Below, in pieces: positions 1 through 64,000 of a stretch of DNA of 64,000 nucleotides. The stretch is taken from IMG/VR virus record IMGVR_UViG_3300014204_000122, positions 72,570 through 136,569 of that record. One strand, given 5' to 3'. Each line of letters opens with the position of its first letter. Within the stretch, counting starts at the first letter, position 1. The position numbers and the translations under genes are program-made. Source of the DNA: a virus. Its lineage: Duplodnaviria; Caudoviricetes. The notes below the pieces were generated by a model, which made no database searches, had not been told where the DNA came from, and saw only the letters and a list, made by a program, of their open reading frames with translations.

Positions 1-1157
1 ACTGTATTTATTATTTCAGCAAATTTAGCTGTTTCAAATTGATCTTTATATGTAGCAACTATTTCAAAATTATTTAAATTTATAACTACAAAAGTTGAAA
101 AGTCAGATCCGTCTCCTGTTGCAACGTCAGATACAAGAATATATTTACAACCTTCTTCATATTTCTTCCATTGCTTATAATTCTTCCATGGTCCACTTGT
201 TATTTCATTTAATTGTTTATATTCTTTTGCTAATATTTCTAAATCTCTAACTATTTCTGGATTTAAAACTTCTCCACCAGAACCGGCAAAACTACAATCT
301 AACTCACATCTAGTTTTTTTAGCTCCAAGAACTTTACTTTCTGCATCATACCAAGGGCTTCTTATTCTACCATCTCTAATAAAATTGTAATCTTCTCTAC
401 AAGTACATTTATATTTACGTCTATTTTTTATATTATTCATATCAGGCCATGTGTCACCCTTCATAAATTCTATATAACCACCTTCAGATTTAGCTTTATC
501 TTCTATCCATCTGTATTGACCTAAATTATAAATAGGGTGTTCTGTCCAATGTGCATTGATAATATTCCAGTTGTTTTCTTCCGCATTTGTATATTGCTCA
601 AAGTACCACCCCTGGCTTCCTTTTGGTGTTGAAATTACTATACACTTTCCTTGTGATCTAGTTAAAGTTAAACCAGCGGCAGCCCATATATCCTCCATCC
701 ACGATATGGCAGCGCAGTTACTACTTACAACTTCACTTGTATAATAAATACTATTTTTTTCAACATCGAGTAAATCAAATAACTCTACTTCACCTACCTT
801 TTTTCTTTTAGAAATTACTCTATCACCCGTAATAACTTCATCATTTTTTTTAAGTAAATAAGTGTATTTAAATTCTCCGTTTTTCATTAAAAACTTATGA
901 TATGGAGAACATTTTAATAAATTTCCATTACTAAACTTAATATGATAACAATATGGTTTAACTATTTTTTTAACTGAAGAAAAATTACTCCAACCTGTAG
1001 GAGTTAATACTTCCCAATCAGATATTTTTTTAACCTCTTTAGAAGATTGCGCATCTACATTATCAATATCAATAGTATTAAAATCTAACAATTCGTCGTT
1101 AACTTCTATAGATATATTATTATCTTTTATATGTTGTTGTAATTCATCGTAGTTCAT
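1..1157 (-). CDS. terL: Terminase large subunit, C-terminal fragment, with N-terminal split-intein IntC (717-1157); runs off window start
   Basis: Translated by hand (absent from ORF track): ATG 1157, MNYDELQ...WEVLTPTGWSNF...CSPYHKF...FDLLDVEKNSIYYTSEVVSSN/CAAISWMEDIW...CIVISTPKG...DVATGDGSDFS (ATPase motif III and RNase H-type nuclease motifs of T4 gp17-like TerL). Confidence 0.93.
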   Translation of the reverse strand, partial: MNYDELQQHIKDNNISIEVNDELLDFNTIDIDNVDAQSSKEVKKISDWEVLTPTGWSNFSSVKKIVKPYCYHIKFSNGNLLKCSPYHKFLMKNGEFKYTYLLKKNDEVITGDRVISKRKKVGEVELFDLLDVEKNSIYYTSEVVSSNCAAISWMEDIWAAAGLTLTRSQGKCIVISTPKGSQGWYFEQYTNAEENNWNIINAHWTEHPIYNLGQYRWIEDKAKSEGGYIEFMKGDTWPDMNNIKNRRKYKCTCREDYNFIRDGRIRSPWYDAESKVLGAKKTRCELDCSFAGSGGEVLNPEIVRDLEILAKEYKQLNEITSGPWKNYKQWKKYEEGCKYILVSDVATGDGSDFSTFVVINLNNFEIVATYKDQFETAKFAEIINT

Positions 1158-1298
1158 ATACTATATTATAGTTTTTTCTAAATATAATTTTTATTTAAAT
1201 AAGATAGAATTTAAATTGTTTTCTACAGTATTTTTTTTGTTTTTTAGATGATATCACTAAGATACATTATTTATATTTAAACAAGAAAAAAAATAATT

Positions 1299-1919
1299 TT
1301 ATTTGTATTTTTCTAAATAAAAAAGATCTTTTAAGTCGATTGTTTTTGTTTGTTTTGTAATTTTATTTCTTACAACTACTTGATTATCAACTGATTCGTC
1401 GATACATAAGAGTGAAATTGTGTCTCCTCTACATGCGTCAGGTTTATTTGCTTCGGCTAGTATTGTACTATCATTTTTTAATCCAAATGATTCTTTCGCA
1501 TTATTATTTTCATCATAATCTGGGATAAGCCACGGTGCTTTTTTTCTTGCCCCGTCTAAAAAATCTCTAACTCCTTTTAAAAACTTTTTAGATGTCTTTT
1601 TTTCTTGAGCTAATGCGTTAACTACTTTTTTTGATTTTGTAGCCATAAACCACGCTACATAGGCTTGAGCTACTGTAGTTAATCCTGTTTGACGAGTTTT
1701 CATAGTCATATTATAATCATATTCTTCAAAATCTTTAATTGCAACATTTTGATAGGGATAAGGATCAAATAAAGTTTCAACTCCTGTATTTGGATCTGTA
1801 AGAGGAAAATAATTAGTTATAGTATACAAAGGGTCATTCATACACTTTATATATTCATTAGTTAAAACTGTTACTCTTTCTTTCTCTGGTAATGTGTTTA
1901 AATATTCTAAAGTTAACAT
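1299..1919 (-). CDS. terL: Terminase large subunit, N-terminal ATPase fragment ending in a 31-aa split-intein IntN (1302-1394)
   Basis: PYPYQ Q-motif, KTRQTGLTT Walker A, RGDTISLLCIDE Walker B, followed by SVDNQVVVRNKITKQTKTIDLKDLFYLEKYK*. Confidence 0.93.
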   Translation of the reverse strand: MLTLEYLNTLPEKERVTVLTNEYIKCMNDPLYTITNYFPLTDPNTGVETLFDPYPYQNVAIKDFEEYDYNMTMKTRQTGLTTVAQAYVAWFMATKSKKVVNALAQEKKTSKKFLKGVRDFLDGARKKAPWLIPDYDENNNAKESFGLKNDSTILAEANKPDACRGDTISLLCIDESVDNQVVVRNKITKQTKTIDLKDLFYLEKYK

Positions 1920-1926
1920 ATTTTAT

Positions 1927-3888
1927 TTAAATGTATTTGTAAATATCATCTTCAACAGAAATTCCCCATGTTTCATCAGTAATATCGTTTGATAATTCTA
2001 TATTATTATATTCTTCATAGAACCATAATGAATATATTTGATTTTTTTTATCTTGAAATATAAAACCATAATCATAAAATACCATATCGTTATATCCTTC
2101 TTTAATATAATCTAATTCTTCAATTATTTCATAATTTTCATTTGCTTTAATAAGATTATAATTTTTTTCTATAAATTTTATTTTCTCTGTACTATTTGTG
2201 TTAATTACTGTTGAAAAAGGGTAAAGATTTCTGATTGCAGAATTAGTATTAGTAGGACCATCATAATAAACGGTTTTAGAATCTTCATCAATTTTAACAT
2301 GATCTTCAATAAATTTATTTTTTATAATATAATTTGAATATTTATTTATAAGATATTCTTCAACTTTTTCAGATACAGTTGGAATGAGAATCCAAACTAT
2401 TTTTTTTTCTTCGTCAACTTTAATTATTTTTTCTAATCTTTCATCTAATTTAATAGGTTTAATATATTTTGAATATGCCATTTGGCTATTTTCCAAAATA
2501 GGTGTTTTATTAATATTTTTATTATAATAATCTTCTAAATTTTCTTCAGATTCAAAATATTTAATTTCACTTTTAATTGGATTAAAATTAACCATTTCTC
2601 TTCCTTTAATAATTATACCATCATATCCTAGTTTTAACATTTCAACTTCAATAGTAGTATCTTTACGAAAATCTCTTTTGTCTTTATATTTTTTTGCTAT
2701 ATTACCCCAAAACCAAATTTCCCAATCATTTAATGTATTAAAAGTTTTAGGGTTTTTAGGAATAGCACCTAATACAAAATGAATCTTACCAAAAGGTTTA
2801 GCCATTTGATGATTAGATAAACAAGCTGTATATAAACCATCTCCTAACATTGCTCCACCACCGTTAGGGACTCCTTTTTCTCTCATTCCTCTAACTGTAA
2901 CGTTTTTACGTTTCCATTTTAAATAATCAGAGTGAACATCTTCTAATAAATTTTCTTTTTTTAATAAAGATGTATGTTGTATAGTTTTTTCTCCATCTTT
3001 AGTAGGTTCAGAATAAACTATTTTTTCAGGATTAACTACATATGTTTGATCTTTAAACATATCAATATATTTTTGTCCCTTTCCAGATTTTAAATAAGCT
3101 ATTGTCGAATGTGGATTGTAATCAGGATAATCAGAATGATAAGGAAAAATATCTGTTAATTTTTTATTTATTGAATTTAAAATATTTTTTTTAGAATTAT
3201 GCTCTCTACATTCAAATTTTAAAACATCATATTCTTTATTCTCAAAACATGATATATTATATAATTCTAAAGCTGGTATTTTAAATTCCAAAATACAATC
3301 AATTATATCTTTATAACTTTCTATTTCTTTTGTTTTAAATCCATATAATAATGTTGTGTGTGGTTCAGTCTCTAAACCAAAAGTAGGTTTGTCATATATA
3401 TCTTCAGTATTTATTTTTTTTTGAATTTCTTTTAATTTATCAAAATTAAAAAACAACATAGCACATCCATATTCATATTTAGGCTTAGTTCTTTCTTCTA
3501 ATAATACTTTTTTATTAGTAAGTTTCTCTAACATTTCTACCATTGTTTTAACCTTTGATGGATTAAAACTTGATTTCACAGTGGTTGATACTAAATCTTT
3601 TCTAATATATCTTTGTATTTTATCATCTAGATAATTTTTATCTTGTTTAGAAATTTTCTTTTTAATTATTCTTTCTATAATGTCAATAAGAGTTCTAGAA
3701 TATGTTGAAGGTGAAATATTTCCTTTATTTACTCCAGTTCCTAATTTAATCATCTTGTTTTGATCTTTTTCATTTAAATTCCCAATAGTATTAGCTTCTG
3801 GTATAGTTCTTTTAACGGCAGCCATTGCTATATTTAATATAACAAATCCTTGGTTATCATCTGAGGGAATAGGATAATTAATATTCAT
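1927..3888 (-). CDS. Multidomain protein with Acb1/T4 57B-like 2H phosphoesterase, possible ART-like domain and internal tag copy
   Basis: YGCAML...EPHTTLLYG...YNPHSTIAY (two HxT/S motifs); RG...GDGLY...GYDGII..REMV segment; LEKLTNKKVLLEE before the 2H domain. Confidence 0.75.
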   Translation of the reverse strand: MNINYPIPSDDNQGFVILNIAMAAVKRTIPEANTIGNLNEKDQNKMIKLGTGVNKGNISPSTYSRTLIDIIERIIKKKISKQDKNYLDDKIQRYIRKDLVSTTVKSSFNPSKVKTMVEMLEKLTNKKVLLEERTKPKYEYGCAMLFFNFDKLKEIQKKINTEDIYDKPTFGLETEPHTTLLYGFKTKEIESYKDIIDCILEFKIPALELYNISCFENKEYDVLKFECREHNSKKNILNSINKKLTDIFPYHSDYPDYNPHSTIAYLKSGKGQKYIDMFKDQTYVVNPEKIVYSEPTKDGEKTIQHTSLLKKENLLEDVHSDYLKWKRKNVTVRGMREKGVPNGGGAMLGDGLYTACLSNHQMAKPFGKIHFVLGAIPKNPKTFNTLNDWEIWFWGNIAKKYKDKRDFRKDTTIEVEMLKLGYDGIIIKGREMVNFNPIKSEIKYFESEENLEDYYNKNINKTPILENSQMAYSKYIKPIKLDERLEKIIKVDEEKKIVWILIPTVSEKVEEYLINKYSNYIIKNKFIEDHVKIDEDSKTVYYDGPTNTNSAIRNLYPFSTVINTNSTEKIKFIEKNYNLIKANENYEIIEELDYIKEGYNDMVFYDYGFIFQDKKNQIYSLWFYEEYNNIELSNDITDETWGISVEDDIYKYI

Positions 3889-3892
3889 TGTT

Positions 3893-4330
3893 TTATTTAT
3901 CTTCTAATAATACTTTTTTGTTAGTAAATTTTTCTAGTTTTTCTATTAAAACTTCTAGATTTTTATTAAAATTTTCAACATAAATATATTTTTTTACATT
4001 ACTATGCTCTTCTATCTCTTTTTTCGTAAATATAAGCGCATTAGAAGCAATATTAAATGTTCCGCCTACTTCTCTAGGGCAATTTTCTAAACTCTTTAAA
4101 TCATTATTAAACACATTAAAATCGCCTGTGACAGAAATAAAATTAACAGGAATTTCTTTTAAACTGCAATTAGGAAGCTCTATACTGCCATTAACTCTAA
4201 CTTGATAATCAGAATAATAATCTTTTAATATATTTAATTGTTCTAACTCTATATTTCCTTTATATAATAGTTCATTGTGGATTTTATCACTAGTTATAGT
4301 AACATTTTGATCAAAAATTTCTTTTTTCAT
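3893..4330 (-). CDS. LRR-like (CPxxVxGxF) repeat protein with C-terminal degenerate tag
   Basis: LKSLENCPREVGGTF; ends LIEKLEKFTNKKVLLEDK; ATG 4330 preferred over the track start 4381; paralog of 63527-64000. Confidence 0.7.
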   Translation of the reverse strand: MKKEIFDQNVTITSDKIHNELLYKGNIELEQLNILKDYYSDYQVRVNGSIELPNCSLKEIPVNFISVTGDFNVFNNDLKSLENCPREVGGTFNIASNALIFTKKEIEEHSNVKKYIYVENFNKNLEVLIEKLEKFTNKKVLLEDK

Positions 4331-4461
4331 TTTAAATTTGTTTTTTAAAAGTAAAGGTGGCGCTTTTAAACAGACAACCACCTTTTTAACTCATTAAGCT
4401 CATAACCATAATTAAATATTAAAAAAAATAAAAAAATTATATATTTAAAAATAAAATTAAC

Positions 4462-5121
4462 ATGAAAGAGATACAATTAGCCAAAATACTTGTAGATTAT
4501 TACGAAAACAAAGGATATGAATGTTATAAAGAAGTGAGTTCATCAGGTAGTGGTGGATCTAAAAGAGCTGATTGTTATTTTATAAAAAAAGAAAATGGAG
4601 AAATAATTGATTCTTTTTCAGTTGAAACTAAAATGACACTGGGATTAAATGTTATAGAACAAGCTTATAAGTGGAAACCTCAAGCAAAACGTGTATATGT
4701 GGGAGTTCCTCGATTGAAAAGAAAACCTGTAAAAGCAAGAAAGTTTGCAATGTTTGTTTGCAATAAATTAGGCATAGGTATTATTGAAATAGCAAAAGGA
4801 GATATTAAAATTATACAAGAGGTAGAAGATAATTTAAAATATAAAATGCCACCATTATATGAAGAACAAAAAAAATCTAAAGCAGGAAATGCAAAATCTC
4901 AATTTTTTACAAAATATAAAAAAACTATAGCTAATATAGATAAATTTATGAAAGACAAAAAAGAATATAGTTTAAAAGATTTATTAAATCAAATAGAACA
5001 TCATTATTCAAATAATCTTTCAGCACATGGATGTATAATAAAGTATATTAAAAAGGGAATTATAAAAAATTATACTACTAAAAGAGGAAATAAGTGTATA
5101 ATGTTAGTTAAAATTAAATAA
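4462..5121 (+). CDS. Putative PD-(D/E)XK nuclease (DUF2161/MmcB-like)
   Basis: EV...RAD...VETK...QA motif spacing, GIGII. Confidence 0.6.
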   Translation: MKEIQLAKILVDYYENKGYECYKEVSSSGSGGSKRADCYFIKKENGEIIDSFSVETKMTLGLNVIEQAYKWKPQAKRVYVGVPRLKRKPVKARKFAMFVCNKLGIGIIEIAKGDIKIIQEVEDNLKYKMPPLYEEQKKSKAGNAKSQFFTKYKKTIANIDKFMKDKKEYSLKDLLNQIEHHYSNNLSAHGCIIKYIKKGIIKNYTTKRGNKCIMLVKIK

Positions 5122-5204
5122 GTTCCCACGACAGGATTCAAACCCGCATTTTCAACATTCAATTACGTATACTTGATCCGTATTCAAGCTCGGTTACGTA
5201 GGAA
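5122..5204 (-). ncRNA. Non-canonical tRNA-like element (8-bp acceptor, T arm, no D stem, hairpin with ACG loop)
   Basis: TTCCTACG/CGTGGGAA acceptor, GCGGG-TTTGAAT-CCTGT T arm, CTTGA-ATACGGA-TCAAG hairpin. Confidence 0.55.
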
Positions 5205-5217
5205 TAAAAATAAAAAG

Positions 5218-5313
5218 TCTAGTGTGAGGGATTCGAACCCTCGGATAATACTACCTGTGTACCACCGCACGCTTCCAAGACGTGCATCTTAAACCTAACT
5301 CGACCAACACTAG
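5218..5313 (-). tRNA. tRNA-Pro(TGG) with long variable arm
   Basis: C1-G72, A73; CACGT-CTTGGAA-GCGTG anticodon arm; long variable region. Confidence 0.8.
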
Positions 5314-5323
5314 TTATAATTAG

Positions 5324-5395
5324 TAGCCCTAGATTGATTCGAACAATCATCAAGTCATTCGTAGTGACCCATTCTATCCGTTGAACTATAGAGCC
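5324..5395 (-). tRNA. tRNA-Arg(ACG)
   Basis: Cloverleaf; GGTCA-CTACGAA-TGACT. Confidence 0.92.
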
Positions 5396-5404
5396 TCAAA
5401 TTTG

Positions 5405-5489
5405 CTGATTAGGTACGACTCGAACGTACAAGCTCTTTACGAGCACTTGCTTCAAAGACAAGTGTGTTTACCAATTCCACCACTAATCA
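5405..5489 (-). tRNA. tRNA-Gln(TTG) with long variable arm
   Basis: U1-A72, G73; CTTGT-CTTTGAA-GCAAG; GCTC-GTAAA-GAGC variable arm; Leu-like D arm. Confidence 0.85.
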
Positions 5490-5495
5490 ATATTG

Positions 5496-5568
5496 TATCC
5501 ATAGATGGGTTTGAACCACCGACCGCCAAGGTATAAGCTTGGAACTCTGACCACTGAGTTATATGGAT
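5496..5568 (-). tRNA. tRNA-Ile(TAT)
   Basis: CCAAG-CTTATAC-CTTGG. Confidence 0.9.
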
Positions 5569-5591
5569 ATATTTCAATTAACTTAATCTAG

Positions 5592-5666
5592 TCGAGGTGG
5601 TGAGATTTGAACTCACGAACCGACGTTTCCAGGACGCCGTTGTATAACCATCTGCATAACACCTCG
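5592..5666 (-). tRNA. tRNA-Pro(TGG), atypical (C33, weak D arm)
   Basis: C1-G72, A73; GGCGT-CCTGGAA-ACGTC. Confidence 0.75.
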
Positions 5667-5679
5667 TTATATTTTTTTG

Positions 5680-5750
5680 TTGTCTTACAAGGATTCGAAC
5701 CTTGAATACCTGGATCAAAACCAGATGTGTTACCATTACACTATAAGACA
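5680..5750 (-). tRNA. tRNA-Gln(TTG)
   Basis: TCTGG-TTTTGAT-CCAGG; U1-A72. Confidence 0.92.
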
Positions 5751-5822
5751 ATATATTTTAAAATCTAATTCTATGTTTCTCTGTCTATCGATCCTTTAAA
5801 TTAGTAACGGTCTCCTGTATCG

Positions 5823-5898
5823 TCTAGGTAGTGAAATTTGAATTCACGTGCTCTGCATCCCAAATGCAGCGAGATAAACCTGACTCCTCTATACCTAG
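5823..5898 (-). tRNA. tRNA-Pro(TGG)
   Basis: CTGCA-TTTGGGA-TGCAG; C1-G72. Confidence 0.9.
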
Positions 5899-5921
5899 TT
5901 ATATATTTTTAAATTTTAAGC

Positions 5922-5958
5922 AAAAAAAAATCTCAATCAAATTACTGATTGAGATTTT
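5922..5958 (-). terminator. Attenuator terminator upstream of tRNA operon 1
   Basis: AAAATCTCAATCA-GTAATT-TGATTGAGA followed by T9 on the minus strand. Confidence 0.88.
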
Positions 5959-5990
5959 CTATTAAAATATGAAATATTAACGTAAAACTT

Positions 5991-6080
5991 TTAAATTTTA
6001 ATATTCAATTTTAAACATGACTCAATCAGGCTGCTTCTGCGCGGCTGTTGAGGTATTTGTATGTTTAAAATTGCGTTCAT
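5991..6080 (-). CDS. Attenuator leader peptide 1, MNAILNIQIPQQPRRSSLIESCLKLNIKI (Ile-AUA/Gln/Pro/Arg-CGN sensor)
   Basis: Run ATA CAA ATA CCT CAA CAG CCG CGC; contains CTGATTGAG complementary to the terminator 5' arm CTCAATCAG. Confidence 0.85.
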   Translation of the reverse strand: MNAILNIQIPQQPRRSSLIESCLKLNIKI

Positions 6081-6094
6081 TTTGTTTATTTTAT

Positions 6095-6193
6095 TTTTAA
6101 ATATTACTTTTTTATTTATTTATTATTAATATAAGAAATTATTTTTGTTTTATTTCTATTTTGATACCCTAAAGATATATTTTTTTATAATAC
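6095..6193 (-). promoter_or_regulatory. Promoter cassette of tRNA operon 1 (99-bp near-identical repeat of 9555-9653)
   Basis: 3 mismatches to 9555-9653; contains TATCTTTAG, TTCTTATATTAATAAT and TATTTAAA boxes also upstream of operon 3. Confidence 0.75.
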
Positions 6194-6197
6194 AAAC

Positions 6198-6611
6198 CTA
6201 ATATTTTGAATTATTTTTTAACACTATACCATTTTTATAAACTTCATACTCATAAAAACGAGGTAATCCATATTTTAGAGCTTCTGCTAAATCTGTCCAT
6301 TCTTCTTCAGAAACCATATCATCTGGATAAGAAAAATTACCTTTTAAATGAGCAGGTATAGGTCTTAAATTAACTAAAACTAATTCACCTTCACCACCTT
6401 TAACATCTATTGCTAATTCTTCTGTGCTCCAATCTGATTTAGTATCGATAATTTCTTCAACTCTATCACGAATTTCTTTTTGTGTATAAATTTTAGGTGT
6501 TGGAGGATCAGGAAACATATCTTCTTTCAAAATTATTTTTTTTCCTGAAATTCTTTGTAATTTTTCAGTAAGCAATTGTATCTCTAATTGTTTTTCCTTT
6601 TCTGATTTCAT
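6198..6611 (-). CDS. Tagged hypothetical protein (MKSEKEKQLE leader)
   Basis: N-terminal 30-aa tag, unique C-terminus. Confidence 0.85.
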   Translation of the reverse strand: MKSEKEKQLEIQLLTEKLQRISGKKIILKEDMFPDPPTPKIYTQKEIRDRVEEIIDTKSDWSTEELAIDVKGGEGELVLVNLRPIPAHLKGNFSYPDDMVSEEEWTDLAEALKYGLPRFYEYEVYKNGIVLKNNSKY

Positions 6612-6612
6612 T

Positions 6613-6999
6613 CTATTTTTCTTCTATATCTTCAATTTCTACATCACTATTTTCAAAATCTATAGGTTCTACACTTATTTGTGGTTGAGTTTCTTCTCCC
6701 TCTAATGCTTTATCAACACTGATAATTTCACAAGAAACTATGTTAGTGAATACTTTTAATCTTTTATCAATTGCATTTTTAAGTTCTTCTTCTGAAGGTT
6801 CAAGATTATTTGTAATTATAATTTTACCTTCAATAAGAGTAGGTTCAAACCCTTCAAATAAAACAGATACTTTAAATAAATAAGTAATATTGTTCCAATA
6901 ACTATTCATTTCTGTAAAAACTACTTTCTTGCCAGATATTCTTTGAATTTTTTCTGTAAGTAATTGTATCTCTAATTGTTTTTCTTTTTCTGTTTTCAT
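6613..6999 (-). CDS. Tagged hypothetical protein
   Basis: N-terminal tag MKTEKEKQLE...VVFTE. Confidence 0.85.
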   Translation of the reverse strand: MKTEKEKQLEIQLLTEKIQRISGKKVVFTEMNSYWNNITYLFKVSVLFEGFEPTLIEGKIIITNNLEPSEEELKNAIDKRLKVFTNIVSCEIISVDKALEGEETQPQISVEPIDFENSDVEIEDIEEK

Positions 7000-7011
7000 T
7001 ATTGTTTATAG

Positions 7012-7269
7012 TTATACAGTTATTTTATTCCAAAAATCATTTAATTTTTTATCTGCACCCACTGCTAATTGAATTATGTCTTTAGATATAGGTCCTCCTA
7101 TGATTTTAGCTGATTCTATAATGGCTTTTAATTTTTCTGCTACTATTAAAATATCTTTTATATTATTAGTGGCTTCGTTTTCTTTTAAAACTACTTTCTT
7201 GCCAGATATTCTTTGGATCTTTTCAGTAAGTAATTGAATTTCTAATTGTTTTTCTTTTTCTGTTTTCAT
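7012..7269 (-). CDS. Tagged hypothetical protein
   Basis: N-terminal tag. Confidence 0.85.
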   Translation of the reverse strand: MKTEKEKQLEIQLLTEKIQRISGKKVVLKENEATNNIKDILIVAEKLKAIIESAKIIGGPISKDIIQLAVGADKKLNDFWNKITV

Positions 7270-7275
7270 TATTAA

Positions 7276-7692
7276 TTAAATACTGATTGTTTTTACTTCT
7301 TGAATATTTAGTTTTCCTGGAACTACTATAAAAGTAACATTTTCACAAGTCCATTTATCATAATCATCGAATGATTCATGTTTGCACTCTTCAATAAGCT
7401 CTAAAGCATCTTCTGATTCTTTTTTATCTATAAGAGTTAAAAAATTAAGTAAGGCAATTTTTCTATTGATTCCTTTTACATAACTTATTTCTGAAACGTC
7501 TGCATTTCCTGAATTAGATTGTGAATAAACAGTAAATATTTTTTCTTCTTCTTGAGGTTCTCCTGGTTCCATAAGTTCTTCGATAATATCTTTGTCTTCA
7601 CTTTCTGTAAAAACCACTTTCTTGCCAGATATTCTTTGAATTTTTTCTGTAAGTAATTGTATCTCTAATTGTTTTTCTTTTTCTGATTTCAT
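7276..7692 (-). CDS. Tagged hypothetical protein
   Basis: N-terminal tag. Confidence 0.85.
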   Translation of the reverse strand: MKSEKEKQLEIQLLTEKIQRISGKKVVFTESEDKDIIEELMEPGEPQEEEKIFTVYSQSNSGNADVSEISYVKGINRKIALLNFLTLIDKKESEDALELIEECKHESFDDYDKWTCENVTFIVVPGKLNIQEVKTISI

Positions 7693-7727
7693 TTTATTTA
7701 TATTTTAATTATTTACTTTAAATATAA

Positions 7728-8351
7728 TTAATTTGGTTTTCCTACTAAAATTTTATAATGTTTTTCACCTGCAATGTCTCTTAAATACCAGCCTTCTTTT
7801 ATATTAGATCCTTTAGGATTCTCTCCAACCCATGTTACTTTCTTTCCTAATACTTGTTCTACTTCTTGTTGATTGTTTATAATAGGTACATTATATCTTT
7901 CTAGAACTTTCATTATTCTATTATCAACTTCACAATAAAAACCTTGATTCTTTACTTTATTTGCAGCTCTTTCAAAATAAGATATAATAGAAGCTCTTGC
8001 TCCATCGTGTCCTACTCCTACTAATTTAATACCGTGTTTAGTATTTTTTCCAAAATATAATACATCTATATCAGGATCTTGATCTATATCTACTACTTCT
8101 ACATAAGAAAAATCATCATTTGATAAAATATCATTTGTTGACTTTATATTACTATGACCTCCAATTTGAGAATATGCTATATTAATAAGTTCAAGAAATT
8201 CATCTACTAGTTCTGGGTGAGATTTTATATTGATTTTCTCCCACTCATGTTTTTTTAATCCTAATTTTGATGATTCTTTTTCTATAAGAATGACTTTGCT
8301 TTTAGAAATTTTTTCTAATTTTTCAATTAATAATTGTAAAATAGGTTTCAT
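7728..8351 (-). CDS. Hypothetical protein with degenerate tag
   Basis: Starts MKPILQLLIEKLEKISKSKVILIE. Confidence 0.8.
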   Translation of the reverse strand: MKPILQLLIEKLEKISKSKVILIEKESSKLGLKKHEWEKINIKSHPELVDEFLELINIAYSQIGGHSNIKSTNDILSNDDFSYVEVVDIDQDPDIDVLYFGKNTKHGIKLVGVGHDGARASIISYFERAANKVKNQGFYCEVDNRIMKVLERYNVPIINNQQEVEQVLGKKVTWVGENPKGSNIKEGWYLRDIAGEKHYKILVGKPN

Positions 8352-8416
8352 TTATAGCATTTTATTATAAATATAGGAAAGTAAAATATAAAAATTAAAT
8401 TTTATAATATTTTTTG

Positions 8417-8499
8417 TACTCTAGGTCAGACTCGAACTGACACGCTTGAGGGCGACGACGCTTAAAATCGTTGTGTACTACCAATTTCACCACTAGAGC
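8417..8499 (-). tRNA. tRNA-Leu(TAA)
   Basis: ACGAT-TTTAAGC-GTCGT; class II body. Confidence 0.88.
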
Positions 8500-8504
8500 A
8501 TTTG

Positions 8505-8586
8505 TGATCTAAGAGAGATTTGAACTCTCACTATTTACATAATTAGCTTCTTAAACTAACGTGTCTACCAATTCCACCATTAGACC
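8505..8586 (-). tRNA. tRNA-Leu(AAG)
   Basis: TTAGT-TTAAGAA-GCTAA; Leu-type D arm, A73. Confidence 0.8.
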
Positions 8587-8594
8587 ATATTTTG

Positions 8595-8684
8595 CGGAAG
8601 ATGAGGGGGTCGAACCCTCGTAACGGTTTTTAAGCGTCCTAATTGTTTAGCAAACAATCCTCTTTACCATTTGAGTAACCTTCC
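8595..8684 (-). tRNA. tRNA-Ser(GCT)
   Basis: ATTGT-TTGCTAA-ACAAT; G73; long variable arm. Confidence 0.92.
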
Positions 8685-8696
8685 ATTTTATTTTTG

Positions 8697-8771
8697 TAGA
8701 TTAGAAGGGAGTCGAACCCTCACTGAATAGTTTCTAAAACTATTGCCTCTTAACCATTGGGCTACTAATCC
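8697..8771 (-). tRNA. tRNA-Leu(TAG), short variable loop
   Basis: ATAGT-TTTAGAA-ACTAT. Confidence 0.87.
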
Positions 8772-8785
8772 ATTTATATTTTTTG

Positions 8786-8876
8786 TACTCCAGGTCGGAC
8801 TCGAACCGACAGTGTTTTCTCAATGAGTGTCACCGTTTAAAAGTGATGCGTTTCAACCAAGTTTCGCCACTGGAGC
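8786..8876 (-). tRNA. tRNA-Leu(TAA)
   Basis: TCACT-TTTAAAC-GGTGA. Confidence 0.9.
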
Positions 8877-8895
8877 ATATTTATTTTTTTATTTG

Positions 8896-8968
8896 GGTGA
8901 AAACGGGGCTCGAACCCTGTCCTAGATATTCACAGTATCTCATGCTAACCAATAACACTATTTTCACC
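8896..8968 (-). tRNA. tRNA-His(GTG)
   Basis: AGATA-CTGTGAA-TATCT; G-1:C73. Confidence 0.92.
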
Positions 8969-8977
8969 ATATATTTG

Positions 8978-9070
8978 CGGAAGAAGTAGGATTCGAACCC
9001 ACACACCCCTAAAGGCCCTCGGTTTTCAAGACCGCCGCCGCTACCCTGCAAGCTTTCGGCTTATTCTTCC
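8978..9070 (-). tRNA. tRNA-Ser(TGA), enlarged D loop
   Basis: GCGGT-CTTGAAA-ACCGA; G73. Confidence 0.88.
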
Positions 9071-9084
9071 ATTTTTTTATTTAG

Positions 9085-9174
9085 GGTGAAAGACGAGTCA
9101 CGATCTCGCATTAAGTTGTTACACTATTCCAGAACCACAATCTGGTCGGCATCCAATTACCGGCTACTAACACC
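9085..9174 (-). tRNA. tRNA-His(GTG), atypical (long variable region, mismatched acceptor)
   Basis: CCAGA-TTGTGGT-TCTGG; G-1:C73; GTGTTAG/CTTTCAC acceptor. Confidence 0.7.
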
Positions 9175-9262
9175 ATATATTTTTAAAATAATATTATAAG
9201 CCGTACACTTTTCACAGTCGCTATGGGTTTCAACCATTTAGTACTTATAATATTATTTAAAG

Positions 9263-9346
9263 CGGAAGAAGAGAGATTCGAACTCTCGAAGCTTTTACAC
9301 CCAGTTGTTTTCAAAACAATGTCCTCATGCCTACCGGATTTCTTCC
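9263..9346 (-). tRNA. tRNA-Ser(TGA)
   Basis: ATTGT-TTTGAAA-ACAAC; G73. Confidence 0.87.
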
Positions 9347-9362
9347 AAATTTATTTTTTTTA

Positions 9363-9380
9363 CAATTATTTCAATGAACT
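9363..9380 (-). promoter_or_regulatory. boxA-like antitermination element
   Basis: AGTTCATTGAAATAATTG between terminator and first tRNA; parallels 50360-50376. Confidence 0.5.
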
Positions 9381-9390
9381 ATATACAAAC

Positions 9391-9430
9391 AAAAAAAACC
9401 CTTGATCAATTTATTTAGATCAAGGGTTTT
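9391..9430 (-). terminator. Attenuator terminator upstream of tRNA operon 2
   Basis: AAAACCCTTGATC-loop-GATCAAGGG followed by T8. Confidence 0.88.
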
Positions 9431-9457
9431 TAATATTAACTTTTAAAATTATAGAAA

Positions 9458-9550
9458 TTATCTTTTCGTTAAATCATACCTTGATCCACATCTGCTACTT
9501 GATAACAGGTGTAAATGCGATAACAACGATATGATAACTATTTTTTTCAT
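9458..9550 (-). CDS. Attenuator leader peptide 2, MKKIVIISLLSHLHLLSSSRCGSRYDLTKR (Ser/Leu/His sensor)
   Basis: 12 consecutive Ser/Leu/His codons; GGATCAAGG pairs with the terminator 5' arm CCTTGATC. Confidence 0.88.
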   Translation of the reverse strand: MKKIVIISLLSHLHLLSSSRCGSRYDLTKR

Positions 9551-9554
9551 TTTC

Positions 9555-9653
9555 TTTTAAATATTACTTTTTTATTTATTTATTATTAATATAAGAAATT
9601 ATTTTTGTTTTATTTCTATTTTAATGCTCTAAAGATATATTTTTTTATAATAC
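9555..9653 (-). promoter_or_regulatory. Promoter cassette of tRNA operon 2 (repeat of 6095-6193)
   Basis: 99-bp direct repeat, 3 mismatches. Confidence 0.75.
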
Positions 9654-9678
9654 TAACCAAATTATTTTAAATTATTTT

Positions 9679-10323
9679 TTATTTCATTACATATAGTTGG
9701 TATTTTCCTTTAGGAAATTCTTTAATTTCTTCAGGTGTATTAGCTGTTGCTAAAACCTTAGTTAATGTTCCAACATAGTAAGGATTATAAATTTTTGCTT
9801 TTCTATTATAAAGAGATGGAAGTTTAGTTGTACCATTTCCATCATCAAATAAATATAAATCTCTATTATCTTTTAAATATTCTTCTGTTTTTCCTGAACC
9901 TGATAAAATAATTGTTTTATCATTTCCCACAAGTTTAAGTAAAAAATATGCTGTCTTATTTTGCACAAACTCATTATTTAATGGATTTTGCGTATCAATT
10001 TTACTATCTGAATTTAAACAAGCTATTTTTATTCCTTTCTTTTCTTCTTCTAATATAATACTTTTATTAGATAATGTTGAAAATGCACTTTCATTTAGCA
10101 CTTCAAAAACCAATATACCGTTACCACCAAATTTTGAATTATTTCCTACTAATTGTCCCTCTTCATCAAATCCTAAATGAGACCAACCATCTTCTTCTAA
10201 TTCTTTTTTAAATTCAGGATCTAATTCAACCTCTTCTTTTAAAACTACCTTCTTACCAGATATTCTTTGAATTTTTTCAGTAAGCAATTGTATTTCTAGT
10301 TGTTTTTCTTTTTCTGATTTCAT
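9679..10323 (-). CDS. Tagged hypothetical protein
   Basis: N-terminal tag; internal IILEE. Confidence 0.85.
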   Translation of the reverse strand: MKSEKEKQLEIQLLTEKIQRISGKKVVLKEEVELDPEFKKELEEDGWSHLGFDEEGQLVGNNSKFGGNGILVFEVLNESAFSTLSNKSIILEEEKKGIKIACLNSDSKIDTQNPLNNEFVQNKTAYFLLKLVGNDKTIILSGSGKTEEYLKDNRDLYLFDDGNGTTKLPSLYNRKAKIYNPYYVGTLTKVLATANTPEEIKEFPKGKYQLYVMK

Positions 10324-10327
10324 TATT

Positions 10328-10897
10328 TTATATTTTATTTATTATTAAGTTTTCAGGAATATCAACTATATATTCTCCTGATGTTAAAGGGTCCAAAAAT
10401 AAAAGTCCTCTTGGAGTACTTAAAACTAATTCTTTTCTTTTAGTTTGCGATGGATTTGAAATAAACCCTAAAACTTTTCCTACTTCAAAACTATTATAAC
10501 CATTATATCCTATATATTGGTTTTGTTTAAGTAACCACAAACCTCCTGTTTTATCTAAATTTTTAATATGATCTTTAATACTATTATTAGATGTAAATTC
10601 TTCCTCAAAACTATCACCCATATCAGGATGTACAATTAAAGGATTTTTAACTAAAGGTAATTTAACTTTATAATCAGGATATATTTTTTTAAAATATTCT
10701 AATACTTCAATTTTAATAGGAGTATTTTTTAAATTAATTATTTTATTTTCTTCATTAATATTATCAATAAAATTTTTTATTCGTTCTTCTATTTTAACAG
10801 GTTTGGCATGTTTAGAGTAGTAAACATAATCATCTTCCAAAATAACCTTTTTATTAACAAGGTTTTCTAATTTTTCTATTAATATATTTATGTTCAT
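10328..10897 (-). CDS. Hypothetical protein with degenerate tag and YSKxxKPxKxxER module
   Basis: MNINILIEKLENLVNKKVILEDDYVYYSKHAKPVKIEERI. Confidence 0.8.
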   Translation of the reverse strand: MNINILIEKLENLVNKKVILEDDYVYYSKHAKPVKIEERIKNFIDNINEENKIINLKNTPIKIEVLEYFKKIYPDYKVKLPLVKNPLIVHPDMGDSFEEEFTSNNSIKDHIKNLDKTGGLWLLKQNQYIGYNGYNSFEVGKVLGFISNPSQTKRKELVLSTPRGLLFLDPLTSGEYIVDIPENLIINKI

Positions 10898-10899
10898 TA

Positions 10900-13818
10900 T
10901 TATAATTCGTTATAATTTTCTTCTGCTTTTTCTAATTTTGGAGATAATTTTTTAATTTTCTCTTTTATTTTTTCAATTTTACTATTTAAATCATTCATTT
11001 CTCCTCCTATTTCATTAGCAACATTTTCACCTTCACTTTCGCCACCCTTTTCTATTGCTTGAGGAATTAATTCTTCTTGATCTATATATAATTGTCTTAA
11101 TTCTCTTTTATAATCTTCTAATTCTCTTTCTAAGTCATCCATCTCATATCTAAGATTATCATATTTCTCCTCAACCCTATCTTTTCTGATTTGTTTATTT
11201 TTTTCTATTCTTTCACTTCTTTTATTTGCTATATCATAATCAGATACTGTTATGCTTCTATCAAATTTTCCATTTACAAAAGGAGACCAACCTCTTTCAG
11301 TTCTTATATGTTTAATATCGTTTATAAATTTTATTGTACCTATAGGAATTACTGGTTTTGTATTGTTTTCTTTTGAAAAAACAGATTTTCTAGATTCTAT
11401 TAAACTAGCACTAGAATTTGAATAAGAGAATTTTTTTTCTTCTTCTATTTGCTCATATTCTTCTCTTGTAATGATTTTTGTTTCAACTTTAACTATTTCT
11501 ATATATTCAGATAAATTTTCTTCCCATTTTTCTAACGCTGTTTTTTCTATTTCCTCTGCTTCTTTTTTAGTTAATATAACATCATTATAATCTCCAGCTA
11601 TAATATCACATTGACATCTACCTACACTATCTATCCATTCTGCAACAACAACAAATCCTTTTATATCTTCTATTTTGTTTAATTTATTTATTTCATAAGC
11701 AGGGACTTCTTTAAACCCAGTAAATTTAGGTTGTTTTAATTTTTTAAATTGAGTAGCTTCTAATAAATCATCTTTTTTTTCAACTACATAATATTGATAC
11801 GCATTATCTATCTCTTCAATAGAAGGCTTTGCTTTTTCAGAATATTGATCTCTAGTTATTCCTTTATCATCTAAAGCGTGTATTTTTTTCCAATCTTCAT
11901 CATTATATTCTTCACCCTCTTCAGTTATTACATCATCTTCTTGGTTTTCTTGATTTAAAAGATCTTTATATTTATTAATAGAAATAGGAAATGCTCTAAC
12001 GTTTGAAGTGTTATAATTTTCTGGATTATTACTTTTCCATGTTTTTAAAGCTTTATTACACAGTTCATCTGCTTCTTCGTATGATACACCTTGTTCTGTA
12101 GAGTGTATTATATCCCATTTTTCTTCACCATCTTCTGTCCATTTACATATAGCAACATATGAAGTTTTTATTATATCTTTTAGATTTCCATCAGAAATAA
12201 TAGATGATTCTTCAATAATACCTTTTATGTCTTCTATAATATATTCTGTATAAGATTTTAAATCTATAGGGTTTAACTTTTCAGGTTTTATATTTGTTAA
12301 ATAAGATATTATTTTTATTCCTTTTTCAGAATCTTTTATAAAAGAATCAAAATCAGATATTTTTTTATTATTATCTTTTAATTTTTTTATTATATTTTCT
12401 TTTTCTTTTATAAGAATTTGGTCAAATTCGCTCAAACTAATATATTCTCTTTCTTTTTTATCTAATTCTATTAATTCTTCTTTGGAATTTACTACTGTGT
12501 CAGATATAATACTATTTTTATATTGAACTTTTATTTCTGTGAATGGTTTACCAAATTCAAAATTGGTATTTTCAAAAGCTTCCTCAATTGTTTTTCCTTC
12601 TCCTATTTGCTCTGATTCTTGTTCTACAAAACTGCTTTCGTGATCTCTTACTACAATATTCCATCTATAATTAACCAAATATAAATCTTGATTTCTATTA
12701 TATTCAAAACTATAACAATCATCGTTCTCAATTGCTTCTTGATCTTCATCAGACATAATACGAGGTTTTCCTCCAATTAAATCATCATTATAAGTTAATA
12801 ATGTTTCTATTAATAATTCATCGTTAGAAACAATTTTATTTTTAAATAAATTAGAAGTAATAAAAGAGGGAAGATTATCATATTCTAAATTAATATATTT
12901 TTCACAATCATCAGGATCTTTAATTATAGTCAGTAACAAATTACAACGCTCATCAGAATTTAAAATTTCCCAATCTTTATTTGTAATTAAACTATTTTTA
13001 TTTTCTTCTACAACATAAAGATTATCAGTTTCTTCTGTTAAACTTTTTACCAAAGATTCTTTTACTTCTTTTTCTACATCTTTTTTAATATCTTCAAAAT
13101 TCTCAATAAATTCTTTAGTACAAGTGCCTCCCGTAATTGTAACCCTATCTGTTTGATTATAATGTAACTTATCAGCAGAGTATATATGATCTATAATTTC
13201 AGAAACATCTTTGCCCCATTTTTCTTCTATTAAATTAAAAATTCTAATTAACTCGTCACTTTCTAATTTATCGAACTTCTCCCATATTTCAACTAACCAA
13301 TTTTCTATAGGGTAAAGTTCATCAAGACTATATATCTTGTTAGAGTTTATTGATTCTTCAATAACATCATTTGATTTTAATAAAGCTTTATTTAATCCTT
13401 GCATAGTAATGTCTATATTATCATTTACTGTAAAATTATCACCTGCAATAACATTTGTTCCTTCTAAAACAACAACACCATAACCACTATCACCATCAGG
13501 TTCATTATCATTTACATTTTCTTTTAATAATTCCCAAGCTTTAAGAATACCATTTTCAGTAAACTCTTCTGTTTCTTCACTATAATCACTACCAACATCT
13601 CCAGTGAAATCATAAAAAAATACACATACCTCATTAATCATTTCTTCTAAACTATCGAAAGGTCTAATTGCTACACTTTCATCGTTCCAATAAATAAAAG
13701 AATAAGGACTAGCCTCTTCTTCTTCTAAATATTCAAAACCTTTTACTTGTTTTTCGTTTGTTGTTATATGAATTGTTTTATAATCATAATGATTTGGAAA
13801 ACCTGCGTATATTTTCAT
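10900..13818 (-). CDS. Large acidic multidomain hypothetical protein, C-terminal coiled coil
   Basis: 972-aa ORF, many (L/I)xE sites, internal repeat YVAICKW...WDII / FVVVAEW...CDII. Confidence 0.8.
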   Translation of the reverse strand: MKIYAGFPNHYDYKTIHITTNEKQVKGFEYLEEEEASPYSFIYWNDESVAIRPFDSLEEMINEVCVFFYDFTGDVGSDYSEETEEFTENGILKAWELLKENVNDNEPDGDSGYGVVVLEGTNVIAGDNFTVNDNIDITMQGLNKALLKSNDVIEESINSNKIYSLDELYPIENWLVEIWEKFDKLESDELIRIFNLIEEKWGKDVSEIIDHIYSADKLHYNQTDRVTITGGTCTKEFIENFEDIKKDVEKEVKESLVKSLTEETDNLYVVEENKNSLITNKDWEILNSDERCNLLLTIIKDPDDCEKYINLEYDNLPSFITSNLFKNKIVSNDELLIETLLTYNDDLIGGKPRIMSDEDQEAIENDDCYSFEYNRNQDLYLVNYRWNIVVRDHESSFVEQESEQIGEGKTIEEAFENTNFEFGKPFTEIKVQYKNSIISDTVVNSKEELIELDKKEREYISLSEFDQILIKEKENIIKKLKDNNKKISDFDSFIKDSEKGIKIISYLTNIKPEKLNPIDLKSYTEYIIEDIKGIIEESSIISDGNLKDIIKTSYVAICKWTEDGEEKWDIIHSTEQGVSYEEADELCNKALKTWKSNNPENYNTSNVRAFPISINKYKDLLNQENQEDDVITEEGEEYNDEDWKKIHALDDKGITRDQYSEKAKPSIEEIDNAYQYYVVEKKDDLLEATQFKKLKQPKFTGFKEVPAYEINKLNKIEDIKGFVVVAEWIDSVGRCQCDIIAGDYNDVILTKKEAEEIEKTALEKWEENLSEYIEIVKVETKIITREEYEQIEEEKKFSYSNSSASLIESRKSVFSKENNTKPVIPIGTIKFINDIKHIRTERGWSPFVNGKFDRSITVSDYDIANKRSERIEKNKQIRKDRVEEKYDNLRYEMDDLERELEDYKRELRQLYIDQEELIPQAIEKGGESEGENVANEIGGEMNDLNSKIEKIKEKIKKLSPKLEKAEENYNEL

Positions 13819-13820
13819 TT

Positions 13821-14513
13821 TTATATTTTTTTAAATTCTATCATAGCTTTATAAAGGTTTTCTAAATCAGAATCAGAAAAAGATAAAGTATCAATTTCAT
13901 GATTATGTAATATTTCAACCATTTTGTCAATTTTTTCATCACTTATACTTTCCCAAATAGAGGAATCATAATCTGATGTAGTTCCATCTTCAAACTTTAA
14001 TTTAATTGTGTTATCGTCAACTTTTTGTATAAATTTTCCTGTTTGACCCTGTTTATTAGCTGGATCAGTAGTTAAATTTCTAGGAACTGTTAGAGATTCT
14101 CCTATTTCGTGATAATCAAAAATGTTTTCTTTTAATACTGTTAAACCACTATTTAGTGATTCTTCAAATACCTCTCCCTCAGTAGCATCCTTTAAAAATT
14201 TAATAATTTTTTCTTCAGGTGATAATTTATCAGGTGTTTCACCCATAGCAATATCGTATTTGTCAATTAATTCAGCTTTTTCTTCATCGCTGTTATTTTC
14301 ATTTTCACAAAATTTAATTACTTTATTAAAAAAAATTCTATCATCTTGAAAATTTCCTTTAATTTCATAATTTTTTAAATCCTGAAAAGTGGAATTATTA
14401 TTTGATGATTCTTTTAATATGTCGATTGATAAAACCACTTTCTTACCAGATATTCTTTGGATTTTTTCTGTAAGTAATTGTATTTCTAATTGTTTTTCTT
14501 TTTCTGATTTCAT
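13821..14513 (-). CDS. Tagged hypothetical protein
   Basis: N-terminal tag; internal VLKE. Confidence 0.85.
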   Translation of the reverse strand: MKSEKEKQLEIQLLTEKIQRISGKKVVLSIDILKESSNNNSTFQDLKNYEIKGNFQDDRIFFNKVIKFCENENNSDEEKAELIDKYDIAMGETPDKLSPEEKIIKFLKDATEGEVFEESLNSGLTVLKENIFDYHEIGESLTVPRNLTTDPANKQGQTGKFIQKVDDNTIKLKFEDGTTSDYDSSIWESISDEKIDKMVEILHNHEIDTLSFSDSDLENLYKAMIEFKKI

Positions 14514-14566
14514 TATTAATTAATTTATTTTAAATATTAAATTTTACTTTAAATTATTAAAATAAA

Positions 14567-14887
14567 TTAATTTTCATCCTGATTATCTTCTATTTCATCA
14601 AAAACTTCTTCTTCCACTTCATCATAATCAAAATATTCTTCTTCCTCATCACCATCAACTTCTTCAATTTTTTTTACAACTCTATTTTTAGCAATATCGT
14701 CGCATTTTTTACCATTTTTTTTACACTCAAATTTTAAAACATCTAAATTATCTTTTATATATTCCAATAAATCTTTATCAGAAATTTTATTATTATATAT
14801 TCCTAATAAATATTCAGCAGGAATATTAATTAATTTTCGTCCCTTATAAGGTCCAAAATTAATTATTGAATCATCATCTAGTATCAT
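14567..14887 (-). CDS. DUF3820/exonuclease X C-terminal-like small protein with acidic tail
   Basis: INFGPYKGRKLINIPAEYL motif. Confidence 0.65.
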   Translation of the reverse strand: MILDDDSIINFGPYKGRKLINIPAEYLLGIYNNKISDKDLLEYIKDNLDVLKFECKKNGKKCDDIAKNRVVKKIEEVDGDEEEEYFDYDEVEEEVFDEIEDNQDEN

Positions 14888-15141
14888 TAAAATTATTTTT
14901 TTTGTTTATAAATATAACTTTAATTTAAAATAAGTAATTTTTTTAAATTTAAAACATTGTTATTGTATTTAACTTAAATCTATACAAAATGTATTATATG
15001 AAAATACAATCATTATATTATTTTATGAGCTCTAAACAATTATCTTTCTAAATATGTAACTACATGTCACTTTAAATAAATAAGCTCTTTAAACAAAAGA
15101 TTTCTTATATTAAACAATAAAATAAGGTTTGTATCGTAGTG

Positions 15142-15409
15142 GCGTACCTAACAAATAAAGCGTTAATTTTGTAAAACACCACTTGTTCATGTTCTTGTAA
15201 TAAATAAAAGTCTTGCTCTGTCTACAGGTGACAACAAGGACCTTAAAGCTGGTCATACCAAAATTTTTATTACACCGGTGGGAGAAACGGATGGAAAGGG
15301 TTGAGCATTTATAACCAACGCAAAAATATGGTTATAGAACTTTTTTAAAATTAGAGGATTTTGTTTACACAAAGGCCTTTAGCTTTAAGGGAGAAAACCT
15401 GAGGTATGT
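15142..15409. ncRNA. Candidate structured ncRNA or regulatory/origin element
   Basis: ORF-free, GC-enriched; CCTTAAAGCT(15241)/AGCTTTAAGG(15381), GCGTACCT/AGGTATGT and TATAACCA/TGGTTATA helices. Confidence 0.4.
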
Positions 15410-15452
15410 ATAAAAAATTATATTTAAAGATAAATAATAAAATACAAATAAA

Positions 15453-16313
15453 ATGAAATCAGAATTAGAAAAATAATTAGAAATACAATTACTTACTGAA
15501 AAAATACAAAGAATCTCTGGAAAGAAAATTGTTTTAGAAGAAAGTGAAAAGGATATTTTTGATTTATATCAAACATATCCAATAAAGGGAAATAGAAAAC
15601 TAGGTGTAGTAGAATCGATAAATGGAAAAGATATTGAAAAAAAACAAACAGATAAAATTTGTAGTGATTTAGAAAACTTAGGATATTATACTCATGTTGT
15701 TAAAAATAGATTTGGTTATTATGATATTATTTTTTATAAAGATTTTAACAGTGAAATTGATAAAGCCATTAAGCTTTATAAAAAATACACGAGCTTTTCT
15801 ATGATAGATAAAAAAGACACAATGGATGGATTAACTAAAGATGAACATATTTTTTTAGGAAGAATGTTTGGTATAAAAGAATCAGAAATAAATAAATTTG
15901 TATTTGATATTTTTAATGACGATAACGATGATGAAGAATGGAAAAAAGCTGTTGAAAATTATATAGATGAAAATGATGCTGTTTTAATAAAACCTTTTTT
16001 GGAAGATAAAAGAAAACTTTCGGCTAAATTTGAAATGCAAGGAACAACTATTATTGTAACTTTTAACAAAAAATTTATATTTCCGGAAAATTATAAAGCT
16101 GATTTTTTCTTTATGAGATTAATGGTAACACAATTTAATAAAGGTTTAAAAAAATCAAATAAATTAAAAATAATATCTCCTAATATTATAAGTTGTGAAA
16201 ATATTCCAGGAGAAATAGATTTGGATTTATTTAACGAACTTGTAAAAGAAATAGAGGAAGACCTTATTTGGGCTGCAAAACGATATTTAAAAAATACTTC
16301 AAAAAGATCTTAG
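15453..16313 (+). pseudogene. Tagged protein with TAA at codon 8 of the tag (CAA in other copies)
   Basis: MKSELEK*LEIQLLTEKIQRISGKKIVLEE, then open and in frame with track ORF 15801-16313. Confidence 0.75.
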
Positions 16314-16357
16314 GTAATATTAAAAAGCCTATATTTATATAGGCTTTTTAATATTAC
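16314..16357. terminator. Bidirectional terminator between convergent units
   Basis: GTAATATTAAAAAGCCTATAT/ATATAGGCTTTTTAATATTAC near-perfect inverted repeat. Confidence 0.8.
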
Positions 16358-16368
16358 GTTTATTTATT

Positions 16369-16615
16369 AATTAAAAGGTTTTAACAATTCTTCTTCTGAT
16401 TTTTAAAAACCTCCAACCATTTCATCAGAATCACCCCAAGAATCACTAATAATTTCATCTAAAACATCTTCAGATATTTTCCTTTCAAAAAACGCCTTAC
16501 AATATCTTGCTAATACAGTAAAGTATTTGATAGTTTTTGTTAAAGAAAATCCCACATAAGGATATCCTTTATCACCACTTTCTTCATTCCATTTATTCCA
16601 ATAAGCTATAGCTTT
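16369..16615 (-). pseudogene. Start-less coding remnant
   Basis: KAIAYWNKWNEESGDKGYPYVGF...DEMVGGF*KSEEELLKPFN*, preceded by an in-frame stop. Confidence 0.35.
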
Positions 16616-16628
16616 TTAATAAGATTTT

Positions 16629-19600
16629 CTAAAATTCTAAGTTAATTTTTATATTTAAATCAGCTAAATTGTCTTTTACAATAGGAGGGCTAATTTTAGC
16701 ATATACTAAAGGTAAACTATTAACATTTCCATCTCTATTAGTTATATGAAAAGCAATTTCAGATATTAATTTTTTGTTATGTAAACTATTTCCCTCATCA
16801 AAAGTAGGGTTAACAGATTTATTCCATTTATCCGCTTCTGCTTTAATATTAAATGTTAATCCATATTGAGTTACTTGTTCTTTGTGGGATAAGTTGCCTA
16901 TTAATATATGAGGAGTAGCCATAGTTGTAATTAATTCTGATTCTATTTCGTAAATATTAATAGAATTTAAATAACCAGCTAAATCTACTGTAACTTCCTC
17001 TCCTACAACATAAGGAATTGTATTAACAATTTTTAGATCTTTAACCCCAGTTATATTATAAGGATCCTCAATATCATAATCATATTTTCCTATTATAATA
17101 TTAGCTATCATACTACCCATATTAACACTTGTTATATTAAATTGAGGTAAATTAACTTTAAATAAACTTGTAGCATTATTATAAGACCCATCTTCATTTT
17201 TACTAGGAATAGAAAAATTAAAAGGAATTAATTCACCACACAATATAGATTCACAATGTTCGTTTTCTATATTATAAGTTATAAAATATTCATAACTAGG
17301 TTTGTTAGAATAAGTATAGCCAGGTCTACCAGAAAAACTTGGAGTTGTTAAAAGAATAGGTTCTGTAATCCAGTTAATGTTTCCGTAAACGCCACTAATA
17401 TATTTAGCTACATAAAAACTATCTTGATCTATAACTTTGTATACACATAATATATTATCAGGCGTAGAAGTAAAAATAGAACTGTTAGCGCCTGGTACAT
17501 CTTTAATATAAATAATATCACCATCTTTATAATTATGAGGTTGATTTAAACTAATAATTGTTGTACCGATTGTTGTGTCGTATCTTATTTCATTAATAAA
17601 ACTAACACCAGTAGGGGTTATATTTGAAAAAGTTTCACCTGCAGTTATAGGTAATAAAGTATAATTTCTATTAGAAGAATATCCCAACGCTAAAGTAATT
17701 TCAGTATCAAAAAGTAAAACAAGATTTAAATCATGTAATATGTATCCAATTTTTTTAACACTATTAAATAAAGTATATAAAGGTGAATAATTACCTAGAG
17801 AGTTATTATCGTTTTTTAATTCATTTATATTATTTACAAACCAAGCAGGTTCTACTCCATTGTTTTTTTGAATAATTAAATATGGAATTTCTAAAGATAT
17901 ATTTTCTGCTATGGTTATTCTATCTTTAATTTGTTCGTTTAAATTAAGTACTGTAAAAGGCGTTTTAAAACCTGTTATAACTGGTAATAAATCTTGAAGT
18001 TGACTTTTTATTCCAAAATATTCTGATCCTTTATAATTTATATAATTTTTTTTACTTGAGGTATTATCCCCCAACATTTGATCTCTGTGTATTTCACGTT
18101 GTTGCCATAAACTATTATACAAATCTTCAGTATTCCAATTTCTATTTAAAAGAATAAGTAAATATTTACCACTTCCAACAATATTAATGAAATTTTTATC
18201 AACATCTATATCAAAAGTATTTCCAATTTGTGTAACACTAGTTATTTGATAAATATATGTTTCTTGATTAAAAAAATAAGGAATATTATTAATTCCATCA
18301 GTTCCAGAAGAAGCTCCTAATATTTCGTTTGGTAAATATTGAACTATTAAATAAGAACCATCAGTAGGAACAGTATGAACGTCTTCAATAATTATTTCTT
18401 TTATTATTTTATCAGATTCTATTGTTAAAGTATCATATAAACCAATAGGGGTAGTGTAAACTTCATTCCAAAAATATTTAGTAAACTCAAAACTATACGA
18501 ATTACTTACATATGTATCAAACATAGGAGCATTTATTAATGCAGATTCTAAAAAAATATTAATTGAATTTTCTGTATAAGATAAAACTTTATATTTTCCT
18601 GTCGGAATTACAACAAAACCTCCTATTTCTATATCTATAGGAATAGTTATATATTCAAAAGAGTTATTGTTAAAAACTTCTCCTGTATATAATATTTTAA
18701 CCTCATAATTTTCCCCTGTAGTCTCATCAATTAATTCAGTAATTTTATTAAAAAAAATAGATTTATAAAATATACCTTTTTCTTTTAAAGGAGAAGATAA
18801 TATATTTTCATAATTAGAACAATTAACAGTTTCTCCATAATAATTATTAGTTAAGTTTTGTTCTAATATATTATTTCCTTCAAAATAAACTCCAAAGGGA
18901 TATAAATTATGATAATTGATAGTACAATTTCCTAATAATTGGCTTTTGTGTAATTTTAAAAATTTTAAATCTGTATTTTGAGCTAAAATATTACCATTTA
19001 CTAAAATTGTTATTATATCAGAAGATCCTAATACTATTTGACCTTGAAGATATATTTCTGCCATGTCTTTAAAATAACAAGTATCTGCTGGATATTCAGC
19101 AATTAGTTCTACTTTCCAATTACCTTGAGGTAAATTAATAATTTGATCAGTAGTATAATTATATATATATTCTTTATATATAGTATTAGTAATAATGTTT
19201 TTTATAATATATTTTACATTATAAAACCTTGTTAAAAGATTTTTACAATCACTTAAAGAAAGTTCATAAGTATGGCTTCCTTGCACAAATTCATCAATAT
19301 TTGTTATCCCCGTGTTACTAATATTATCTAAACTTAAGGTTAGAGTTGAAGTTTCGTTATCTATAATTGAAAGAGATGAACGTTCTAACGTTTTTATTTT
19401 AAAAGTAGGTAATTTAAAAGATGTTTTATAAACACTACCAACTTCTCCATAATAAGTTGAGAAGCTATTATTTATTATAACATATATATGTTTTATATTA
19501 GGACCTGATTTAATTGAAGAGGCCCCTATTAAGGGAACACCTATTACAAAAGTATCAGATGAAGAAAAATTAACAGCCCTCCAAGATGAAGAATTTGAAA

Positions 19601-20453
19601 TAACTTCTACAAATTTTCCGGCAGTATTTGAGTTAAATACGTTATAAGGAGTATTTATAATATATTTAAACCAAGAATCAATTGAAACAACACCTTTAGT
19701 GTTATTAATAAAAATTTCAATACCTTTTGTTGAACTATTATATCTTCCTGAAGTGTTTGTTTGATAAGTAAGCCATGATTGATTTAAATTACTTCCAGGG
19801 TTACTTGTATCGAATCCAGTAGCTAGTAATTTACCTTCTACTTTTTGAAAAATATTAACAATTTTACTAGTTTTAGCAATAGCTAAAGATGGATGAGTAA
19901 TATTACCACACTCTACACTTATTTGTGAATCTATATGAGGGTTTCCATTAACATGTAAAAATAAATAAAAGTCTATTTTATATTCTCTAGAGTTGTTTCC
20001 TAATCCAGTTGAATCAAAAGTCATGTTATAATTATCTTTAATTCCAATAACAGGTATAGAACTAGATACGGGCACTCCATTGTTATCTTCAAAATCACTT
20101 ACTTTGGTATAAAAATCTCCTATTTCATAAGCATTAGTTACATTAGTAATAGGCCTATACATATATCCATTAACACTACCAACGGCTGTTGAAGGATAGG
20201 AAATAACTACAAGTGTTTGCCAGTGATTAATATGAGTAATACCATTTTCATCTATACTAGTACCCCCAGGAGCATCAGTACTATAAGTTATAGTAGTTTT
20301 ATCATCTATTTCATCTTGAACTTCAACTACGAAGTTTTTTAAATTTATATTTTCTATAATTTTTGAAGAAGTTTGTATATCTTCTATATAGTCATTTTCT
20401 AATTTTAAACCATCAGAGGTTAAACAATAGAAATAATTTTTAGTAATACTCAT
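16629..20453 (-). CDS. Large baseplate/tail structural protein
   Basis: 1274 aa, N/T/S/I-rich; C-terminal LVYAKISPPIVK...INLEF typical of myovirus baseplate proteins; lies in structural operon. Confidence 0.65.
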   Translation of the reverse strand: MSITKNYFYCLTSDGLKLENDYIEDIQTSSKIIENINLKNFVVEVQDEIDDKTTITYSTDAPGGTSIDENGITHINHWQTLVVISYPSTAVGSVNGYMYRPITNVTNAYEIGDFYTKVSDFEDNNGVPVSSSIPVIGIKDNYNMTFDSTGLGNNSREYKIDFYLFLHVNGNPHIDSQISVECGNITHPSLAIAKTSKIVNIFQKVEGKLLATGFDTSNPGSNLNQSWLTYQTNTSGRYNSSTKGIEIFINNTKGVVSIDSWFKYIINTPYNVFNSNTAGKFVEVISNSSSWRAVNFSSSDTFVIGVPLIGASSIKSGPNIKHIYVIINNSFSTYYGEVGSVYKTSFKLPTFKIKTLERSSLSIIDNETSTLTLSLDNISNTGITNIDEFVQGSHTYELSLSDCKNLLTRFYNVKYIIKNIITNTIYKEYIYNYTTDQIINLPQGNWKVELIAEYPADTCYFKDMAEIYLQGQIVLGSSDIITILVNGNILAQNTDLKFLKLHKSQLLGNCTINYHNLYPFGVYFEGNNILEQNLTNNYYGETVNCSNYENILSSPLKEKGIFYKSIFFNKITELIDETTGENYEVKILYTGEVFNNNSFEYITIPIDIEIGGFVVIPTGKYKVLSYTENSINIFLESALINAPMFDTYVSNSYSFEFTKYFWNEVYTTPIGLYDTLTIESDKIIKEIIIEDVHTVPTDGSYLIVQYLPNEILGASSGTDGINNIPYFFNQETYIYQITSVTQIGNTFDIDVDKNFINIVGSGKYLLILLNRNWNTEDLYNSLWQQREIHRDQMLGDNTSSKKNYINYKGSEYFGIKSQLQDLLPVITGFKTPFTVLNLNEQIKDRITIAENISLEIPYLIIQKNNGVEPAWFVNNINELKNDNNSLGNYSPLYTLFNSVKKIGYILHDLNLVLLFDTEITLALGYSSNRNYTLLPITAGETFSNITPTGVSFINEIRYDTTIGTTIISLNQPHNYKDGDIIYIKDVPGANSSIFTSTPDNILCVYKVIDQDSFYVAKYISGVYGNINWITEPILLTTPSFSGRPGYTYSNKPSYEYFITYNIENEHCESILCGELIPFNFSIPSKNEDGSYNNATSLFKVNLPQFNITSVNMGSMIANIIIGKYDYDIEDPYNITGVKDLKIVNTIPYVVGEEVTVDLAGYLNSINIYEIESELITTMATPHILIGNLSHKEQVTQYGLTFNIKAEADKWNKSVNPTFDEGNSLHNKKLISEIAFHITNRDGNVNSLPLVYAKISPPIVKDNLADLNIKINLEF

Positions 20454-20455
20454 TT

Positions 20456-21172
20456 TTAATATTTATAAACTAATTGTTTTTTTATTGCAGATTCATTACC
20501 TATAATACTTAATATATTTTCTCGTCCTAAAGTATTCCAAGTTTTAGGTTTAAGAAAAGAAAATGAATTATTATCTAAATCATATATTATTTCCCACCCT
20601 GTAGGAATATCTGATTCTATGGGATTTGTAAGAAAACCATTATTATCAAAAATTAAAGGCACGTTATTATTTAAAATAGTATAAGGTTCTTTTAATTGTA
20701 ATAAATTACCATTACTATCTGTATAATTATCTATAAGAGTTTTAGGCAATATAACATATCCATCAGTGTTAGGTTCTGTATATAGTAAGGTAAAAAAATT
20801 ATTTGCATTTATTAAAGTAGGTTTACTTCTTTTTGTAAAAAAAGTAATTGAATCGGGAGGATAATTATAGTTAGAACTTAATTCTACAACATTATTAGGT
20901 GTTTTAAAAATTTTAACAACATTAGCATGTATTTCTCCACTTACGTTATTTATATCTCCAGTATATATTAATTTATGCTTAATTCCATAAGATTTAAACG
21001 GAGAATTAAAAGATCTTATATTTTCATAAGAAGCAGACATTTCATAATCGATATCACTATCCCCTAAAGAAATATTAGATATTTTAATACCACTAGTACT
21101 ACCTCTTTGAGAAAATAAACGTCTAAGTTCATCTTGTACTTTTATATCTAATGTAATATTATTCATTTTCAA
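20456..21172 (-). CDS. Putative baseplate/virion protein
   Basis: ISLGDSDIDY motif; operon context. Confidence 0.55.
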   Translation of the reverse strand: MKMNNITLDIKVQDELRRLFSQRGSTSGIKISNISLGDSDIDYEMSASYENIRSFNSPFKSYGIKHKLIYTGDINNVSGEIHANVVKIFKTPNNVVELSSNYNYPPDSITFFTKRSKPTLINANNFFTLLYTEPNTDGYVILPKTLIDNYTDSNGNLLQLKEPYTILNNNVPLIFDNNGFLTNPIESDIPTGWEIIYDLDNNSFSFLKPKTWNTLGRENILSIIGNESAIKKQLVYKY

Positions 21173-21992
21173 TTATTATTTTTAAAACTTCATTATAAGA
21201 AATCTTCTTTTTATCTATTATACTTTGAATACACGTTCCAGATTCATTTAAAAAAGGAAGAGCGTTAATTTCTAAAATTTTATATTCTCCGTTTTTTATC
21301 ATAAAATCGATTGTACAACAAGATTTTATATTTAGTTTTTTATATATATCTTCAAAATCTTTTTCTATAAAATTAAAAACAAGATCTTTATTATCATATA
21401 TATATTTTACTTCTTCATTGTTATTTTTATTCCAAGTAGAACCTTGTTTTTTAATTAAAACAGGAGAACAAACTTTACCTTTTAATACAGTTATTGTATA
21501 TTCTGTCCAATTATCATCAACAGATAAATATTCTTCATATAAATAATTATCATCATATTTTTTTTCGTTATTTATTATTTTAACAGCAGCAGAATTTTCT
21601 CCTATTTTAGGTTTTTTAATACAAGGAAATTTTATATTAGCTTCCAAGTATGTTTTAGGAATATTTATTTTATTTTTTTTAGCCCATGTTTTAAATTTGG
21701 TTTTATCACCACAGATTTCTATAATCTCTTTAGAAGAAAACAAATAAGGCTTTTGATATTTATCTAAATATTCCTGAATTAACCCAGACTCACTCCAACC
21801 AAATTGTATACAGGGTAAAATTATATCAAATTCTATTTTTTTTACAATATGTTCTAAATCTTTTATACCTCTAATATCGGTTAAGTAAACATCGTGTTTA
21901 TCTTCTTTTAAGGTATTATAAAGCTCTCTTGATACTATTTGAGTTAAGCCACTGCCTTCACCAATTGTTTTGTTTAAAATTAATATTTTCAT
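21159..21992 (-). CDS. ATP-grasp ligase (D-Ala-D-Ala ligase-like)
   Basis: ESGLIQEYLD..PY, DKTKFK, FPCIKKP...S, YEEYL...EYTITVL, IDF, LEINALP. Confidence 0.8.
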   Translation of the reverse strand: MKILILNKTIGEGSGLTQIVSRELYNTLKEDKHDVYLTDIRGIKDLEHIVKKIEFDIILPCIQFGWSESGLIQEYLDKYQKPYLFSSKEIIEICGDKTKFKTWAKKNKINIPKTYLEANIKFPCIKKPKIGENSAAVKIINNEKKYDDNYLYEEYLSVDDNWTEYTITVLKGKVCSPVLIKKQGSTWNKNNNEEVKYIYDNKDLVFNFIEKDFEDIYKKLNIKSCCTIDFMIKNGEYKILEINALPFLNESGTCIQSIIDKKKISYNEVLKIIIENE

Positions 21993-21993
21993 T

Positions 21994-23790
21994 TTATATT
22001 GTTATATAATATCCTTTACTTATTAATACTATGTTTTCTTTTATATCAGAAGGAATATTGAATTCCAATTCAATTTGTTCTCCCTGTCTTAAAGAGGTAT
22101 ATTTATCTTTAAACTCATAATTAATAGGTTTAATAGTTATATCTCCAATTTTTATATAAATATAATCTATATAAGATATTTCATTTTTTTCTTCTTTAAT
22201 ATATATATTTAATTTATTATCTTTTATATAAAAAGAATCTATACTTGTTTCTGATATTTTATCATTAAGAATACCTTCTTGATTTTCTAAAATTTCTGAA
22301 TAAAATATTTGTTTATTGTTATAATTTAAATATAAGTAAGGACAAGCAATATCAATATAAGGACTAATTATACCACCAGATGTACTTCTTGAACTACTAA
22401 AAAGAGAATGATCACATTGTATGTCATTAAGAGTATATCTTGTTCTTAATTGCATTTGTGAAAAAGTACTGTTTTTATTTCTTGTTGAATAAATTTTTGG
22501 GTTTTCACTATATGATACATCAACTATTGAAGCTGACATTACCATCGATTGATCAGATTCAGGAGATTTAATAGATATAGTAGTTTGTGGTGATAAAACA
22601 TAACCTGTATCTGGAGAAATACCCCCAAGACCAGTTACTGTTATTAGTCTATGTAAAATTCCTTCAATTTCGATATCACTGTAGGTACTATAATAAACTG
22701 ATTTACCATTATAGGTAATATTATTTCCCAATTCAAGTGAAGGGATACTATTTATTGCTAATAGTTGATTAAAAGAATAAACAACTCCGAGAAAATTTGA
22801 TCCGTCATAACTCATTGTAAATAAAGGATTATATAATGTACTACCATTTTTCCCCTTCTCTACTGTTATATAAATTTCGTCTGTATTAGCATCAACAACA
22901 GTAGGAATATCTAATATTTTAAAAGTATAAGTATCACTATCATAACTTAAAGTATCTCCAATAGATAAAATTGGTTTTATTCCATAGCCTTCGGTACTTA
23001 ACACAGGTGTTAGTTTTATAGTATTATAATTTACAATAAAACCAGTAAAAGTATTATTAGTCACATCTGTTAAGTGCTGCAATTCTAAATATTTATTTAA
23101 TTGTATTGAACTAAAAGCAACAGGATTTGAGTTTCCGGCAACAGGACGTTGAACCAAAGATCCGGGAGTTGAACTGTATGTAGCTGTATTAGTTAAATTA
23201 TAAGCAAGTTCTCCAAGATAAATTTTTCTTGTTAAATCTTTTAAAGATAATATATCTCTTTTTCTTATAAAAGTTTCATCCATATCAACAATGTCACCTA
23301 ATTCATTAGTATTCCAATCATAAGGCTTAGCTGTTTCGCTTGTTCCTAATATATAAGAATATCTAGCAGTGCGAATAATATGACATTTTTTAAATATAGT
23401 ATCTTCATATTCAACAGGAGAGGCGTTAATATCAAAAGAATTTTCGTCACTATAACTAGTTTTAGGGATAATAATACAACCAAGATCTTCAAATTCAGGA
23501 TCACTAACTCCAAAATAATTTCCTTGATTTAATAATGCAGCAGCTTCTATAGAATAGAATTGTTTATTATAATAAACAATACCAGGGTTGCCTATAAGAG
23601 TGTCAGATCTTTGGTTTGCGTGTTGTGTTCTTAAAGGGAGAAAATCTGCATCTAATAATATTGCTTGATCGGCATTAATATTAAAAGAATTTAAGAATGT
23701 ATAAAAAGCCTTATCACTTCTTTCTTTTAAAGTTATAAAATCATCTTTCCTAACAGGGTGACCACTTTCGTGAAATATTAAATCTTTCAT
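21994..23790 (-). CDS. Putative tail/virion protein
   Basis: GHPVRKDDF N-terminus, ACPYLY C-terminal module; operon context. Confidence 0.55.
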   Translation of the reverse strand: MKDLIFHESGHPVRKDDFITLKERSDKAFYTFLNSFNINADQAILLDADFLPLRTQHANQRSDTLIGNPGIVYYNKQFYSIEAAALLNQGNYFGVSDPEFEDLGCIIIPKTSYSDENSFDINASPVEYEDTIFKKCHIIRTARYSYILGTSETAKPYDWNTNELGDIVDMDETFIRKRDILSLKDLTRKIYLGELAYNLTNTATYSSTPGSLVQRPVAGNSNPVAFSSIQLNKYLELQHLTDVTNNTFTGFIVNYNTIKLTPVLSTEGYGIKPILSIGDTLSYDSDTYTFKILDIPTVVDANTDEIYITVEKGKNGSTLYNPLFTMSYDGSNFLGVVYSFNQLLAINSIPSLELGNNITYNGKSVYYSTYSDIEIEGILHRLITVTGLGGISPDTGYVLSPQTTISIKSPESDQSMVMSASIVDVSYSENPKIYSTRNKNSTFSQMQLRTRYTLNDIQCDHSLFSSSRSTSGGIISPYIDIACPYLYLNYNNKQIFYSEILENQEGILNDKISETSIDSFYIKDNKLNIYIKEEKNEISYIDYIYIKIGDITIKPINYEFKDKYTSLRQGEQIELEFNIPSDIKENIVLISKGYYITI

Positions 23791-23805
23791 TTTATTTTTT
23801 TGTTT

Positions 23806-26800
23806 TTATTTTGCATATAATTGTTTATTTACTGTAATTTCGGCAGCTTCGTTTTTATCATAAATATAAATATCAAAACCATTTTCTCTAGTCCAATAAA
23901 TATAATTTGATGGAATAATTTCTTTTGGCTCACTATACCAAACTATTAAATCATTACTTCCATATGTTTCTTCGTGACAAGCAGATAAATCTTTTGGAGT
24001 ACTAATATATGAGTATATTGATTCTCCGTCTGTATTTGTAGTACTAAACGCGCCATTAGTTTCAAAACCTATTTGTAAATATAAAGTTGAAGGATTTCCA
24101 TATTGATTTACAAAATTTTGTAAATTAACAGAGTTTTCATTTCCTAAACTTAAATAAACATCCAAACCGTTGTGAATACAGGTAATATAATCAGAAAATT
24201 CAGAAGATATACTATTCATAAGATTTGTTACTAATGAATATAAATTATTATTATTTCCAGTATTATATCTAATTAAGTTTTCTATAACAACATTATCATT
24301 TTTATCTATAATGTTTACAACAAAGGTTTGGTTTGTTTTTGTAGCAAGAACCTTAAAACTTGAGTGAGATGGAGAGTTTAAATAATGTCCTTCGTTTTTA
24401 AAAAAAGCCTTCGGATATCTATACTTACTTATAAAAAAATTATATATTAAATTAAATCCAGTAATGTTAATTACAATAGGAATAAATTGTTTTATTATAT
24501 TTTCAAATTTTAAGCTTGTATTTTTAGAATATCTTAATAAATCTAGATAATTTAAAACTGTATCAGAAAAAGTATAATAATTATTTATAATAGATTCTAA
24601 ATTAATATATGTATAGTCTTCATGTATAGCGTTTGTCCAACCATTTTCTTTTATTATATTTTTAACAAAATTATTATTTAATATTGTTTCTACTGCGTTT
24701 AAAGAAGTTTCTATAAAAACAGGATTAGGGTAGTTTTTAAATAAAGAATTAAAATTTGATCTGTTTACGTTAGATAATTCAACTAGATTACTATTTAAAT
24801 TAAAAAAAGAATTAGTTTTGTAAGCAACAGAAGAAGCAACAGAAGTAGAAGGTAATGAACTTCTATAATTGGCAATTATTTTAATATAATCATTAACATA
24901 TTCATCGTTAATTTTCTCTTGATCAGAAAAATTAAACCACCATTTTTCTATTTCGTTTCCTAAAGTATTTGTTAAATTAGTATCTTCAATATCTGGTTGA
25001 TTAATATATAATTTTTCATAAACTGCTATTTTATGAACATACATATTAATATTCACAGGCATTCCTGTAAATAAATCCCACCATTGTAATTCATTATTAT
25101 ATTCTACACTAATAGGATCATTTCCTAAAAGTTCCAAAGAATTCAATGGTAAAACTCTTCTTTTTAATATATCAGCTTTAGGAAAACATGATGATCCAAG
25201 AAAATTCTCAGTAGCTATTTGTTCGGGTGTTTTGGGAACATCTTCAAAACATTCTCTCCAAGGAATAAAATCATAAAATTTATAATCTTTAAATATTTCT
25301 ATGCCTTCTAATCTATATGTTAGTTTTATACAGTGATATAAACCATCACAATTAAATATATTTTGACATATAGCAACTCTATCATAAATACCAGTCGATC
25401 CTGGAGCTTTAGATCTAAGTCTTAATCTTACAACTAAATCATTTTCTTCTAAAGAAGCAATAATATATTCACTAGCAGGACTAACTTTATAATTTGCATT
25501 AACTGGAGCAGGAACTTCGTCTGTAGGGTATTTGTTGGGTAAAAAAAGTGAAATGTTATTATTCCAACTATAAAATTCACTCATACCTCCATAAATTTCT
25601 CTATAAACTTTATTTTCATAAGCTAAAGAACCATTTAAATCACCATCATCAATGCAATTAAACGTAAAAGTATCAGAATCTAGTCTAGTGATTTGTTTTA
25701 GTCCTATTGTTTGTATAAGGTTTGAAATATATGTTACATTTATTTCATCACCAGTTACATATCCATGAAATTTTGAATATACTGTAATTTTAGAGTTTTC
25801 GCGAGTCCAAGAAACCTTTTCATCCAAATCTCTTAATAAGGGTATTTGATAAGTATAATAGTTTTTAATTTTATCTATACTTATACCCTCCGCATAATTA
25901 ACATCGTTTTCTATTATAAAAATAGAACCGTTATATGAATAATAACTTGATGTGTTTACAGCATGATATTTAAAAGAAACATTTCCTATTATTAATGTAT
26001 CAAAAGTTTCTTCTTCATACATTAAATTATCGCTAATATTAAAATATACATTATCTATAACTGATGTATAAGTAACATCATATTCACCATATTTGTTTAA
26101 CTCATCTAATTTATATAATCCACATAATTGAAACTTTGCTTTGTTTAAATTATCAGGAGAATCTTTATCTATAAAATAATCAATACTTACACCACTAAAT
26201 TTTTCTGGAAAAGATAAAGGTAAAGCATAATATTCAGGATTGTTTATTCCATTTCTTTCTATAGGTTGAAGATTTAAATAGCTATTTTGTTTAAAAAGCA
26301 CATATTGTTTTATGTTTTGTAAATATTTGGAAATATCATTAGCAATAGCCTCTGTAGGATCCATGTTTAATGATATTTCTCTTAAGTTATATATATTTTC
26401 ATTATCATAAACAGGTTTGTAATGATATGGTTTATTTTCAGGACTTGAAGGATTTGTTTTATTAACAAATTTAGATGTATCTATTGTATATGTAATATTG
26501 GGAACGTTAACTTTTTCATTATTTGATTGTTTATATCCAAATCCCTCAGCATTGTTCCAATAATATTCATATTCATATATATTAGTCAATCCATTAGGAG
26601 ATCCTAATAAGTTAATTAAAGATTCTATACAGGCAATAGTACCTTTTTTACTATATAAATATAATAAATTTACTAATAAATATTTTTGTCTTTTTTGAGA
26701 GAACTCTCTTAATTTAGAATTATCTAATAAAACTTGATTATCTGTATACATAGAACTTCTTGTATTGGTTTGATCAAGTATTAATGTATTTAAATAATCT

Positions 26801-28611
26801 TCTTGGTTTTCATCATATAATTTAATACCATAATGATCTGAGTATAATTTATAAAACTCAGGGGATAATTGATTAAATTCAGAATAATTTAAAGTATGAG
26901 TATATTGTAAAAAATCTATATATATTTTAATATAATCAAACATTTTACCAGCAAGTAATACATATCTAGTAAACATATTACTTTCAGATTCATTCATTTC
27001 ATTAATTAATTCATGAGGAATACAACGTCTAATTAATTGATTAGTTACATTTTGATCTAAATCAATAGCACCAATTAAATTATTAGAATCATCTTCTGTT
27101 TCTCTATAATATGAAAAATCTGTATTACTTTTATCCTTAACCATATTATCTGGATTTTGAATCCAGTGCTTAAAATCATCTCCTTCTATTATAATATTAT
27201 TAGTAATAGGTTCTCTAGGCCAAGGAGTAGGATTTAGAAAGTTTAACAAAGCTTTTTGTACACCATCTAATTGATTTTCATAATCTATAATATATTCCAA
27301 GTTAGGAGATAATAAAAATCCTTTATAAGTAAGAGATAGCTCATCAGGCGTTTTGTATGATATGTAGTTAGCTTGAGTTAATCTTCCATTTATTTGAACG
27401 TTTAAAATATCATCAGGTAAAACCATTTTAATTTCATAAACATTATCTTCTATGAATTGTTCTATATCATAATAAGTATCTTCAACCAAGTCGGGTGTAA
27501 AAAAAGTTATAATAGTTTCAGAGCCTATAACACTAATATCTTTTATTCTTAAAACAGCTATAGTTTCATAATATTCAACAATTTCTTCAATAGCTCCAAA
27601 ACCAGTATTAACAAAATAATTTCTTACAAAAGAAACTTTATCATTTTCTTTAATATGCTGTGGAAATCCTAAATTAGTATCTAACTTAATCTCTATAGGA
27701 TCCCCTAAGGAAGTTATTTCAGTAGTTTGTATATTATTGGAAGTATAAGATAATACAGCCGTTTTACCTCTTTGTAGTATTTCCAAATCTTCTAATTCTG
27801 AAGACATATTAATAAAATCAACAACTGTATAAATTCGATCAATAGAATAAAAAGGATATTGTTTATCTTTGATAATGGTTGCTTCTCCCAGTTTTGTATT
27901 TAAAGTATCATCTTCATAAAAAGTTATAATACCTCCAAGTTTATAAGTTTCAGGGGTTTGTATTTCAATAACATAGCCAAATTCAACATCTTCACTAGTA
28001 TATGGGGATACACTACCTATTATACCTGTTTTAAATATATTAAAATTAGATATAGGATATCTATTGTTTTCTTTATCTATTATATCATAATTTTGAGTCC
28101 AATTATAGTTTCCATTATTTGTAAAAGAAATTAATCCTTTAAAAATAGTATCTTCTTTTAAACTAAAATAAAAATATGTATTTAATCCCCTAATATAAGG
28201 CTCAATTAAATTTTCTTCCCCTTGTTCATTTAAAATTCGAGCAATAAAAGCTTTATAAGGATAAGATTCTGATAAATAACTTATTTGATAACTTAATTCA
28301 GTATAAGAAGAACCAAAAAAAACAGTATTTCTTATATCTTCATTATCAATTAAAAGTTGAGTATATTTTGATAAAAAAACAGTCATAGCGTTATCTGATA
28401 AACTAGAATCAGATGATGTAATTTGAGAATTAAGACTATTTTTAATTTGCTCAAGTGTAAGAATTATATTAGGTGATATTACATTGTTAGAATTAGTAAC
28501 AATTGTACTGTTTGGAATATTAGAAAAAACTCCATTGGGAGTTAAACTACTTCCAAAAAATTTACCACCTTTAATTGCATCATCTCCACTAGAGGTTAAT
28601 ATTGTTGGCAT
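23806..28611 (-). CDS. Large baseplate wedge-like protein
   Basis: GKMFDYIKIYID...LLYLYSKKGTIACIESLINLLG resembles wedge (gp7/P2 gpI-type) motif. Confidence 0.65.
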   Translation of the reverse strand: MPTILTSSGDDAIKGGKFFGSSLTPNGVFSNIPNSTIVTNSNNVISPNIILTLEQIKNSLNSQITSSDSSLSDNAMTVFLSKYTQLLIDNEDIRNTVFFGSSYTELSYQISYLSESYPYKAFIARILNEQGEENLIEPYIRGLNTYFYFSLKEDTIFKGLISFTNNGNYNWTQNYDIIDKENNRYPISNFNIFKTGIIGSVSPYTSEDVEFGYVIEIQTPETYKLGGIITFYEDDTLNTKLGEATIIKDKQYPFYSIDRIYTVVDFINMSSELEDLEILQRGKTAVLSYTSNNIQTTEITSLGDPIEIKLDTNLGFPQHIKENDKVSFVRNYFVNTGFGAIEEIVEYYETIAVLRIKDISVIGSETIITFFTPDLVEDTYYDIEQFIEDNVYEIKMVLPDDILNVQINGRLTQANYISYKTPDELSLTYKGFLLSPNLEYIIDYENQLDGVQKALLNFLNPTPWPREPITNNIIIEGDDFKHWIQNPDNMVKDKSNTDFSYYRETEDDSNNLIGAIDLDQNVTNQLIRRCIPHELINEMNESESNMFTRYVLLAGKMFDYIKIYIDFLQYTHTLNYSEFNQLSPEFYKLYSDHYGIKLYDENQEDYLNTLILDQTNTRSSMYTDNQVLLDNSKLREFSQKRQKYLLVNLLYLYSKKGTIACIESLINLLGSPNGLTNIYEYEYYWNNAEGFGYKQSNNEKVNVPNITYTIDTSKFVNKTNPSSPENKPYHYKPVYDNENIYNLREISLNMDPTEAIANDISKYLQNIKQYVLFKQNSYLNLQPIERNGINNPEYYALPLSFPEKFSGVSIDYFIDKDSPDNLNKAKFQLCGLYKLDELNKYGEYDVTYTSVIDNVYFNISDNLMYEEETFDTLIIGNVSFKYHAVNTSSYYSYNGSIFIIENDVNYAEGISIDKIKNYYTYQIPLLRDLDEKVSWTRENSKITVYSKFHGYVTGDEINVTYISNLIQTIGLKQITRLDSDTFTFNCIDDGDLNGSLAYENKVYREIYGGMSEFYSWNNNISLFLPNKYPTDEVPAPVNANYKVSPASEYIIASLEENDLVVRLRLRSKAPGSTGIYDRVAICQNIFNCDGLYHCIKLTYRLEGIEIFKDYKFYDFIPWRECFEDVPKTPEQIATENFLGSSCFPKADILKRRVLPLNSLELLGNDPISVEYNNELQWWDLFTGMPVNINMYVHKIAVYEKLYINQPDIEDTNLTNTLGNEIEKWWFNFSDQEKINDEYVNDYIKIIANYRSSLPSTSVASSVAYKTNSFFNLNSNLVELSNVNRSNFNSLFKNYPNPVFIETSLNAVETILNNNFVKNIIKENGWTNAIHEDYTYINLESIINNYYTFSDTVLNYLDLLRYSKNTSLKFENIIKQFIPIVINITGFNLIYNFFISKYRYPKAFFKNEGHYLNSPSHSSFKVLATKTNQTFVVNIIDKNDNVVIENLIRYNTGNNNNLYSLVTNLMNSISSEFSDYITCIHNGLDVYLSLGNENSVNLQNFVNQYGNPSTLYLQIGFETNGAFSTTNTDGESIYSYISTPKDLSACHEETYGSNDLIVWYSEPKEIIPSNYIYWTRENGFDIYIYDKNEAAEITVNKQLYAK

Positions 28612-28612
28612 T

Positions 28613-29710
28613 TTATTCTATATTTAAATTTTTTCTAACTTCTTTATTGTTTACTTGAGATATTTGATAAGAAGCTATTATTGTACCATCTATACTTCCA
28701 TCTTCAGAAACAGTAATACCATTATCATCATATATTTCAAAAACATTAGTTTGCAAATCTCTTGCAACATCATTTTTAATATATTGAGATAAACCAGTAA
28801 TAGAATTATTAATAGATTGAAAATTTAATATAATAGATATAGCATTGAAATATGATTCTTTTGGATAAATTTTTAATATATCACCAACAATTATATTTTG
28901 AAATGGAGAATCATATCCTATATAATTAGGAGAGAGTTCTAGGTTAACTAAAGCATTTGTATTAATATCATCGTTAGATATAAATTTAGTTGTTTTATAT
29001 TCACCAGATGAAGAATAAACCTCTACAACAGACCCTAATAAACGTCCTTTTTGTTGTAAATGATTAATGTTTTCAAATTCCCATATTGTGTTTAAAAATG
29101 GATTTTTATCTACACTATAATAGGTTCTCCTTTTTAAAGAAGTATTTGTAGAATTGACATAAGCTGTAGAAACAGATAAACTTCCACTTGTTGCTTCATA
29201 AGGGAGATGTTTTCCTAGACTAATAGTAGAAACAGTCGTAGTTATACACTTGGATTGAATACTTAAATAATATAATCCATAATTATATGTATTATCATTA
29301 TAATTTTTAAATCTATATTGAGGAATTTCTAATAATTGAATTTTATTTCCAAGAACTTTAATTTTTTCTTCATCGTTCAAAAATAAGTTTTCAGACTCAA
29401 TATTTTCATTACTAATAAAAAAATCTGCAAAAATAGGGTTAATAATATGAATAGTATCTATCGTTGATACACCTACATATTGTGTTGGGCTTTTAAATCC
29501 AGGGAAAAGGGGACTAAGATTGGTTCTATTAGCTGAAAGTAAAGAATAAGGAGTTTGACTAATTCCTTCATAATTAGTTTGACTATTTACAAAATCTTTT
29601 AATATCCATGATGCACTCTCTTCTGTGGGTATAAACATCATTTTAGGAGAGGTTGGTGAAATAGGTATATAATTTACTATACTATTATCTGAAAAATCAA
29701 ATTGTCTCAT
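28613..29710 (-). CDS. Putative virion structural protein
   Basis: Coupled ORF in structural operon. Confidence 0.55.
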   Translation of the reverse strand: MRQFDFSDNSIVNYIPISPTSPKMMFIPTEESASWILKDFVNSQTNYEGISQTPYSLLSANRTNLSPLFPGFKSPTQYVGVSTIDTIHIINPIFADFFISNENIESENLFLNDEEKIKVLGNKIQLLEIPQYRFKNYNDNTYNYGLYYLSIQSKCITTTVSTISLGKHLPYEATSGSLSVSTAYVNSTNTSLKRRTYYSVDKNPFLNTIWEFENINHLQQKGRLLGSVVEVYSSSGEYKTTKFISNDDINTNALVNLELSPNYIGYDSPFQNIIVGDILKIYPKESYFNAISIILNFQSINNSITGLSQYIKNDVARDLQTNVFEIYDDNGITVSEDGSIDGTIIASYQISQVNNKEVRKNLNIE

Positions 29711-29714
29711 GTTT

Positions 29715-31229
29715 TTAACGTTTTAAATAAATATCTCTATCATTGTAAGGAGAAGCACTTACATTATCAAATCTAGTAACACCATCATAAATTAATTTAA
29801 ATTTATAAGTATCTGGGCTTGTTTGTAGTCTTTCTCCGTTTTTAAACCTAATGTAAACTTCATATTCTATTTCTTCATAAAAATAAGATGTATCTACATA
29901 AAAAAATATCTCTTCACCATAAACACTAACTTTTGACCAAGGACATATTTCAAAATCACTAGTAGTAAGTATTTTATATTCAAAATTTGAAGATACAATA
30001 TTTTTTCTTTTATCTTTTGCTATAATATTAAATTTAACAATATCATTTTTAAATATTATATTTTTATTATAATAAGTAGTAGGATAGAAATATAATGTTG
30101 AATAAGAATTTTCTATAAAATTATAACCAGGTTTAGTAATCATCATAGATTTAGCTATTGTATTAGAATTTATAGACCACGTTTCTTGAAACTCTCCAGA
30201 TGTTAAAGGTAAATAAGTATAACTATGAATTCCATTTCCTAAATAAGTAACAATAGGAATTTTAATTTTATCTATATCATCTATAGGTAATTGTAAGTCA
30301 GTAACAACAACAGATAAATTTTCAATTTCTGTTAAGTTCCAATTTATAAGATATAAAGTAGATTCCGTATCTTGTTTTAACATATATCGAGAATCAACAA
30401 TATTATCTTCTATAAAAAATTCTAAATAAGGTTTAAATATAGTTTTAGTATGTCTAGATTTTACAAATTTAGTATATAAAACATCATCACTATCAAAAAT
30501 ATCAAAATTTAAAGCAAAATTACACTCTACTTCATTTTCTATGGAATTTTTTACAGGATCTAAACCGTTTTCTATAATTTTATTATAAGTAAAGGTTAAA
30601 TCATCTGCCCTAGATTGTAGTTGTAAACTAGTTAAAGGTGTTTTAAATTCATCAGGTATAGGATCAGAAGTAAAGAAATAAACGGTTCCATTCCATTGAT
30701 AACAATTTCCATTTATTAAATTATAGTAATAAGAATTTAAAATAGGAATGATAGGAGTAGTAAATGTATCCTCTAAATAAAATAAATTATCTGCTGGGTT
30801 GAAATAACCATTAATATAATTAACCCAATAATCATTATTAGTTCTCTTTTCCCAATTACTAACACTTTCAAGAGCATTAGGTGGCGAAAAATTAAAACCA
30901 TCACCTTCAACAAATTCAGAGTTAAAATAATATAAATTAATAGGTTTTATATTACTTATACTGTTTTTATTTATGGGAGTTCTACCTATATCTCTAAGAA
31001 CACCACCATCATATAGTTTTAAATTATATGTATAAGTTTTACCTTCTAGTTTGGTTTTTAGTTCGTTTAAATTAAATCCTAATAATATTCTTGATTTGCC
31101 TGCACCATCATTTAATTCAAACACAGGATTTTTTCCTGTATTAATTAAACCTTTTTGAATAGTTGAAGATCCAGTAGTAGGTTTAAAAATAGTATTATTT
31201 TTATCAGGGTATATTCTTATATAAGACAT
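29715..31229 (-). CDS. Putative virion structural protein
   Basis: RIYPDKNNTI...SRILLGF...SRHTKTIFKPYLE pattern seen in large-phage tail proteins. Confidence 0.55.
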   Translation of the reverse strand: MSYIRIYPDKNNTIFKPTTGSSTIQKGLINTGKNPVFELNDGAGKSRILLGFNLNELKTKLEGKTYTYNLKLYDGGVLRDIGRTPINKNSISNIKPINLYYFNSEFVEGDGFNFSPPNALESVSNWEKRTNNDYWVNYINGYFNPADNLFYLEDTFTTPIIPILNSYYYNLINGNCYQWNGTVYFFTSDPIPDEFKTPLTSLQLQSRADDLTFTYNKIIENGLDPVKNSIENEVECNFALNFDIFDSDDVLYTKFVKSRHTKTIFKPYLEFFIEDNIVDSRYMLKQDTESTLYLINWNLTEIENLSVVVTDLQLPIDDIDKIKIPIVTYLGNGIHSYTYLPLTSGEFQETWSINSNTIAKSMMITKPGYNFIENSYSTLYFYPTTYYNKNIIFKNDIVKFNIIAKDKRKNIVSSNFEYKILTTSDFEICPWSKVSVYGEEIFFYVDTSYFYEEIEYEVYIRFKNGERLQTSPDTYKFKLIYDGVTRFDNVSASPYNDRDIYLKR

Positions 31230-31319
31230 TGTAATAAATATTTTTAATTAAATACAAGTTTAACAAACATTTTCGTATTTAAAACAAAAACAAATTAAAC
31301 ATTTTGAAAATAATATAAA

Positions 31320-34300
31320 ATGGCCAGCTCTATTAAAGTAAATAAAACACAAATTCAAGCTGTAGAAAATATCTTAATAGCTAATACTGTTTTTAGAAAG
31401 GCTCATTTTTTAGCTCAATGTCATGCAGAAACATCAGGTTTTTATTATAAAGAAGAAAATTTAGCATATGGAACAAGAGCTTTAAGAGATTTGTTTGGAA
31501 AATATTTTAAAACGTTAACAGATGCTCAAATAACTAAAAATTATGCTTATAAACCTCAAAAAATTGCTAATAGAATATATGCTAACAGAATGGGTAATGG
31601 AAGTGAAGCTTCAGGAGATGGGTGGAAATACAGAGGAAGAGGATATATTCAACTTACAGGTAAAAGTAATTATATAGCCTTTCAAAATTCTGGATTGTTA
31701 GACTCGGGAGATAATGTTATTGTCAATCCTGATTTGGTAGCAAGTAAATATCCTCTTAGAAGTGCATCTTTCTTTTTTAGTAAAAATGATATATGGACAT
31801 ATTGCGATCATGGTGCGGCAGACCCTGTAGTTGTTTCAGTATCAGCAGCTGTAAATACAGGAAATCCTAATTCTAATCCAGATAAAATTATTCATTTAGA
31901 TACAAGAAGAGAATGTTTTAAGGCATATTATGAATATTATACAGGAACTACTCCTCCAGGGTATGATCAATCAAATGAAGGACTAATACCAACAAGTGAA
32001 ACAGGAAAAAAAAGTGAAGAACAACCATCTTGGGAAAAGACTTTTGAGCAAATAGGGGTAAATATAGCTAATATTGAAGCAGATCAGGTAGACGTAACTT
32101 GGGGTAAAAGAACAAATTCTAGTGAAGATAGTGATTGGATTAGTCTTAAACAGTTTATTTTATATCTAGCATCTAAATATACACCACAAAGTCTTTTACC
32201 TTTTGTAGAACTTATACCAGAGGTTTCAATGAATAACGGATACTATGATAAAGACGGAACAGTTCCTGATAATGTAAAAAATAGTACAGGAAGCAAATCA
32301 TCTAAATTTAAAGATAAAATAATTGAAAAAGCTAAAGAGTTAGATAAAGAATTACCTAAAGGATCTTTTTATACAGATTCAAATAAAGCTAAATTAGGAC
32401 AAGAAACTTTTAATAAAGGTAGTGGTGTAGCAGATTTAACAACATTAGATCCTTGGAGAGAAACTCAAGATTGGATGGGGGTACCTAACGAAGGAGGAAA
32501 ACAAATTATAGAACTTAGAAAGGTTGGAGTAAGAGCTTTTGGACAATTAGTTTTATCACCAGGTGCTTTAGATAAATCAGCTTCAAAACCAGGACCAATA
32601 GGATTTCAAGAGTTTGAAATAAAATCAGGAGCTCAATGTGATAATGGATTAGCTTTAATATCTATGAAGTTAGTAGATATACAAGGAAATAAATTTACAG
32701 ACTTAACTTCTCCTTGGTCTTTTATTTATGATACAAGACCCGGCGCTGTTGGTGGAGATTTTTGGTTTAGATATGGTTGGCAATTAAGATTACCTTTTTA
32801 TGATAAAAAAGATAAAACTTCTTGGGGTTTTTGGAATCACCCAGGTTGGGATATTTTTGGAAATGAAGTTAAGTGGTATATAATTAATCAAATATTACCA
32901 TGGAAACCTTATATTACTTTAACTCAAAACCTTAGTGCATCAGATTCTAATACTAAAGATAAAAATGGCAATATATTAGGAGATATAACTAGAGATGTTC
33001 AATTTAACTCCATGTTTGATGATGGAATTCAATATGATGAAGAAAGCGGTTCTGTTACTATATCTAGATCTAATTTAACTGAAGCTAATTATGTAAAGTT
33101 AGCTATTTTAAATCCTGAAATAACAATGAATCAAAATGGGTCTTTAATTGCAGACTTATCTTTCAGAACAACAGGATCAATTTGTCATCAAATGCCTTTA
33201 GCTTTTGCACATAATTTAAGAAGAGTTATATCTGAAACAACAAAAATTATATTAGGTGATCTTTTAGTGGCTTACTTAAGCGATTTAGAGAGTTTTCAAA
33301 ACCTTTTAGATTCAGATGAAGTTAGAAAAAAAAGAGATTATTTAAATTCAAAAAGATCTTCTTTAAATTTAACAAAATCTAGAAATTTTGATGGTTTCGT
33401 TCACATAGTAGGTCTTGGAAAAGGAGCAGGTGCTGGAGGTTCAGTACACCCTGACTCTATATGGCTGGAGGTAAGCAAAAAGAAAGTAAGGTTGTTAGAG
33501 GATAAAGTACCTGATAATGAGATGACTATTATAAGATGGTTTAGAGAAGTTTTAGAAGATAATGGTTGTGCCTTGCAATCGGCTGCAACAGGATCGGGTG
33601 CAGGGATTAATTCAGCATGGATAATTGCTGTAACAGATGACTTTGAAGAAGAAAGATACAAACCCAGCAAATGGAGACAATCAGAATCAACAAATGGAGA
33701 CAGTAGTATAGATGGAACGAAAGCAGCAGCTACTACTTTAGCTTTAATGCAATCGGAAAAAGACGTATTTTCTTATAGATTTCAAGGGGCTTTAAATACA
33801 CAAATTTCTGTAGAAAAATCAGATGCCCCAAACGCAATGAAAGTTGATGTTAATTTTGCTGTTGGTGATTTTTTAACATATGATGGAGAAAGTGTTAAAA
33901 CAGAAAAAGTTCCTGTAACAACAACAGATAGACAAAGAAATTTAAAAATATTATTTGCACAAATGCAAAATGTAAAAGTAACAGCTTTGTGTCATCCTTG
34001 GATAGGTCCAGGAAAAAATATTTTTATAAAAGGATTAGGGTTTTTTGATGGGGAATATATGGTTTTATCTTGTTCACATAAGTTAGATAATAGTAATTCA
34101 TTTACTTCTGAATTAGAAGCAGCAAGAATATTAAAAGATGATAACACAGCAGATATACATAAAGAAAATGTAGATAATAAACAAGAAGAAGGAGGTAATA
34201 CCAATAAGTCTAAACAAACTGAATATCAAAAAGAATCATCAACTAAAGAAAAACCTAAAGAAAATAATCCTGTTTACACTAAAGAACAAAAAGACGCTGT

Positions 34301-34412
34301 TATGAAAAAAAAATTAAAAAATCAAGAACTTACAGCAGAAGAAAAAAAAACTTGGGATTCTTTAAGTCCGTCAGATAAAAAAGGAGCTTTTAAGGAAATG
34401 AAAAAAAAGTAA
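31320..34412 (+). CDS. GH19 lysozyme/chitinase fused to a putative baseplate hub protein
   Basis: AHFLAQCHAET, ANRIYANRMGNG, DGWKYRGRGYIQLTGKSNY; C-terminal HPWIGPG...FDGEYMVLSCSHKL hub-like end. Confidence 0.8.
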   Translation: MASSIKVNKTQIQAVENILIANTVFRKAHFLAQCHAETSGFYYKEENLAYGTRALRDLFGKYFKTLTDAQITKNYAYKPQKIANRIYANRMGNGSEASGDGWKYRGRGYIQLTGKSNYIAFQNSGLLDSGDNVIVNPDLVASKYPLRSASFFFSKNDIWTYCDHGAADPVVVSVSAAVNTGNPNSNPDKIIHLDTRRECFKAYYEYYTGTTPPGYDQSNEGLIPTSETGKKSEEQPSWEKTFEQIGVNIANIEADQVDVTWGKRTNSSEDSDWISLKQFILYLASKYTPQSLLPFVELIPEVSMNNGYYDKDGTVPDNVKNSTGSKSSKFKDKIIEKAKELDKELPKGSFYTDSNKAKLGQETFNKGSGVADLTTLDPWRETQDWMGVPNEGGKQIIELRKVGVRAFGQLVLSPGALDKSASKPGPIGFQEFEIKSGAQCDNGLALISMKLVDIQGNKFTDLTSPWSFIYDTRPGAVGGDFWFRYGWQLRLPFYDKKDKTSWGFWNHPGWDIFGNEVKWYIINQILPWKPYITLTQNLSASDSNTKDKNGNILGDITRDVQFNSMFDDGIQYDEESGSVTISRSNLTEANYVKLAILNPEITMNQNGSLIADLSFRTTGSICHQMPLAFAHNLRRVISETTKIILGDLLVAYLSDLESFQNLLDSDEVRKKRDYLNSKRSSLNLTKSRNFDGFVHIVGLGKGAGAGGSVHPDSIWLEVSKKKVRLLEDKVPDNEMTIIRWFREVLEDNGCALQSAATGSGAGINSAWIIAVTDDFEEERYKPSKWRQSESTNGDSSIDGTKAAATTLALMQSEKDVFSYRFQGALNTQISVEKSDAPNAMKVDVNFAVGDFLTYDGESVKTEKVPVTTTDRQRNLKILFAQMQNVKVTALCHPWIGPGKNIFIKGLGFFDGEYMVLSCSHKLDNSNSFTSELEAARILKDDNTADIHKENVDNKQEEGGNTNKSKQTEYQKESSTKEKPKENNPVYTKEQKDAVMKKKLKNQELTAEEKKTWDSLSPSDKKGAFKEMKKK

Positions 34413-34413
34413 A

Positions 34414-35274
34414 TTATTCTGAATAAAAAGGAAGTAGTTTCTTTTTTAATAATTTTGAATTTTTAACATAAAAATAATTTAAATCATTTTGTACCTCTGT
34501 TAAAATTAAAGATTGAACAGATGAGCAAGTTGATAACAATTGTTTTATTTTAGATTCTATTAAAGATTCATTTACATCAGCATCTAAAATTAATAAAACG
34601 TTAGTATCTGTTAAAAAATCCAGTATTTTATCATTAATCTCTGTACCTAATAAAATTAAAGAATTAGGAACAATTAATCCATCAAGTATACCTTCTGTAA
34701 TTATAATAATAGAATTTTTATTAATAAAATTTTCATAAAAACAAACAAATTTAGAACTTAAATGTTTTTTATATTTCTTTGTATAAAAATTTTGTGAAAC
34801 AAAAGCAACAAGTTCTCCATTTTTGTTATAAGAAGGATATATTATATTATTTTTAAAATTCCCATCATAACAATATAATATACCTCTTTCTTTTATTATT
34901 TCAAAAGTTAACCCTCTAGATTTTAAATAATCGTAAATTTCAGGATAATTATATACAGTTCCACAATTTGGTGGTAAAATTAAAGTTTTTTCTTCAACTT
35001 GTGATTTGTAATTGTCTTTTTTATCTTTTTTAAATAACTTAGCAAAATCAGCATAACCATATTTTTCTATTATAAAAGACAAGCCACCTTTTAAACCGCA
35101 GGCCCAGCAATGGCAGGCGTTTTTATTTAAAGAAATTTCAAGATTATATTTATCAATAGGATTTCCTAATTCCTTTTCACATCTAGGACAATTAAATTTT
35201 AATTGACTTCCATCTGTTTTATATTCACCCAAAGGTTGAAGTGCTCTTAATAATTGCTCGTAAGTTCCAGACAT
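34414..35274 (-). CDS. DNA primase (Zn finger + TOPRIM)
   Basis: CPRC...CHCWAC, YLKSRG, IITEGILDG, LDAD; ATG 35274 preferred over track start 35322. Confidence 0.85.
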   Translation of the reverse strand: MSGTYEQLLRALQPLGEYKTDGSQLKFNCPRCEKELGNPIDKYNLEISLNKNACHCWACGLKGGLSFIIEKYGYADFAKLFKKDKKDNYKSQVEEKTLILPPNCGTVYNYPEIYDYLKSRGLTFEIIKERGILYCYDGNFKNNIIYPSYNKNGELVAFVSQNFYTKKYKKHLSSKFVCFYENFINKNSIIIITEGILDGLIVPNSLILLGTEINDKILDFLTDTNVLLILDADVNESLIESKIKQLLSTCSSVQSLILTEVQNDLNYFYVKNSKLLKKKLLPFYSE

Positions 35275-35359
35275 TTTAAAAAAAATAATTTTTAATAATA
35301 AAATAAGAAAAAATTTAAACAATAATTATATTTAAGTAAAATAAACAAGGTTTAACAAA

Positions 35360-36178
35360 ATGGAAAAAGAATTACAATTACTTATTGAAAAATTACAAAA
35401 ACTTTCAAACAAAAAAGCTTTTTTGGTAAAAACCAATATATTTAAAGAATCTTTAAATAGTGCAAAACAAAAATATTTAATAAATAATTTAATTGAAGAA
35501 GATATATTTAAAAAATTATTAGAATCTGATAAAACATCATCTAAAAAATATATTGAATGGATGTGCAAAATATATTTAAAAGATCAGCCTGAGTTACATG
35601 AATTAAAAAATGCAATAGAGGAATTTAATGCTCTTGTTTTAGATAAGAGAATAAAAGGAGAAGAGTCAAATATAGAAAAATATAAAAGTTTTAAAGAGTT
35701 TAGTGAATATATTGATAGAAAAAATAATGAAGAAATAGTTGTTTCTAAAACACAACAAGAGAATGATTATAAAATATTAATAAATAATTCTGAACTTTTT
35801 GTGGTAGCTCCACATAATCATGCTGCTAGTAGAAAAGTAGGTTTAAAATGGTTCGCAGTAAGACCTAACACTAAAACAGGAACAAATGATTGTCCGTGGT
35901 GTACAACATATGGTGCTGAGTCTCATTGGAAGGGTTATTGGGAAAGTGGCCTTGATTCTTTTTATTATGTTAAAGTTAAAGGAAAACTTAAAGAGAAAAT
36001 AATATCAACACCTGGATTAGGTCCAAAATGTGAATATGTTGCTTTACAAATACATATTACAGGAGGTATTAGAGTTTGGAATACGGATGATAGTCAAATT
36101 TCAAAAGGTGGAGAATATATGAGAATATTAGAAGAATATCTAGAAGAAAATAATTTAATAGAGAGTTTTTGGGAGTAA
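35360..36178 (+). CDS. Hypothetical protein with degenerate tag and WCTT domain
   Basis: MEKELQLLIEKLQKLSNKKAFL...FKE; HAASRKVG...PWCTT. Confidence 0.8.
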   Translation: MEKELQLLIEKLQKLSNKKAFLVKTNIFKESLNSAKQKYLINNLIEEDIFKKLLESDKTSSKKYIEWMCKIYLKDQPELHELKNAIEEFNALVLDKRIKGEESNIEKYKSFKEFSEYIDRKNNEEIVVSKTQQENDYKILINNSELFVVAPHNHAASRKVGLKWFAVRPNTKTGTNDCPWCTTYGAESHWKGYWESGLDSFYYVKVKGKLKEKIISTPGLGPKCEYVALQIHITGGIRVWNTDDSQISKGGEYMRILEEYLEENNLIESFWE

Positions 36179-36199
36179 ATTAATTAAATATTTATAGAA

Positions 36200-36442
36200 G
36201 TGTATACAGCAATATTATTAGAAGATACAAAAAAATTTAAAAAAGGTGATTTAATAAAAAATATTAAGAGATCACCTGAAGGTATAATTAAAGAAGACGA
36301 TTTAATACCTTATGATAAAGTATTAATATTAAATGAAGCTTTATCAACACAAGATATTGCACAAGTAAAAAAAATAGTAAAAGATATTTTAAAATTAGTT
36401 TTTTGGAGATTGTATACAAGAAATTCATTTGTTTTACAATAA
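36200..36442 (+). CDS. Small head-module hypothetical protein
   Basis: GTG start; repeated LLE/IKE/LNE. Confidence 0.6.
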   Translation: MYTAILLEDTKKFKKGDLIKNIKRSPEGIIKEDDLIPYDKVLILNEALSTQDIAQVKKIVKDILKLVFWRLYTRNSFVLQ

Positions 36443-36489
36443 TTTTAAAAAACAGTTATATTTAAATAAAATAATAATTATATATTTCA

Positions 36490-37704
36490 ATGAATTCAAA
36501 AAACTTATCGCAAAAAATTGATAGTATTTTAATGAAAGAAGAACTTACAGATAAAAAAACAGTTAGTAATTCTGGAAGAGTTTATGTTCACGAAACTGTG
36601 GATGTAATCTTAAAAAATAGAAACTTTAATCAATCTTTACAAGATGATTTAGATCTTACAGAAGAAAATTTTAATAAAATTAACGATAGTATTTTAAAAG
36701 AATATGTTGAATATTGTGGGTTTAATTATTCTAATCGCAATCAAGCAATTCAAATTTTATTTGAAAATAATAAAGTTAATCAAGATGTTATTTTTTCTTT
36801 AGAAGATAAACAACGAGAAGAACAACAAGAGTATGAGTTAAAAGAAGTTTTTGAAAATTACAATAAAGTAATAGAAGAAGATTTTCAAACTAAATTTGGT
36901 GAAGATGTTGATTTTAGAAATATAGAAGAAAAACAAATTTTTGAAATAGGTAGTTTAATATATGAACAACTAGATAATTTTGGAAAAGAAGATTGGAAAG
37001 AATATATTTCTATATTAAAAGAAAATAATGTAGATTGTTTTTATGATACTGAAACTGATAAATATATAGTTAAAAAATTATTAAAAGAAGATATACAAGA
37101 AAGATATCTCATAGAAGAAGCTGATAAAAAAATAATTGAAAATATTATAAAACCAACAAGTTTTACTTTATTAGAAGTTAGAGGCTTACCTAAATCAACA
37201 TATAAAGATTATGTTATTGAAACCATTGTTGAAAAAGATGGCCAACAAACATTAATAGAATATCATGATACGCAATTAAGAAAACCTTGGAAAATAGCAA
37301 ATAACGAATTTCAATTTTTACAAGAAGCGTTACAATCAATAATCCCTCCAACTAAAGATTTTTATAAAGAAAAAAGTTCTGAAGTAAAAAAACCTACTAT
37401 TTTAACTAAAATAATTAAAGAAAATTATAATAAAACAGATAATCTTCCATTGGCTGAAAGTCAAAGAAGAGAAATGGAATCTAAAAAATTAATTTCTAAG
37501 TTAGATAAATTACATAACTCTGATAATATTATTGAATTATTAGAAGAAGGAGTTAAAGTAAAAACAAATAAAGGTAACGGAATAGTACGCCATATAGATT
37601 GGATATATGGAACAGTTAATATTAACACTAAAGAAGATAATAATGGAATTAGTAGCTTTGTTTCTAATGTTAGTTTTGATGACATTTCGGAAGTAGGAGA
37701 ATAA
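36490..37704 (+). CDS. Head-module hypothetical protein, (L/I)xE-rich
   Basis: 404-aa ORF directly before portal. Confidence 0.7.
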   Translation: MNSKNLSQKIDSILMKEELTDKKTVSNSGRVYVHETVDVILKNRNFNQSLQDDLDLTEENFNKINDSILKEYVEYCGFNYSNRNQAIQILFENNKVNQDVIFSLEDKQREEQQEYELKEVFENYNKVIEEDFQTKFGEDVDFRNIEEKQIFEIGSLIYEQLDNFGKEDWKEYISILKENNVDCFYDTETDKYIVKKLLKEDIQERYLIEEADKKIIENIIKPTSFTLLEVRGLPKSTYKDYVIETIVEKDGQQTLIEYHDTQLRKPWKIANNEFQFLQEALQSIIPPTKDFYKEKSSEVKKPTILTKIIKENYNKTDNLPLAESQRREMESKKLISKLDKLHNSDNIIELLEEGVKVKTNKGNGIVRHIDWIYGTVNINTKEDNNGISSFVSNVSFDDISEVGE

Positions 37705-37815
37705 TATATTTAAACGTTATTAAAACTATAGATTATGTCTATAGTTTTTTATTTACAAGGTGTTTAAATTTTTTCTTATTTTATATTAAATGGGACAGTT
37801 CAAAAATAATACACA

Positions 37816-39543
37816 ATGAGTAATTTTAGAGACGAGCTAACAGATTTTTATAAAAGACTGTCAGGAAAAGAAAGAATAAAAATAGCCAATTCAAATGTTA
37901 ACATACTTAATTCTGCCCCAACTGAGCAAGAAAGAGTTATGAAACAAAAAATCTGGCAATTAAATCAATATGTTAGATTAAAAAGTAGCAATAGGAGATA
38001 TTTACAATTTTTTGATGAATATCGCCAAATGGATGTTACTTTCCCTATTATAAAGGCAGCTCTAGATATATATGCAGAAGAAACAGTAAGTAAGGACGTA
38101 AGTGGAGATCTTATTAAAATAGTAACAGAAAATGAAAAAGTAAAACAATTGCTTGAAGAATGTTATTTTTCTAATTTAGATTTAAATAAAAGAGCTTTTA
38201 TAATAGCTAGAGAGTTTTGTAAATTTGGAAATGTTTATGCCTATCTTATAACTAGACAAGATGATGGTGTTGTAGATTTAGTCTTTTTACCAGCAGATGC
38301 TTTAGTAAGACAACAAATGTTAGGATTAACTGCATATGAAGATCAAATGGATTTTGAAAAAATAAATGAATATCAATTTGTATGGCATGGTAGTGGTGGT
38401 GGTGGAACTGTTTTTGAACCATGGGAAATTGTACATTGGAAAAATTCAGAAGATTTAGAATCAGAACCATATGGAGTATCAATTTTAAGACCTATTGTAG
38501 AAACGTGGAGAAGAGTTGTTTTAATGAGAGAAGCTTTAATTGTATATAGAATTTCAAGGGCACCTCAGCGTTACTTATTTAAAATTGCAACAGATGGCTT
38601 AACTGGAGAAGAAGCTTATAGGTTTGCACAAGATGTTAAAAAAGAAGTCAAAAAGAAGCCTTTAGTAGATCCAAGAACAGGGGAAATAGATTTTAAGCAT
38701 AACCCCATGTCTGTTATGGATGATTTTTTTATACCAGTAGCTCAAAATAATTCTTCGGATATACAAGTTTTAGATGGAGCCAGTAATTTGGATGCTATAG
38801 AAGATTATAAAATTATCAAAGACGATTTGTTTGCAGGATTAAAAATACCAAAAGCATATTTAACTTTTGAAGAAACGTTAAGTAATAAAGCAGCTTTAGG
38901 GGAAGAAGACGCAAGGTTTAGTAAAACAATACAACGTATACAAACAGAGTTTATACAAGGTTTAGTTCATATAGGTATAGTTCATTTATTTCTTAATGGA
39001 TGTTCTACTGAAGAAATACAGTCTTTTAGTTTAGAAATGGCCCAATCTTCTACAATAGCGGAACAGAGAAAATGGGAAATAATGACAGCTAAACTAGATG
39101 TTGCTGTTAAATTATGGGATGAACAAAAAGCAGGATTGAATTTTATGACTTATGCGGATGTTTTAAAAACAGTATTTAAATTTACAGATGAAGAGATACA
39201 AGAAACTATAAAAAAACAATTTATAGAAAAGAAAATAGCATGGAGATTAGAACAGATAAAAACAAATGGTTTTTATGAAATGCCAGAACTTGATAATTTA
39301 ACCGATAAGTTAAAAGGATTAACTCCTGGATCTAGCATGTCAGATAAAGACTTAAATATATTTAAATCTTTGAATTTTGAAAGTTTTGAAAGTATAAAAC
39401 CTATTATTGACCAGCACATAGATGAAGAAATAGCAACTATGTTTAAAACTCCTTCTATAAAGCCAACAAAAAAAGATATAAATAGAGTAAAGGGTTTACT
39501 TACAGATAATATAGAAAAAACAAAAAAGGATATAAAAGTTTAA
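37816..39543 (+). CDS. Portal protein (T4 gp20-like)
   Basis: ALDIYAEE, LMREALIVYRISRAPQRYLF, DDFFIP, LFAGLKIP, EDARFSKTI. Confidence 0.95.
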   Translation: MSNFRDELTDFYKRLSGKERIKIANSNVNILNSAPTEQERVMKQKIWQLNQYVRLKSSNRRYLQFFDEYRQMDVTFPIIKAALDIYAEETVSKDVSGDLIKIVTENEKVKQLLEECYFSNLDLNKRAFIIAREFCKFGNVYAYLITRQDDGVVDLVFLPADALVRQQMLGLTAYEDQMDFEKINEYQFVWHGSGGGGTVFEPWEIVHWKNSEDLESEPYGVSILRPIVETWRRVVLMREALIVYRISRAPQRYLFKIATDGLTGEEAYRFAQDVKKEVKKKPLVDPRTGEIDFKHNPMSVMDDFFIPVAQNNSSDIQVLDGASNLDAIEDYKIIKDDLFAGLKIPKAYLTFEETLSNKAALGEEDARFSKTIQRIQTEFIQGLVHIGIVHLFLNGCSTEEIQSFSLEMAQSSTIAEQRKWEIMTAKLDVAVKLWDEQKAGLNFMTYADVLKTVFKFTDEEIQETIKKQFIEKKIAWRLEQIKTNGFYEMPELDNLTDKLKGLTPGSSMSDKDLNIFKSLNFESFESIKPIIDQHIDEEIATMFKTPSIKPTKKDINRVKGLLTDNIEKTKKDIKV

Positions 39544-39564
39544 GTAATTATCATCAAAAAGTAA

Positions 39565-39598
39565 AAAAGATCATATAAATTTATATGATCTTTTTTTT
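39565..39598 (+). terminator. Intrinsic terminator after portal
   Basis: AAAAAGATCATATAA/TTATATGATC + T-run. Confidence 0.75.
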
Positions 39599-39636
39599 TA
39601 TTTAATATTTAAAAAAAACTTTAATTTATAAAAAGA

Positions 39637-40545
39637 ATGAAACTTACAAAAATAGAATTTCAGTGTTTAACTGAACAAGAAAATAAAAATCTTAGCAAAC
39701 ATACTTTTTCTATGTTGGAAAAATATGCTAGTAAATTATCACCTAAAGATAATTTTTATACAAATAAATGTATAAAGGTTTTAAAAGAGGAAGTTAAAAA
39801 AAATATTGATATTTCAAATACAATTTTTAAGGTTTACGAATTAAAAGAAAATATATTAAACCTTTTAAAAGAAGATAGTAATGGAGAAAAAAGAGCCGTT
39901 ATTAGAGATAAAGAAAATATTAAAAACATTGTAGTAACTACAATGGGTGAAGGAAAAAGAGACCTTGAAACAATTTATGTGGATTTTAGTATTATTGTTA
40001 AGCCTTTTGGAGATTCAAAAGCAGCAGTTGGAAGAGAGATAGAAAGAATTATAGTTAATAATGATCGTTTAGGAACAAAAATCATAGCACAATTATTACC
40101 TCAAATTGATGGATTTGCAGGAACGGGAACATATCAAGGATATATAAGATCAACACCAGTAGCACCAGGAGATTCAATTAAAGCTAGAAATGATATATCT
40201 ATTGATACTACTTATGCTAAAGATCCTAAAAGTTTTAAAGAATATGTTGAAGGAATATCTCAATTGTTTGATCTTTTAGATGAAAAAGTTGTAAGTTGGT
40301 TAGATGTTGAAAATTACGATGATGAAAATGTAGCTGCAGGCTCTGATGAAACAGAAGAAGAAAAAAGAGATAAAGAATTTAAAAATTCTGAAAGAGAATT
40401 TGATAATCCTGATGATGAACAAATTGAAAAAGGTATTTTGAGTAAATTACGCAAGGAAGGTTTGAAAAGAGAAAAAAATTTAGAGATTGAATTACTTACA
40501 GAAAAAATTCAAAAGCTTTCAGGTAAAACAGTTATTTTTGAATAA
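39637..40545 (+). CDS. Putative prohead core protein with C-terminal tag copy
   Basis: Lies between portal and protease; ends REKNLEIELLTEKIQKLSGKTVIFE. Confidence 0.65.
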   Translation: MKLTKIEFQCLTEQENKNLSKHTFSMLEKYASKLSPKDNFYTNKCIKVLKEEVKKNIDISNTIFKVYELKENILNLLKEDSNGEKRAVIRDKENIKNIVVTTMGEGKRDLETIYVDFSIIVKPFGDSKAAVGREIERIIVNNDRLGTKIIAQLLPQIDGFAGTGTYQGYIRSTPVAPGDSIKARNDISIDTTYAKDPKSFKEYVEGISQLFDLLDEKVVSWLDVENYDDENVAAGSDETEEEKRDKEFKNSEREFDNPDDEQIEKGILSKLRKEGLKREKNLEIELLTEKIQKLSGKTVIFE

Positions 40546-40565
40546 AAATAATTAACAAATAAAAT

Positions 40566-40602
40566 AAAAAAAGATCTTAAATAAATTAGGATCTTTTTTT
40601 TT
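40566..40602 (+). terminator. Intrinsic terminator
   Basis: AAAGATCTTAA/TTAGGATC + T-run. Confidence 0.7.
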
Positions 40603-40687
40603 GCTATCTTAATTAGTAAAAATAGTTAAAAAAATATTTTTTTAAGCATTAAGGTTATATTTATAAAAAACTATAGTTATATATTTA

Positions 40688-41458
40688 ATGAATTACGGTA
40701 AGAAAATAAAAATTACAAAAGAACGTGCGTTGTTAGATGAGTCTAAAATAAACGGCCGTATAATAAATTCAGCAACTAATGGCTTTTTATTAGAAGCAGA
40801 AGGTGGAATGTCATATATGGAAAAGTGCAAACTTAATCCAGATTTACCAATATTTTTAACAGGAATTATACAAACTGGTGATAAGCCTAATAGAAATGGT
40901 AGAATATATCCATGGGACTATTTAAAACGTGAGGCTATTAGATATATGGAAAATGAGGTTAAAAACGGATTGTCTTTTGGGGAGTTAGATCACCCTTCAG
41001 ACTCTGCAACTCCTTCTCTAAGTAACGCTGCACTAGCTATTGAAGATCTTTCCTTTAAAGGTAAAGATGTGATTGCAAAAATCAGAGTGTTAAATGCTTA
41101 TATGCCTGATAACGCTCCAGGTAGAAAAGTAAGAGGTTTTTTATTAAATGGTAAAAATGTAGGAATATCCTCAAGAGCTTTAGGTTCTTTAGAACAATAT
41201 TCAAATACAGAATATGACGTAGTAGCTGAAGATATGGAAATGGTATGTTGGGATTTTGTTTCTAATGCTTCTAATTATGGATCTGAAAAAATGCAATTAT
41301 CAGAAGAAAACGGATCTAAACCTCAATTACATAAAAAATCTAAATTATTATTTGAATCTGAACTTCCTAAAATTCAAACATTAACAGAAGCAGAGAAAGT
41401 TTATTTAGAAATATTAGGAATTGAAAATTTTATAAAAACTAAAAACATTTTAGGATAA
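40688..41458 (+). CDS. Prohead core protease (T4 gp21-like)
   Basis: NRNGRIYP, GELDHP, GISSRALGS, WDFVSN. Confidence 0.95.
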   Translation: MNYGKKIKITKERALLDESKINGRIINSATNGFLLEAEGGMSYMEKCKLNPDLPIFLTGIIQTGDKPNRNGRIYPWDYLKREAIRYMENEVKNGLSFGELDHPSDSATPSLSNAALAIEDLSFKGKDVIAKIRVLNAYMPDNAPGRKVRGFLLNGKNVGISSRALGSLEQYSNTEYDVVAEDMEMVCWDFVSNASNYGSEKMQLSEENGSKPQLHKKSKLLFESELPKIQTLTEAEKVYLEILGIENFIKTKNILG

Positions 41459-41459
41459 G

Positions 41460-42137
41460 ATGAAAACAGAAAAAAAAATATTTAAAGAAGAGATAGCAAT
41501 TAATTATTATCTTTTATCAAAAAAAGATATGAATGATTTTAAAGCTGATGAATTTAATAATGATAATTATTTATTAATAAAAGATATATCACAGTTAGAT
41601 AAAAGAGATATATTGGACTTATATAAAGATAAAGGTTATATTAAAGTTATTCAAATAGGAAAAGATTCTTTTAATGAGTTATCTACATCTTTAAAATTTC
41701 AAAAAACACCTGGTTTAAGTTTAGTAGAAGAAATTAAAGAATATAAAAATAAAAAAATATTTAAAGAAATTGAAGCAAAAGATCCAGGATATCATAAATA
41801 TGATAATGAATCTATTGTAGAAGATATTAAAAAATATTGTGAAAAAAATAAAAATACTGAATTAAAAAATATACAAATTGAAGGCGAATTACTTACTGTA
41901 GATATAGAGTTAGAATATGATTCTGAAGAAGAAAATTTATTTTTCAGAAGAGAAAAAGTAAAGCAACTAGTGTATGACACAAAAACAGAGTTAGAAAAAG
42001 CTTTAAGAAAAAAAGCACATGATTTTTTACCTTTATCAGTACAAGGTATTGATATTCAACCTAAAAAAGCAAGATTTGAATTAGTTAGTATGTTATCTTT
42101 TAAAACTCGAGCAAATATAGAAATGTATGTAGGTTAA
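41460..42137 (+). CDS. Head-module hypothetical protein
   Basis: KKIFKE occurs twice; between protease and scaffold. Confidence 0.7.
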   Translation: MKTEKKIFKEEIAINYYLLSKKDMNDFKADEFNNDNYLLIKDISQLDKRDILDLYKDKGYIKVIQIGKDSFNELSTSLKFQKTPGLSLVEEIKEYKNKKIFKEIEAKDPGYHKYDNESIVEDIKKYCEKNKNTELKNIQIEGELLTVDIELEYDSEEENLFFRREKVKQLVYDTKTELEKALRKKAHDFLPLSVQGIDIQPKKARFELVSMLSFKTRANIEMYVG

Positions 42138-42217
42138 TCAAAATAAATTGATTAAAATATTTAATTTTTTTGAGTTAGTTATATTTAAATAAAAAATAAA
42201 CAATAAATTTTTGTAAA

Positions 42218-43690
42218 ATGGACAAAACTAAAATAAAAAAACTATTAACAGAAGATTTTTCTCTTAATTCCCCAATTGAAGTTATAGATGGTGTTGAGGA
42301 TGGAAACATTGAAAATCCAGTAACAGTTAATTTAAAACCAGGGGATATTATTACTGTTATAGATAATGAAGGCTCTAAAAAAGGAGTAGTACAAGTAGCT
42401 GAAAATTCAGGAGATTTAAATGTTGCTATTGAAGATGAAGAAGAATCTTTAGATCAAGATGATTTGGATATTATAGATATTATAGATTCGGAAGATGAAG
42501 AAGAATCTTTAGATCAAGACGATTTAAATATTATAGATTCAGAAGATGAAGATGAAGAACAGGAAGAATCTTTAGAAAGTGAGGATTTACAAAATAAAAT
42601 TGAAGAAATTAAAACTAGTATAGATAACCTACAAGAGGAAATAGAAAATATTGAATTGCAAATATCTGATAACGAAGAAATAGAAAATATAGAAGATAGT
42701 GAAATTGAACTAGATTTAGAGGATGAAGAAGAATCTTTAGATCAAGACGATTTAGATATTATAGATATTATAGATTCAGATGATGAAGAGGATAATTTAA
42801 ACGCAGCAATAGATGAAGTTGAAAGCGAGACAGAAGAAATAAATGAAAGTGATATTTCTGACGATGATGATCTTATTGATATTTCTGATATAAATAATAA
42901 TGATGAAATAGAATTAACAGAAGATATTAATATTAGTTATGATGACGATAAAGAAACTATAGAAGATATAGAAACTTTAGATCAAAATAGCTTAGATACT
43001 AATGATTTAGAAATAGAAGATTTAGAACCAGAAGATGAAGAAGTTGGTTTATCACCAGAGGAATTAGATGCAGCTGGCCTAGGAGATTTAAACCCAACGT
43101 TATCTGACACATCAGAAGAAATTACAGATACTAATATGTTAAATACAGAATTGGAAGATGAAGTTTCTGACGAAACTCTTTCTGATGTAGATGAAGGTGA
43201 AGCTATAAAAAAACAAGAAGATGTGGATGAGTTAGTGGTATCTTTACTTGATGACGAAGAATTAGAATATATTTCTGATTCACCTAATGATGAAATAGAT
43301 CTAAAATTAGAGTCAGTTTCTAAAAAAGAAAAAATGTTACAAGAATCTGTTAAAAAATTAGAACTTGAAAACTATAAACTTTTAAAGGTTAATGGAATTT
43401 TAAATTTATTACCTGATTTGTCTTTAGAAACAAAACAAACATTGGCAGAAAGTTTTGATAAATGTTCAACAACAACACAAGTTAAAAATTTATATAGTAA
43501 AGTTGTTTCAACTGTAAAGGAACATAAAAAACCAAAACTTAATACATTAATTATAGAAAGTAATAAAGGCTATAATACAATAGGTATTCCAATGAAAGAT
43601 AATTTTGATGATAATATTTTAACAGAAGATCAAAAAAGAAAAAATTATTTAATGGGAATAAACGAAAACGAAGAAGATTATTTCGGATAA
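42218..43690 (+). CDS. Prohead scaffold protein (gp22-like), highly acidic, with internal EDEEESLDQDDL repeats
   Basis: Position before MCP; acidic low-complexity region; LELENYKLLKVN...ESFDK C-terminal motif. Confidence 0.75.
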   Translation: MDKTKIKKLLTEDFSLNSPIEVIDGVEDGNIENPVTVNLKPGDIITVIDNEGSKKGVVQVAENSGDLNVAIEDEEESLDQDDLDIIDIIDSEDEEESLDQDDLNIIDSEDEDEEQEESLESEDLQNKIEEIKTSIDNLQEEIENIELQISDNEEIENIEDSEIELDLEDEEESLDQDDLDIIDIIDSDDEEDNLNAAIDEVESETEEINESDISDDDDLIDISDINNNDEIELTEDINISYDDDKETIEDIETLDQNSLDTNDLEIEDLEPEDEEVGLSPEELDAAGLGDLNPTLSDTSEEITDTNMLNTELEDEVSDETLSDVDEGEAIKKQEDVDELVVSLLDDEELEYISDSPNDEIDLKLESVSKKEKMLQESVKKLELENYKLLKVNGILNLLPDLSLETKQTLAESFDKCSTTTQVKNLYSKVVSTVKEHKKPKLNTLIIESNKGYNTIGIPMKDNFDDNILTEDQKRKNYLMGINENEEDYFG

Positions 43691-43715
43691 TTTTAATAAA
43701 ATAAGAAAATAAATA

Positions 43716-43746
43716 AAAAAACCCAAGAAATTTCTTGGGTTTTTTT
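43716..43746 (+). terminator. Intrinsic terminator
   Basis: AAAACCCAAGAAATTTCTTGGG + T-run. Confidence 0.75.
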
Positions 43747-43805
43747 ATTTCTGTAATATTTAAAATAAAATACATTAATTTAAAAACAATTTAAAAATTG
43801 ATAAA

Positions 43806-45482
43806 ATGAGACAATTACAAGAAAACACTGAAAAATATAATTTAGGCCGTATTCTTGACCGTTCAGAAACTACACGTATTACAGAAGTAGTTTCAGCATG
43901 GAAAAAATCGGGTTATTTATATGGTCTTAAAGGTAGAGACCTAGGTAAAATGGCTATTTTAGCTGAAAATCAAAAAAAACAAATTTTACAAGAAAATAAC
44001 ACTACTGCAGATATGGCAGTATTTGACACAATCGCAATTCCTATGATTCGTCGTCAAAATGCATTAATGGTAACTCCTAATTTAATTAGTGTTCAACCAT
44101 TATCATATCCAAACGGTATTGTTTTCTATTTAGACTATGAAGTGTCTAACGAAAAAGTATCTGTTGGTACAGCAAAAACATGGGAAGGTAAATCAGGATA
44201 TGATCGTTTTTACGATAATGCTGGTTATGATACTTCTAAAGGACGTATTATTGCACGTGGTTATCCTACATATGCTGGCCCTATTGCTCCTATTGATGCT
44301 GCTTTAGCTGCAGAATTTCAAGTTGCAGGTGTTGACTTAGGTGCCGGTGCTGATCTTAATCTTGCAATTGTAGAACTTGATGGTGCTGCAGTTGGTGGAT
44401 TTGCAATGAATAACTTAGCTTCTTTAAGAGTATTTGCTCATAATGGTATTAAAGAATTAGTAGAAGGTGTAGATTATTTTATTCAAAAAACAATACAAGA
44501 TTGGGGAACTGATTTATTATCTAAAAATCGTGTTGCAGGTGTAACAGCTTCAGGTAACGCAGGTGGACAAAATCAACCGCCAGCAAATACAGGTGGTGGA
44601 ATACAAGGTCCAGGTGCAGGTGATAATATTGTTGAAGTAAAAATTATTCCTACAGTAGCTGGTTTAGGTGCAAACGTAACAGTTCGTTTTGGATTTAACG
44701 ATTATGCTAACTTAGAATTAGAACCACAAAACAGTACAGAATTACGTATGAAAATTACTTCTGCTCCTGTTCAAACTCATATTCATAAGTTAAAAACAGC
44801 TTGGACTATTGAATTAGCTCAAGACTTAATGGCTTACCACGCAATTGATGCTGAAGCTGAATTAACTCAGTTAATGTCAGAAGAAGTAGCTCAAGAAAAA
44901 GACCGTATGATCATTAAAGAATTAGTATATGGTGCAGCTCACTTTGAAGTGTGGAATGCAGATTTTGCTACTGCTGTTGATCCTAATCCTGCTAATACAG
45001 TATTCCGTGGTACAGAAGGAACATACAATCAAACATTAGTTTATGCCGTTAACAGAATCAATGGTAAAATCCAAAAATCAACTCGTAGAGGTGGTGCTAA
45101 CTGGATTCTTATCTCTGCTGAAGGTGCAGCTAAATTAGAAAACTTAGATACTTATAAACCAATTGAAGGTGATGCAGAAGGAACAAAATTTGCTGCAGGT
45201 GTTGAAAAAATGGGTAAATTATCTAAAAAATGGGATGTGTTTGTTGATCCAATGTTACCAGCTGAAGTTTGTTTAGTAGGTCGTAAAGGTACTTCTTTCT
45301 TTGATACAGGATTCGTTTATTGTCCATATATTGAATATATACTATCTCCAGTTGTTATTGATCCAGAGACTTTCAACCCTCGTAGACAATTAGCTTCTAG
45401 ATTCGGAACAAAAATGTTAAATAATAAATTCTATGGTATTGTTCATATGAAAGGAATTGAAAAATTCGAGATATTTGACTAA
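43806..45482 (+). CDS. Major capsid protein (T4 gp23-like)
   Basis: MAILAENQ, VQPL, KLKTAWTIELAQDLMAYHAIDAEAEL, GFVYCPY, DPETFNPR. Confidence 0.97.
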   Translation: MRQLQENTEKYNLGRILDRSETTRITEVVSAWKKSGYLYGLKGRDLGKMAILAENQKKQILQENNTTADMAVFDTIAIPMIRRQNALMVTPNLISVQPLSYPNGIVFYLDYEVSNEKVSVGTAKTWEGKSGYDRFYDNAGYDTSKGRIIARGYPTYAGPIAPIDAALAAEFQVAGVDLGAGADLNLAIVELDGAAVGGFAMNNLASLRVFAHNGIKELVEGVDYFIQKTIQDWGTDLLSKNRVAGVTASGNAGGQNQPPANTGGGIQGPGAGDNIVEVKIIPTVAGLGANVTVRFGFNDYANLELEPQNSTELRMKITSAPVQTHIHKLKTAWTIELAQDLMAYHAIDAEAELTQLMSEEVAQEKDRMIIKELVYGAAHFEVWNADFATAVDPNPANTVFRGTEGTYNQTLVYAVNRINGKIQKSTRRGGANWILISAEGAAKLENLDTYKPIEGDAEGTKFAAGVEKMGKLSKKWDVFVDPMLPAEVCLVGRKGTSFFDTGFVYCPYIEYILSPVVIDPETFNPRRQLASRFGTKMLNNKFYGIVHMKGIEKFEIFD

Positions 45483-45500
45483 TAATCAAATAATTATATA

Positions 45501-45536
45501 AAATAAAAGCCTTGTTTTTTACAAGGCTTTTATTTT
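45501..45536 (+). terminator. Intrinsic terminator after MCP
   Basis: AAATAAAAGCCTTGT/ACAAGGCTTTTATTT. Confidence 0.75.
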
Positions 45537-45600
45537 GTTTTAAAAATAATATCGAAGAATAAAGTATATTAAAAAATAATTCTTATTTTAAAAAATAAAA

Positions 45601-46944
45601 ATGAGGGAAGAAATCCAAAATATTTTAGATAAAGATAAACTATATAATTTAACGAGAAAAAATTATTTAGAAAAAAACTATAAAACAATTTATGATAATT
45701 TATATATGTTTAAAAATATATATTATTTTAATATAGAATTACCCTTTGCCCAATTAGTTTATCTTTATTCTTACGATTTAAAAGAATTACCTGTTTGCTT
45801 AAAGTGTAATAGTAATAAGCTTACTTTTGTATCTTTTTCGCAAGGATATAAAAAATATTGCTCTAAAAAATGCTCAAACAATCACCAAGAAAGAATAGAT
45901 AAGCGTAACCAAACTATTTTAAAAAAATATGGCGTTAAAAACATATCTCAATCTGAAATAATAAAAGAGAAAAAGAGAAAAAATTCTATAGAAAAACATG
46001 GAGTAGATAGTCCGTTAAAATTAAAAGAAATAAGGGATAAATGTGAAGCAACTTGTGTTCTAAAATATGGAGATTATAATGTTTCTAAAGTAAAAGAATT
46101 ATATAATAAGCAACGAATTAAATATCAAAAAACATTAAAAGATAAATATGGAGTAGATCACATTTCTAAAGTAAAGAGTGTACAAGAAAGTAAAGAAAAA
46201 ACATATTTAAAAAATTGGGGTGTTAAAAATCCCTTTTTATCCAAAATTATACAAGATAAAAAAAATAATACAATTCAAGAAAGATATGGAGTTAATAATG
46301 TTGGAAAATTATTAGCAACTATAGATAAAAGAGAAAAAACATATTTAGAAAAGTATGGGGTTAAAAACCCTATGTTGTTATACAAACCGGTTAAAACTTC
46401 TAAAATAGAAACAAAAATTTGCAAATTAATAAATGGAGAAAAATTTAGATTTCAAGGACGTGAATATGACATTAAGGTAGGAAAAGATATATTTGAGATA
46501 GATGGAGATTATTTTCATCCAAAAGAAAAGAAAAACTTAGGTATAATGCAAATGGGTGGATTGATAAATGATTATAGAAAATATAATGCTATTGTAGGTT
46601 CTGAATATAATATTTATAAAATATATACTTCTAATCTACCAAAAAATTTAGAAGGGTTAACAATTGATTTGCTTAAACAACTAAGTTATGAACCCAATTA
46701 TCAAATAAACTATGAAGATGTTTTGATATCCAGTGATTACTTAAAAAAATACGTTAAAGAAAAAGGAGAAAATAAGTTATTTAAATATGTGTTTAAACAA
46801 TTAGTTGATATTTGTATAGAAATAGGAAAATTAAATTTGACAAAAGAAGAAATAGAAGAAAGAGTAAGATATATTTTGTTGAACAAGTTAGATTTTAGTT
46901 TCAACAATATTTTAAATAATTCTTATTTTAAAATAAATAAATAA
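45601..46944 (+). CDS. Putative free-standing homing endonuclease (KYGVxN repeats + PD-(D/E)XK)
   Basis: YCSKKC Zn motif, tandem KYGVxN repeats, EYDI...FEIDGDYFH. Confidence 0.7.
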   Translation: MREEIQNILDKDKLYNLTRKNYLEKNYKTIYDNLYMFKNIYYFNIELPFAQLVYLYSYDLKELPVCLKCNSNKLTFVSFSQGYKKYCSKKCSNNHQERIDKRNQTILKKYGVKNISQSEIIKEKKRKNSIEKHGVDSPLKLKEIRDKCEATCVLKYGDYNVSKVKELYNKQRIKYQKTLKDKYGVDHISKVKSVQESKEKTYLKNWGVKNPFLSKIIQDKKNNTIQERYGVNNVGKLLATIDKREKTYLEKYGVKNPMLLYKPVKTSKIETKICKLINGEKFRFQGREYDIKVGKDIFEIDGDYFHPKEKKNLGIMQMGGLINDYRKYNAIVGSEYNIYKIYTSNLPKNLEGLTIDLLKQLSYEPNYQINYEDVLISSDYLKKYVKEKGENKLFKYVFKQLVDICIEIGKLNLTKEEIEERVRYILLNKLDFSFNNILNNSYFKINK

Positions 46945-46948
46945 TAAA

Positions 46949-47377
46949 ATGAAAGAAGAAATAAAAGAAATTATAGATACATATAGTATTTTTAAATTAA
47001 TTAAGCCACAATTTTTAGAGAAAGAATATAATAGTATTTTCTTAAAAATAAGCGTATTTAAAGAAAGATATTATAAAAATGATATATTACCATATTCTCA
47101 GATAGTTTATTTGTATAATCACAATATAATAAGTATACCGAAGTGTTATTGTGGTAATCAATGTACTTTTAAATCTTTTTCAGAGGGATATAGAGGCTAT
47201 TGTTCTAATAAATGCTCAGCCAATTCAAAAAATAAACAAGAAAAAATAGAAAAAACTTGCACAGAGAGGTATGGTGTAAAAAATGTAGCACAAAAACAAG
47301 AAGTAAAAGATAAAAAAAGAGAAACTTTTTTAGCAAATGAAAAAAATATGATAAAAAATAAAAAAACTTTTATATAG
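46949..47377 (+). CDS. Truncated paralog of the preceding endonuclease (no nuclease domain)
   Basis: Aligns by eye to its N-terminus (LPYSQIVYLY...YCSNKC...ERYGVKN). Confidence 0.65.
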   Translation: MKEEIKEIIDTYSIFKLIKPQFLEKEYNSIFLKISVFKERYYKNDILPYSQIVYLYNHNIISIPKCYCGNQCTFKSFSEGYRGYCSNKCSANSKNKQEKIEKTCTERYGVKNVAQKQEVKDKKRETFLANEKNMIKNKKTFI

Positions 47378-47473
47378 AAGTGTAGCAAATATGTTTTAAA
47401 GTGTTTTTAATCTTTAAAAAATAAAATATTTAGTAAAAAATTAATATTTATATAAAATGTTAATATAGACTAA

Positions 47474-48235
47474 ATGGAAAAAAATAAAACAGAACAATAT
47501 AGACAATTATATCCCAAAGGAACACAAATAGAATTAATTTCTATGGATGATGATTTTACCAATTTAAAACAAGGAGATAAGGGGATAATTCAATTGGTGG
47601 ATGATATAGGTAATGTTCACGTAAATTGGGAAAATGGTTCAAAATTAGCTTTAGTTCCAGAAGTGGATTCGTTTAAAATAATATCAAACAAATCAGAGAT
47701 TGAAACAGTTAAGTTTAATGAATTAAAAGATAAATTTAAAGAAGAGTATTCATATCTTGATATTCCAGAAGATAATATAATTCAAAAATTTGCAAATAAA
47801 GCTTTAAATATAGATGTTAAAGTTGATTTACTTGCAGGATATGTATTGTCAGGGAAAGAAAATTCAGCTGAAATTGAAGAAAGTTATACTAAAGAAAAAG
47901 ATGATAAACCTGGCTACCCAAGAGGAGATGAGCCTACCAAAATTATTGAAGAGGATGAAAATATTGAAGAAAAAGAAGAAAATCTTAATATTATCTCTTT
48001 AGGAGAAATAACTTCTGAAATTTTTGAAAACAACAAAGAATATATAAAAGAACAAATTATTGATAATTTTATTACCCAGTTTAAAGCATCTGGTGTATCT
48101 CCAGGATTAGCAGAAGATCAAGCAAAAGATCTTTGGAGAGAAAATTATGGTGAATTTACATATGAAGGTTTAAAAGAAGCTATAGATGATGCTTTTTTAA
48201 TAGATAGTAGTTTTACAGTTGAGATTATTAAATAA
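47474..48235 (+). CDS. DUF4314-domain protein
   Basis: YPKGTQIELISMDD...GDKG...VDDIGNVHVNWENGSKLAL. Confidence 0.75.
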   Translation: MEKNKTEQYRQLYPKGTQIELISMDDDFTNLKQGDKGIIQLVDDIGNVHVNWENGSKLALVPEVDSFKIISNKSEIETVKFNELKDKFKEEYSYLDIPEDNIIQKFANKALNIDVKVDLLAGYVLSGKENSAEIEESYTKEKDDKPGYPRGDEPTKIIEEDENIEEKEENLNIISLGEITSEIFENNKEYIKEQIIDNFITQFKASGVSPGLAEDQAKDLWRENYGEFTYEGLKEAIDDAFLIDSSFTVEIIK

Positions 48236-48245
48236 TAATTAAAAA

Positions 48246-48515
48246 ATGGCAAGTAGATATACAAGAAGAACATTTATACAACCTACAAGAAAGATATCAA
48301 TAGCTAATACAGATGTTTATCATACTTTTAATCAGTTTGATAATGTTGATGCTTTAGCTGATAAATGGTATCACGATGTAACATTAGGTTGGGTTATTAT
48401 GTGCGCCAATCCACAATATAAATTTGAGTTTCAAATAAACCCAGGTGATAAAATTAGAATAGCTTTTCCTATTAATAGAATATGGAATGAATGGGGTTAT
48501 AATAATGAAGTTTAA
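48246..48515 (+). CDS. LysM-like baseplate protein (gp53/tail X-like)
   Basis: DNVDALADKWYHDVTLGWVIMCANP...PGDKIRI. Confidence 0.75.
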   Translation: MASRYTRRTFIQPTRKISIANTDVYHTFNQFDNVDALADKWYHDVTLGWVIMCANPQYKFEFQINPGDKIRIAFPINRIWNEWGYNNEV

Positions 48516-48527
48516 CAAATATAAAAA

Positions 48528-49994
48528 ATGAAATCAGAAAAAGAAAAACAATTGGAAATACAACTACTTACTGAAAAAATTCAAAATATATCTGGAAAAA
48601 AGGTTATTTTCAAAGAAGAGTTTAATATAGAAGAGGAAGACGATTATTATTTAATAACCTCTTTAGAAGATGAAATAGAAACTGAAGCTTTTATAGATAA
48701 TTCAAAATATATTCAAAATAAATTTCCAAATGAAAAAGTTTTAAAAATTGATTGTGTTTATAATAATGATTTTTTTAAAAAATTTATAGGGTTTTTAAAA
48801 AAGAATAATATTAAATATAATATTAGAAAGGCAAGATTAGATAATTTTTGTAGAATCAATATAAATGTAAAAGATTTAAAATCAACAAACATTTTAAAAG
48901 AAAACGAAGAGAAAACATATAAAATATCAAAAACATATAACGATAAAACTAAAGTTATTGAAGATACTTTAGAAGGATTAATCAAATATTTTAGTTATAC
49001 TTTAGAATCAGGAAAAAGTCATAATAGTTCAATAGATAAAAGACCTAAAACAATTAATAGTCTTATAAGTAATTTAAGAAAAGCTTTTGATGAATTAGAA
49101 GGAGGTTTTTCTAGAACAAGTATTAGGTTAATTAAAGAAAATGTTGAAGTATTAAAAGAAACTATGTCTGCTATCCCTCCTGTTAAAAGTAAAACATCTG
49201 ATTTAGAGAATTTAAGAGCTGCAATTATAGCAGAATATGATGCTATTAATTTATATGATCAAATGGCTAATAATACAAAAAATAGTAAAATTAAAGAAGT
49301 TTTGTTAGATATAGCTAAAGAAGAAAAAACTCATGTAGGTGAATTAGAAGCACTTTTAAAAGACTTTGACAAACAACATGCAGAAGAAGTCGTTTCAGGA
49401 GAAAAAGAGGTTAAAAAAGCTTTAAAAGAAGAAAAAACAACAGTTTTAAAAGAAGCTATTAATCCTAGCAGTTGGAATATGACTAATGTGGCAAATAAAG
49501 TAGAAAGTTATGCAAATGAAAAAAATATACCTTTTGCTAAATTTAAAATTGAAAGAAAACCTTATGGGTATGGAGCTACTAGAACTACAGCTAAATTAAA
49601 AATAGGTTCAAATATAATTCTTATGAAAGTAGATAAAGTACCTGGAATGGGCAATAACGCAAATGACCTTGAGGTATATATGATAGATCCACAAGATGAA
49701 TCTAAAGGTATAAAAATCAGCAACTGGTGTTATTTATCAGATATTCCAAAATTTTTAGATAAATGGTTTGAATCATCTCAAGTTAGTTCTGATATTAAAA
49801 CAATGTCTAAAGAAGAGGTTGAAAAATTAAAATCAGATTTAAAAAAGGCAAGAATTGAAAATAATGAAGAAATAAGTGATGATCAAGCTTTTGATATAGC
49901 AGAAAATATTATAAATGAAAATCCGGGTTTAAAGGAATATTTAACTAGTATAGGAATTAAAGATATACAAGGCTATATAGCTAATTGGATATAA
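48528..49994 (+). CDS. Tagged multidomain protein containing a ferritin-like domain
   Basis: N-terminal tag; LRAAIIAEYDAINLYDQ...DIAKEEKTHVGEL; domains separated by (L/I)KE. Confidence 0.8.
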   Translation: MKSEKEKQLEIQLLTEKIQNISGKKVIFKEEFNIEEEDDYYLITSLEDEIETEAFIDNSKYIQNKFPNEKVLKIDCVYNNDFFKKFIGFLKKNNIKYNIRKARLDNFCRININVKDLKSTNILKENEEKTYKISKTYNDKTKVIEDTLEGLIKYFSYTLESGKSHNSSIDKRPKTINSLISNLRKAFDELEGGFSRTSIRLIKENVEVLKETMSAIPPVKSKTSDLENLRAAIIAEYDAINLYDQMANNTKNSKIKEVLLDIAKEEKTHVGELEALLKDFDKQHAEEVVSGEKEVKKALKEEKTTVLKEAINPSSWNMTNVANKVESYANEKNIPFAKFKIERKPYGYGATRTTAKLKIGSNIILMKVDKVPGMGNNANDLEVYMIDPQDESKGIKISNWCYLSDIPKFLDKWFESSQVSSDIKTMSKEEVEKLKSDLKKARIENNEEISDDQAFDIAENIINENPGLKEYLTSIGIKDIQGYIANWI

Positions 49995-50060
49995 AAAAAT
50001 AAACATTGATAATCAATGAATTATAAATTATTTTAAATTATTTTAAGAAAAAGGTTGTTT

Positions 50061-50175
50061 TGTATTAGAAAAAACCATTATCTTTAGCATAACAAATTAA
50101 GAGAAATAATACACTTTTGTAAAAATTTTTCTTATATTAATAATGAAAAATAAAAAATAGTTATATTTAAAAGAA
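50061..50175 (+). promoter_or_regulatory. Promoter cassette of tRNA operon 3
   Basis: GTATTA-A-run-TATCTTTAG (50079), TTCTTATATTAATAAT and TATTTAAAAGAAA in the same order as at operons 1 and 2. Confidence 0.65.
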
Positions 50176-50191
50176 ACAATAAATAAAAAAA

Positions 50192-50278
50192 ATGAAAAAG
50201 TGGTATACATATAGAACAATTATGACAGCCTTTAATAAAGGGGTAGAGGATTGTGGTGTACTCGATATTCGGATTTAA
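50192..50278 (+). CDS. Attenuator leader peptide 3, MKKWYTYRTIMTAFNKGVEDCGVLDIRI (15-amino-acid sensor)
   Basis: Codons 2-21 contain K,W,Y,T,R(AGA),I(ATT),M,A,F,N,G,V,E,D,C; ATTCGGATTTAAA at the stop pairs with TTTAAACCCGAAT of the terminator. Confidence 0.88.
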   Translation: MKKWYTYRTIMTAFNKGVEDCGVLDIRI

Positions 50279-50303
50279 ACATTAATAAAGTAATTAAATA
50301 TTT

Positions 50304-50337
50304 AAACCCGAATCAGTAAAAAGTTTCGGGTTTTTTT
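50304..50337 (+). terminator. Attenuator terminator upstream of tRNA operon 3
   Basis: AAACCCGAA-loop-TTCGGG followed by T7. Confidence 0.85.
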
Positions 50338-50359
50338 ATCCGGAAAAAAAAATAAAAAA

Positions 50360-50376
50360 AGTTCTTTGACATATTG
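50360..50376 (+). promoter_or_regulatory. boxA-like antitermination element
   Basis: AGTTCTTTGACATATTG resembles rrn leader boxA. Confidence 0.6.
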
Positions 50377-50388
50377 GTATAAAAAAAT

Positions 50389-50477
50389 GGTTCTGTGGTG
50401 AAAGTATCACAAGGCAGTCGATTCACAACAGTGAGGTATCTTCAGTCGTGTTACAGGTTCATATCCTGTCAGAACCA
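50389..50477 (+). ncRNA. Non-canonical tRNA-like element (acceptor, D and T arms; no standard anticodon arm)
   Basis: GGTTCTG/CAGAACC-A, GTGA-AAGTA-TCAC, ACAGG-TTCATAT-CCTGT. Confidence 0.55.
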
Positions 50478-50486
50478 CATAATATT

Positions 50487-50567
50487 GGATCAGTTGAGCA
50501 ATTGGTTGGCTCGCCTGACTGTAGATCAGGTCTGAAAGGCGTGGGGGTTCGAATCCCTCCTGATCCA
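50487..50567 (+). tRNA. tRNA-Tyr(GTA)
   Basis: CCTGA-CTGTAGA-TCAGG. Confidence 0.92.
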
Positions 50568-50841
50568 CATGATATTTTTCACTAGGTTTTGTTAATCTGA
50601 CAAAATAATAAACCTTTAAACATATTAAATAAAAAGTCAGAATAGTTTAATATGGGTTTTAAGACGGTTTAAGCGCCGATAAATTATTCATTCAGTGGAA
50701 AGTAAAGTTTAGTTGTGTAGCATTGTAATTATTTATAATGAATTAAATTTTATGGACTCCGAGATGATCATATATATAGAAAGGTATATAATTTTACAAG
50801 TAGAAGGCTTGTTATTAAAACTTATTTTTTTTAAGAAATAT

Positions 50842-50917
50842 TCCTCTGTAGCTATTAATTGGTTAGAGCGATAAATTGTTAATTTGGGGGTTGTTGGTTC
50901 GAGTCCAACTGGAGGAG
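50842..50917 (+). tRNA. tRNA-Asn(GTT), weak anticodon stem
   Basis: ATAAA-TTGTTAA-TTTGG; TCCTCTG/TGGAGGA-G. Confidence 0.8.
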
Positions 50918-50928
50918 CAAAATAAAAT

Positions 50929-51001
50929 GGATGAGTGGCGTAATTGGTAGCGCAATTGACTGTTAATCAATAGGTTATGGGATCGTACCCCATCTCATCC
51001 G
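50929..51001 (+). tRNA. tRNA-Asn(GTT)
   Basis: ATTGA-CTGTTAA-TCAAT. Confidence 0.9.
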
Positions 51002-51013
51002 CAAACAAAAAAT

Positions 51014-51088
51014 GCCTTGATAGCGCAGGTGGTCAGTTCGCGCTGGACTGAAAATCCAGAGATAGTGGTTCAACTCCACTTCAGGGCA
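51014..51088 (+). tRNA. tRNA-Phe(GAA)
   Basis: CTGGA-CTGAAAA-TCCAG. Confidence 0.9.
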
Positions 51089-51101
51089 CATAAAATAAAA
51101 C

Positions 51102-51186
51102 GCACGAATAGCACGTAACTGGAAGCGTCCTTCTCTTCTAAAGAAGTGACTTTATGTTCTTGAAGGTTCGAATCCTTCTTCGTGTA
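51102..51186 (+). tRNA. tRNA-Arg(TCT) with long variable arm
   Basis: CTTCT-CTTCTAA-AGAAG. Confidence 0.82.
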
Positions 51187-51213
51187 CAATTAAAATAATA
51201 GTTATTATAAAAT

Positions 51214-51284
51214 AGATCTATGGTGTAGTGGTAACATTTTGAGCTCCAACCTCAACGTCCTGCGTTCGAATCGTAGTGGGTCTG
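51214..51284 (+). tRNA. tRNA-Trp(CCA)
   Basis: TTGAG-CTCCAAC-CTCAA. Confidence 0.88.
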
Positions 51285-51302
51285 CAAAAAAATAAAACAT
51301 AT

Positions 51303-51387
51303 GTCACGTTCGACTAGCGGTCCAGGTCGCCAGGTTTTCATCCTGGTTAGAGAAATCTTAACATCGGTTCAAATCCGATACGTGATA
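51303..51387 (+). tRNA. tRNA-Glu(TTC) with long variable arm
   Basis: CCAGG-TTTTCAT-CCTGG; TTAGAGAAATCTTAAC variable region. Confidence 0.85.
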
Positions 51388-51411
51388 CTGTAGATAAAAT
51401 AAATAAAATAA

Positions 51412-51483
51412 CACCCGTTCGACAAGTGGTTAAGTCGTCAGGTTTTCAACCTGGAGTCACGAGTTCAAATCTCGTACGGGTGA
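51412..51483 (+). tRNA. tRNA-Glu(TTC)
   Basis: TCAGG-TTTTCAA-CCTGG. Confidence 0.9.
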
Positions 51484-51489
51484 CTAAAT

Positions 51490-51561
51490 AGTTCGGTGGT
51501 ACAATGGTGGTATAACTCGTTGTCTGCGAGATGGTTAGGGGTTCAAGTCCCCTCCGAACTG
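51490..51561 (+). tRNA. tRNA-Asp(GTC)
   Basis: CTCG-TTGTCTG-CGAG; G73. Confidence 0.82.
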
Positions 51562-51686
51562 CAATAAATTAAATAAATAAATAAAAATTAAATTATAAGT
51601 AAAATGAAAAAACAAATTAAGCAAGTCAAACTTTAGAACAACACCTCTATCAAGGATACGTGTTGTAAAAATTAAAAAATTACAAT

Positions 51687-51759
51687 GCGTTCGTAGCTCA
51701 ATTGGTGGAGCACTCGACTTTTGATCGAGGGGCTGTGAGTTCAATTCTCACCGGACGTA
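51687..51759 (+). tRNA. tRNA-Lys(TTT)
   Basis: CTCGA-CTTTTGA-TCGAG. Confidence 0.9.
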
Positions 51760-51766
51760 CAAGTAT

Positions 51767-51858
51767 GCGTTTGTTCGCTTAGCCCGGTCGAAAGCACCAC
51801 TCTTTTAAAGTGGATAGTTATTATAACTACATCGTAGGTTCAAATCCTACCAGACGTA
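51767..51858 (+). tRNA. tRNA-Lys(TTT) with long variable arm
   Basis: CCACT-CTTTTAA-AGTGG; TAGTTA-TTA-TAACTA arm. Confidence 0.85.
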
Positions 51859-51869
51859 CTTAATTATAT

Positions 51870-51945
51870 AGAGGTATAGCTCAGCCCGGTTTAGAGCAAC
51901 TCTTTTACACAGAGAAGGTCGTTGGTTCGAATCCAGCTATCTCTA
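51870..51945 (+). tRNA. tRNA-Val(TAC)
   Basis: CTCT-TTTACAC-AGAG. Confidence 0.9.
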
Positions 51946-51958
51946 CAAAAAAATAAAT

Positions 51959-52030
51959 GGTCTATTGGTGTTAATGGTAACATGCTACACTGTCTATGTA
52001 GTGCTTTCGGTTCGAATCCGTGATAGACCG
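51959..52030 (+). tRNA. tRNA-Asp(GTC)
   Basis: CTACA-CTGTCTA-TGTAG. Confidence 0.87.
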
Positions 52031-52040
52031 CACAATATAT

Positions 52041-52115
52041 TGGAATATAGCTCAGCCCGGTCAGAGCGCGAAACTGATACTTTCGATGTCGGGGGTTCAA
52101 ATCCCTCTATTCCAA
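52041..52115 (+). tRNA. tRNA-Ile(GAT)
   Basis: CGAAA-CTGATAC-TTTCG. Confidence 0.92.
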
Positions 52116-52193
52116 CATTTTAAAGTAATAATTAATTAAAAAAAATAAAAAAATGAAAACAATAATTGGAGGTGACAGCTTGGTCGCGATTTA

Positions 52194-52670
52194 ATGAAAG
52201 AACAAAGAATTCAACTTAAAAAGAAACAAATTGATAGTAAAAATCATAGAAAGTTACAAAAATATTCTACTAATTTTAATGAAATATTTTCTTTTTTTTT
52301 AAAAAGCTATAGAAAAGGAATTTTAACCTTTTGTGGATCAAACGTTGAAGTAGATTTTGATTATAATGAAGGAAACAGTAAGTTTTGTTTTAGAAAGTAT
52401 GATAATGGTGAATATAAGTTCCAATCTATTAAATCTAAACATCCAAATATTTTAAAATCAGTAATTATAGGAAAGAAAAGTTGGGGATTATTTTTACAAC
52501 AATGGTCAGATGGTATAGTTGATTGGAGTTTTACAGAAGAAGAAATTTTACAAGAGTTTAAAGATAATAATATAACAATTCCTGAACCTTTGTTAAAAGA
52601 TTTTCGTAATGTTATTTTAAAAAAGAAAATTAAAAGAAATGATGAATATTTAAAAAACTGGAGGTTATAA
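52194..52670 (+). CDS. Hypothetical protein embedded in tRNA operon 3
   Basis: 158-aa ORF; TAATG-coupled to a 13-aa mini-ORF at 52153. Confidence 0.7.
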   Translation: MKEQRIQLKKKQIDSKNHRKLQKYSTNFNEIFSFFLKSYRKGILTFCGSNVEVDFDYNEGNSKFCFRKYDNGEYKFQSIKSKHPNILKSVIIGKKSWGLFLQQWSDGIVDWSFTEEEILQEFKDNNITIPEPLLKDFRNVILKKKIKRNDEYLKNWRL

Positions 52671-52868
52671 ATGAAATTAAAAACATTAGAAGAAAAGGAA
52701 GATTATTTAAAACAATTAGCAAAAGAAAGAAATTATAAAAATCTTAATTTAACATTAAATCCAAATAAAAATATTACAAAAGAAATGATCATAGATGATT
52801 TAATATTTTTATTTGAATTAAAAAGAGATAAGAAAATGAAATTAATTTTTACAACTAAAGGTAAATAA
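52671..52868 (+). CDS. Small hypothetical protein
   Basis: Abuts previous ORF. Confidence 0.55.
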   Translation: MKLKTLEEKEDYLKQLAKERNYKNLNLTLNPNKNITKEMIIDDLIFLFELKRDKKMKLIFTTKGK

Positions 52869-52945
52869 TTTTTAAAGAAGTATTTGTGAACATTAACACA
52901 ATGGTAGTAAAAATGTTGATTTTCGGTAATAAGAACCGTTTTTTA

Positions 52946-53019
52946 GGAGAATTAACTCAGCTGACTAGAGTACCTACCTTGCACGTAGGAGGTCATCGGT
53001 TTGAATCCGATATTCTCCA
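52946..53019 (+). tRNA. tRNA-Ala(TGC) (A3-U70 rather than G3-U70)
   Basis: CCTAC-CTTGCAC-GTAGG; GGAGAAT/ATTCTCC-A. Confidence 0.85.
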
Positions 53020-53027
53020 CAAATAAT

Positions 53028-53099
53028 GCAAGAGTAGCTCAGGGATAGAGCGATTGATTACCAATCAATAGGTCGGGATTTTGAAACTCCTCTCTTGCT
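53028..53099 (+). tRNA. tRNA-Gly(ACC)
   Basis: ATTGA-TTACCAA-TCAAT; G1-C72, C2-G71, U73; imperfect T stem. Confidence 0.75.
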
Positions 53100-53209
53100 C
53101 AAATTTTCTCTCCCAAAACAAGATAAATAGGTAGGAGGTAGGTGTGTTAAATCTTTTAACATAAATTTTAAAGTTTTTCTTTTAATTTATCTTGTTTTTT
53201 ATTATTTTT

Positions 53210-53282
53210 GCAAAATGTAGCTTAATTGGCTAAAGCACTTGTCTTCCAAACAGGGGATGCGGATCGTACCCGACATTTTGCT
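53210..53282 (+). tRNA. tRNA-Gly(TCC), apparent 8-bp acceptor and short T stem
   Basis: CTTGT-CTTCCAA-ACAGG; GCAAAATG/CATTTTGC-T. Confidence 0.8.
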
Positions 53283-53317
53283 CATTTAGTTGTAGGATCT
53301 ATAAAACCTTCATATTT

Positions 53318-53390
53318 GCCGAAATAACACAATTGGTAGTGTAGTTGATTTGTAATCAACAGGTTAGGAGTTCAAATCTCCTTTTCGGCT
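53318..53390 (+). tRNA. tRNA-Thr(TGT)
   Basis: GTTGA-TTTGTAA-TCAAC. Confidence 0.9.
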
Positions 53391-53401
53391 CAAAATTATA
53401 T

Positions 53402-53484
53402 TGCGGTGTGCCTGAAGTTGGTATCAGTGAGGTCTCATAAACCTCTGTCGTTTGACCTCGCGGGTTCGAGTCCCGCTGCCGCAA
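53402..53484 (+). tRNA. tRNA-Met(CAT) with extended variable region
   Basis: GAGGT-CTCATAA-ACCTC. Confidence 0.8.
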
Positions 53485-53494
53485 CAAAAAATAT

Positions 53495-53568
53495 GCACAT
53501 ATGCTCGAGTGGTTTATGGGGCTGGTCTGCAAAACCAGTATTCGATGGTTCAAATCCATCTATGTGCT
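53495..53568 (+). tRNA. tRNA-Cys(GCA)
   Basis: CTGGT-CTGCAAA-ACCAG; U73. Confidence 0.9.
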
Positions 53569-53698
53569 CAAAAATATACCAATATGCTTATTTTTTCTTA
53601 TTTTATTTAAAAGATGTTTAAAATTTTTGAAGGTAATAAATAAATTCTTATTTTTAAACTATAAATATAAATGATAGAAAAGAATAAATCAAAAAAAT

Positions 53699-54658
53699 AT
53701 GAGTACAAAAAAAACTACCGACTTTGTTATACCTAATGAATTAGAATCTATTACTCAAGAAATGTTAATAGAATATTGTTTAACACAACCATTTCCAGGA
53801 AGTGCAAAATGGGAATCTCAAAACCCAATATGGGATGCATTTTTGCCTGGAAGTATGTCACCTAGAGATGCTTGGTTTGATAGAGATAAAATAACTAAAG
53901 CAGTTAAGAATATGTATTGGATAATAGGGAAAGGCGAAAAAGAAGGTAAATATTATGATTTTAATCAAAAACATAGAGATTCTTTAAAAACTTGTATTGT
54001 AGAGAATAATAAAATTACACATGCTGATATTGGTATATTGTATAAAGTTTTAACTCGATTTACGGTAGCAAAAATTGCTCCTAAAGTTACTGCCTTACGT
54101 TATTATAACATGTACAATATTATAAAAGAATCTAACATAGATATTTCTTCTGGAGTGTATATGCCAATGGCAGGTTTTGGAGGAATTAAAGAGGCAGCTG
54201 AAGTTTGGTATAAAGAAAATAAAATACAAAAACAAAAAGATAATTGGGATTATTTAATTGAAACTTATGATATAAACGCTAGTTTTTGCAATTATTATGG
54301 TTGGGAAAAGCGTGATATGCTAGCTCAGGTTATAGAAACCGATAAAACTTGTTTAGTTTGTCCTCCTTTTGGAAAAAAATATGAACATTGGAAAGGAACT
54401 CCTGATGATATGGCAGATATAACATTTATAGAATGGTATGATTTAATAAAAAAACATGTAAAAGCAAAAAACTATATAATTGTTGGTCCTGAGATTGATT
54501 TTACAAATAGTGGTTCAAACAAAGGGGTAGACTCTGAAGGAAATAGACGCTGTAGTTTATTCTCTAAAACTGTTGGGATAATGTTGTGGACGGATGAAAT
54601 GATAGCTTTTTTTAAAAATAATAAAGAAGCTAGAGTTAAAGCAGGAATTAAAGAATAA
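53699..54658 (+). CDS. Putative DNA methyltransferase-like protein
   Basis: VYMPMAGFGG (SAM motif I-like), YDIN, VCPPF (motif IV-like). Confidence 0.5.
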   Translation: MSTKKTTDFVIPNELESITQEMLIEYCLTQPFPGSAKWESQNPIWDAFLPGSMSPRDAWFDRDKITKAVKNMYWIIGKGEKEGKYYDFNQKHRDSLKTCIVENNKITHADIGILYKVLTRFTVAKIAPKVTALRYYNMYNIIKESNIDISSGVYMPMAGFGGIKEAAEVWYKENKIQKQKDNWDYLIETYDINASFCNYYGWEKRDMLAQVIETDKTCLVCPPFGKKYEHWKGTPDDMADITFIEWYDLIKKHVKAKNYIIVGPEIDFTNSGSNKGVDSEGNRRCSLFSKTVGIMLWTDEMIAFFKNNKEARVKAGIKE

Positions 54659-54707
54659 TACACATAAAAATGTATTACAATATGAAAAAATTTTATAATT
54701 GTTTATA

Positions 54708-54770
54708 GATTTTTATAAGATTTTTATAAGATTTTTATAAGATTTTTATAAGATTTTTATAAGATTTTTA
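54708..54770. repeat. Tandem 11-bp repeat (GATTTTTATAA)x5 plus a partial unit
   Basis: Perfect units without spacers between convergent genes. Confidence 0.9.
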
Positions 54771-54813
54771 GATCATATATTACCAATATGTAAATTTTTT
54801 TTCTTTATTCATT

Positions 54814-55128
54814 TTAATATTTTATATTTAAAAATTTTGCCACAGTATCAAATTGTTTATAACTCATCCAATCAATCCACAAAATCCAATTATATTTCTC
54901 GCTAGGTTTTGTTAAAGGTATAATTTTTTTGCCATTACTTAAAAAATCAATATTGTTTTCTAATTCTTCTTTAGTAATACCATTCATGAAAATTCGATCT
55001 TCTTGAAAATCAAAATCTATTTTTTGCTGATTTATATTTTCCCTCAAAATTACTTTCTTACCAGAAATTCTTTCTATTTTTTCGGTAAGTAATTGTATCT
55101 CTAATTGTTTTTCTTTTTCTGTTTTCAT
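54814..55128 (-). CDS. Tagged hypothetical protein
   Basis: N-terminal tag. Confidence 0.85.
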   Translation of the reverse strand: MKTEKEKQLEIQLLTEKIERISGKKVILRENINQQKIDFDFQEDRIFMNGITKEELENNIDFLSNGKKIIPLTKPSEKYNWILWIDWMSYKQFDTVAKFLNIKY

Positions 55129-55143
55129 TATTTTTTAAATTTT

Positions 55144-55983
55144 TTATTTAACATTAGAAGATCCGACACGTATAAATTTTCCAACATTATTAGCATCTTT
55201 TGTTTTTAGAACTATAGTTGTTTTTTCATCACTTTCTAGTTTTGTAATTGTATATTTAGAGGGATATCCGTTATTAGATTTTTCTATAACTTGATATTTT
55301 TCTTTAGTATCTTTATTTGTAAAAAGATGAACAGCTTTATAACTCCAAGATCCCACATTACGTGTTGTATGACTATCTTCTTGTGTTAAAACAAATCCAG
55401 CTTTTTTAAATTCATATTTTAAATTCTCCCACTTGTCTTCACCAGCAATTCCAGTAAACATTTCTTCTTCTTTTAAAATTACTTTTTGATTAGAAATTTT
55501 TTGAAGTTTTTCTATAAGCAGTTTTAATTTTTTAATTGTATTTTCATCAAATACATATCCTAATTCTAGTTCTTTATAACCATATGCCTGTTGTGATATA
55601 TCTTGAAGAGTAGAGAGTAAATTTTTAAGAGAAAAATCCTCTATATCATCTAATTTATAAGACCAATTTTTATCTTTACGCAATAAAGAAAATGTATTTT
55701 TAGTAACATTATATTCTATAATAAATTTTTCAGAACCAAATATTAATTTAATTATATCGTTTTGTTTATTAATAGATGTAATTTTTAACTTACTTGATAA
55801 TCCCGGAACTTCATACTCATCGTTATTTTTTAAATCATTTAACCAAGATTCTAATTCATCTTGAGCTTCTAATAAACGAGGACTACTTAAAACTTTTGTA
55901 GGCAACCATTCTTTTAATAAAATTTTATTAGACAATAATTGTAATTTTTCTTTAAGTAATTTTAATTCTTGTTTTTTGTTCAT
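55144..55983 (-). CDS. Hypothetical protein with two degenerate tag copies
   Basis: MNKKQELKLLKEKLQLLSNKILLKE...KLLIEKLQKISNQKVILKEE; ATG 55983 preferred. Confidence 0.8.
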   Translation of the reverse strand: MNKKQELKLLKEKLQLLSNKILLKEWLPTKVLSSPRLLEAQDELESWLNDLKNNDEYEVPGLSSKLKITSINKQNDIIKLIFGSEKFIIEYNVTKNTFSLLRKDKNWSYKLDDIEDFSLKNLLSTLQDISQQAYGYKELELGYVFDENTIKKLKLLIEKLQKISNQKVILKEEEMFTGIAGEDKWENLKYEFKKAGFVLTQEDSHTTRNVGSWSYKAVHLFTNKDTKEKYQVIEKSNNGYPSKYTITKLESDEKTTIVLKTKDANNVGKFIRVGSSNVK

Positions 55984-55999
55984 TCTTAAAATAGATATT

Positions 56000-56242
56000 T
56001 TACTTATAAGGATTAATTTCTTTTTCATCTACAAATAAATGTCTTTCACCTTGATATTTAAACAATAGTTTTTTAATATCATTAACAATAGAGTTTTTTA
56101 TAAAACCCTCACCATCTATATGTATATTAACTATTCCGAAAAATTCTTCACGTTCTTTTAAAACTACTTTCTTTCCAGATATTTTTTGAATTTTCTCTGT
56201 AAGCAATTGTATTTCTAATTGTTTTTCTTTTTCTGATTTCAT
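56000..56242 (-). CDS. Tagged hypothetical protein
   Basis: N-terminal tag. Confidence 0.8.
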   Translation of the reverse strand: MKSEKEKQLEIQLLTEKIQKISGKKVVLKEREEFFGIVNIHIDGEGFIKNSIVNDIKKLLFKYQGERHLFVDEKEINPYK

Positions 56243-56279
56243 TTATTATACTATTTATACAATTAAATATAAAAAAGAA

Positions 56280-56501
56280 TTATTTTTCTTTTATTTTATT
56301 AGAATTTTCTTCAAAAGGACTTTTAGTTGTTATAGTTCCATCAGCTAACTCATAGTATATTTTATTATCTATGGAATAAACCAAAGGTATACCCTTTTTT
56401 TTATTTTCTTCTTGTATATTTTTAATAGCTTTATTTCCTATTGCTTCTATTTCAAATCCTTTTAAATAAAGATTTAAATCAGAAAATATTTTAACTTCCA
56501 T
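56280..56501 (-). CDS. Small hypothetical protein
   Basis: NKKKGIPLVYSIDNKIYYELADG; plausible coding. Confidence 0.6.
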   Translation of the reverse strand: MEVKIFSDLNLYLKGFEIEAIGNKAIKNIQEENKKKGIPLVYSIDNKIYYELADGTITTKSPFEENSNKIKEK

Positions 56502-56774
56502 TTATTTTGTTTTAATTAAAAAATACTTTTTAGCATTTCTTTTTTTTAAATATAAATTTAAAATAATTAAATTTATTGATTAAAAATAGGAATAATTTTA
56601 ATACTATCCTATTTTATTAGAAAAGTTTTAGTTAAATAAAAATACATGATGTTTTTTTGATTTTTAAATGAAATTTTTCTAAAAAACAATTGTTTTTTAG
56701 AAAATACCATATTTAAAGATAAATAGATAGTATATCTTAGATTTATACAAGTTTAAAAAATAAAAAATATATAA

Positions 56775-59700
56775 ATGGCAAAAAAAATAACAAGTATTTC
56801 AAGTGGAATTTACTTCCGTGAAACAGATTTAACCTTTATTCAAAACACTGCTGGTACTTTTGCAGGTGCTTCTTTAGGACTGATGGAAAAAGGTCCTGCT
56901 TTTGAAACTATGACTTCTACAAGTATGTCAGAACGTACAGTTAGAATGGGTGGAATAAATCCTTTGTTTCGTTCTTCTTATTTTGCAAGTGAATTTTTAA
57001 ATCAAGCAAGTAATTATAAAGAAGTTCGCATGTTAGGATTGGAAGGGTATAACGAAAACCCGGATTACATAGGTGAAAATAATGAAACTAATATAGGCGG
57101 AAATGGTAAAATGTTTACCATAGCTTATAAAACAACAGGCTCAGAACCAGATCCAGCTAGTACACCAACAAAAATTACTTCAATAATAGTTGCAACAGGT
57201 GTTATTCAAATAGTTGTTGCTGGTGATTTAACAACAACATTTCCAGAAGATAAAACAATTATTATATCTGATATAACATCAGTAGCAGGGGTTAATGGAA
57301 AACACAAAATTCTTTCTAGCGCTTATAATGGAACAACTCATACAACAATAGAACTTACTACAGATGGTAGTGCTATAACAGATGGTACTTATTTAGGCGG
57401 AATTATTTTAGGCGAAGATCCTTTTGTAGCTACAACAGAAACAATAGCATGTATATTAAAACCTCGTAGAACAGGTTATGTTCCTGCAACTGTTAGTTAT
57501 GTAATAGTTTCAACTACACCTGGAAATTCAACAGCCACAGATGATGAATTTACTGTTACAATATATTTTGAAGGTGATCAAACTCTTTATGCTCCAGTAA
57601 GTGTAATTTGTTCATTACGTCCAGGATCAAGTCAATATATTACAACAGTATTTGGAACAAGTCCAAGAGACAATACTTTAATAGGAAGTAATCCTTCTCC
57701 ACTTTGGGTTGAAACTGTATTTCCATCAGTAACAGCTAAATTAACAGCTAAAGGAGAAGAAAAATATTATTACCCAGGTACAGAAACAGAAGGAGTAAGT
57801 GGTAAATTAGCTTTAGTAGAAGGTAATATTACTGTAGATATGAATTTTGAATATCCTTCAGCAGGAATTAAAACAATAGTTTATACAACGCCAGCAACAA
57901 CAATTACAATTACAAGTGATTATGCTCTTGGTTTAATATCAGGAAGTTTAATATCTATAGATGGTTTAACAACAGGAGAGCCTGCTTTAAATGGTAGTTG
58001 GAAAGTTGCAACAGCCTCAGAAGTTGATCCTTTATTTACATATACTATAACAGCAATAGATGGTACAGTTCCTACGCTCACAGGATCATATACTTATAGA
58101 GCGGGTGTATATTTAAGCAAAACTTGGACACCAACATGGGAATCTCAAATTATTAATTTAGGAGGAAAAGATTCTTTAGCTTTAGAATATCAAACACCTA
58201 CAACTCCTTGGTTTGTAGATAAATTTGATAGAAATGGTAACGCTAAACGTTTATTTAGAGCTTGGTCAATTTCAGATGGTCTTTCAGCAAATACTGAAAT
58301 TAAATTAGAAATTGCTAATATAGATCCTTCAGGAAACGGAAGTTTTGGTTCTTTTGATTTATATGTAAGAGATTTTGCAGATACAGAAGATAAATCAAGA
58401 ACAGTATACGAAAGTTTCACTAATTTAACTATGAATCCTAAATCTACTAATTATATTTTAAGAAGAATAGGAGATGGAGAAAATTTCCCATTACAATCTA
58501 AATTTATATTTATAGAATTAAACGAAAACGAAACATTGCCTAAAACAGCTTTACCTTACGGTATAGAAGGATATACAAATGTTACAGGTTTTAATTTACC
58601 AGATGTAACATGGACATCTCAATATGATTTAACTAAATCTATTACTAAACAAACTTTTGGTTTAGCAAATAATAGTTCTAACATGTTTAAAAAAGCAGAT
58701 GGTTCTTATTTAATATATAAAAATGTTACAGGTGCTATTACAAGAGGACCAGGTTTTCATTTAAATCCAGCTTATGTAGATCCAACACCTGGAAGTGATG
58801 CGCAACAAATCCTTAATGGTTTTGTCATTGCTTCTGCAAATTCATATAATACGTCCGATACAAATTCAACTAAATTAGTAGGTCTTAACCTAGTAAGAAG
58901 AATGAAATATGTAGTAGATTTTGAAGGAGGTTTTGATGGTTGGAATGTATATAGTGAAAGAACTTGGGATGATACAACATCTAAAGATTATGAAGCTTTA
59001 TCTAGAGCAATTGATGTTTTAGCAGACGCTGAAGATATTACTACTGACTTTTCGGTTTTAGTAACTCCTGATATTAACTTCCAATCTTATCCAGCTGCAA
59101 CTTCTGCTATTCTTGAAATGGTTGAAACCAGAGGAGATGCTTTATATTTATTTGATTTTAATTATAGATATACAGAAAATCAAAAACCAGAAATTATTCC
59201 TGCAGATGCAGCTCAAGCTTTATTAGATAATACAAATATGTTATCTTCATATGCTGCAACATATTATCCAGATGTACAATTAAGTGACGATACAAATAAC
59301 CTTAATATTTGGTGTCCTCCTTCAATTGTTGCATTTGCAACAATTGCAAGAACAGCAATGGTAGAAAACGTATGGCAACCACCAGCAGGTTCTTTAAGAA
59401 CAGTAACTGATTCTATTGTTAGAATGCGTAAACGTATGAAACATGATGATAGAGAAATATTGAAAAAAGTTAATATTAATCCTATTACTTTATTTCCAGG
59501 ATCAGGTTTTGAAATTACTGAATCCAGAACAACACAAGAAGCATTTTCAGCATTATCTTTTATTCATAATAGATTATTATTAGGATACGCTAAAAAAGCG
59601 TTAAATCAAGTTTTACGTCCTTTATTACATCAATTAAAATCTGATAATTTAAAATCTGAATTTAAAAATACAGTAACACCTATATTCGAAAGAATTAAAA

Positions 59701-59858
59701 AATTAAATGGGTTAGAAGAGTTTTCTGTATCAGTTGATGGAAGTGACGAGGATCGTACTACATTGAACGGGGTTATTACGATTGTTCCTTTATATCCAGT
59801 AGAGCGTATAATTGTCGATTTTGTTTTAAAAGACGGAAGTTTAGAATATAACCAATAG
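56775..59858 (+). CDS. Tail sheath protein (T4 gp18-like)
   Basis: SGIYFRETDLT, GPAF, SSYAATYYP, IWCPPS, WQPPAG, NINPI, IHNRLL. Confidence 0.93.
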   Translation: MAKKITSISSGIYFRETDLTFIQNTAGTFAGASLGLMEKGPAFETMTSTSMSERTVRMGGINPLFRSSYFASEFLNQASNYKEVRMLGLEGYNENPDYIGENNETNIGGNGKMFTIAYKTTGSEPDPASTPTKITSIIVATGVIQIVVAGDLTTTFPEDKTIIISDITSVAGVNGKHKILSSAYNGTTHTTIELTTDGSAITDGTYLGGIILGEDPFVATTETIACILKPRRTGYVPATVSYVIVSTTPGNSTATDDEFTVTIYFEGDQTLYAPVSVICSLRPGSSQYITTVFGTSPRDNTLIGSNPSPLWVETVFPSVTAKLTAKGEEKYYYPGTETEGVSGKLALVEGNITVDMNFEYPSAGIKTIVYTTPATTITITSDYALGLISGSLISIDGLTTGEPALNGSWKVATASEVDPLFTYTITAIDGTVPTLTGSYTYRAGVYLSKTWTPTWESQIINLGGKDSLALEYQTPTTPWFVDKFDRNGNAKRLFRAWSISDGLSANTEIKLEIANIDPSGNGSFGSFDLYVRDFADTEDKSRTVYESFTNLTMNPKSTNYILRRIGDGENFPLQSKFIFIELNENETLPKTALPYGIEGYTNVTGFNLPDVTWTSQYDLTKSITKQTFGLANNSSNMFKKADGSYLIYKNVTGAITRGPGFHLNPAYVDPTPGSDAQQILNGFVIASANSYNTSDTNSTKLVGLNLVRRMKYVVDFEGGFDGWNVYSERTWDDTTSKDYEALSRAIDVLADAEDITTDFSVLVTPDINFQSYPAATSAILEMVETRGDALYLFDFNYRYTENQKPEIIPADAAQALLDNTNMLSSYAATYYPDVQLSDDTNNLNIWCPPSIVAFATIARTAMVENVWQPPAGSLRTVTDSIVRMRKRMKHDDREILKKVNINPITLFPGSGFEITESRTTQEAFSALSFIHNRLLLGYAKKALNQVLRPLLHQLKSDNLKSEFKNTVTPIFERIKKLNGLEEFSVSVDGSDEDRTTLNGVITIVPLYPVERIIVDFVLKDGSLEYNQ

Positions 59859-59875
59859 AATTATTAATAAGCTAT

Positions 59876-59910
59876 AAAAAAGTGTTTTAAGAAATTAAAA
59901 CACTTTTTTT
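59876..59910 (+). terminator. Intrinsic terminator after sheath
   Basis: AAAAGTGTTTTAA/TTAAAACAC + T-run. Confidence 0.75.
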
Positions 59911-59959
59911 GTTTTAAAAACGTAGCAACAAAAAAATTAAGATATTTAAAGAAAGTAGT

Positions 59960-60493
59960 ATGATAAAAAATATAAAAGAAATATTCTTAGAAAAAGCTAA
60001 TTTAAAACACAATAATAAATATAGTTATGGAGATTTTGATAATTTAAAAACAAGAGAATCTAAAATAGATATTTATTGTCCTATTCACAAAGAATGGTTT
60101 AAACAAAAAGTGAAACTACATTTAAAGGGTTGTGGTTGTCCTAAGTGTGGAATAGATCGAATAAAAAAAAAGCTTTCTTTATCAGATCAAGTATTCTTAG
60201 AAAAAGCTAATTTAAAACACAATAATAAATATAGTTATAGAAATTTAGATGGTTTAAACAATAATAAAGTTAAAATAGATATTTATTGTCCTATTCACAA
60301 AGAATGGTTTAAACAAAAAGTAAGTGATCACTTAAGAGGTTGTGGTGAAAAACAATTTAAACTTACCCAACAAAACGACCTTATCAAAACTAACTATTGT
60401 AAAGAAAATAATATTTTATTAATTAGAATAAGTTATTTAGATATTAAAAAAATTGATAATATTTTAAATAAAGTCTTTAACCTAATAAATTAA
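59960..60493 (+). pseudogene. Internally deleted homing-endonuclease-like gene
   Basis: Two FLEKANLKHNNKYSY...CPIH...HLxGCG repeats joined directly to the DLIKTNYCKENNILLIRISY C-terminus; catalytic D...ExDG region missing. Confidence 0.6.
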
Positions 60494-60564
60494 TTAAAAA
60501 AACTAGAAAAACAATAAAAAAACTAATATTTAAAAATAAACTACTTTAATTAAAAATATATAAG

Positions 60565-60804
60565 ATGAATACAGAAAAAAAACTCTTAAAAGAGGCAGAT
60601 AGTAGAGTGTTAGATGCTGTTAAAGTATTAGCTAATGCAAAATCTAATTTAGATGAAGCACAAACTATTTTAATCATGAATTTAAGTTATCATTTTCAAC
60701 AAATATATGGTGAAGATTTAACTCAAATTAATGGAGAAATAACACAAGCAATTAATAGTCTTAATGAATTGGCTAAGAAAATCAGAACTCAATTAAAACA
60801 ATAA
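60565..60804 (+). CDS. Small helical protein with short KKLLKE N-terminus
   Basis: TAATG-coupled to tagged genes. Confidence 0.75.
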   Translation: MNTEKKLLKEADSRVLDAVKVLANAKSNLDEAQTILIMNLSYHFQQIYGEDLTQINGEITQAINSLNELAKKIRTQLKQ

Positions 60805-61085
60805 TGAAATCAGAAAAAGAAAAACAATTAGAAATACAATTGCTTACCGAAAAAATTCAAAGAATTTCGGGAAAAAGGGTAATTTTTGAAGAAGGTTTTA
60901 TATCTCCTAAAGAAATTAATATTTCTAAAACAGAAAAACTTCTAAAAGAATTAACTGTAATAACTTATGATTTATTTGATACGGTAGGAGATAAACCTTT
61001 TGTTGGTTATTTATTTAAAGCTTTAGAAGAAGGGCAAAAAGTAGTTGAGGATTTAAAAGAAATTCAAAAAAGTATAGGACAATAA
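60804..61085 (+). CDS. Tagged hypothetical protein
   Basis: N-terminal tag. Confidence 0.85.
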   Translation: MKSEKEKQLEIQLLTEKIQRISGKRVIFEEGFISPKEINISKTEKLLKELTVITYDLFDTVGDKPFVGYLFKALEEGQKVVEDLKEIQKSIGQ

Positions 61086-61702
61086 TGAAATCAGAAAAAG
61101 AAAAACAATTAGAAATACAATTGCTTACAGAGAAAATTCAAAGAATCTCTGGAAAGAAAGTAGTTTTGAAAGAAGGTACTTGGGCTATTCCTGCATCAGA
61201 AGAAGATTTTGAAAAAGCAGAAGAATTATTAAGAGAATTAATATCTTTAAGAAAAAGATTTTATAGTGTATTAGGTGATGATATTTTATTTGATGGTTTT
61301 GGTGCTGCTGAAAGTAGAGCTAAAGAATTAATAGAAATAGCAAAAGGAAATGTTAACAAAACATCAGAAAAAAGTAATACTTACCAAGAAATAAAACAAC
61401 AAGTAAAAGAAATGAAAAGTTGCATTTCTGATTTAAATGATTTTTACAATAGAAAGATAACAGGGGATATTCTTTATAAAAGAATAGTAGAAAAAACGCC
61501 AAGTTTACAAATAGAAAATAAAGAAGCTTATTTAGATTTTCTTGAACAAATAAATAAACCAAAAAGATTTGGAGAATGGACTTTACCTAAAGAATCAAGT
61601 GGCTCTTTTTATACAGCTTTTTTAGATAGTGATTTTTTTTATGAAAACGAAGATTTAACTGAAAAAGAAGTTGAAGAATTAATAGAATATTTAAAAAATT
61701 AA
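61085..61702 (+). CDS. Tagged hypothetical protein
   Basis: N-terminal tag followed by GTWAIP...GDDILFD domain. Confidence 0.85.
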   Translation: MKSEKEKQLEIQLLTEKIQRISGKKVVLKEGTWAIPASEEDFEKAEELLRELISLRKRFYSVLGDDILFDGFGAAESRAKELIEIAKGNVNKTSEKSNTYQEIKQQVKEMKSCISDLNDFYNRKITGDILYKRIVEKTPSLQIENKEAYLDFLEQINKPKRFGEWTLPKESSGSFYTAFLDSDFFYENEDLTEKEVEELIEYLKN

Positions 61703-61733
61703 AATTAACGAGAAATATAAATATATTGAAATA

Positions 61734-62267
61734 ATGAAAAAAAATAAAATTAAAAAAATGGAATCAGATTTGCTTATGGCAGGTCAAATGTTTTCAAATA
61801 TACCAAATGAATTTGAACCATTAAGAAAGGATTTATGGTCTCTTGAATTTCCTGGTTATATGGGAATTGATGAAAGATTTGCCGTTGAAGCTGAAAGACC
61901 TAAAGTAACAAATAATGTTGTTGATGTTAAGTTTAAAAACTGGAACTTTAGATATAAAGGTAAATCTCAAACAGAATCTATGTCTGTTAAATTTAGAGAT
62001 GCTATCGGATCTTCAGTTTATGCTAAGTTAGAAGCTTGGCAAAGAGAACATACGGATCCAGCAACAGGTAAGGGTGGTTATGCAGCTACTTATAAAAAAG
62101 AGCTTACTCTTAACCTAGAAGATCCAACAGGAGCTGTTATGCAAAAATTTGTTCTTCATGGTTGCTTCATGTCAGAACTATCAGGAGGATCATTATCTCA
62201 GACTGATGATGAAATTTGTGATGTATCCTTCACTTTAGTGTACGACCTATATACTATGGAATATTAA
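61734..62267 (+). CDS. Tail tube protein (T4 gp19-like)
   Basis: FEPLRK, RPKV, TGKGGYAATYKKEL...LEDPTG...LHGCF, LVYD; start may be 61758. Confidence 0.9.
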   Translation: MKKNKIKKMESDLLMAGQMFSNIPNEFEPLRKDLWSLEFPGYMGIDERFAVEAERPKVTNNVVDVKFKNWNFRYKGKSQTESMSVKFRDAIGSSVYAKLEAWQREHTDPATGKGGYAATYKKELTLNLEDPTGAVMQKFVLHGCFMSELSGGSLSQTDDEICDVSFTLVYDLYTMEY

Positions 62268-62303
62268 TAATCAAGTAGTTATAAAACTAATTAATTAAAA
62301 ATT

Positions 62304-62336
62304 AAGTGCCTTTTTTAATAAGAAAAAGGCACTTTT
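62304..62336 (+). terminator. Intrinsic terminator after tube
   Basis: AAGTGCCTTTTT/AAAAAGGCACTTTT. Confidence 0.7.
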
Positions 62337-62360
62337 GTTTTAAATTAAAAATTTAATAGT

Positions 62361-63404
62361 ATGTATTCTCTTTTGCAGTTTTCAAAATTAACCAATATTC
62401 CCACACCTGTGTTAAAAAACTTAGAAAAGGAAAAGAAATTAATCCCCATAATTTCTAAACCAAACAAAAGAAGAAAATATTCTGAAGAACAATTATCTTT
62501 TGTAAAAAATAATAATATTTTAGATTATATCTGTCCTTTATGTAACAAAACATATGATTCTCAAAGAGCATTAGATACACATTATGGAAGAAGTCACAAA
62601 GAATATTACGAAAAGATAAAGAAAGATAAAATTATAGAAAAACAAAAAGATTTTAGTTTTAGTTGTCCATATTGTTATCAAAAATTTAAAGATAGAGTTT
62701 CTTTGTTTAAACATACGAATTTTACTCATAAAATAAAATCTATTCAAACAATTTTGTTAATAGATTATAATAATATTGTTCCTTTGTGTAAATGTGGTTG
62801 TGGAAAGGAAACTAGTTATGATTCTACTTTGTTAAAGTTTAGTGAATATTTAAAAGGACATATTGCAAGAGTAAATAATAATTATAATACTGATAAATCT
62901 AAAAAAAATTCTAAAAAAACTAGACAAATAAATACTACCTTGGGAAAGTATAAAGGTATTCCAAAATCTGAAGAACATAAAAGAAAAATCAGGGAAACAC
63001 ATCAGCGTTTAAAATTATCACCAGAAGAGTTAAAAAGAAGAACATTGTATTTAAAATCTCAGCAGATGACAAATTCAGGCTTAGAAGTTAAATTTGCAAA
63101 AATTTTAGATGAATTAAATATTTTATATGAAAGACAATTTTTTATAACTAAAAAAATGTATGATTTTAAAATAGAAAATACAAATATTCTTATAGAAGTA
63201 GATGGTGATTATTGGCATTGTAATCCTGTTAAATATCCAAATGGACCAAAATATAGAATGCAAAAAGAAAATATAATCAGAGACCAACTTAAAAACCAAC
63301 TAGCAAAAGATAATGGATATAATTTGTTACGTTTTTGGGAAACTGATGTTTTACATAATCAAAAAAATATAATAGAAACCTTAAGAAAAGAAATTCTTAT
63401 TTAA
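62361..63404 (+). CDS. Putative homing endonuclease (HTH, C2H2 fingers, NUMOD3-like, DUF559/Vsr-like nuclease)
   Basis: CPLC..H...H, CKCGCG, SEEHKRKI, YDF...IEVDGDYWH...LLRFWE. Confidence 0.8.
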   Translation: MYSLLQFSKLTNIPTPVLKNLEKEKKLIPIISKPNKRRKYSEEQLSFVKNNNILDYICPLCNKTYDSQRALDTHYGRSHKEYYEKIKKDKIIEKQKDFSFSCPYCYQKFKDRVSLFKHTNFTHKIKSIQTILLIDYNNIVPLCKCGCGKETSYDSTLLKFSEYLKGHIARVNNNYNTDKSKKNSKKTRQINTTLGKYKGIPKSEEHKRKIRETHQRLKLSPEELKRRTLYLKSQQMTNSGLEVKFAKILDELNILYERQFFITKKMYDFKIENTNILIEVDGDYWHCNPVKYPNGPKYRMQKENIIRDQLKNQLAKDNGYNLLRFWETDVLHNQKNIIETLRKEILI

Positions 63405-63526
63405 ATGCGATTTAATAACGATAAATTTATTTTAATAGATTTGATCAGATATAATACAAAACCTCTTTAAATCAAAGAAAATCAAGTTAAAAGTTAGTGT
63501 TTTCATTGTTTTATACTAATTTAAAA

Positions 63527-64000
63527 TTAAACAACGATATCTTCTCTTGCTTTACAATATTTTCTTACTTCTCCTTTTGTAAATTTTTTAAGATTATTAG
63601 AACAGCAAAACGATCCGCTTACTTCTTTAGGGCAGTGTTCTAGAGATGTTAATTGATTATAAGATACAGTAAAATAATTACCTACATAATTTGGACAGCC
63701 TTTTAATGATGTTAATTGGTTATTATTACAAAGAAAATTACCTTTTACATAATCAAACTGAACAGGTATCTCGTTCAGATTACAATTAGATAAACTAACA
63801 CTACCATGGACATTAATAATAAAATCTTTATAAAACTTTTCAAACATTAATAAATCTTTCAACCCTTCTATGTCTTTTAAATAAATTAGTTTATTGTTTT
63901 CAATGAAAATATTTTTATCAAAATCTTTTTTGAGTTTAACAAGTCTCTCATCAATTTTGATAGGTTTAAAGTACTTAGATTGATATTCACCATCTTCTAA
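63527..64000 (-). CDS. LRR-like repeat protein (partial; extends past window end)
   Basis: LTSLKGCPNYVGNYF repeats; frame stays open upstream of the track start: LEDGEYQSKYFKPIKIDERL... Confidence 0.8.
   Translation of the reverse strand, partial: LEDGEYQSKYFKPIKIDERLVKLKKDFDKNIFIENNKLIYLKDIEGLKDLLMFEKFYKDFIINVHGSVSLSNCNLNEIPVQFDYVKGNFLCNNNQLTSLKGCPNYVGNYFTVSYNQLTSLEHCPKEVSGSFCCSNNLKKFTKGEVRKYCKAREDIVV

Follow-up and report, generated by a model that had tools for sequence, protein, structure and literature searches.

The analysed stretch of DNA (the window) comprised 64,000 nucleotides of a phage T4-like viral record of 136.6 kb (IMGVR_UViG_3300014204_000122; estimated completeness 63%), and the array-bearing phage encodes a T4-type portal, capsid and sheath. 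Three tRNA arrays were identified, each (3/3) preceded by the same elements in the same order: a cassette of ~130 nt, a leader ORF of 28-30 codons, a complementary segment and an intrinsic terminator, followed by the tRNAs (Table 1). All three leader ORFs start with ATG and end with TAA. In each leader, the complementary segment nearly repeats the terminator 3' arm over 8-10 nt and could pair with the 5' arm. An earlier note on this DNA had described this common layout, which was recovered here in nearly every detail, including the leader coordinates.

Table 1. Features of the three tRNA array loci (window positions)
Feature	Position	Strand	Details
Upstream cassette 1 (presumed promoter and 5' UTR)	6100..6215	-	Alignment to the leader 2 and 3 upstream regions
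Cassette 1 17-mer	6138..6122	-	Exact copies solely at the three arrays
Leader ORF 1	5991..6080	-	29 codons + TAA
Leader 1 control run	6062..6039	-	Codons 7-14, peptide IQIPQQPR
Leader 1 segment 1	6052..6044	-	Within the control run
Leader 1 segment 2 (antiterminator arm)	6029..6021	-	CTGATTGAG
Intrinsic terminator 1	5917..5959 (hairpin 5959..5926)	-	15-bp stem, 4-nt loop, T tract
tRNA array 1	5122..5898	-	tRNAs 5898..5217: Pro, Gln, Pro, Ile-TAT, Gln, Arg-ACG, Pro
tRNA-like element, unassignable, end of array 1	5203..5122	-	
Upstream cassette 2	9555..9690	-	Alignment; 17-mer at 9598..9582
Leader ORF 2	9458..9550	-	30 codons + TAA
Leader 2 control run	9529..9494	-	Codons 8-19, peptide SLLSHLHLLSSS
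Leader 2 antiterminator arm	9479..9488	-	GGATCAAGG region, codons 21-24
Intrinsic terminator 2	9386..9431 (hairpin 9431..9394)	-	14-bp stem, 10-nt loop, T tract
tRNA array 2	8416..9346	-	Ser-TGA, His (90 nt), Ser-TGA-like, His, Leu-TAA, Leu-TAG, Ser-GCT, Leu-AAG, Leu-TAA
Upstream cassette 3	50055..50175	+	17-mer 50128..50144; first conserved block 50060..50087
Leader ORF 3	50192..50278	+	28 codons + TAA
Leader 3 control codons 2-21	50195..50254	+	All 15 array 3 amino acids present
Leader 3 antiterminator arm	50266..50277	+	TTCGGATTT region, codons 25-29
Intrinsic terminator 3	50305..50339 (hairpin 50305..50332)	+	8-9-bp G+C-rich stem, 12-nt loop, T tract
tRNA array 3	50389..53569	+	~22 tRNAs: Y, N, F, R(TCT), W, E, D, K, V, I(GAT), A, G, T, M, C

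The cassettes upstream of the three leaders align with one another and are presumed to contain a promoter and a 5' UTR. They share an exact 17-mer with three sites in the window, all of them upstream of tRNA arrays. The distance from the terminator to the first tRNA is 28 nt in array 1 and 48 nt in array 2, and in array 3 the first tRNA-like gene follows after 57 nt; terminator 1 is 238 nt past the nearest long ORF. This placement, at 238-310 nt from the gene upstream and with tRNAs starting 28-57 nt further on, is unique among the intrinsic terminators of the record, the remainder of which were found 13-37 nt past ORF ends. The leader starts share the A-rich context of the phage's genes, which lacks a Shine-Dalgarno (SD) sequence; an SD-like motif was present in 2 of 45 long ORFs.

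The specificities of array 2 are Ser, Leu and His, with no others. Array 3 is interrupted by two ORFs (52194-52670 and 52671-52868), and because the amino acids in leader 3 include A, G, T, M and C, the tRNAs for which lie beyond these ORFs, it appears to form one transcription unit. Together, the arrays cover all 20 amino acids, a claim of the earlier note with which the tRNA calls agree, and read 60 of the 61 sense codons when wobble rules are applied.

The codons of each leader were compared with the tRNAs of the array that follows by a six-frame scan of the whole 136.6-kb record (273,134 codon positions) and by simulation. Runs of at least 8 array 1 codons were found in leader 1 alone (analytic chance ~5e-7), and runs of at least 12 array 2 codons in leader 2 alone (~9e-9); all 12 codons of the leader 2 control run are strictly decodable by the array 2 anticodons. 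Leader 3 was the only site with a 20-codon, all-cognate window covering the 15 amino acids of array 3, and such a window was reached in none of 2,000,000 simulated draws. All 15 do lie within codons 2-21 of leader 3, as had been proposed, and its single Leu codon (codon 24) falls outside the sensitive window. Chance is thus excluded as the source of the match between leaders and arrays; the concordance, for which the earlier note had proposed a probability calculation, is far beyond it. The control codons are also enriched for codons that are rare in the phage's genes (GC3 of 34% versus 11.8%; matched in 0/20,000 simulations). The leader/array split had been called isoacceptor-exact, which held inside the control run of leader 1 and failed outside it, where ATT occurs at codons 4, 19, 27 and 29 and AGA at codon 15.

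An IMG/VR megaphage, published huge-phage genomes and the cultured Caulobacter phage phiCbK carry the same design, with leaders that change with array content. Different tRNA partitions accompany it in G001 (L126, L129 and L130), in L154 and in four huge-phage genomes (LR756502, LR756501, LR756500 and LR745206). The co-variation of leaders and arrays that the earlier note had suggested looking for was therefore seen, in unrelated phages with differing partitions. Fifteen of 16 leaders ranked their own array first, a concordance reached in 0/100,000 permutations, and every array amino acid was present in the leader in 15 of 16. Across the 16 leaders, 199 of 218 cognate-amino-acid codons were strictly decodable by the array anticodons, against 174.6 +/- 4.1 expected from synonymous usage. 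The same pipeline found no leader and terminator upstream of the tRNA clusters of T4 and T5, and returned a single, uninformative candidate in KVP40.

To follow the alternative pairings, masked co-transcriptional folds were calculated, with a ribosome mask placed over the leader codons and the transcripts cut before the terminator 3' arm. When free of ribosomes, leaders 1 and 2 folded into a 1:2 hairpin plus the terminator (z = -4.5 and -4.7); the z value of the leader 3 fold was -1.4. The 1:2 hairpin was clear in leader 1, partial in leader 2 and absent in leader 3. With the mask at codons 2-13 of leader 1, segment 2 and the terminator 5' arm formed a 9-bp duplex. The corresponding arm of leader 2 formed this pairing when the A site was at codons 2-18, and not at codons 19-22; that of leader 3 did so when it was at codons 2-21/22. 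Antiterminator pairing in the masked, cut transcripts occurred solely with the mask in these ranges, which end where the cognate runs end. The duplex was weakest for leader 3 (z = -1.2, compared with -3.7 and -3.2 for leaders 1 and 2). The strongest duplex partner of the terminator 5' arm was located within the ORF, directly past the cognate run, in every one of the 16 leaders (mean z = -2.8).

With the ribosome at the stop codon, the terminator 5' arm was free in leaders 1 and 3 and not in leader 2. At this position the antiterminator arm of leader 3 was unpaired and that of leader 2 was unmasked; the first bases of the leader 2 arm are also held in a hairpin with control codons 12-16. Leaders 1 and 2 open with 5-6 non-cognate codons, and the folds predict that a stall at these codons would free the antiterminator too, unless the 1:2 hairpin persists. 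The antiterminator energies were close to those of the terminators, and the terminator was present in every full-length minimum-energy fold; therefore, the switch must be kinetic.

The preference of the full-length folds for the terminator would also suit a reading without regulation, in which each hairpin is an ordinary terminator or a partial one, no translation of the short ORFs takes place, and their match to the arrays arises by chance or composition. We regard this as very improbable in view of the six-frame uniqueness, the codon-level excess, the positional fit of the antiterminator and the co-variation in unrelated phages with different partitions, while the T4 and T5 arrays yielded nothing.

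These results favour, with a probability of about 0.85, three ribosome-mediated (leader-peptide) transcription attenuators, each gating read-through from the shared cassette into one tRNA array, so that the phage probably makes a given tRNA set only when the matching codons are decoded slowly. What the sequence itself shows is the set of parts and their order, the match between codons and arrays, the alternative pairings and the cross-phage co-variation. The leader would be translated as RNA polymerase transcribes the terminator region. Fast decoding of the control run would carry the ribosome over or inside the antiterminator, and the terminator hairpin would form and stop transcription before the tRNAs. 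When aminoacyl-tRNA for any control codon is scarce, the ribosome would stall in the run; the downstream in-ORF segment would then be available for pairing with the terminator 5' arm, allowing polymerase into the array. From this arrangement we infer that the leaders are translated, that transcription ends at the hairpins, which way the response runs in vivo and what triggers it physiologically. As the tRNAs of each array read the control codons of their own leader, the circuit would be a direct negative-feedback loop, which may hold the capacity to decode each of the three codon sets at a fixed level while the infection proceeds. The core of the earlier note (stalling attenuators, cognate control codons and negative feedback) is thus backed by the statistics, the masked folding and the co-variation. 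Sensing codon by codon, as it had proposed, was not supported; the resolution is one channel per array, with three channels.

Candidate triggers include a host tRNA pool that falls after host shut-off, codon-usage mismatch and tRNA-cleaving defences. Stalling depends on charged tRNA, hence read-through must likewise follow when the cell is starved of a listed amino acid, and the attenuator cannot distinguish such starvation from a shortage of tRNA. Leader 3, because it samples 15 amino acids, is almost a general sensor of translation speed. The attenuators could therefore report amino-acid starvation or a general slowing of translation and tune tRNA output to the physiological state of the host. 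This is improbable, as extra tRNA would leave the starvation unrelieved and bring no obvious benefit, and as the match reaches isoacceptors and wobble codons (ATA versus ATT, CGC versus AGA, and both codons of two-codon boxes). Such a match fits tRNA species, rather than amino acids, as the sensed quantity.

Phage tRNAs can allow an infection to succeed despite defences that cleave tRNAs, and the same attenuators might have been selected as a counter-defence that turns on replacement tRNAs when host anticodon nucleases cleave those of the host. The hardware would react to the loss of any sampled tRNA, and arrays spanning 20 amino acids and nearly all sense codons could provide full replacement. 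However, the known nucleases are narrow in target (one tRNA species or a few), in contrast to the 15 amino acids that leader 3 combines into a single channel, and host shut-off or codon-usage mismatch would explain the design equally well. The earlier note had named anticodon nucleases as the trigger; no supporting evidence was obtained, with no link between the arrays and a nuclease in the window and no tRNA repair genes identified among the neighbours. Counter-defence as the selected role is accordingly unlikely, though less so than a starvation response.

Returning to attenuation driven by scarce tRNA, a broader possibility, which we put forward tentatively and rate below even odds, is that a tRNA-pool homeostat has arisen convergently in very different lineages (the T4-like phage, Bacteroidota-type megaphages and phiCbK). 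The codon roster of each array would measure live decoding capacity and turn the array on when needed, with depletion of host tRNA, by shut-off or by tRNA-cleaving defences, as the main selective trigger. If so, the leaders would be natural codon-specific sensors and could reveal which codons odd phage tRNAs decode. For the present phage, a Bacteroidota host, as assumed in the earlier note, was not supported: the SD-less starts and the nearest cultured relative of the capsid, from a Flavobacterium phage (37% identity), are weak hints, and the canonical Bacteroidota promoter motif was not enriched.

Phage tRNA genes are usually seen as constitutive helpers for codon usage or as counter-defence spares. 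A sensor of decoding speed at an array's own codons would make their expression demand-driven and self-limiting. Full-text literature searches and genome papers yielded no prior description of attenuator control of tRNA genes, in agreement with the earlier note, and as far as we found, attenuation acting on the sensed molecule itself is undescribed for any tRNA gene. For annotation, the design accounts for arrays that are split into blocks and makes operon boundaries and tRNA decoding identity predictable from sequence alone. The leaders may also serve as compact natural parts for codon- or tRNA-specific biosensors. The connection that has been proposed between phage tRNAs and tRNA-targeting immunity becomes directly testable; cultured phiCbK, with its Caulobacter host, carries the same design.

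Several elements of a leader-peptide attenuator are found here: a short ORF with a plausible start, a specific control-codon run, an intervening terminator and an antiterminator segment that a stall at the control codons is predicted to leave free, the last with a weak signal for leader 3. The large genomes of T4, T5 and KVP40 likewise carry clustered tRNA genes. T-box riboswitches also attenuate transcription according to the state of one particular tRNA, through a choice between terminator and antiterminator; however, they bind uncharged tRNA directly, independently of translation, and regulate synthetase, transport and biosynthesis genes. At gathering scores, tRNAs were the only Rfam families matched across the whole window, with no match to the T-box model (RF00230), and scans of the leader regions at looser settings brought up no T-box or other relevant Rfam cis-regulatory family. 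Among the nearest known systems are the enterobacterial attenuators of amino-acid operons, both multivalent (ilvGMEDA, for Ile/Leu/Val; thr, for Thr/Ile) and for single amino acids (trpL, hisL, leuL and pheL). Shared with these are the short leader ORF, the control-codon run of rare codons, the intrinsic terminator before the first regulated gene, and exclusive 2:3 and 3:4 pairings, with a 1:2 pairing that is clear in leader 1 and partial in leader 2, among which a stalled ribosome would pick the antiterminator. In contrast, the present elements are phage-borne, have no sequence relationship to them, sample up to 15 amino acids per leader (leader 3 without a clear 1:2 hairpin) and regulate tRNA genes rather than biosynthetic enzymes, so that the loop would act on the sensed molecule. 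Membership of the classical amino-acid-operon family (trp/his/leu/thr/ilv/phe) was ruled out, as the downstream genes are tRNAs, although the elements work alike. The E. coli pheST attenuator, with its pheM leader, likewise acts on part of the translation machinery that serves the amino acid it senses; there, a single amino acid is sensed and an aminoacyl-tRNA synthetase is controlled, whereas the phage leaders control the tRNAs.

The three tRNA arrays of the window are best explained, as judged from the sequence, as being controlled by leader-peptide attenuators whose regulated product is itself the sensed molecule. Slow decoding of an array's own codons would lead to read-through and fast decoding to termination, and the outcome would be a homeostatic negative-feedback loop, which in this phage has three channels. 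The tRNA content was called with ARAGORN and Rfam. In line with an earlier note made from the sequence alone, the arrays jointly cover 20 of 20 amino acids; their tRNA sets are non-overlapping except for Ile and Arg, both of which are divided by isoacceptor. The leaders (L1, L2 and L3) that the note had placed ahead of the arrays were found as ATG...TAA ORFs of 29, 30 and 28 codons at exactly the positions it gave.

A conserved cassette of ~130 nt precedes all three arrays, and an exact 17-mer of it occurs at only three sites in the window, one per array. Each leader ORF is followed by a strong hairpin and a T tract, with the first tRNA 28-57 nt further on. Only about nine strong intrinsic terminators lie outside ORFs across the whole record. 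The ordinary ones are 13-37 nt past a gene end, whereas the three array terminators are 238-310 nt past the nearest gene, directly before the tRNAs. A further copy of the 17-mer with 2 mismatches, between the last array-2 tRNA and the next ORF, may be a related promoter that has no leader. Against IMG/VR, the 17-mer gave 117 unrelated AT-rich matches and a longer gapped cassette pattern gave none. The major capsid gene is flanked by strong hairpins that are terminator-like on both strands.

Features of the window and of two comparison phages (window coordinates unless a piece is named)
Feature	Position	Strand	Content
T4-type portal	37816-39543
gp23-type major capsid protein	43806-45482
Hairpins flanking capsid gene	43713-43748; 45502-45534
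Leader 1	6080..5991
Array 1	5898..5217	minus	Pro, Gln, Pro, Ile-TAT, Gln, Arg-ACG, Pro; then tRNA-like element
tRNA-like element, far end of array 1	5203..5122	minus	no assignable anticodon
Leader 2	9550..9458
Array 2	9346..8416		nine tRNAs, every one Ser, Leu or His
17-mer copy after array 2	8364-8380	minus	2 mismatches
ORF beyond 17-mer copy	8351..7728
Protein near array 2	9679-10323
Rubrerythrin/ferritin-like protein	48528-49994	plus	488 residues
Leader 3	50192..50278
Array 3	50389..53569		~22 tRNAs, 15 amino acids
tRNA-like element, start of array 3	50389-50478	plus	37 nt in place of 17-nt anticodon arm
ORFs within array 3	52194-52670; 52671-52868	plus
Protein near array 3	53699-54658
Long-arm tRNAs	5217-5313; 5404-5489; 9084-9173	minus
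Long-arm tRNAs	51102-51187; 51303-51388; 51767-51859; 53402-53485	plus
phiCbK candidate leaders: gp083; 32-codon ORF	L147 (piece of JX100813) 2541-2678; 4342-4440
HNH-type homing-endonuclease-like ORF, 362-kb phage	L154 8000-8300

A readable-codon set was built for each array, with anticodon TAT not counted as reading ATT or ATC, and the whole record was scanned in six frames (273,134 codon positions). The sole run of at least eight array-1 codons was codons 7-14 of leader 1 (IQIPQQPR), the sole array-2 run of 12 or more codons was codons 8-19 of leader 2 (SLLSHLHLLSSS), and the only 20-codon windows composed entirely of array-3 codons and holding all 15 amino acids were three overlapping ones in leader 3. 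Calculated analytically from the codon usage of the phage itself, the chance was ~5 × 10−7 for leader 1 and ~9 × 10−9 for leader 2, and the leader-3 pattern arose in 0 of 2,000,000 simulated 20-codon draws. The scan and the simulation rule out chance as the source of the concordance between leader and operon codons. The note's description of the split as isoacceptor-exact held within the control runs (the leader codons read by tRNAs of the leader's own array), where ATA and CGC pair with Ile-TAT and Arg-ACG, and ATT and AGA with Ile-GAT and Arg-TCT; leader 1, however, also carries ATT and AGA outside its run. The control codons were enriched for synonyms rare in the phage (TCG, CTG, AGC, CGC, CCG and GGG), with a GC3 of 34% versus 11.8% (equally extreme in 0 of 20,000 simulations), and both codons of two-codon boxes tended to occur in the runs. 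While amino-acid starvation would also trip the predicted switch, the match at the isoacceptor and wobble level argues against starvation sensing, and suggests that the tRNA species is what selection 'sees'.

For an attenuator responding to tRNA, the leaders contain the alternative pairings. A few codons past its control run, each leader carries a stretch of 8-10 nt that nearly repeats the terminator 3' arm (CTGATTGAG, GGATCAAGG and TTCGGATTT), and thus an in-ORF segment complementary to the terminator 5' arm. The three antiterminator segments are mutually unrelated in sequence, and the three-way relation is kept in every cassette. The sign of the predicted response follows from the position of this arm, which lies within the ORF on the 3' side of the control codons. 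Leaders 1 and 2, when free, were predicted to fold into a hairpin of the control-codon region with the segment, together with the terminator, corresponding to the classical 1:2 and 3:4 state; the fold z-scores against dinucleotide shuffles were -4.5, -4.7 and -1.4 for leaders 1, 2 and 3, respectively. The antiterminator and terminator were of similar stability (-16.6 and -16.1, -13.3 and -19.0, and -10.2 and -11.2 kcal/mol), and the antiterminator of leader 3 was weak.

Full-length minimum-energy folds with ribosome masks kept the terminator every time and did not discriminate; the selection between structures must thus be kinetic, like that of known attenuators. Transcripts were therefore folded after cutting just before the 3' arm, with a 30-nt ribosome mask placed at successive A-site codons. 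In these truncated folds, a ribosome at codons 2-13 (L1), 2-18 (L2) and 2-21/22 (L3) gave pairing of the 5' arm with the in-ORF segment, and the arm was unpaired once the ribosome stood at later codons; the upper limits match the points at which the cognate runs end (codons 14, 19 and 21). Untranslated L1 RNA retained the 1:2 hairpin, and its 5' arm stayed free. When the ribosome stalled at codons 2-6 of L1, which are non-cognate, segment 1, the RNA inside its control run, was left uncovered, and only codons from ~7, the start of the cognate run, should therefore count kinetically. The antiterminator arm of L2 was unmasked when the ribosome was at the stop codon.

No close relatives of the window phage were found; the attenuator design recurs in distant phages, with the tRNAs partitioned differently. 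G001, an IMG/VR megaphage contig of 19% estimated completeness and apparently a piece of a much larger genome, has three arrays behind its own common cassette, with leaders listing Gly/Pro/Ala/Gln/Thr, Leu/Met/Asn/Asp/Glu/Tyr and Trp/His/Phe/Ile/Lys/Arg/Ser/Val. In its cassette (pieces L129/L130), every leader is preceded by a textbook promoter of the Bacteroidota type (TTTG, ~20 nt, TAnnTTTG), and the isolated single tRNAs of this genome are without a leader. Ten further leader/array cases were present in four published huge-phage genomes (LR756502, LR756501, LR756500 and LR745206), including leaders with SSRSRSS ahead of an Arg/Ser array, PQPQDQDP ahead of a Pro/Asp/Gln array and QQIQQQQ ahead of a Gln-only sub-array, and a nested case in which the outer leader lists both sub-arrays and the inner leader only the distal one. 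In a 362-kb IMG/VR phage, a Cys/Val/Leu array follows a leader that matches it; an HNH-type homing-endonuclease-like ORF lies inside a tRNA array of this phage.

The earlier note had proposed searching related phages for leaders that co-vary with array content, and such concordance was found: across 16 leader/array pairs, 15 leaders scored their own array first of 16, the one miss being due to a far-upstream ATG taken as the start. Every amino acid of the array was present in the leader in 15 of the 16 pairs, and when the pairing was permuted 100,000 times, the observed concordance was never reached. Array anticodons could strictly decode 199 of 218 cognate-amino-acid codons (174.6 ± 4.1 expected), and in all 16 leaders the most favourable duplex formed with the terminator's 5' arm lay in the ORF just past the cognate run (mean z = -2.8).

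The record of the cultured Caulobacter phage phiCbK (JX100813) annotates rho-independent terminators directly ahead of tRNA blocks. Its gp083, a 45-residue 'hypothetical protein', contains little besides the seven amino acids served by the following block (Pro, Thr, Lys, Leu, His, Ala and Ser). The next terminator is preceded by an unannotated 32-codon ORF that lists Phe, Val, Ile, Gln, Arg and Gly, exactly the tRNAs that follow. Both are candidate leader peptides for attenuators of tRNA arrays; if they act as such, the annotated terminators behind them would be regulatory. Neither 'attenuat' nor 'leader' occurs in the phiCbK genome paper, which reports no RNA elements except tRNAs; both are likewise absent from the huge-phage genome paper. 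Upstream of the T4 and T5 tRNA clusters the same pipeline found nothing, and in KVP40 it gave a single uninformative candidate. The signal is therefore no product of the method, nor is the design universal.

The window (bases 72570-136569 of the 136,569-bp record, estimated as 63% complete) has a G+C of ~25% and also encodes a tail-sheath-like protein. Among sequencing runs, its DNA was present in full in one landfill metagenome only, and none of the runs listed as containing it was an RNA run. The contigs of four metagenome runs compared with it gave short fragments only, which carried no information on RNA ends or compensatory changes. Translation initiation looks Shine-Dalgarno-independent: the motif precedes 2 of 45 long ORFs, and A makes up 58% of the 20 nt preceding starts. 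The canonical Bacteroidota promoter motif was not enriched in this phage. The closest cultured capsid relative, Flavobacterium phage immuto (37% identity), has only 4 tRNAs, and no clear attenuator was seen in it.

The tRNA-like elements of arrays 1 and 3 may be degenerate tRNAs or processing signals. Long base-paired variable arms, Leu/Ser/Tyr-like, were noted on several class-I amino acid tRNAs (Pro, 97 nt; Gln, 86; His, 90; Arg-TCT, 86; Glu, 86; Lys, 93; Met, 84), most of which adjoin a normal-length copy with an identical anticodon; phiCbK likewise has annotated tRNA-Lys of 88 and 91 nt. The first of the two ORFs within array 3 has relatives in or next to the tRNA regions of LR756502 (66.7% nt) and the 362-kb phage (56% aa), and neither ORF matched Pfam or PHROGs. 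Among ORFs neighbouring the arrays, the sole function these databases assigned was the rubrerythrin-like domain of the 488-residue protein immediately upstream of cassette 3, which has partial relatives in other large phages. No relatives were found for the protein near array 2; those of the protein beyond array 3 have no tRNAs nearby.

The counter-defence against anticodon nucleases that the earlier note had put forward is compatible with these attenuators; the analysis lent it no specific support, and host tRNA falling after host shut-off, or codon-usage mismatch, accounts for the design equally well. The attenuator reading, whichever role it serves, would alter how phage tRNA arrays are understood and is directly testable. 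In the full-text literature searched, with most subscription journals outside coverage, no description of attenuators ahead of tRNA genes was found. T-boxes are excluded, as Rfam finds tRNAs only. The phage elements have the main structural parts of leader-peptide attenuators but differ from them in target, which in the known cases is biosynthetic or synthetase genes. Although they share no sequence with the ilvGMEDA, thr and pheST leaders, the phage leaders are predicted to resemble in function the multivalent ilvGMEDA and thr attenuators, as well as that of pheST.

Follow-up and report, generated by a model that had tools for sequence, protein, structure and literature searches.

A leader region on the minus strand of a phage genome, hereafter unit 1, is probably a ribosome-mediated (leader-peptide) transcription attenuator that would gate read-through into the adjoining array of tRNA genes for Pro, Gln, Ile(UAU) and Arg(ACG); on the basis of the sequence and the modeled folding, a probability of roughly 0.7 is assigned to this reading. 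The window, i.e. the whole stretch of 64,000 nucleotides that was analysed, represents the right-hand 64 kb of the virus record (136,569 bp, 26% G+C). It codes for a portal protein, a T4-type major head protein and a tail sheath, and the phage is thus a myovirus; all its tRNA genes are located within the window in three arrays. The closest isolates by capsid protein belong to the Flavobacterium phage 'immuto' group (37% identity), and a host of Bacteroidota type is likely from this match. A Shine-Dalgarno-like motif precedes only 6 of the 83 long ORFs of the phage. The elements of unit 1 and of array 1 are as follows:

6081-6200, minus strand: upstream cassette of unit 1, a probable 5' UTR with a putative promoter (recognized by aligning units 1-3)
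6080-5991, minus strand: predicted leader ORF of 29 codons plus TAA (ORF list)
6062-6039, minus strand: control codons 7-14 (AUA, CAA, AUA, CCU, CAA, CAG, CCG, CGC), cognate to array 1
6045-6073, minus strand: segment 1 (1a 6073-6061, 1b 6052-6045), pairing with segment 2 in the MFE and centroid folds
6006-6029, minus strand: segment 2 (2a 6029-6021, 2b 6018-6006); 2a is the antiterminator strand
5953-5945, minus strand: segment 3, the loop-proximal 9 nt of the terminator 5' arm, perfect complement of 2a
5922-5960, minus strand: intrinsic terminator (3:4) with a 16-pair stem (5960-5925), a 4-nt loop and a nine-T run (5930-5922) (terminator scan and folding)
5217-5898, minus strand: array 1, tRNAs Pro(UGG), Gln(UUG), Pro(UGG), Ile(UAU), Gln(UUG), Arg(ACG), Pro(UGG) (ARAGORN)
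5122-5203, minus strand: last element of array 1, a tRNA-like RNA that has an ACG anticodon loop but no D arm (ARAGORN with relaxed settings; parse of the anticodon loop)

In silico, unit 1 combines the structural hallmarks of a ribosome-mediated attenuator: a short ORF, a cluster of control codons, a terminator, exclusive alternative pairings and a dependence of these pairings on the position of a stalled ribosome. The leader begins at the first ATG downstream of a stop; its start is A-rich and lacks a Shine-Dalgarno sequence, as is usual for the genes of this phage. The outer 13-nt arms of the 1:2 hairpin (6073-6061 and 6018-6006) are perfect reverse complements, the inner arms (6052-6045, 8 nt; 6029-6021, 9 nt) pair with one bulge, and the hairpin by itself amounts to -18.6 kcal/mol. 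Segment 2a, CTGATTGAG (6029-6021), is also the perfect 9-bp complement of segment 3, CTCAATCAG (5953-5945), with a duplex energy of -12.8 kcal/mol; the terminator fold reaches -16.8 kcal/mol. The pairings are mutually exclusive, 2a being paired with either 1b or segment 3 and segment 3 with either 2a or segment 4. In the antiterminated fold, 2b and the spacer make up a second hairpin, and the 2a:3 helix encloses it in a domain of -16.3 kcal/mol. Both the terminator and the 1:2 hairpin are part of the MFE fold of the region 5915-6085, whose energy is -40.9 kcal/mol (z = -5.7); no fold of this stability was obtained from 200 dinucleotide shuffles. The first tRNA of array 1 (5898) begins 22 nt past the T-run. 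Because the full transcript at equilibrium favours the terminator, as in classical attenuators, the switch would have to be a kinetic one according to the folding model. The short length of the 2a:3 helix (only 9 bp) counts against the attenuator reading.

The influence of the ribosome position was modeled by folding the nascent RNA as far as the 3' end of segment 3 while a ribosome footprint of 30 nt was kept unpaired. In the absence of a ribosome, the probability of the antiterminator helix, P(2a:3), was 0.13. It was about 1.0 for A-site positions from codon 3 to codon 13, fell to 0 for codons 15-24 and amounted to 0.08 for a ribosome at the stop codon. At codon 14 the value depended on the footprint: it was 0.02 with the 30-nt footprint, and 0.72-1.0 if the 3' edge of the footprint was placed 10-13 nt past the first A-site base. 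With the boundary at codon 13 or 14, depending on the footprint size, the antitermination window ends where the run of control codons ends; the non-cognate codons 3-6 also fall inside it, which weighs against the attenuator reading, as does the following result. At codons 25-28, P(2a:3) was 0.15-0.88, i.e. a ribosome located there also frees 2a, with the consequence that default termination would need appropriate timing or the re-forming of 1b:2a behind the ribosome. Among 150 leader shuffles, two matched the observed sequestration of the terminator arm and one matched the contrast between the stalled ribosome and the ribosome at the stop codon. An earlier sequence-only reading had described a 1:2 / 2:3 / 3:4 architecture with an alternative pairing of segment 2 with the 5' arm of the terminator; each of these elements is found in place on the minus strand, and the antiterminator, whose competitiveness in folding with masked ribosome footprints that reading had named as a check, does prevail there with the A site at codons 3-13. 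Its proposal that a ribosome stalled on codons 7-14 would cause antitermination agrees with the masked folds, with the correction that the effective window comprises A-site codons 3-13 and takes in codon 14 only with a footprint 3' edge of at most 13 nt.

The control codons correspond to the tRNA genes behind the terminator. Each of the eight codons in the run has its reader among the four anticodon species that array 1 encodes (Pro, Gln, Ile-UAU, Arg-ACG), and each of the four is represented. The array-1 codon classes make up 11.2% of the phage codons, and the run of eight is the genome maximum for array-1 cognate codons (273,134 codon positions, six frames). The codon panel is box-specific, with AUA in the absence of AUU and CGN in the absence of AGA.

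Two further leader units with the same arrangement are present in the window:

9391-9550, minus strand: unit 2 (leader 9550-9458, terminator 9430-9395, T-run to 9391), ahead of array 2
9346-8416, minus strand: array 2, Ser, His and Leu tRNAs only (ARAGORN)
50192-50337, plus strand: unit 3 (leader 50192-50278, terminator 50304-50333, T-run to 50337), ahead of array 3
50389-53569, plus strand: array 3, 15 amino-acid classes, following unit 3

A cassette of about 110 nt is common to units 1, 2 and 3; a 17-mer within it (6138-6122 in unit 1) occurs in three copies in the 136.6-kb genome, each of them upstream of a leader. The leader of unit 2 contains 12 consecutive Ser/Leu/His codons, the longest such run in the genome, and the leader of unit 3 includes an 18-codon window with all 15 array-3 classes, a composition found in 1 of the 88,095 open windows of the genome. 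Jointly, the three leaders cover all 20 amino acids.

Searches with the capsid protein, the cassette and a tRNA motif led to relatives that have the design but divide the tRNAs differently among their arrays. In the contig L119 (83% capsid identity), the homologue of leader 3 is devoid of Glu and includes Ser-AGY, and the array is devoid of a Glu tRNA and includes Ser(GCU); leader and array name the same 15 classes. The Glu tRNAs of this lineage are located in a Leu/Glu/Glu/Leu/Gln array behind a Leu/Glu/Gln-rich leader. In L125 (61% capsid identity), a Pro/Ile/Thr/Val/Glu/Asp/Ala leader stands ahead of a Pro, Glu, Asp, Pro, Ala, Ile, Val array and a Gln/Ser-AGU leader ahead of Gln, Gln and Ser(GCU); the unit L125b, of poor leader-array match (run of 2), may be degenerate. 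The metagenome contig L268 shares the cassette; its leader run comprises Ile-AUA, Leu-CUN, His, Pro, Ser-UCG and Arg-CGC, and its array consists of Pro, Pro, a CAU tRNA, Ser(UGA), His, Leu(UAG) and the conserved ACG tRNA-like RNA. A further re-partition of the classes in L223 is mirrored by its leader. The longest cognate run of each leader is the one with its own array (only 2 codons in the case of L125b), and when nine leaders were permuted over nine arrays, the true pairing alone ranked first among the 362,880 permutations. Isolated tRNAs in the contigs of the relatives are not preceded by leaders. As a separate observation, the L119 contig carries tandem leader-plus-terminator units (33 and 53 codons; 7489-7915, plus strand) ahead of one array, both in its codon classes.

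The first tRNA-Pro(UGG) of array 1 (5822-5898, minus strand) possesses a distinctive sequence from the D-loop to the anticodon, which recurs exactly in 38 phage contigs of very different size (IMG/VR, L273-L310), where the tRNA with this motif is usually the first of its array. Many of these 38 further loci have a codon-matched leader and a terminator, e.g. Thr/Tyr/Gln/Pro/Lys/Gly leaders followed by Pro, Gln, Tyr, Thr, Gly, Gly, Lys, Lys arrays. In the folding analysis, the terminator 5' arm was switched between the stalled and the passed state of the ribosome in 10 of the 11 units first compiled and in 6 of 7 further units of unrelated phages in which the terminator hairpin could be located: the arm was sequestered with the ribosome on the control codons and released after its passage. 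The units of these unrelated phages are not homologous in sequence to unit 1, and the partition of the tRNAs varies from phage to phage.

These data bear on the simplest alternative, according to which no regulation exists and a constitutive terminator or insulator happens to lie behind a chance ORF or a small protein gene. Short ORFs and hairpins are indeed common in AT-rich genomes; against this stand the extreme position of all three leaders genome-wide, the permutation result, the rarity or absence of shuffles matching the fold and the switch of unit 1 (0/200 and 1-2/150, respectively) and the recurrence of the design in non-homologous sequence of many phages. The alternative is accordingly regarded as very unlikely. 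That the leader peptide is a small protein acting in trans, with the codon match being secondary, is considered extremely improbable: some leader peptides are known to act in trans, such as peTrpL (PMC7298713), but the leader peptide sequences are not conserved between units or phages, and the codon classes alone track the arrays.

The choice of synonymous codons in unit 1 relates to another explanation. The run is biased to the rare codons CAG, CCG and CGC (P = 0.002), whose shares within their own amino acid in the phage are 6%, 3% and 1.5%, respectively; it therefore samples the preferred as well as the wobble-read codons of each tRNA. The sequence-only reading had named AUA, Gln, Pro and CGN as control codons, and each of these is matched by an anticodon species of array 1; it had further suggested that they are grouped by the dependence of their decoding on TilS, TadA and TrmD, unit 1 thus being a dedicated channel for modification-dependent codons (lysidine, inosine, m1G37) that would sense the loss of these modifications. 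According to established wobble rules, the decoding of CGC by tRNA-Arg(ACG) requires I34; this and the over-use of rare wobble-read codons speak for such a channel, as do the AUA codons of the L268 leader, which face a CAU tRNA that is maybe the lysidine-dependent Ile2. The grouping of the codons, however, is that of array membership, the classes being those of the four anticodon species of the adjoining array. The Gln, Pro, AUA and CGN codons are regrouped in L125, L151, L223, L268, L287 and L296: Gln is found together with Ser-AGY or with Leu and Glu, Pro with Glu/Asp/Ala/Ile/Val, and AUA/Pro/CGC with Leu/His/Ser; across phages, the partners are Ser, Leu, Glu, His, Trp or an aliphatic set, always according to the local array. 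Moreover, the phage's own Ile tRNA has a UAU anticodon that needs no lysidine, and units 2 and 3 obey the same rule without a common modification theme. A dedicated channel is thus not indicated and is considered distinctly unlikely; what can be retained of the proposal is a generic effect, in that whatever slows the decoding of these codons would be sensed; by its over-use of wobble-read codons unit 1 could also sense any wobble-decoding defect, including the loss of I34.

More closely related to the preferred reading is the assumption of the same attenuator with amino-acid starvation (uncharged tRNA) instead of tRNA abundance as signal. Stalling would be alike for a missing and an uncharged tRNA, and the three leaders together span 20 amino acids. 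Extra tRNA would, however, give no relief of an amino-acid shortage, and the division of the codons among the leaders follows that of the tRNA genes exactly, including its changes in the relatives, a co-partition that is to be expected only if the regulated product is what is sensed. Starvation as the signal is consequently judged to be improbable.

For the attenuator sensing the supply of its own tRNAs we infer the following course of events, in which the translation of the leader, the kinetics, the in vivo direction of the response and the physiological signal are deduced from the elements described above. Transcription would start in the dedicated promoter cassette and the leader would then be translated. 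Without a ribosome, or with fast passage of the ribosome to the stop codon, segment 1 would hold segment 2 and the 3:4 terminator would form; termination would occur 22 nt short of the first tRNA and yield a short RNA only. If the cognate aminoacyl-tRNAs of host and phage were scarce, the ribosome would be slow on codons 7-14 and cover segment 1, whereupon 2a could pair with the loop-proximal half of the terminator 5' arm and the polymerase would enter the array. Accumulation of the new tRNAs would put an end to the stalling, and termination would resume. Since the stalling would be relieved by the tRNAs themselves, the arrangement would constitute a negative feedback fitting the supply of a tRNA class to the decoding demand; units 2 and 3 would serve the remaining tRNA classes, by which all 20 amino acids would be covered. 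Only tentatively, as a reading with less probability than not by a wide measure, might the three attenuators be regarded as a complete 20-amino-acid sensor of decoding capacity that re-supplies the depleted class, with the rare codons of unit 1 also reporting wobble competence (I34, U34); in such a sensor, the depletion could result from the AT-rich codon demand of the phage, from host tRNA degradation or from host anticodon-nuclease defences.

The comparison of unit 1 with enterobacterial operons is based on established knowledge and not on sequence homology. Unit 1 works like the classical trp, his, leu, thr, ilv and pheA attenuators but is not a member of this set, as it controls no biosynthetic enzymes. 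Similar to the leaders of ilvGMEDA (Ile/Leu/Val codons) and thr (Thr/Ile codons), it has a multi-amino-acid run of regulatory codons in a short leader and exclusive 1:2, 2:3 and 3:4 pairings before an intrinsic terminator, with a stalled ribosome selecting the antiterminator. In contrast to the ilv and thr attenuators, which regulate biosynthetic enzymes, unit 1 precedes seven tRNAs and one tRNA-like RNA, its codon panel is that of the anticodon species of the array and is box-specific, and it resides in a phage whose genes are mostly devoid of Shine-Dalgarno sequences. With trpL of E. coli it shares the four-segment logic, the control codons in segment 1 and the 3:4 terminator. The stop codon of trpL, however, is positioned between segments 1 and 2, so that the terminating ribosome masks segment 2, whereas that of unit 1 lies 13 nt past segment 2 and default termination would proceed via the re-forming of 1:2. 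The pheST leader (pheM) likewise represents leader-peptide attenuation within the decoding supply chain, but controls an aminoacyl-tRNA synthetase via the codons of one amino acid instead of tRNA genes. T-box riboswitches also sense the tRNA state by a terminator/antiterminator switch before translation-related genes; unlike unit 1, they bind the uncharged tRNA directly (specifier codon and T-box motif) and have no translated leader.

Phage tRNA genes are usually seen as constitutively expressed accessories whose role is to correct codon bias or to make up for cleaved host tRNAs. A full-text literature search retrieved no account of leader-peptide attenuation of phage or cellular tRNA genes. 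If the attenuator reading is correct, phages would gauge the decoding capacity per class and make tRNAs on demand, and attenuation in the style of trp would extend to the tRNA genes themselves. The reading provides a directly testable model of the control of phage tRNA expression, and the units might find use as compact natural sensors for the speed at which particular codons are translated. The reading also supplies a rule for odd phage tRNAs, in that the leader would tell which codons the array should read (CAU tRNA and AUA in L268; D-arm-less ACG RNA and CGC).

A close homologue of unit 1 was not found by the capsid, cassette, flanking-protein and blastn searches. Isolates of the 'immuto' group contain few tRNAs and no codon-matched leader or terminator ahead of them; blastn against GenBank phages gave tRNA-sized matches only; no IMG/VR relatives were obtained for the 972-aa and 653-aa proteins next to arrays 1 and 2; searches of IMG/VR with the cassette as an exact or a degenerate pattern led mostly to chance AT-rich matches with no tRNAs nearby. 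The Rfam scan of the whole window at gathering thresholds yielded tRNA matches only, with no T-box and no other leader family; unit 1 as a T-box riboswitch was rejected on this basis. The sequence of the attenuator is invariant between landfill and freshwater metagenomes, with no variants within it. A 151-nt contig of a 2025 freshwater metagenome is identical to window positions 5869-6019; the main source of the sequence is a 2018 landfill metagenome, and the phage or a near-identical strain thus appears in two studies.

Several tRNAs of array 1 have unusual bodies, a point against the attenuator reading. Rfam matches were obtained for six of its seven tRNAs, the first Pro tRNA (5898-5822) being recognized by ARAGORN only. 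A Pro tRNA of 97 nt (5217-5313, minus strand) and a Gln tRNA of 86 nt (5404-5489, minus strand) carry long variable arms, which are unusual for these isotypes. The D-arm-less RNA at 5122-5203 has an intact acceptor stem and T arm; it is about 81% conserved in L268 (about 5360-5445, minus strand), where the acceptor strands differ from those of this phage yet stay complementary. CGC is present in the leader of both phages that bear this RNA. The CAU-anticodon tRNA of L268 is located at 6456-6531 (minus strand), and the leader of its array contains three AUA and no internal AUG; from the leader rule and from its acceptor-stem pairs C4-G69 and C5-G68, judged by tRNA identity elements, it may represent a tRNA-Ile2 that depends on lysidine instead of a tRNA-Met. 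Two elements of array 3 also deviate, and three ORF features accompany the arrays and the head genes:

53028-53099, plus strand: tRNA-Gly with anticodon ACC, A34 being unusual in a glycine tRNA (53.9 bits in Rfam; not detected by ARAGORN)
50389-50477, plus strand: first element of array 3, tRNA-like, with 37 nt replacing the 17-nt anticodon arm (Rfam, 34.6 bits)
1927-3888, minus strand: 653-aa ORF adjoining array 1, with two H-x-T/S motifs
6198-7692, minus strand: four small ORFs in succession in the interval between arrays 1 and 2, with a near-identical N-terminus of about 25 residues followed by unrelated sequence
45601-46944, plus strand: homing-endonuclease-like ORF (PHROG 3339), directly 3' of the major head protein gene

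In Pfam, the 653-aa ORF scored 24 bits for the 2'-5' RNA ligase (2H phosphoesterase) superfamily, below the cut-off of 27; it might possibly encode an RNA-end healing enzyme.

Follow-up and report, generated by a model that had tools for sequence, protein, structure and literature searches.

Why should a tailed phage set one and the same peptide of some 30 residues at the head of many proteins that are otherwise unrelated? The question is raised by a window of 64,000 nucleotides within a 136.5-kb viral record, for which an earlier note, made from the DNA letters, had proposed a portable tag that loads proteins into the capsid and is then removed by the head protease. The source phage is uncultured and comes from a landfill metagenome.

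Leader copies in the phage genome

A near-identical 30-aa leader stands at the N-terminus of 11 window ORFs, with starts at 6611, 6999, 7269, 7692, 10323, 14513, 55128 and 56242 on the minus strand and at 48528, 60804 and 61085 on the plus strand. All 11 are present, as the earlier note had it, and the copy starting at 15453 on the plus strand is interrupted by a TAA codon, also as described there.

61085-61174, plus: reference leader copy, 30 aa, starting ORF 61085-61702 (HMM match; AF2 model)
60804-60893, plus: leader copy, ORF 60804-61085 (HMM match)
48528-48617, plus: leader copy, ORF 48528-49994, 488 aa (HMM match)
6522-6611, minus: leader copy, ORF 6198-6611, first of four tagged genes in a tandem array
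6910-6999, minus: leader copy, ORF 6613-6999 (HMM match)
7180-7269, minus: leader copy, ORF 7012-7269 (HMM match)
7603-7692, minus: leader copy, ORF 7276-7692 (HMM match)
10234-10323, minus: leader copy, ORF 9679-10323 (HMM match)
14424-14513, minus: leader copy, ORF 13821-14513, with a short insertion ahead of its ILKE motif
55039-55128, minus: leader copy, ORF 54814-55128 (HMM match)
56153-56242, minus: leader copy, ORF 56000-56242 (HMM match)

Beyond these, the window holds one TAA-broken copy, one C-terminal copy and six diverged copies at N-terminal, internal or C-terminal positions, the last six found with a family-wide HMM.

15453-15542, plus: leader copy interrupted by a TAA codon at 15474-15476 (the others read CAA); open frame runs to 16313
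40465-40542, plus: C-terminal copy, ORF 39637-40545 (302 aa), between the portal and protease genes; HMM iE 4e-11
10835-10894, minus: diverged N-terminal copy of a second dialect, ORF 10328-10897; HMM iE 1.5e-4
8280-8336, minus: diverged N-terminal copy, ORF 7728-8351; HMM iE 1.2e-3
35369-35416, plus: diverged N-terminal copy, ORF 35360-36178; HMM iE 9.5e-4
55468-55527, minus: internal copy, ORF 55144-56028; HMM iE 8e-5
3902-3955, minus: C-terminal copy, ORF 3893-4381, immediately upstream of ORF 1927-3888; HMM iE 5e-4
3493-3552, minus: internal copy, ORF 1927-3888; HMM iE 0.028

Across the whole record the same HMM finds 23 copies at iE < 0.05 with a clean noise gap, the best non-copy match having iE 0.5. 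The degenerate N-terminal copies proposed at 8351, 10897 and 35360 are recovered in this way, together with both internal and both C-terminal ones; the fourth proposed, at 55983, is weak alone (iE 0.56). Two orthologues of ORF 35360-36178 from other phages (P0008, P0051) have the canonical form of the leader. The copy at 3493-3552 directly precedes a weak 2H-phosphoesterase / RNA-ligase-like domain.

Across the 90-nt leader the copies have a mean nucleotide identity of 87%, compared with 42% over the 40 nt upstream and 35% over the 30 nt downstream, and the similarity ends sharply at (L/F)-x-E. That it stops at a Glu-ended motif had been claimed before, as had the mainly synonymous nature of the differences, now seen in a pooled Nei-Gojobori dN/dS of 0.10 at a dS of 0.63. 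Over codons 2-25 dN/dS falls to 0.04. The leader copies are under strong peptide-level selection.

Within the leader an invariant (S/T)-G-K-K-V stretch is followed by a hydrophobic tail ending in Glu. The AF2 model of the reference copy has a helix at residues 4-22 (pLDDT 75-79), a coil at 23-38 in which confidence bottoms at residues 30-32, and then the cargo fold; residues 4-22 are predicted to be helical and the tail exposed. Amphipathicity of the helix is not above that of its own shuffled versions. Cargo is acidic in 10 of the 11 tagged proteins (pI 4.1-6.1).

The leader family in other genomes

The leader was found in 123 proteins when 1.84 billion representative proteins were searched. 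It is N-terminal, at residue 1, in 118 of 125 proteins examined, and seven representative proteins carry it twice. The cargo regions are unrelated, with about 80 clusters among 114, and the portability that had been proposed is borne out by this range of cargo families and by the N-terminal, C-terminal and internal positions. Leader sequence varies as genome-specific dialects, within-genome identity exceeding between-genome identity in all six genomes compared. A tblastn search of the leader against 50,697 phage records gave no match, and no published account of it was found in the literature.

Glu occupies leader position 29-31 in 122 of 124 cases. At P3 the residue is F in 51, L in 41, Y in 4 and I in 1, Phe making up half of the family. 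The end of the leader fits the T4-style (L/I)xE site suggested earlier in the type of motif, but not strictly, F being as frequent as L at P3. One cargo family, which opens with a GTW motif and includes the cargo of ORF 61085-61702, is conserved across leader dialects. No variation is seen in this family at Glu30, Gly31 or Trp33. In one of its orthologues GTW is preceded by a leader of just eight residues ending LNE; in another, a spacer that ends in ILKE stands between the leader and GTW.

Head module and putative protease site

The window also encodes a T4-type head module.

37816-39543, plus: T4-type portal, gp20 family (PHROGs and Pfam profiles)
40688-41458, plus: prohead protease, Peptidase_S77, T4 gp21 family (PHROGs and Pfam profiles)
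42218-43690, plus: very acidic 490-aa protein in the scaffold position, with LLTE at residues 9-12
43806-45482, plus: major capsid protein, Gp23 family, with ILQE at residues 60-63 (PHROGs and Pfam profiles)

The Pfam matches of the head genes are PF03420 (76.8 bits), PF07230 and PF07068; a tail-sheath match in the window is weak and below cut-off. For the 42218-43690 product we infer a scaffold role from its position only. Its LLTE and the ILQE of the capsid protein are both present as previously pointed out. In the capsid protein, Glu63 is invariant in five relatives, and the N-terminal domain ends at this (I/L)(L/V)xE63 motif in the same place as the T4 gp23 cut; the motif is the predicted maturation site. 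The end of the leader resembles this predicted maturation motif of the clade. In T4, capsid-targeting sequences are N-terminal propeptides, and gp21 is built into the prohead core, where it cleaves proteins of the assembled prohead after L/I-x-E (PMC9026906).

Leader-bearing genes lie inside or adjoin the head module in three lineages. Three arrangements are seen between portal and protease, namely the C-terminal copy in this phage, a double-leader protein (G007, L022) and, in L028, a tagged gene that follows immediately on the portal gene; the double leader stands in a conserved head-module protein (P0126, L022). The close relative L023, whose portal is 81% identical, has an orthologue of the ORF 39637-40545 protein at 53% identity that lacks the C-terminal leader copy, and no double-leader gene was seen at its locus. 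The suggestion that cargo co-assembles with a core protein through its C-terminal copy is weakened by this orthologue.

A tagged encapsulated ferritin

One cargo can be named.

49191-49421, plus: encapsulated ferritin (EncFtn) domain, residues 222-298 of the tagged 488-aa protein (ORF 48528-49994)

The domain matches PDB 5n5e (E 8e-17) and 2e0z (1.2e-15), as well as EncC and EncB, and its E...Y and ExxH ligand motifs are retained. Other leader dialects (P0044, P0047) also have a tagged EncFtn, and the peptide that all three homologues share is the phage leader at their N-termini. A fusion of another sort is found in L066, an unrelated viral contig: here a portal protein (phrog_146, E 1e-43) has an EncFtn domain joined to its C-terminus, and terminase and head-morphogenesis genes flank the fusion gene. 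The EncFtn family is typical cargo of HK97-fold encapsulin shells. Since EncFtn-like proteins that have no targeting peptide also occur outside shells (PMC11202242), the tagged ferritin is suggestive of packaging, not proof of it.

Discussion

Our results support a model, drawn from sequence, where the leader is probably a long capsid-targeting sequence that carries a site for the protease, and most likely an enlarged form of the T4 signal that loads a protein into the head and is then clipped. The helix and GKKV segment would attach the protein to the prohead core during its assembly or to the inner shell. After shell closure the gp21-family protease would cut behind the leader Glu and free the cargo inside the head, while the cut fragment may leave or stay. 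Such a module would function at both termini of a protein as well as between its domains; it may have spread onto many unrelated genes by duplication and recombination, with selection keeping the peptide matched to one common partner per genome. Binding, cleavage, presence in the virion and ejection of the tagged proteins are steps that we infer; the injection of cargo and the effector roles put forward in the earlier note are not supported. A bolder version, which is less likely than not, would make the leader a plug-and-play capsid address, functional at N-terminal, C-terminal and internal positions, by which a T4-like DNA-packaging head takes up dozens of proteins besides an active encapsulated ferritin. 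If so, the capsid of a genuine virus would also serve as an enzyme compartment of the encapsulin kind and would connect, in a living system, phage capsid targeting and maturation with the cargo loading of encapsulins.

The leader might instead be a self-associating block of the prohead core or inner body, cargo entering the head by leader-leader co-polymerisation with no separate receptor and with head-module proteins of one or two copies as seeds. The double leaders, both in the conserved head-module protein and in the seven representative proteins, the C-terminal copy on the portal-adjacent protein and the hydrophobic residues of the helix, which cover a broad arc as in helical bundles, all fit this arrangement. 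The L023 locus, with neither the copy nor a visible double-leader gene, speaks against it, and we consider it unlikely. Slightly less likely again is docking to another common hub outside the capsid, such as a virion-surface or tail adaptor, a phage chaperone or a host factor, with the terminal Glu motif incidental. LRR repeats in some cargoes, which could act as adhesins, and the acidity of the cargo, unusual among DNA-embedded head proteins, would suit such a hub. Many cargoes, however, are just 50-110 aa long, the near-universal Glu matches the capsid-protein maturation motif, the GTW-family junction is invariant even in the short-leader orthologue, and both the EncFtn cargo and the portal-EncFtn fusion point to the shell interior.

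Two further readings are less likely still. As a propeptide, the leader could hold effectors inactive or mark them for cytoplasmic processing by the late protease, consistent with the protease-type motif at the junction and with diverse, uncharacterised cargo. This is improbable, given that T4 gp21 sits in the prohead core and acts on assembled proheads (PMC9026906) and that 30 residues held at a dN/dS of 0.04 far exceed what a cleavage site needs. Least credible is a DNA- or mRNA-level element, whether recombination cassette, translational control site or promoter-proximal signal, with the peptide as a by-product. The high nucleotide identity, a Leu14 codon that is CTT in all 11 copies and the probable spread of copies by recombination are what it could draw on; the dS and dN/dS values, the varying codons for invariant residues, the copies at C-termini and inside ORFs, and the retention of the peptide in other genomes with different DNA and dialects leave it hardly any room.

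If the leader does load the head, the T4 strategy of targeting and then clipping is scaled up to about two dozen proteins in each genome and, across metagenomes, to 80 or more cargo families, and a defined 30-residue peptide becomes available to try as a packaging tag in phage protein delivery. Many unannotatable ORFans would then be marked as likely to be borne by the virion and to enter the cell with the DNA, and would therefore be leading candidates for a part in early takeover or anti-defence. How encapsulins and HK97-fold viruses came to have both shells and cargo in common is also a question on which the tagged EncFtn and the portal-EncFtn fusion bear.

Comparison with known systems

[quoted passage not shown] In both cases an N-terminal propeptide is shared by otherwise unrelated, fast-evolving genes, partly in tandem arrays, and ends in a hydrophobic-x-Glu motif of the type cut by a gp21-family protease; this phage also has a portal, protease and capsid protein of T4 type, and the C-terminal propeptide of T4 Alt is a precedent for C-terminal leader copies. 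The two are not known to share any sequence similarity. With its 30 aa the leader is up to three times the length of the T4 sequence of 10-20 aa, and it combines a predicted helix with a GKKV core that does not vary; it is found in about 23 copies per genome as against about four, occurs internally and in tandem as well, and often has Phe at P3, outside the T4 L/I-x-E rule. Its cargo is mostly acidic and includes one EncFtn, whereas the T4 internal proteins are basic, and unlike the T4 CTS its family is conserved across many uncultured phages in genome-specific dialects. The T4 CTS system is reviewed in PMC9026906 and PMC3012670.

Inner-body and ejection proteins of phiKZ, 201phi2-1 and SPN3US offer a further parallel: a diverged gp21-like protease cuts many proteins of the head interior behind Glu, and the paralogues gp53 and gp54 have an identical 15-aa N-terminus (PMC5694885, PMC7411985). 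Those propeptides are mostly longer than 100 aa and heterogeneous, with A/S/G-x-E sites (PMC5694885), and none serves as a single portable tag for dozens of unrelated proteins, in contrast to a uniform leader of 30 aa with F or L at P3. In phage P1, about 30 N-terminal residues of DarB, an anti-restriction protein delivered with the DNA, suffice to target a foreign protein to the head of a myophage; unlike the leader, this signal is not a consensus common to the Dar proteins (PMC9024508). Encapsulins, finally, load diverse cargo into an HK97-fold shell by a short portable peptide (PMC5012862, PMC11202242, PMC8346489), as the leader would, and a genuine EncFtn homologue (PDB 5n5e, 2e0z, 7s8t, 7s5c) is among the tagged cargo of this phage. 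Encapsulin targeting peptides are usually C-terminal, uncleaved and of other sequence, whereas the leader is mostly N-terminal; and where the encapsulin is a non-viral shell with no portal, terminase or tail, the leader belongs to a DNA-packaging tailed phage with both a portal and a maturation protease.

Leader copies in the phage genome

The N-terminal repeat of this phage is a real and highly non-random pattern. A near-identical leader of 30 residues starts 11 ORFs in the window (61085-61174, +, serving as the reference copy), and a twelfth copy (15453-16313, +) has TAA at 15474-15476 in place of the CAA of the other copies, followed by 278 open codons. This interrupted copy may reflect recent pseudogene formation, a variant in the assembly or a cargo, as we term the remainder of a tagged protein, that is now made without its leader. 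Mean nucleotide identity among the copies is 87% in the leader's 90 nt, compared with 42% over the preceding 40 nt and 35% over the 30 nt that follow. Twenty leader residues are invariant, several with varying codons. Pooled dN/dS is 0.10 at a dS of 0.63, and 0.04 for codons 2-25, which indicates that the copies are old and that the peptide is what selection keeps. The earlier note's description of a tag on many ORFs, differing mainly at synonymous sites, is borne out by these copies.

Counting by profile in the genome and its relatives had been proposed as a check. With a whole-family profile, 23 copies are found at iE < 0.05 in the 136.5-kb virus record (136,569 bp), of which the window is the final 64 kb; the next match is at 0.5. 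The window holds 19 of the 23, including a C-terminal copy on the product of ORF 39637-40545 and six of a more diverged second dialect, a dialect being a distinct version of the leader:

10897, N-terminal copy
8351, N-terminal copy
35360, N-terminal copy
ORF 1927-3888 (-), internal copy
ORF 55144-56028, internal copy
ORF 3893-4381, C-terminal copy

These degenerate copies are significant, but a further N-terminal one claimed at 55983 is not significant alone. The window's proteins are listed in the protein index on a 192,988-bp contig. At least one further tagged protein (P0010), which IMG/VR contig G001 encodes too, is indexed on a contig of identical length but was not recovered from the 136.5-kb record. 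The true copy number is therefore probably above 23.

The leader family across databases

A leader profile searched against 1.84 billion representative proteins matched 123 at E <= 0.001. The leader begins at residue 1 in 118 of 125 proteins examined, while 114 regions behind it form about 80 unrelated clusters, and Pfam domains (EncFtn/rubrerythrin, LRR, NUDIX, DUF3008) occur in only a handful of tagged proteins. Conservation is highest at E6, K7, L9, L13, L14, E16, (S/T)22, G23, K24, K25 and V26. For each of the six genomes compared, leader identity is higher inside the genome than towards other genomes, and orthologous cargoes bear their own genome's dialect. The leader is a family and not a peculiarity of one genome. 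A tblastn search of 50,697 phage records with the leader returned no match, and Flavobacterium phage immuto lacks it by either profile, although an empty result there is weakly informative. We found no publication on this family of leaders or on a phage EncFtn (encapsulated ferritin) that bears such a tag.

The head module and its leader-bearing genes

GC content is 25%, 30 tRNA genes are present, and a landfill metagenome is the only sequencing run containing most of the sampled stretch. The nearest cultured capsid-protein relative is immuto (37% identity across 58% of the protein). The head module is T4-like:

37816-39543, portal (PF07230)
39637-40545, 302-aa unknown protein
40688-41458, prohead protease, Peptidase_S77 (T4 gp21 family)
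following the protease, 225-aa unknown protein
scaffold position, before the major capsid protein, very acidic 490-aa protein
43806-45482, major capsid protein (PF07068/Gp23)

Two homing-endonuclease-like ORFs (phrog_3339; 45601-47377, +) lie directly 3' of the capsid gene. An ORF running off the window start (3-1157, -) has a weak match to an intein-splicing domain (PF14890, 3.1e-4, below cut-off).

Three kinds of leader-bearing gene occur between the genes for portal and protease: the C-terminal copy on the 39637 product in the window phage, a protein with two tandem leaders elsewhere (G007 and L022), and a small tagged gene directly after the portal in L028. Homologues of the 39637 protein were not recovered by a scan of viral contigs, and a word-based search returned only the protein itself; an orthologue in the close relative L023 was located via its portal locus. 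A short leader on the 41460 product was dropped as it is not conserved in L023.

The T4 late promoter TATAAATA has no specific placement ahead of tagged genes or head genes. Another motif, TATATTTA(A/T)A, precedes the genes for the protease and the 42218 and 36490 products, as well as several tagged operons, at a distance of 18-38 nt, for example:

7717-7726, TATATTTA(A/T)A
36457-36466, TATATTTA(A/T)A
40656-40665, TATATTTA(A/T)A
42180-42189, TATATTTA(A/T)A

No obvious Shine-Dalgarno sequences precede the start codons, in keeping with a host of the Bacteroidota type.

EncFtn and other cargo

One tagged protein of 488 aa has an EncFtn domain at residues 222-298. The domain matches the EncFtn of Pyrococcus furiosus (5n5e, E 8e-17), the fusion of encapsulin and EncFtn from the same species (2e0z, 1.2e-15) and EncC and EncB of Myxococcus, and the iron-ligand motifs E...Y and ExxH align. 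Two further dialects also include short EncFtn proteins with the tag (P0044, P0047). EncFtn is characteristically carried as cargo by encapsulin shells of the HK97 fold (PMC5012862, PMC11202242). In 50,697 deposited phage genomes, tblastn with the window domain found no match and a second EncFtn query found one record, annotated as a ferritin-like superfamily protein (Eggerthella phage LE2-3, MW679026.1:51820-52026, E 2e-5).

Seven IMG/VR viral contigs encode the domain. In one (L066:1459-3207; IMGVR_UViG_3300037063_000087), lying between terminase and head-morphogenesis genes, a portal (phrog_146, E 1e-43) carries it at its C-terminus (E 2e-21, PDB 5n5e). In the solved portals known to us the C-termini point to the capsid interior, so this phage almost certainly holds its EncFtn domain inside the head. 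The EncFtn genes of two AT-rich contigs begin with short leaders of different types, one of which recurs on neighbouring genes. AT-rich fragments L061 and L065 (contigs G011 and G013; CheckV 5-19% complete) contain arrays of small genes starting with MKY(L/I/V)KxFE, a leader also borne by the L061 EncFtn gene. Exact DNA-pattern matches number five in G011, two in G013, one in G010 and none in controls. This looks like a second leader system, of T4 length, in other phages.

Ten of the 11 canonical cargoes have no match in Pfam or PHROGs, and 10 of the 11 are acidic. Foldseek of a model of the GTW cargo (ORF 61085-61702 and orthologues, beginning with GTW) found nothing in the PDB at E <= 0.001, and in an ESM Atlas search with the 9679-10323 cargo all scores were below 0.8 and TM below 0.35. 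Directly after the internal leader copy, ORF 1927-3888 has a weak 2H-phosphoesterase/RNA-ligase-like domain (PF13563 4.4e-5, below cut-off; phrog_755 2.6e-5) with no PDB sequence match. Some phage enzymes of the 2H-phosphoesterase fold degrade cyclic-nucleotide immune signals; such an activity here is a lead only.

Leader structure and end motif

The GTW protein as modelled by AlphaFold2 from an alignment of 8 sequences (mean pLDDT 68) has a helix at residues 4-22 and a coil at 23-38 before the cargo fold, with lowest confidence at residues 30-32. A distinctive amphipathic helix was rejected (hydrophobic moment 0.30 versus 0.24 +/- 0.12 in shuffles), and the C-terminal helix of the protease does not resemble the leader significantly (score -0.8). 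Glu occupies leader position 29-31 in 122 of 124 proteins, and the residue two before it (P3) is F in 51, L in 41, Y in 4 and I in 1. Glu-Gly-x-Trp at the junction is invariant in the GTW family. The leader of one orthologue is only 8 residues long and ends LNE; in another the leader is followed by a spacer of 30 residues, again with ILKE immediately before GTW. Such a pattern would be expected of a conserved processing site. In the capsid protein of the window phage and four relatives, including immuto, Glu63 within (I/L)(L/V)xE is invariant and corresponds to the T4 gp23 cut position.

Discussion

The best-supported reading, and a probable one, is that the leader is a lengthened form of the T4 capsid-targeting sequence that contains a helix and has a putative protease site at its end. 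Homotypic core building by the leader, for which the tandem and C-terminal copies beside the portal might be considered, is unlikely. The related idea that cargoes co-assemble with a core protein bearing the C-terminal copy is weakened because the L023 orthologue of the 39637 product, 53% identical (portals 81%), has a different C-terminus without a leader.

Docking of the leader to a hub outside the capsid is a shade less likely still. A propeptide without packaging is quite improbable. That the repeat is a nucleic-acid-level element is highly improbable beside the codon pattern.

In T4, the capsid-targeting sequences are propeptides of 10-20 residues at the N-terminus, and gp21 cleaves after L/I-x-E (PMC9026906, PMC5694885). 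Three features do not fit the T4-type reading: 10 of the 11 cargoes are acidic whereas T4 internal proteins are basic, Phe at P3 falls outside the gp21 rule, and the helix is not notably amphipathic. Ferritin-like proteins without targeting peptides occur outside shells too (PMC11202242). Independently of the T4 analogy, the tagged EncFtns, the role of EncFtn as encapsulin cargo, the portal fusion and the leaders in AT-rich contigs support a model where phages load EncFtn into capsids, with the leader serving as the address in the window phage.

Follow-up and report, generated by a model that had tools for sequence, protein, structure and literature searches.

Multivalent leader-peptide attenuators are known from the enterobacteria, where they control the ilvGMEDA (Ile/Val/Leu) and thr (Thr/Ile) operons, alongside the leaders trpL, hisL, leuL and pheL. 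In Escherichia coli, the pheM leader attenuates the pheST operon, which encodes phenylalanyl-tRNA synthetase.

The locus described here, which precedes a phage tRNA array, resembles the ilv and thr attenuators in having a short leader ORF with a cluster of regulatory codons, the alternative pairings 1:2, 2:3 and 3:4, and a terminator located before the regulated genes. One leader would likewise sense several amino acids, under control predicted to be kinetic, and a terminator more stable than the antiterminator is a further common feature. The target differs: the ilv and thr attenuators regulate biosynthetic enzymes, whereas the phage unit would regulate tRNAs, whose genes yield products that decode the control codons themselves. 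It also differs in belonging to a phage-encoded set, with one unit per array, and in using codons that sample isoacceptors, including rare G/C-ending ones. With pheM-pheST it shares leader-peptide attenuation of the translation apparatus and not of a biosynthetic pathway, although pheM regulates a synthetase, is concerned with a single amino acid and belongs to a cellular genome. T-box riboswitches, which control aminoacyl-tRNA synthetase and amino-acid genes in Gram-positive bacteria, also use a terminator and antiterminator to read the state of a specific tRNA; they bind uncharged tRNA via a specifier codon and need no translation, whereas the conserved feature of the phage unit is its leader ORF. 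The mechanism proposed below is of the classical trp/his/ilv type, and what is new is the target (phage tRNA arrays) and the roster-like leader.

In full-text literature searches, no case of tRNA genes governed by leader-peptide attenuation came to light. The nearest published logic found, in which spare tRNAs are produced as needed, belongs to Anabaena sp. PCC 7120: its tRNA L-array (trn operon) is supernumerary, normally silent and induced upon impaired elongation; it is controlled by a repressor, TrcR, acting on direct repeats over the -10 box, and no attenuation or leader peptide is mentioned (PMC8421152, PMC10272220). Unlike that of the phage unit, control of the L-array is neither codon-specific nor phage-borne.

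The phage genome and its tRNA arrays

All coordinates refer to the window, the 64,000-nt stretch of DNA that was analysed (positions 72,570 to 136,569 of IMGVR_UViG_3300014204_000122). The virus record comprises 136,569 bp at 26% GC and encodes a T4-type portal protein (gp20) and a major capsid protein (gp23); judged by the capsid protein, the nearest cultured relative is Flavobacterium phage immuto, at 37% identity. An SD-like motif is present in only 5 of the 102 long ORFs, and starts are A-rich, with 48-75% A at positions -20 to -1. The lack of Shine-Dalgarno sequences, the A-rich starts and the TAnnTTTG-like promoter boxes described below together suggest a Bacteroidota host.

Default ARAGORN identifies 30 tRNA genes genome-wide, all within three arrays. 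Array 2 occupies 8416..9346 on the minus strand and, at a relaxed ARAGORN threshold, comprises nine tRNA or tRNA-like genes:

9346-9262, minus strand: Ser-UGA, the first gene of the array
9173-9084, minus strand: His-GUG, aberrant, with a long extra arm and acceptor mismatches
9057-8977, minus strand: Ser-UGA
8967-8895, minus strand: His-GUG
8876-8785, minus strand: Leu-UAA, overlooked by ARAGORN at default settings but confirmed with Rfam (47.9 bits)
8771-8696, minus strand: Leu-UAG, 76 nt, without a long variable arm
8684-8594, minus strand: Ser-GCU
8586-8504, minus strand: Leu-AAG
8499-8416, minus strand: Leu-UAA

Three of the array-2 genes were found only at the relaxed threshold; these escape Rfam's tRNA model, one of them giving only a weak tRNA-Sec-like match, and two members of the array appear defective or atypical. 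Several over-long tRNAs also occur elsewhere in the window, among them a Pro tRNA of 97 nt and a Lys tRNA of 93 nt; the atypical sites outside array 2 are 5217-5313 (minus strand) and 51767-51859 (plus strand).

The leader ORF and its control codons

Upstream of array 2 lies a short ORF that contains an unusual run of codons:

9550..9458, minus strand: leader ORF of array 2, 30 codons followed by TAA, encoding MKKIVIISLLSHLHLLSSSRCGSRYDLTKR
9529..9494, minus strand: control run SLLSHLHLLSSS, ORF codons 8-19, twelve consecutive Ser, Leu or His codons

The ORF begins with ATG, preceded by A-rich sequence and no Shine-Dalgarno sequence, as is the case for 97 of the 102 long phage ORFs. The control codons are TCG TTG TTA TCG CAT TTA CAC CTG TTA TCA AGT AGC, nine of them distinct, and SLLSHLHLLSSS is the sole run of at least 12 Ser/Leu/His residues in the six frames of the whole 136,569-bp genome. 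The combined frequency of Ser, Leu and His in the phage's genes is 0.168, the twelfth power of which is 5e-10; genome-wide, 2.3e-4 array-readable runs of at least 12 codons are expected, and one is observed.

Under strict wobble rules, all twelve control codons can be decoded by array-2 tRNAs, and five of the six anticodon species in the array are sampled by the run. The missing species is Leu-AAG, which reads no control codon because CUU and CUC are absent. A preliminary description of the locus had reported twelve Ser/Leu/His codons covering the two boxes each of Ser and Leu as well as both His codons, ahead of an operon restricted to these three amino acids; codons 8-19 are exactly those listed there, and all nine downstream genes are for Ser, Leu or His; its claim that the codons mirror the tRNA set stands for Ser-UGA/GCU, Leu-UAA/UAG and His-GUG and fails for Leu-AAG. 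Its remark that the run uses otherwise uncommon GC-ending codons is also correct: in the long ORFs of the phage, G or C ends 9.5% of the codons for Ser, Leu and His, compared with 6 of 12 in the run (P = 4e-4). TCG, which appears twice in the run, makes up 2.2% of Ser codons in phage genes, AGC 3.3% of Ser codons and CTG 0.7% of Leu codons. This usage is consistent with deliberate isoacceptor sampling, and may equally reflect selection for G/C that stabilises hairpins in a genome of 26% GC, the two readings not being separable. If isoacceptors are sampled, the use of rare codons that U34 tRNAs read by wobble (UCG, CUG and UUG) would heighten sensitivity to tRNA concentration.

Alternative RNA structures and ribosome position

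Four elements of predicted RNA structure are found between the start of the leader ORF and the first tRNA:

9456..9539, minus strand: structure 1:2 (anti-antiterminator), an interrupted hairpin of about -21 kcal/mol
9479..9487, minus strand: region 2, GGAUCAAGG, a near-copy of the terminator's 3' arm
9417..9425, minus strand: region 3, CCUUGAUCU, within the terminator's 5' arm
9391..9431, minus strand: intrinsic terminator 3:4, a 14-bp stem (AAAAACCCUUGAUC / GAUCAAGGGUUUUU) with a 10-nt loop and U8, -18.5 kcal/mol

The control codons form the 5' arm and apex of the 1:2 hairpin, in which they pair with UGUGGAUCAAGGUA through helices 9516-9510:9490-9484 and 9522-9519:9480-9477. Region 2 may instead partner region 3, in an antiterminator of 9 pairs (GGAUCAAGG:CCUUGAUCU) with a duplex energy of -11.2 to -11.8 kcal/mol, and this 2:3 pairing is exclusive of the terminator. 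Both the control-codon hairpin and the alternative pairing with the terminator arm (9487-9479 with 9425-9417) had been anticipated in the preliminary description, and both are recovered here. The terminator stem starts 26 nt past the leader stop codon, and the first tRNA starts at 9346.

The free leader RNA is predicted to fold as 1:2 plus 3:4, at -42.7 kcal/mol (z = -5.4 against shuffled sequences). Structures 1:2 and 2:3 are isoenergetic (-21.2 and -21.4 kcal/mol), and in folds of the nascent transcript 1:2 is complete ahead of the synthesis of region 3. When a ribosome mask was applied to the full transcript at equilibrium, the probability of the terminator was 1.0 at every ribosome position, and this uninformative model was replaced by a truncated, co-transcriptional version in which a 28-nt footprint is placed on a transcript cut before the terminator's 3' arm. 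Since the full-length RNA always forms the terminator at equilibrium, the switch would work only kinetically, as in trp. In untranslated RNA cut at the same point, 2:3 is favoured at 74%, and the 'off' default would therefore depend on 1:2 forming first.

In the truncated model, 2:3 forms for A-site positions up to the AGU at 9499 and is blocked from 9496 to 9466, while the core of 1:2 is opened only from an A-site position of about 9526 onwards. The effective stalling window is thus about ORF codons 9-18 and is contained in the run (codons 8-19). At either of the final two control codons (AGU and AGC), the ribosome lies partly over region 2.

A choice between terminator and antiterminator is also the core of T-box and protein-mediated attenuators, and the same structures could in principle belong to an RNA-only or factor-binding riboregulator (T-box-like, or a protein-dependent antiterminator) to which the ORF is irrelevant. 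However, an Rfam search of 4500-10500 returned no Thr, Leu, Trp or His leader family and no T-box at E <= 1, no Rfam family that would suit such a regulator was detected at that threshold, and a specifier-loop architecture is absent. In addition, the diverged leaders considered below preserve the reading frame, the ATG with its A-rich second codon and the amino-acid classes, and not the nucleotide sequence, which makes a regulator of this kind exceedingly unlikely. The phage unit would work like the classical amino-acid leaders without membership of their Rfam families.

The putative promoter block and the post-terminator element

Two further elements flank the leader and terminator of array 2:

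9541..9679, minus strand: putative promoter / 5'-leader block, common to all three tRNA arrays
9363..9379, minus strand: conserved element GTTCATTGAAATAATTG, after the array-2 terminator and before the first tRNA

The block at 9541..9679 (array 2) and its counterpart at 6081-6219 (array 1) belong to repeat family D13 and share 88% identity; the blocks of all three arrays were aligned. About 140 nt of this sequence precede the ATG of each array's leader and no other copy exists in the genome; unlike this upstream block, the leaders and terminators of the three arrays are unrelated in sequence. The block holds TATCTTTAG at 9637..9629, which resembles the Bacteroidota -7 box TAnnTTTG, and none of the six other TATCTTTAG sites in the genome is associated with the block. 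The unique run of twelve codons is framed by a promoter block common to the arrays on one side and a strong terminator on the other.

The second element, GTTCWTTGAMATAWTKG, is found just past the terminators of array 2 (9363-9379, minus strand) and array 3 (50361-50377, plus strand), giving two matches in the window where 0.02 are expected. It is also found in other phage loci (L031, at 3780-3796; L049; L050; and L002, at about 7955-7972), and in two relatives it lies 3' of the first Tyr tRNA. The element is reminiscent of an rrn boxA (GTTCTTTGAAAA). It could load an antitermination complex in a boxA-like manner, or could be an internal promoter; GTTCWTTGAMATA is a candidate boxA for NusB/S10 binding or a candidate promoter.

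An internal promoter for the array, whether at this element (9379-9363) or at TAAATTTG, which fits TAnnTTTG at 9353-9346 and abuts the first tRNA, is the main structural caveat to reading the locus as an attenuator. A Bacteroidota-type promoter at 9353-9346 was judged unlikely, given that transcription would have to begin within the tRNA and that the motif is conserved neither in array 3 nor in L049.

These same two sequences bear on the reading of the ORF as a real small hydrophobic or secreted peptide, with the hairpin as its ordinary terminator and the array transcribed from its own downstream promoter. The N-terminus, MKKIVIISLL..., does resemble a signal sequence and is followed by a Cys at position 21, and both TAAATTTG and the conserved element lie where such a promoter might be sought. 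However, transcription initiated 5-7 nt beyond TAAATTTG would begin within the tRNA, and there is no counterpart of the motif at that place in array 3 or L049; the Cys has an Arg at -1 and just nine residues after it; the leaders of arrays 1 and 3 and of 18 other units are not signal-like, yet the layout and the match to the array are common to them; and sequences unrelated to this one also carry a copy of the terminator's 3' arm inside the ORF. Taken together, these observations make a functional peptide very unlikely. A lipoprotein or signal-peptide reading of MKKIVIISLL...C was ruled out separately, on the basis of the Arg at -1, the length of 30 amino acids and the dissimilarity of the other leaders.

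Arrays 1 and 3 and related phages

The layout of leader, terminator and array seen at array 2 recurs at arrays 1 and 3, which gives the genome three instances of it. Before array 1 (Pro, Gln, Ile-UAU, Arg-ACG) stand a leader with IQIPQQPRR and a 16-bp terminator; before array 3, which covers 15 kinds of amino acid, stands a leader, MKKWYTYRTIMTAFNKGVEDCGV..., that uses those 15 kinds. The match extends to the level of codons: the array-1 leader uses ATA, in keeping with Ile-UAU, and CGC, in keeping with Arg-ACG, and the array-3 leader uses ATT with Ile-GAU and AGA with Arg-UCU. For Tyr, the genome has its tRNA in array 3 and its codons in leader 3.

Related units were sought in other phages, with two (G001 and G005) reached via the capsid protein and two (G006/L031 and L049) via a 20-nt tRNA-Ser signature. 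In G001 (IMGVR_UViG_3300031521_000075; 83% capsid identity), an array with Ser-GCU has leaders with AGT/AGC, and two full leader-terminator units stand in tandem before one tRNA array (L002, 7490-7920; MKNWYTYKTIKTFAISFAGNRVSNDCGMLGIRI, then a 53-aa leader), an arrangement that looks like a two-stage gate. In G005 (IMGVR_UViG_3300020036_011304; 61% identity in the capsid protein), the leader PITIVEDIIAVDEP precedes Pro, Glu, Asp, Pro, Ala, Ile and Val tRNAs, and the leader QQSSQSQQ precedes Gln, Gln and Ser-GCU tRNAs. At another G005 locus (L027, 10985-11225), the leader MIKRDNISLSQLLLSLKTSVQVVICS is of the Ser/Leu/Gln type and comes with a terminator and an antiterminator, and all that follows is a decayed tRNA-like sequence whose acceptor stem is broken; this attenuator appears to have outlived its cargo.

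The two units identified by the tRNA-Ser signature are relatives of the array-2 attenuator itself. In G006/L031, the run LSLHSSLSYLLSYH precedes three Tyr tRNAs, Ser-UGA, two His tRNAs, Ser-GCU, Leu-UAA, Leu-UAG and Leu-CAA; in L049, the run LHSSSYLYLLSYL precedes a Tyr-like tRNA, Ser-UGA, His and Ser-GCU. In both, Tyr tRNAs in the array go with Tyr codons in the leader, and both leaders also employ TCG, CTG, TTG and AGY.

Other searches delimit the distribution of the design. A blastn search of the locus against 50,697 phage records gave tRNA-sized matches only, and a scan of IMG/VR for the promoter motif returned only the two array-3 relatives already known via the capsid protein, along with 14 other matches without tRNAs. 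The flanking 207-aa protein has no relatives in IMG/VR. Flavobacterium phage immuto has 3-4 tRNAs and no recognisable leader or terminator, and the design is absent from four other phage contigs that carry the same tRNA-Ser signature, indicating that it is lineage-restricted.

To compare leaders with arrays, a composition-blind search was conducted, requiring that a tRNA and a terminator be no more than 250 nt apart and that an ORF stop 15-45 nt ahead of this terminator. It yielded 21 distinct leader-terminator-array units. When the best 9-codon window of each leader was scored against all arrays, its own array ranked first in 10 of the 21 units and third or better in 16; the summed score (trace) for own-array matches has z = 8.8 relative to permuted pairings, and none of 200,000 permutations reaches it. 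The terminator 5' arm is best complemented by its own leader in 8 of 10 units, the array-2 terminator arm among them, and again the total is reached by 0 of 200,000 permutations. Spacing is conserved as well, with a gap of 5-8 nt between run and region 2 in six units, and 25-30 nt between stop codon and terminator in 9 of 9.

These statistics bear most directly on the possibility that the array-2 leader is a fortuitous ORF in AT-rich intergenic DNA and that the neighbouring terminator does no more than insulate the gene upstream from the tRNA array. Short ORFs are indeed common at 26% GC, with 65 ORFs of at least 20 amino acids in 6 kb. Nevertheless, almost no credence can be given to coincidence when runs of this kind are so rarely expected in a genome, when the design is found three times here and in 21 distinct units elsewhere with neither the codon fit nor the antiterminator fit matched by permutation, and when the terminator is preceded by a promoter block that is specific to the arrays. 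More generally, chance, a small peptide and a riboregulator all fit poorly with the observed recurrence and covariation.

Many units are also found in a separate lineage of about 32-37% GC, comprising G007 (IMGVR_UViG_3300012147_000007; L045, L044 and L042) and metagenome loci L047-L063. In this lineage, the leader RWSRWSSSS precedes five Ser tRNAs, Cys, Arg and Trp; SSSSSRSSR precedes Arg, Ser and Ser; HKHFSKSSKWF precedes Lys, His, Phe and Trp; and NLNMNLNNTLNMVVNTLCIR precedes Asn, Ile, Arg, Thr, Cys, Met, Val, Tyr and Leu.

Proposed mechanism and significance

A ribosome-mediated leader-peptide transcription attenuator probably gates the Ser/Leu/His tRNA array of this phage. At the level of sequence, this interpretation, which is that of the preliminary description, is supported: the locus has a short ORF, a cluster of cognate codons, a terminator, the antiterminator 2:3 and a 1:2 structure with fitting footprint geometry, so that all testable features are present, and the window in which a ribosome would release the array coincides with the codon run. 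Arrays 1 and 3 share the layout, and leader content tracks tRNA content in other phages. What the sequences show directly is the ORF, a codon run that matches the array, three alternative pairings with their geometry, and covariation across phages; that the leader is translated, how the switch behaves kinetically, that the polymerase reads through and what signal is sensed are inferred, as follows.

Transcription would begin in the block common to the three arrays, and a ribosome would translate the 30-codon leader, assuming that transcription and translation are coupled in the presumed Bacteroidota host. If Ser, Leu and His codons are decoded rapidly, or if the leader is not translated, region 2 would be masked by the ribosome or held in 1:2; with region 2 unavailable, the 14-bp terminator would form and transcription would halt at U8, before the tRNAs. 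A ribosome stalled in the run would instead cover the 5' arm of 1:2 and leave region 2 free to capture the emerging 5' arm of the terminator, in which case no terminator would form and the polymerase would enter the nine tRNA genes. Because the products of the array are tRNAs that decode the control codons, the feedback would be negative, and the circuit would act as a self-limiting homeostat, one per array. The tRNAs would be made on demand when the host supply falls short, whether through host shut-off, codon mismatch or anticodon nucleases.

The signal might alternatively be amino-acid starvation, or low charging, of Ser, Leu and His, as in a true amino-acid attenuator, which would serve to increase the dosage of tRNA genes in a starved cell. 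In its anatomy the unit is indistinguishable from the attenuators of amino-acid operons, and the switch reads ribosome speed, which is set by charged tRNA whatever the cause. Extra uncharged tRNA, however, cannot relieve starvation, so that the feedback loop would stay open, and the leaders track the tRNA roster at the level of codon and anticodon (ATA and ATT, CGC and AGA) and across phages, which fits sensing of tRNA supply. A device dedicated to amino acids is for these reasons unlikely, although the two signals are not mutually exclusive.

Beyond this single locus, it is plausible, and on balance slightly favoured, that several uncultured aquatic phage lineages run their tRNA arrays as codon-resolved, self-correcting circuits in which roster-like leaders poll the encoded isoacceptors, preferentially via slow wobble codons, so that depletion of particular tRNAs, including their cleavage by host anticodon-nuclease defences, is sensed and repaired as needed. 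If this is the case, the attenuators would constitute a built-in sensor for counter-defence against anticodon nucleases. The role of phage tRNAs is debated, with codon compensation, host shut-off and escape from tRNA-cleaving defences as the candidates, and their expression is usually assumed to be constitutive; under attenuation they would be synthesised as required, the ribosome acting as the sensor and the product completing the loop. This would carry attenuation beyond amino-acid metabolism to the decoding machinery. The leaders would name the tRNAs that a phage treats as limiting, which is a direct experimental handle, and they offer compact, modular and codon-specific sensors of tRNA availability for use as reporters. 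Their recurrence in many contigs points to a family of such units and not to a curiosity.

Other features of the genome

Several other features of the window are worth recording. Adjoining array 1 is a gene (1927-3888, minus strand) for a 653-aa protein with a weak 2'-5' RNA ligase-like domain, which may have a bearing on tRNA repair. The gene at 48528-49994 on the plus strand, immediately upstream of array 3, encodes a 488-aa protein with a rubrerythrin / encapsulated-ferritin-like domain. Finally, one N-terminal module, MKSEKEKQLEIQLLTEKIQRISGKKVV, is found in near-identical form in at least ten genes, where it is joined to C-terminal parts that are unrelated; these genes include those at 6198-7693, 9679-10324, 14379-14514 and 54994-56243 of the window, among others, and correspond to repeat families D1-D8.
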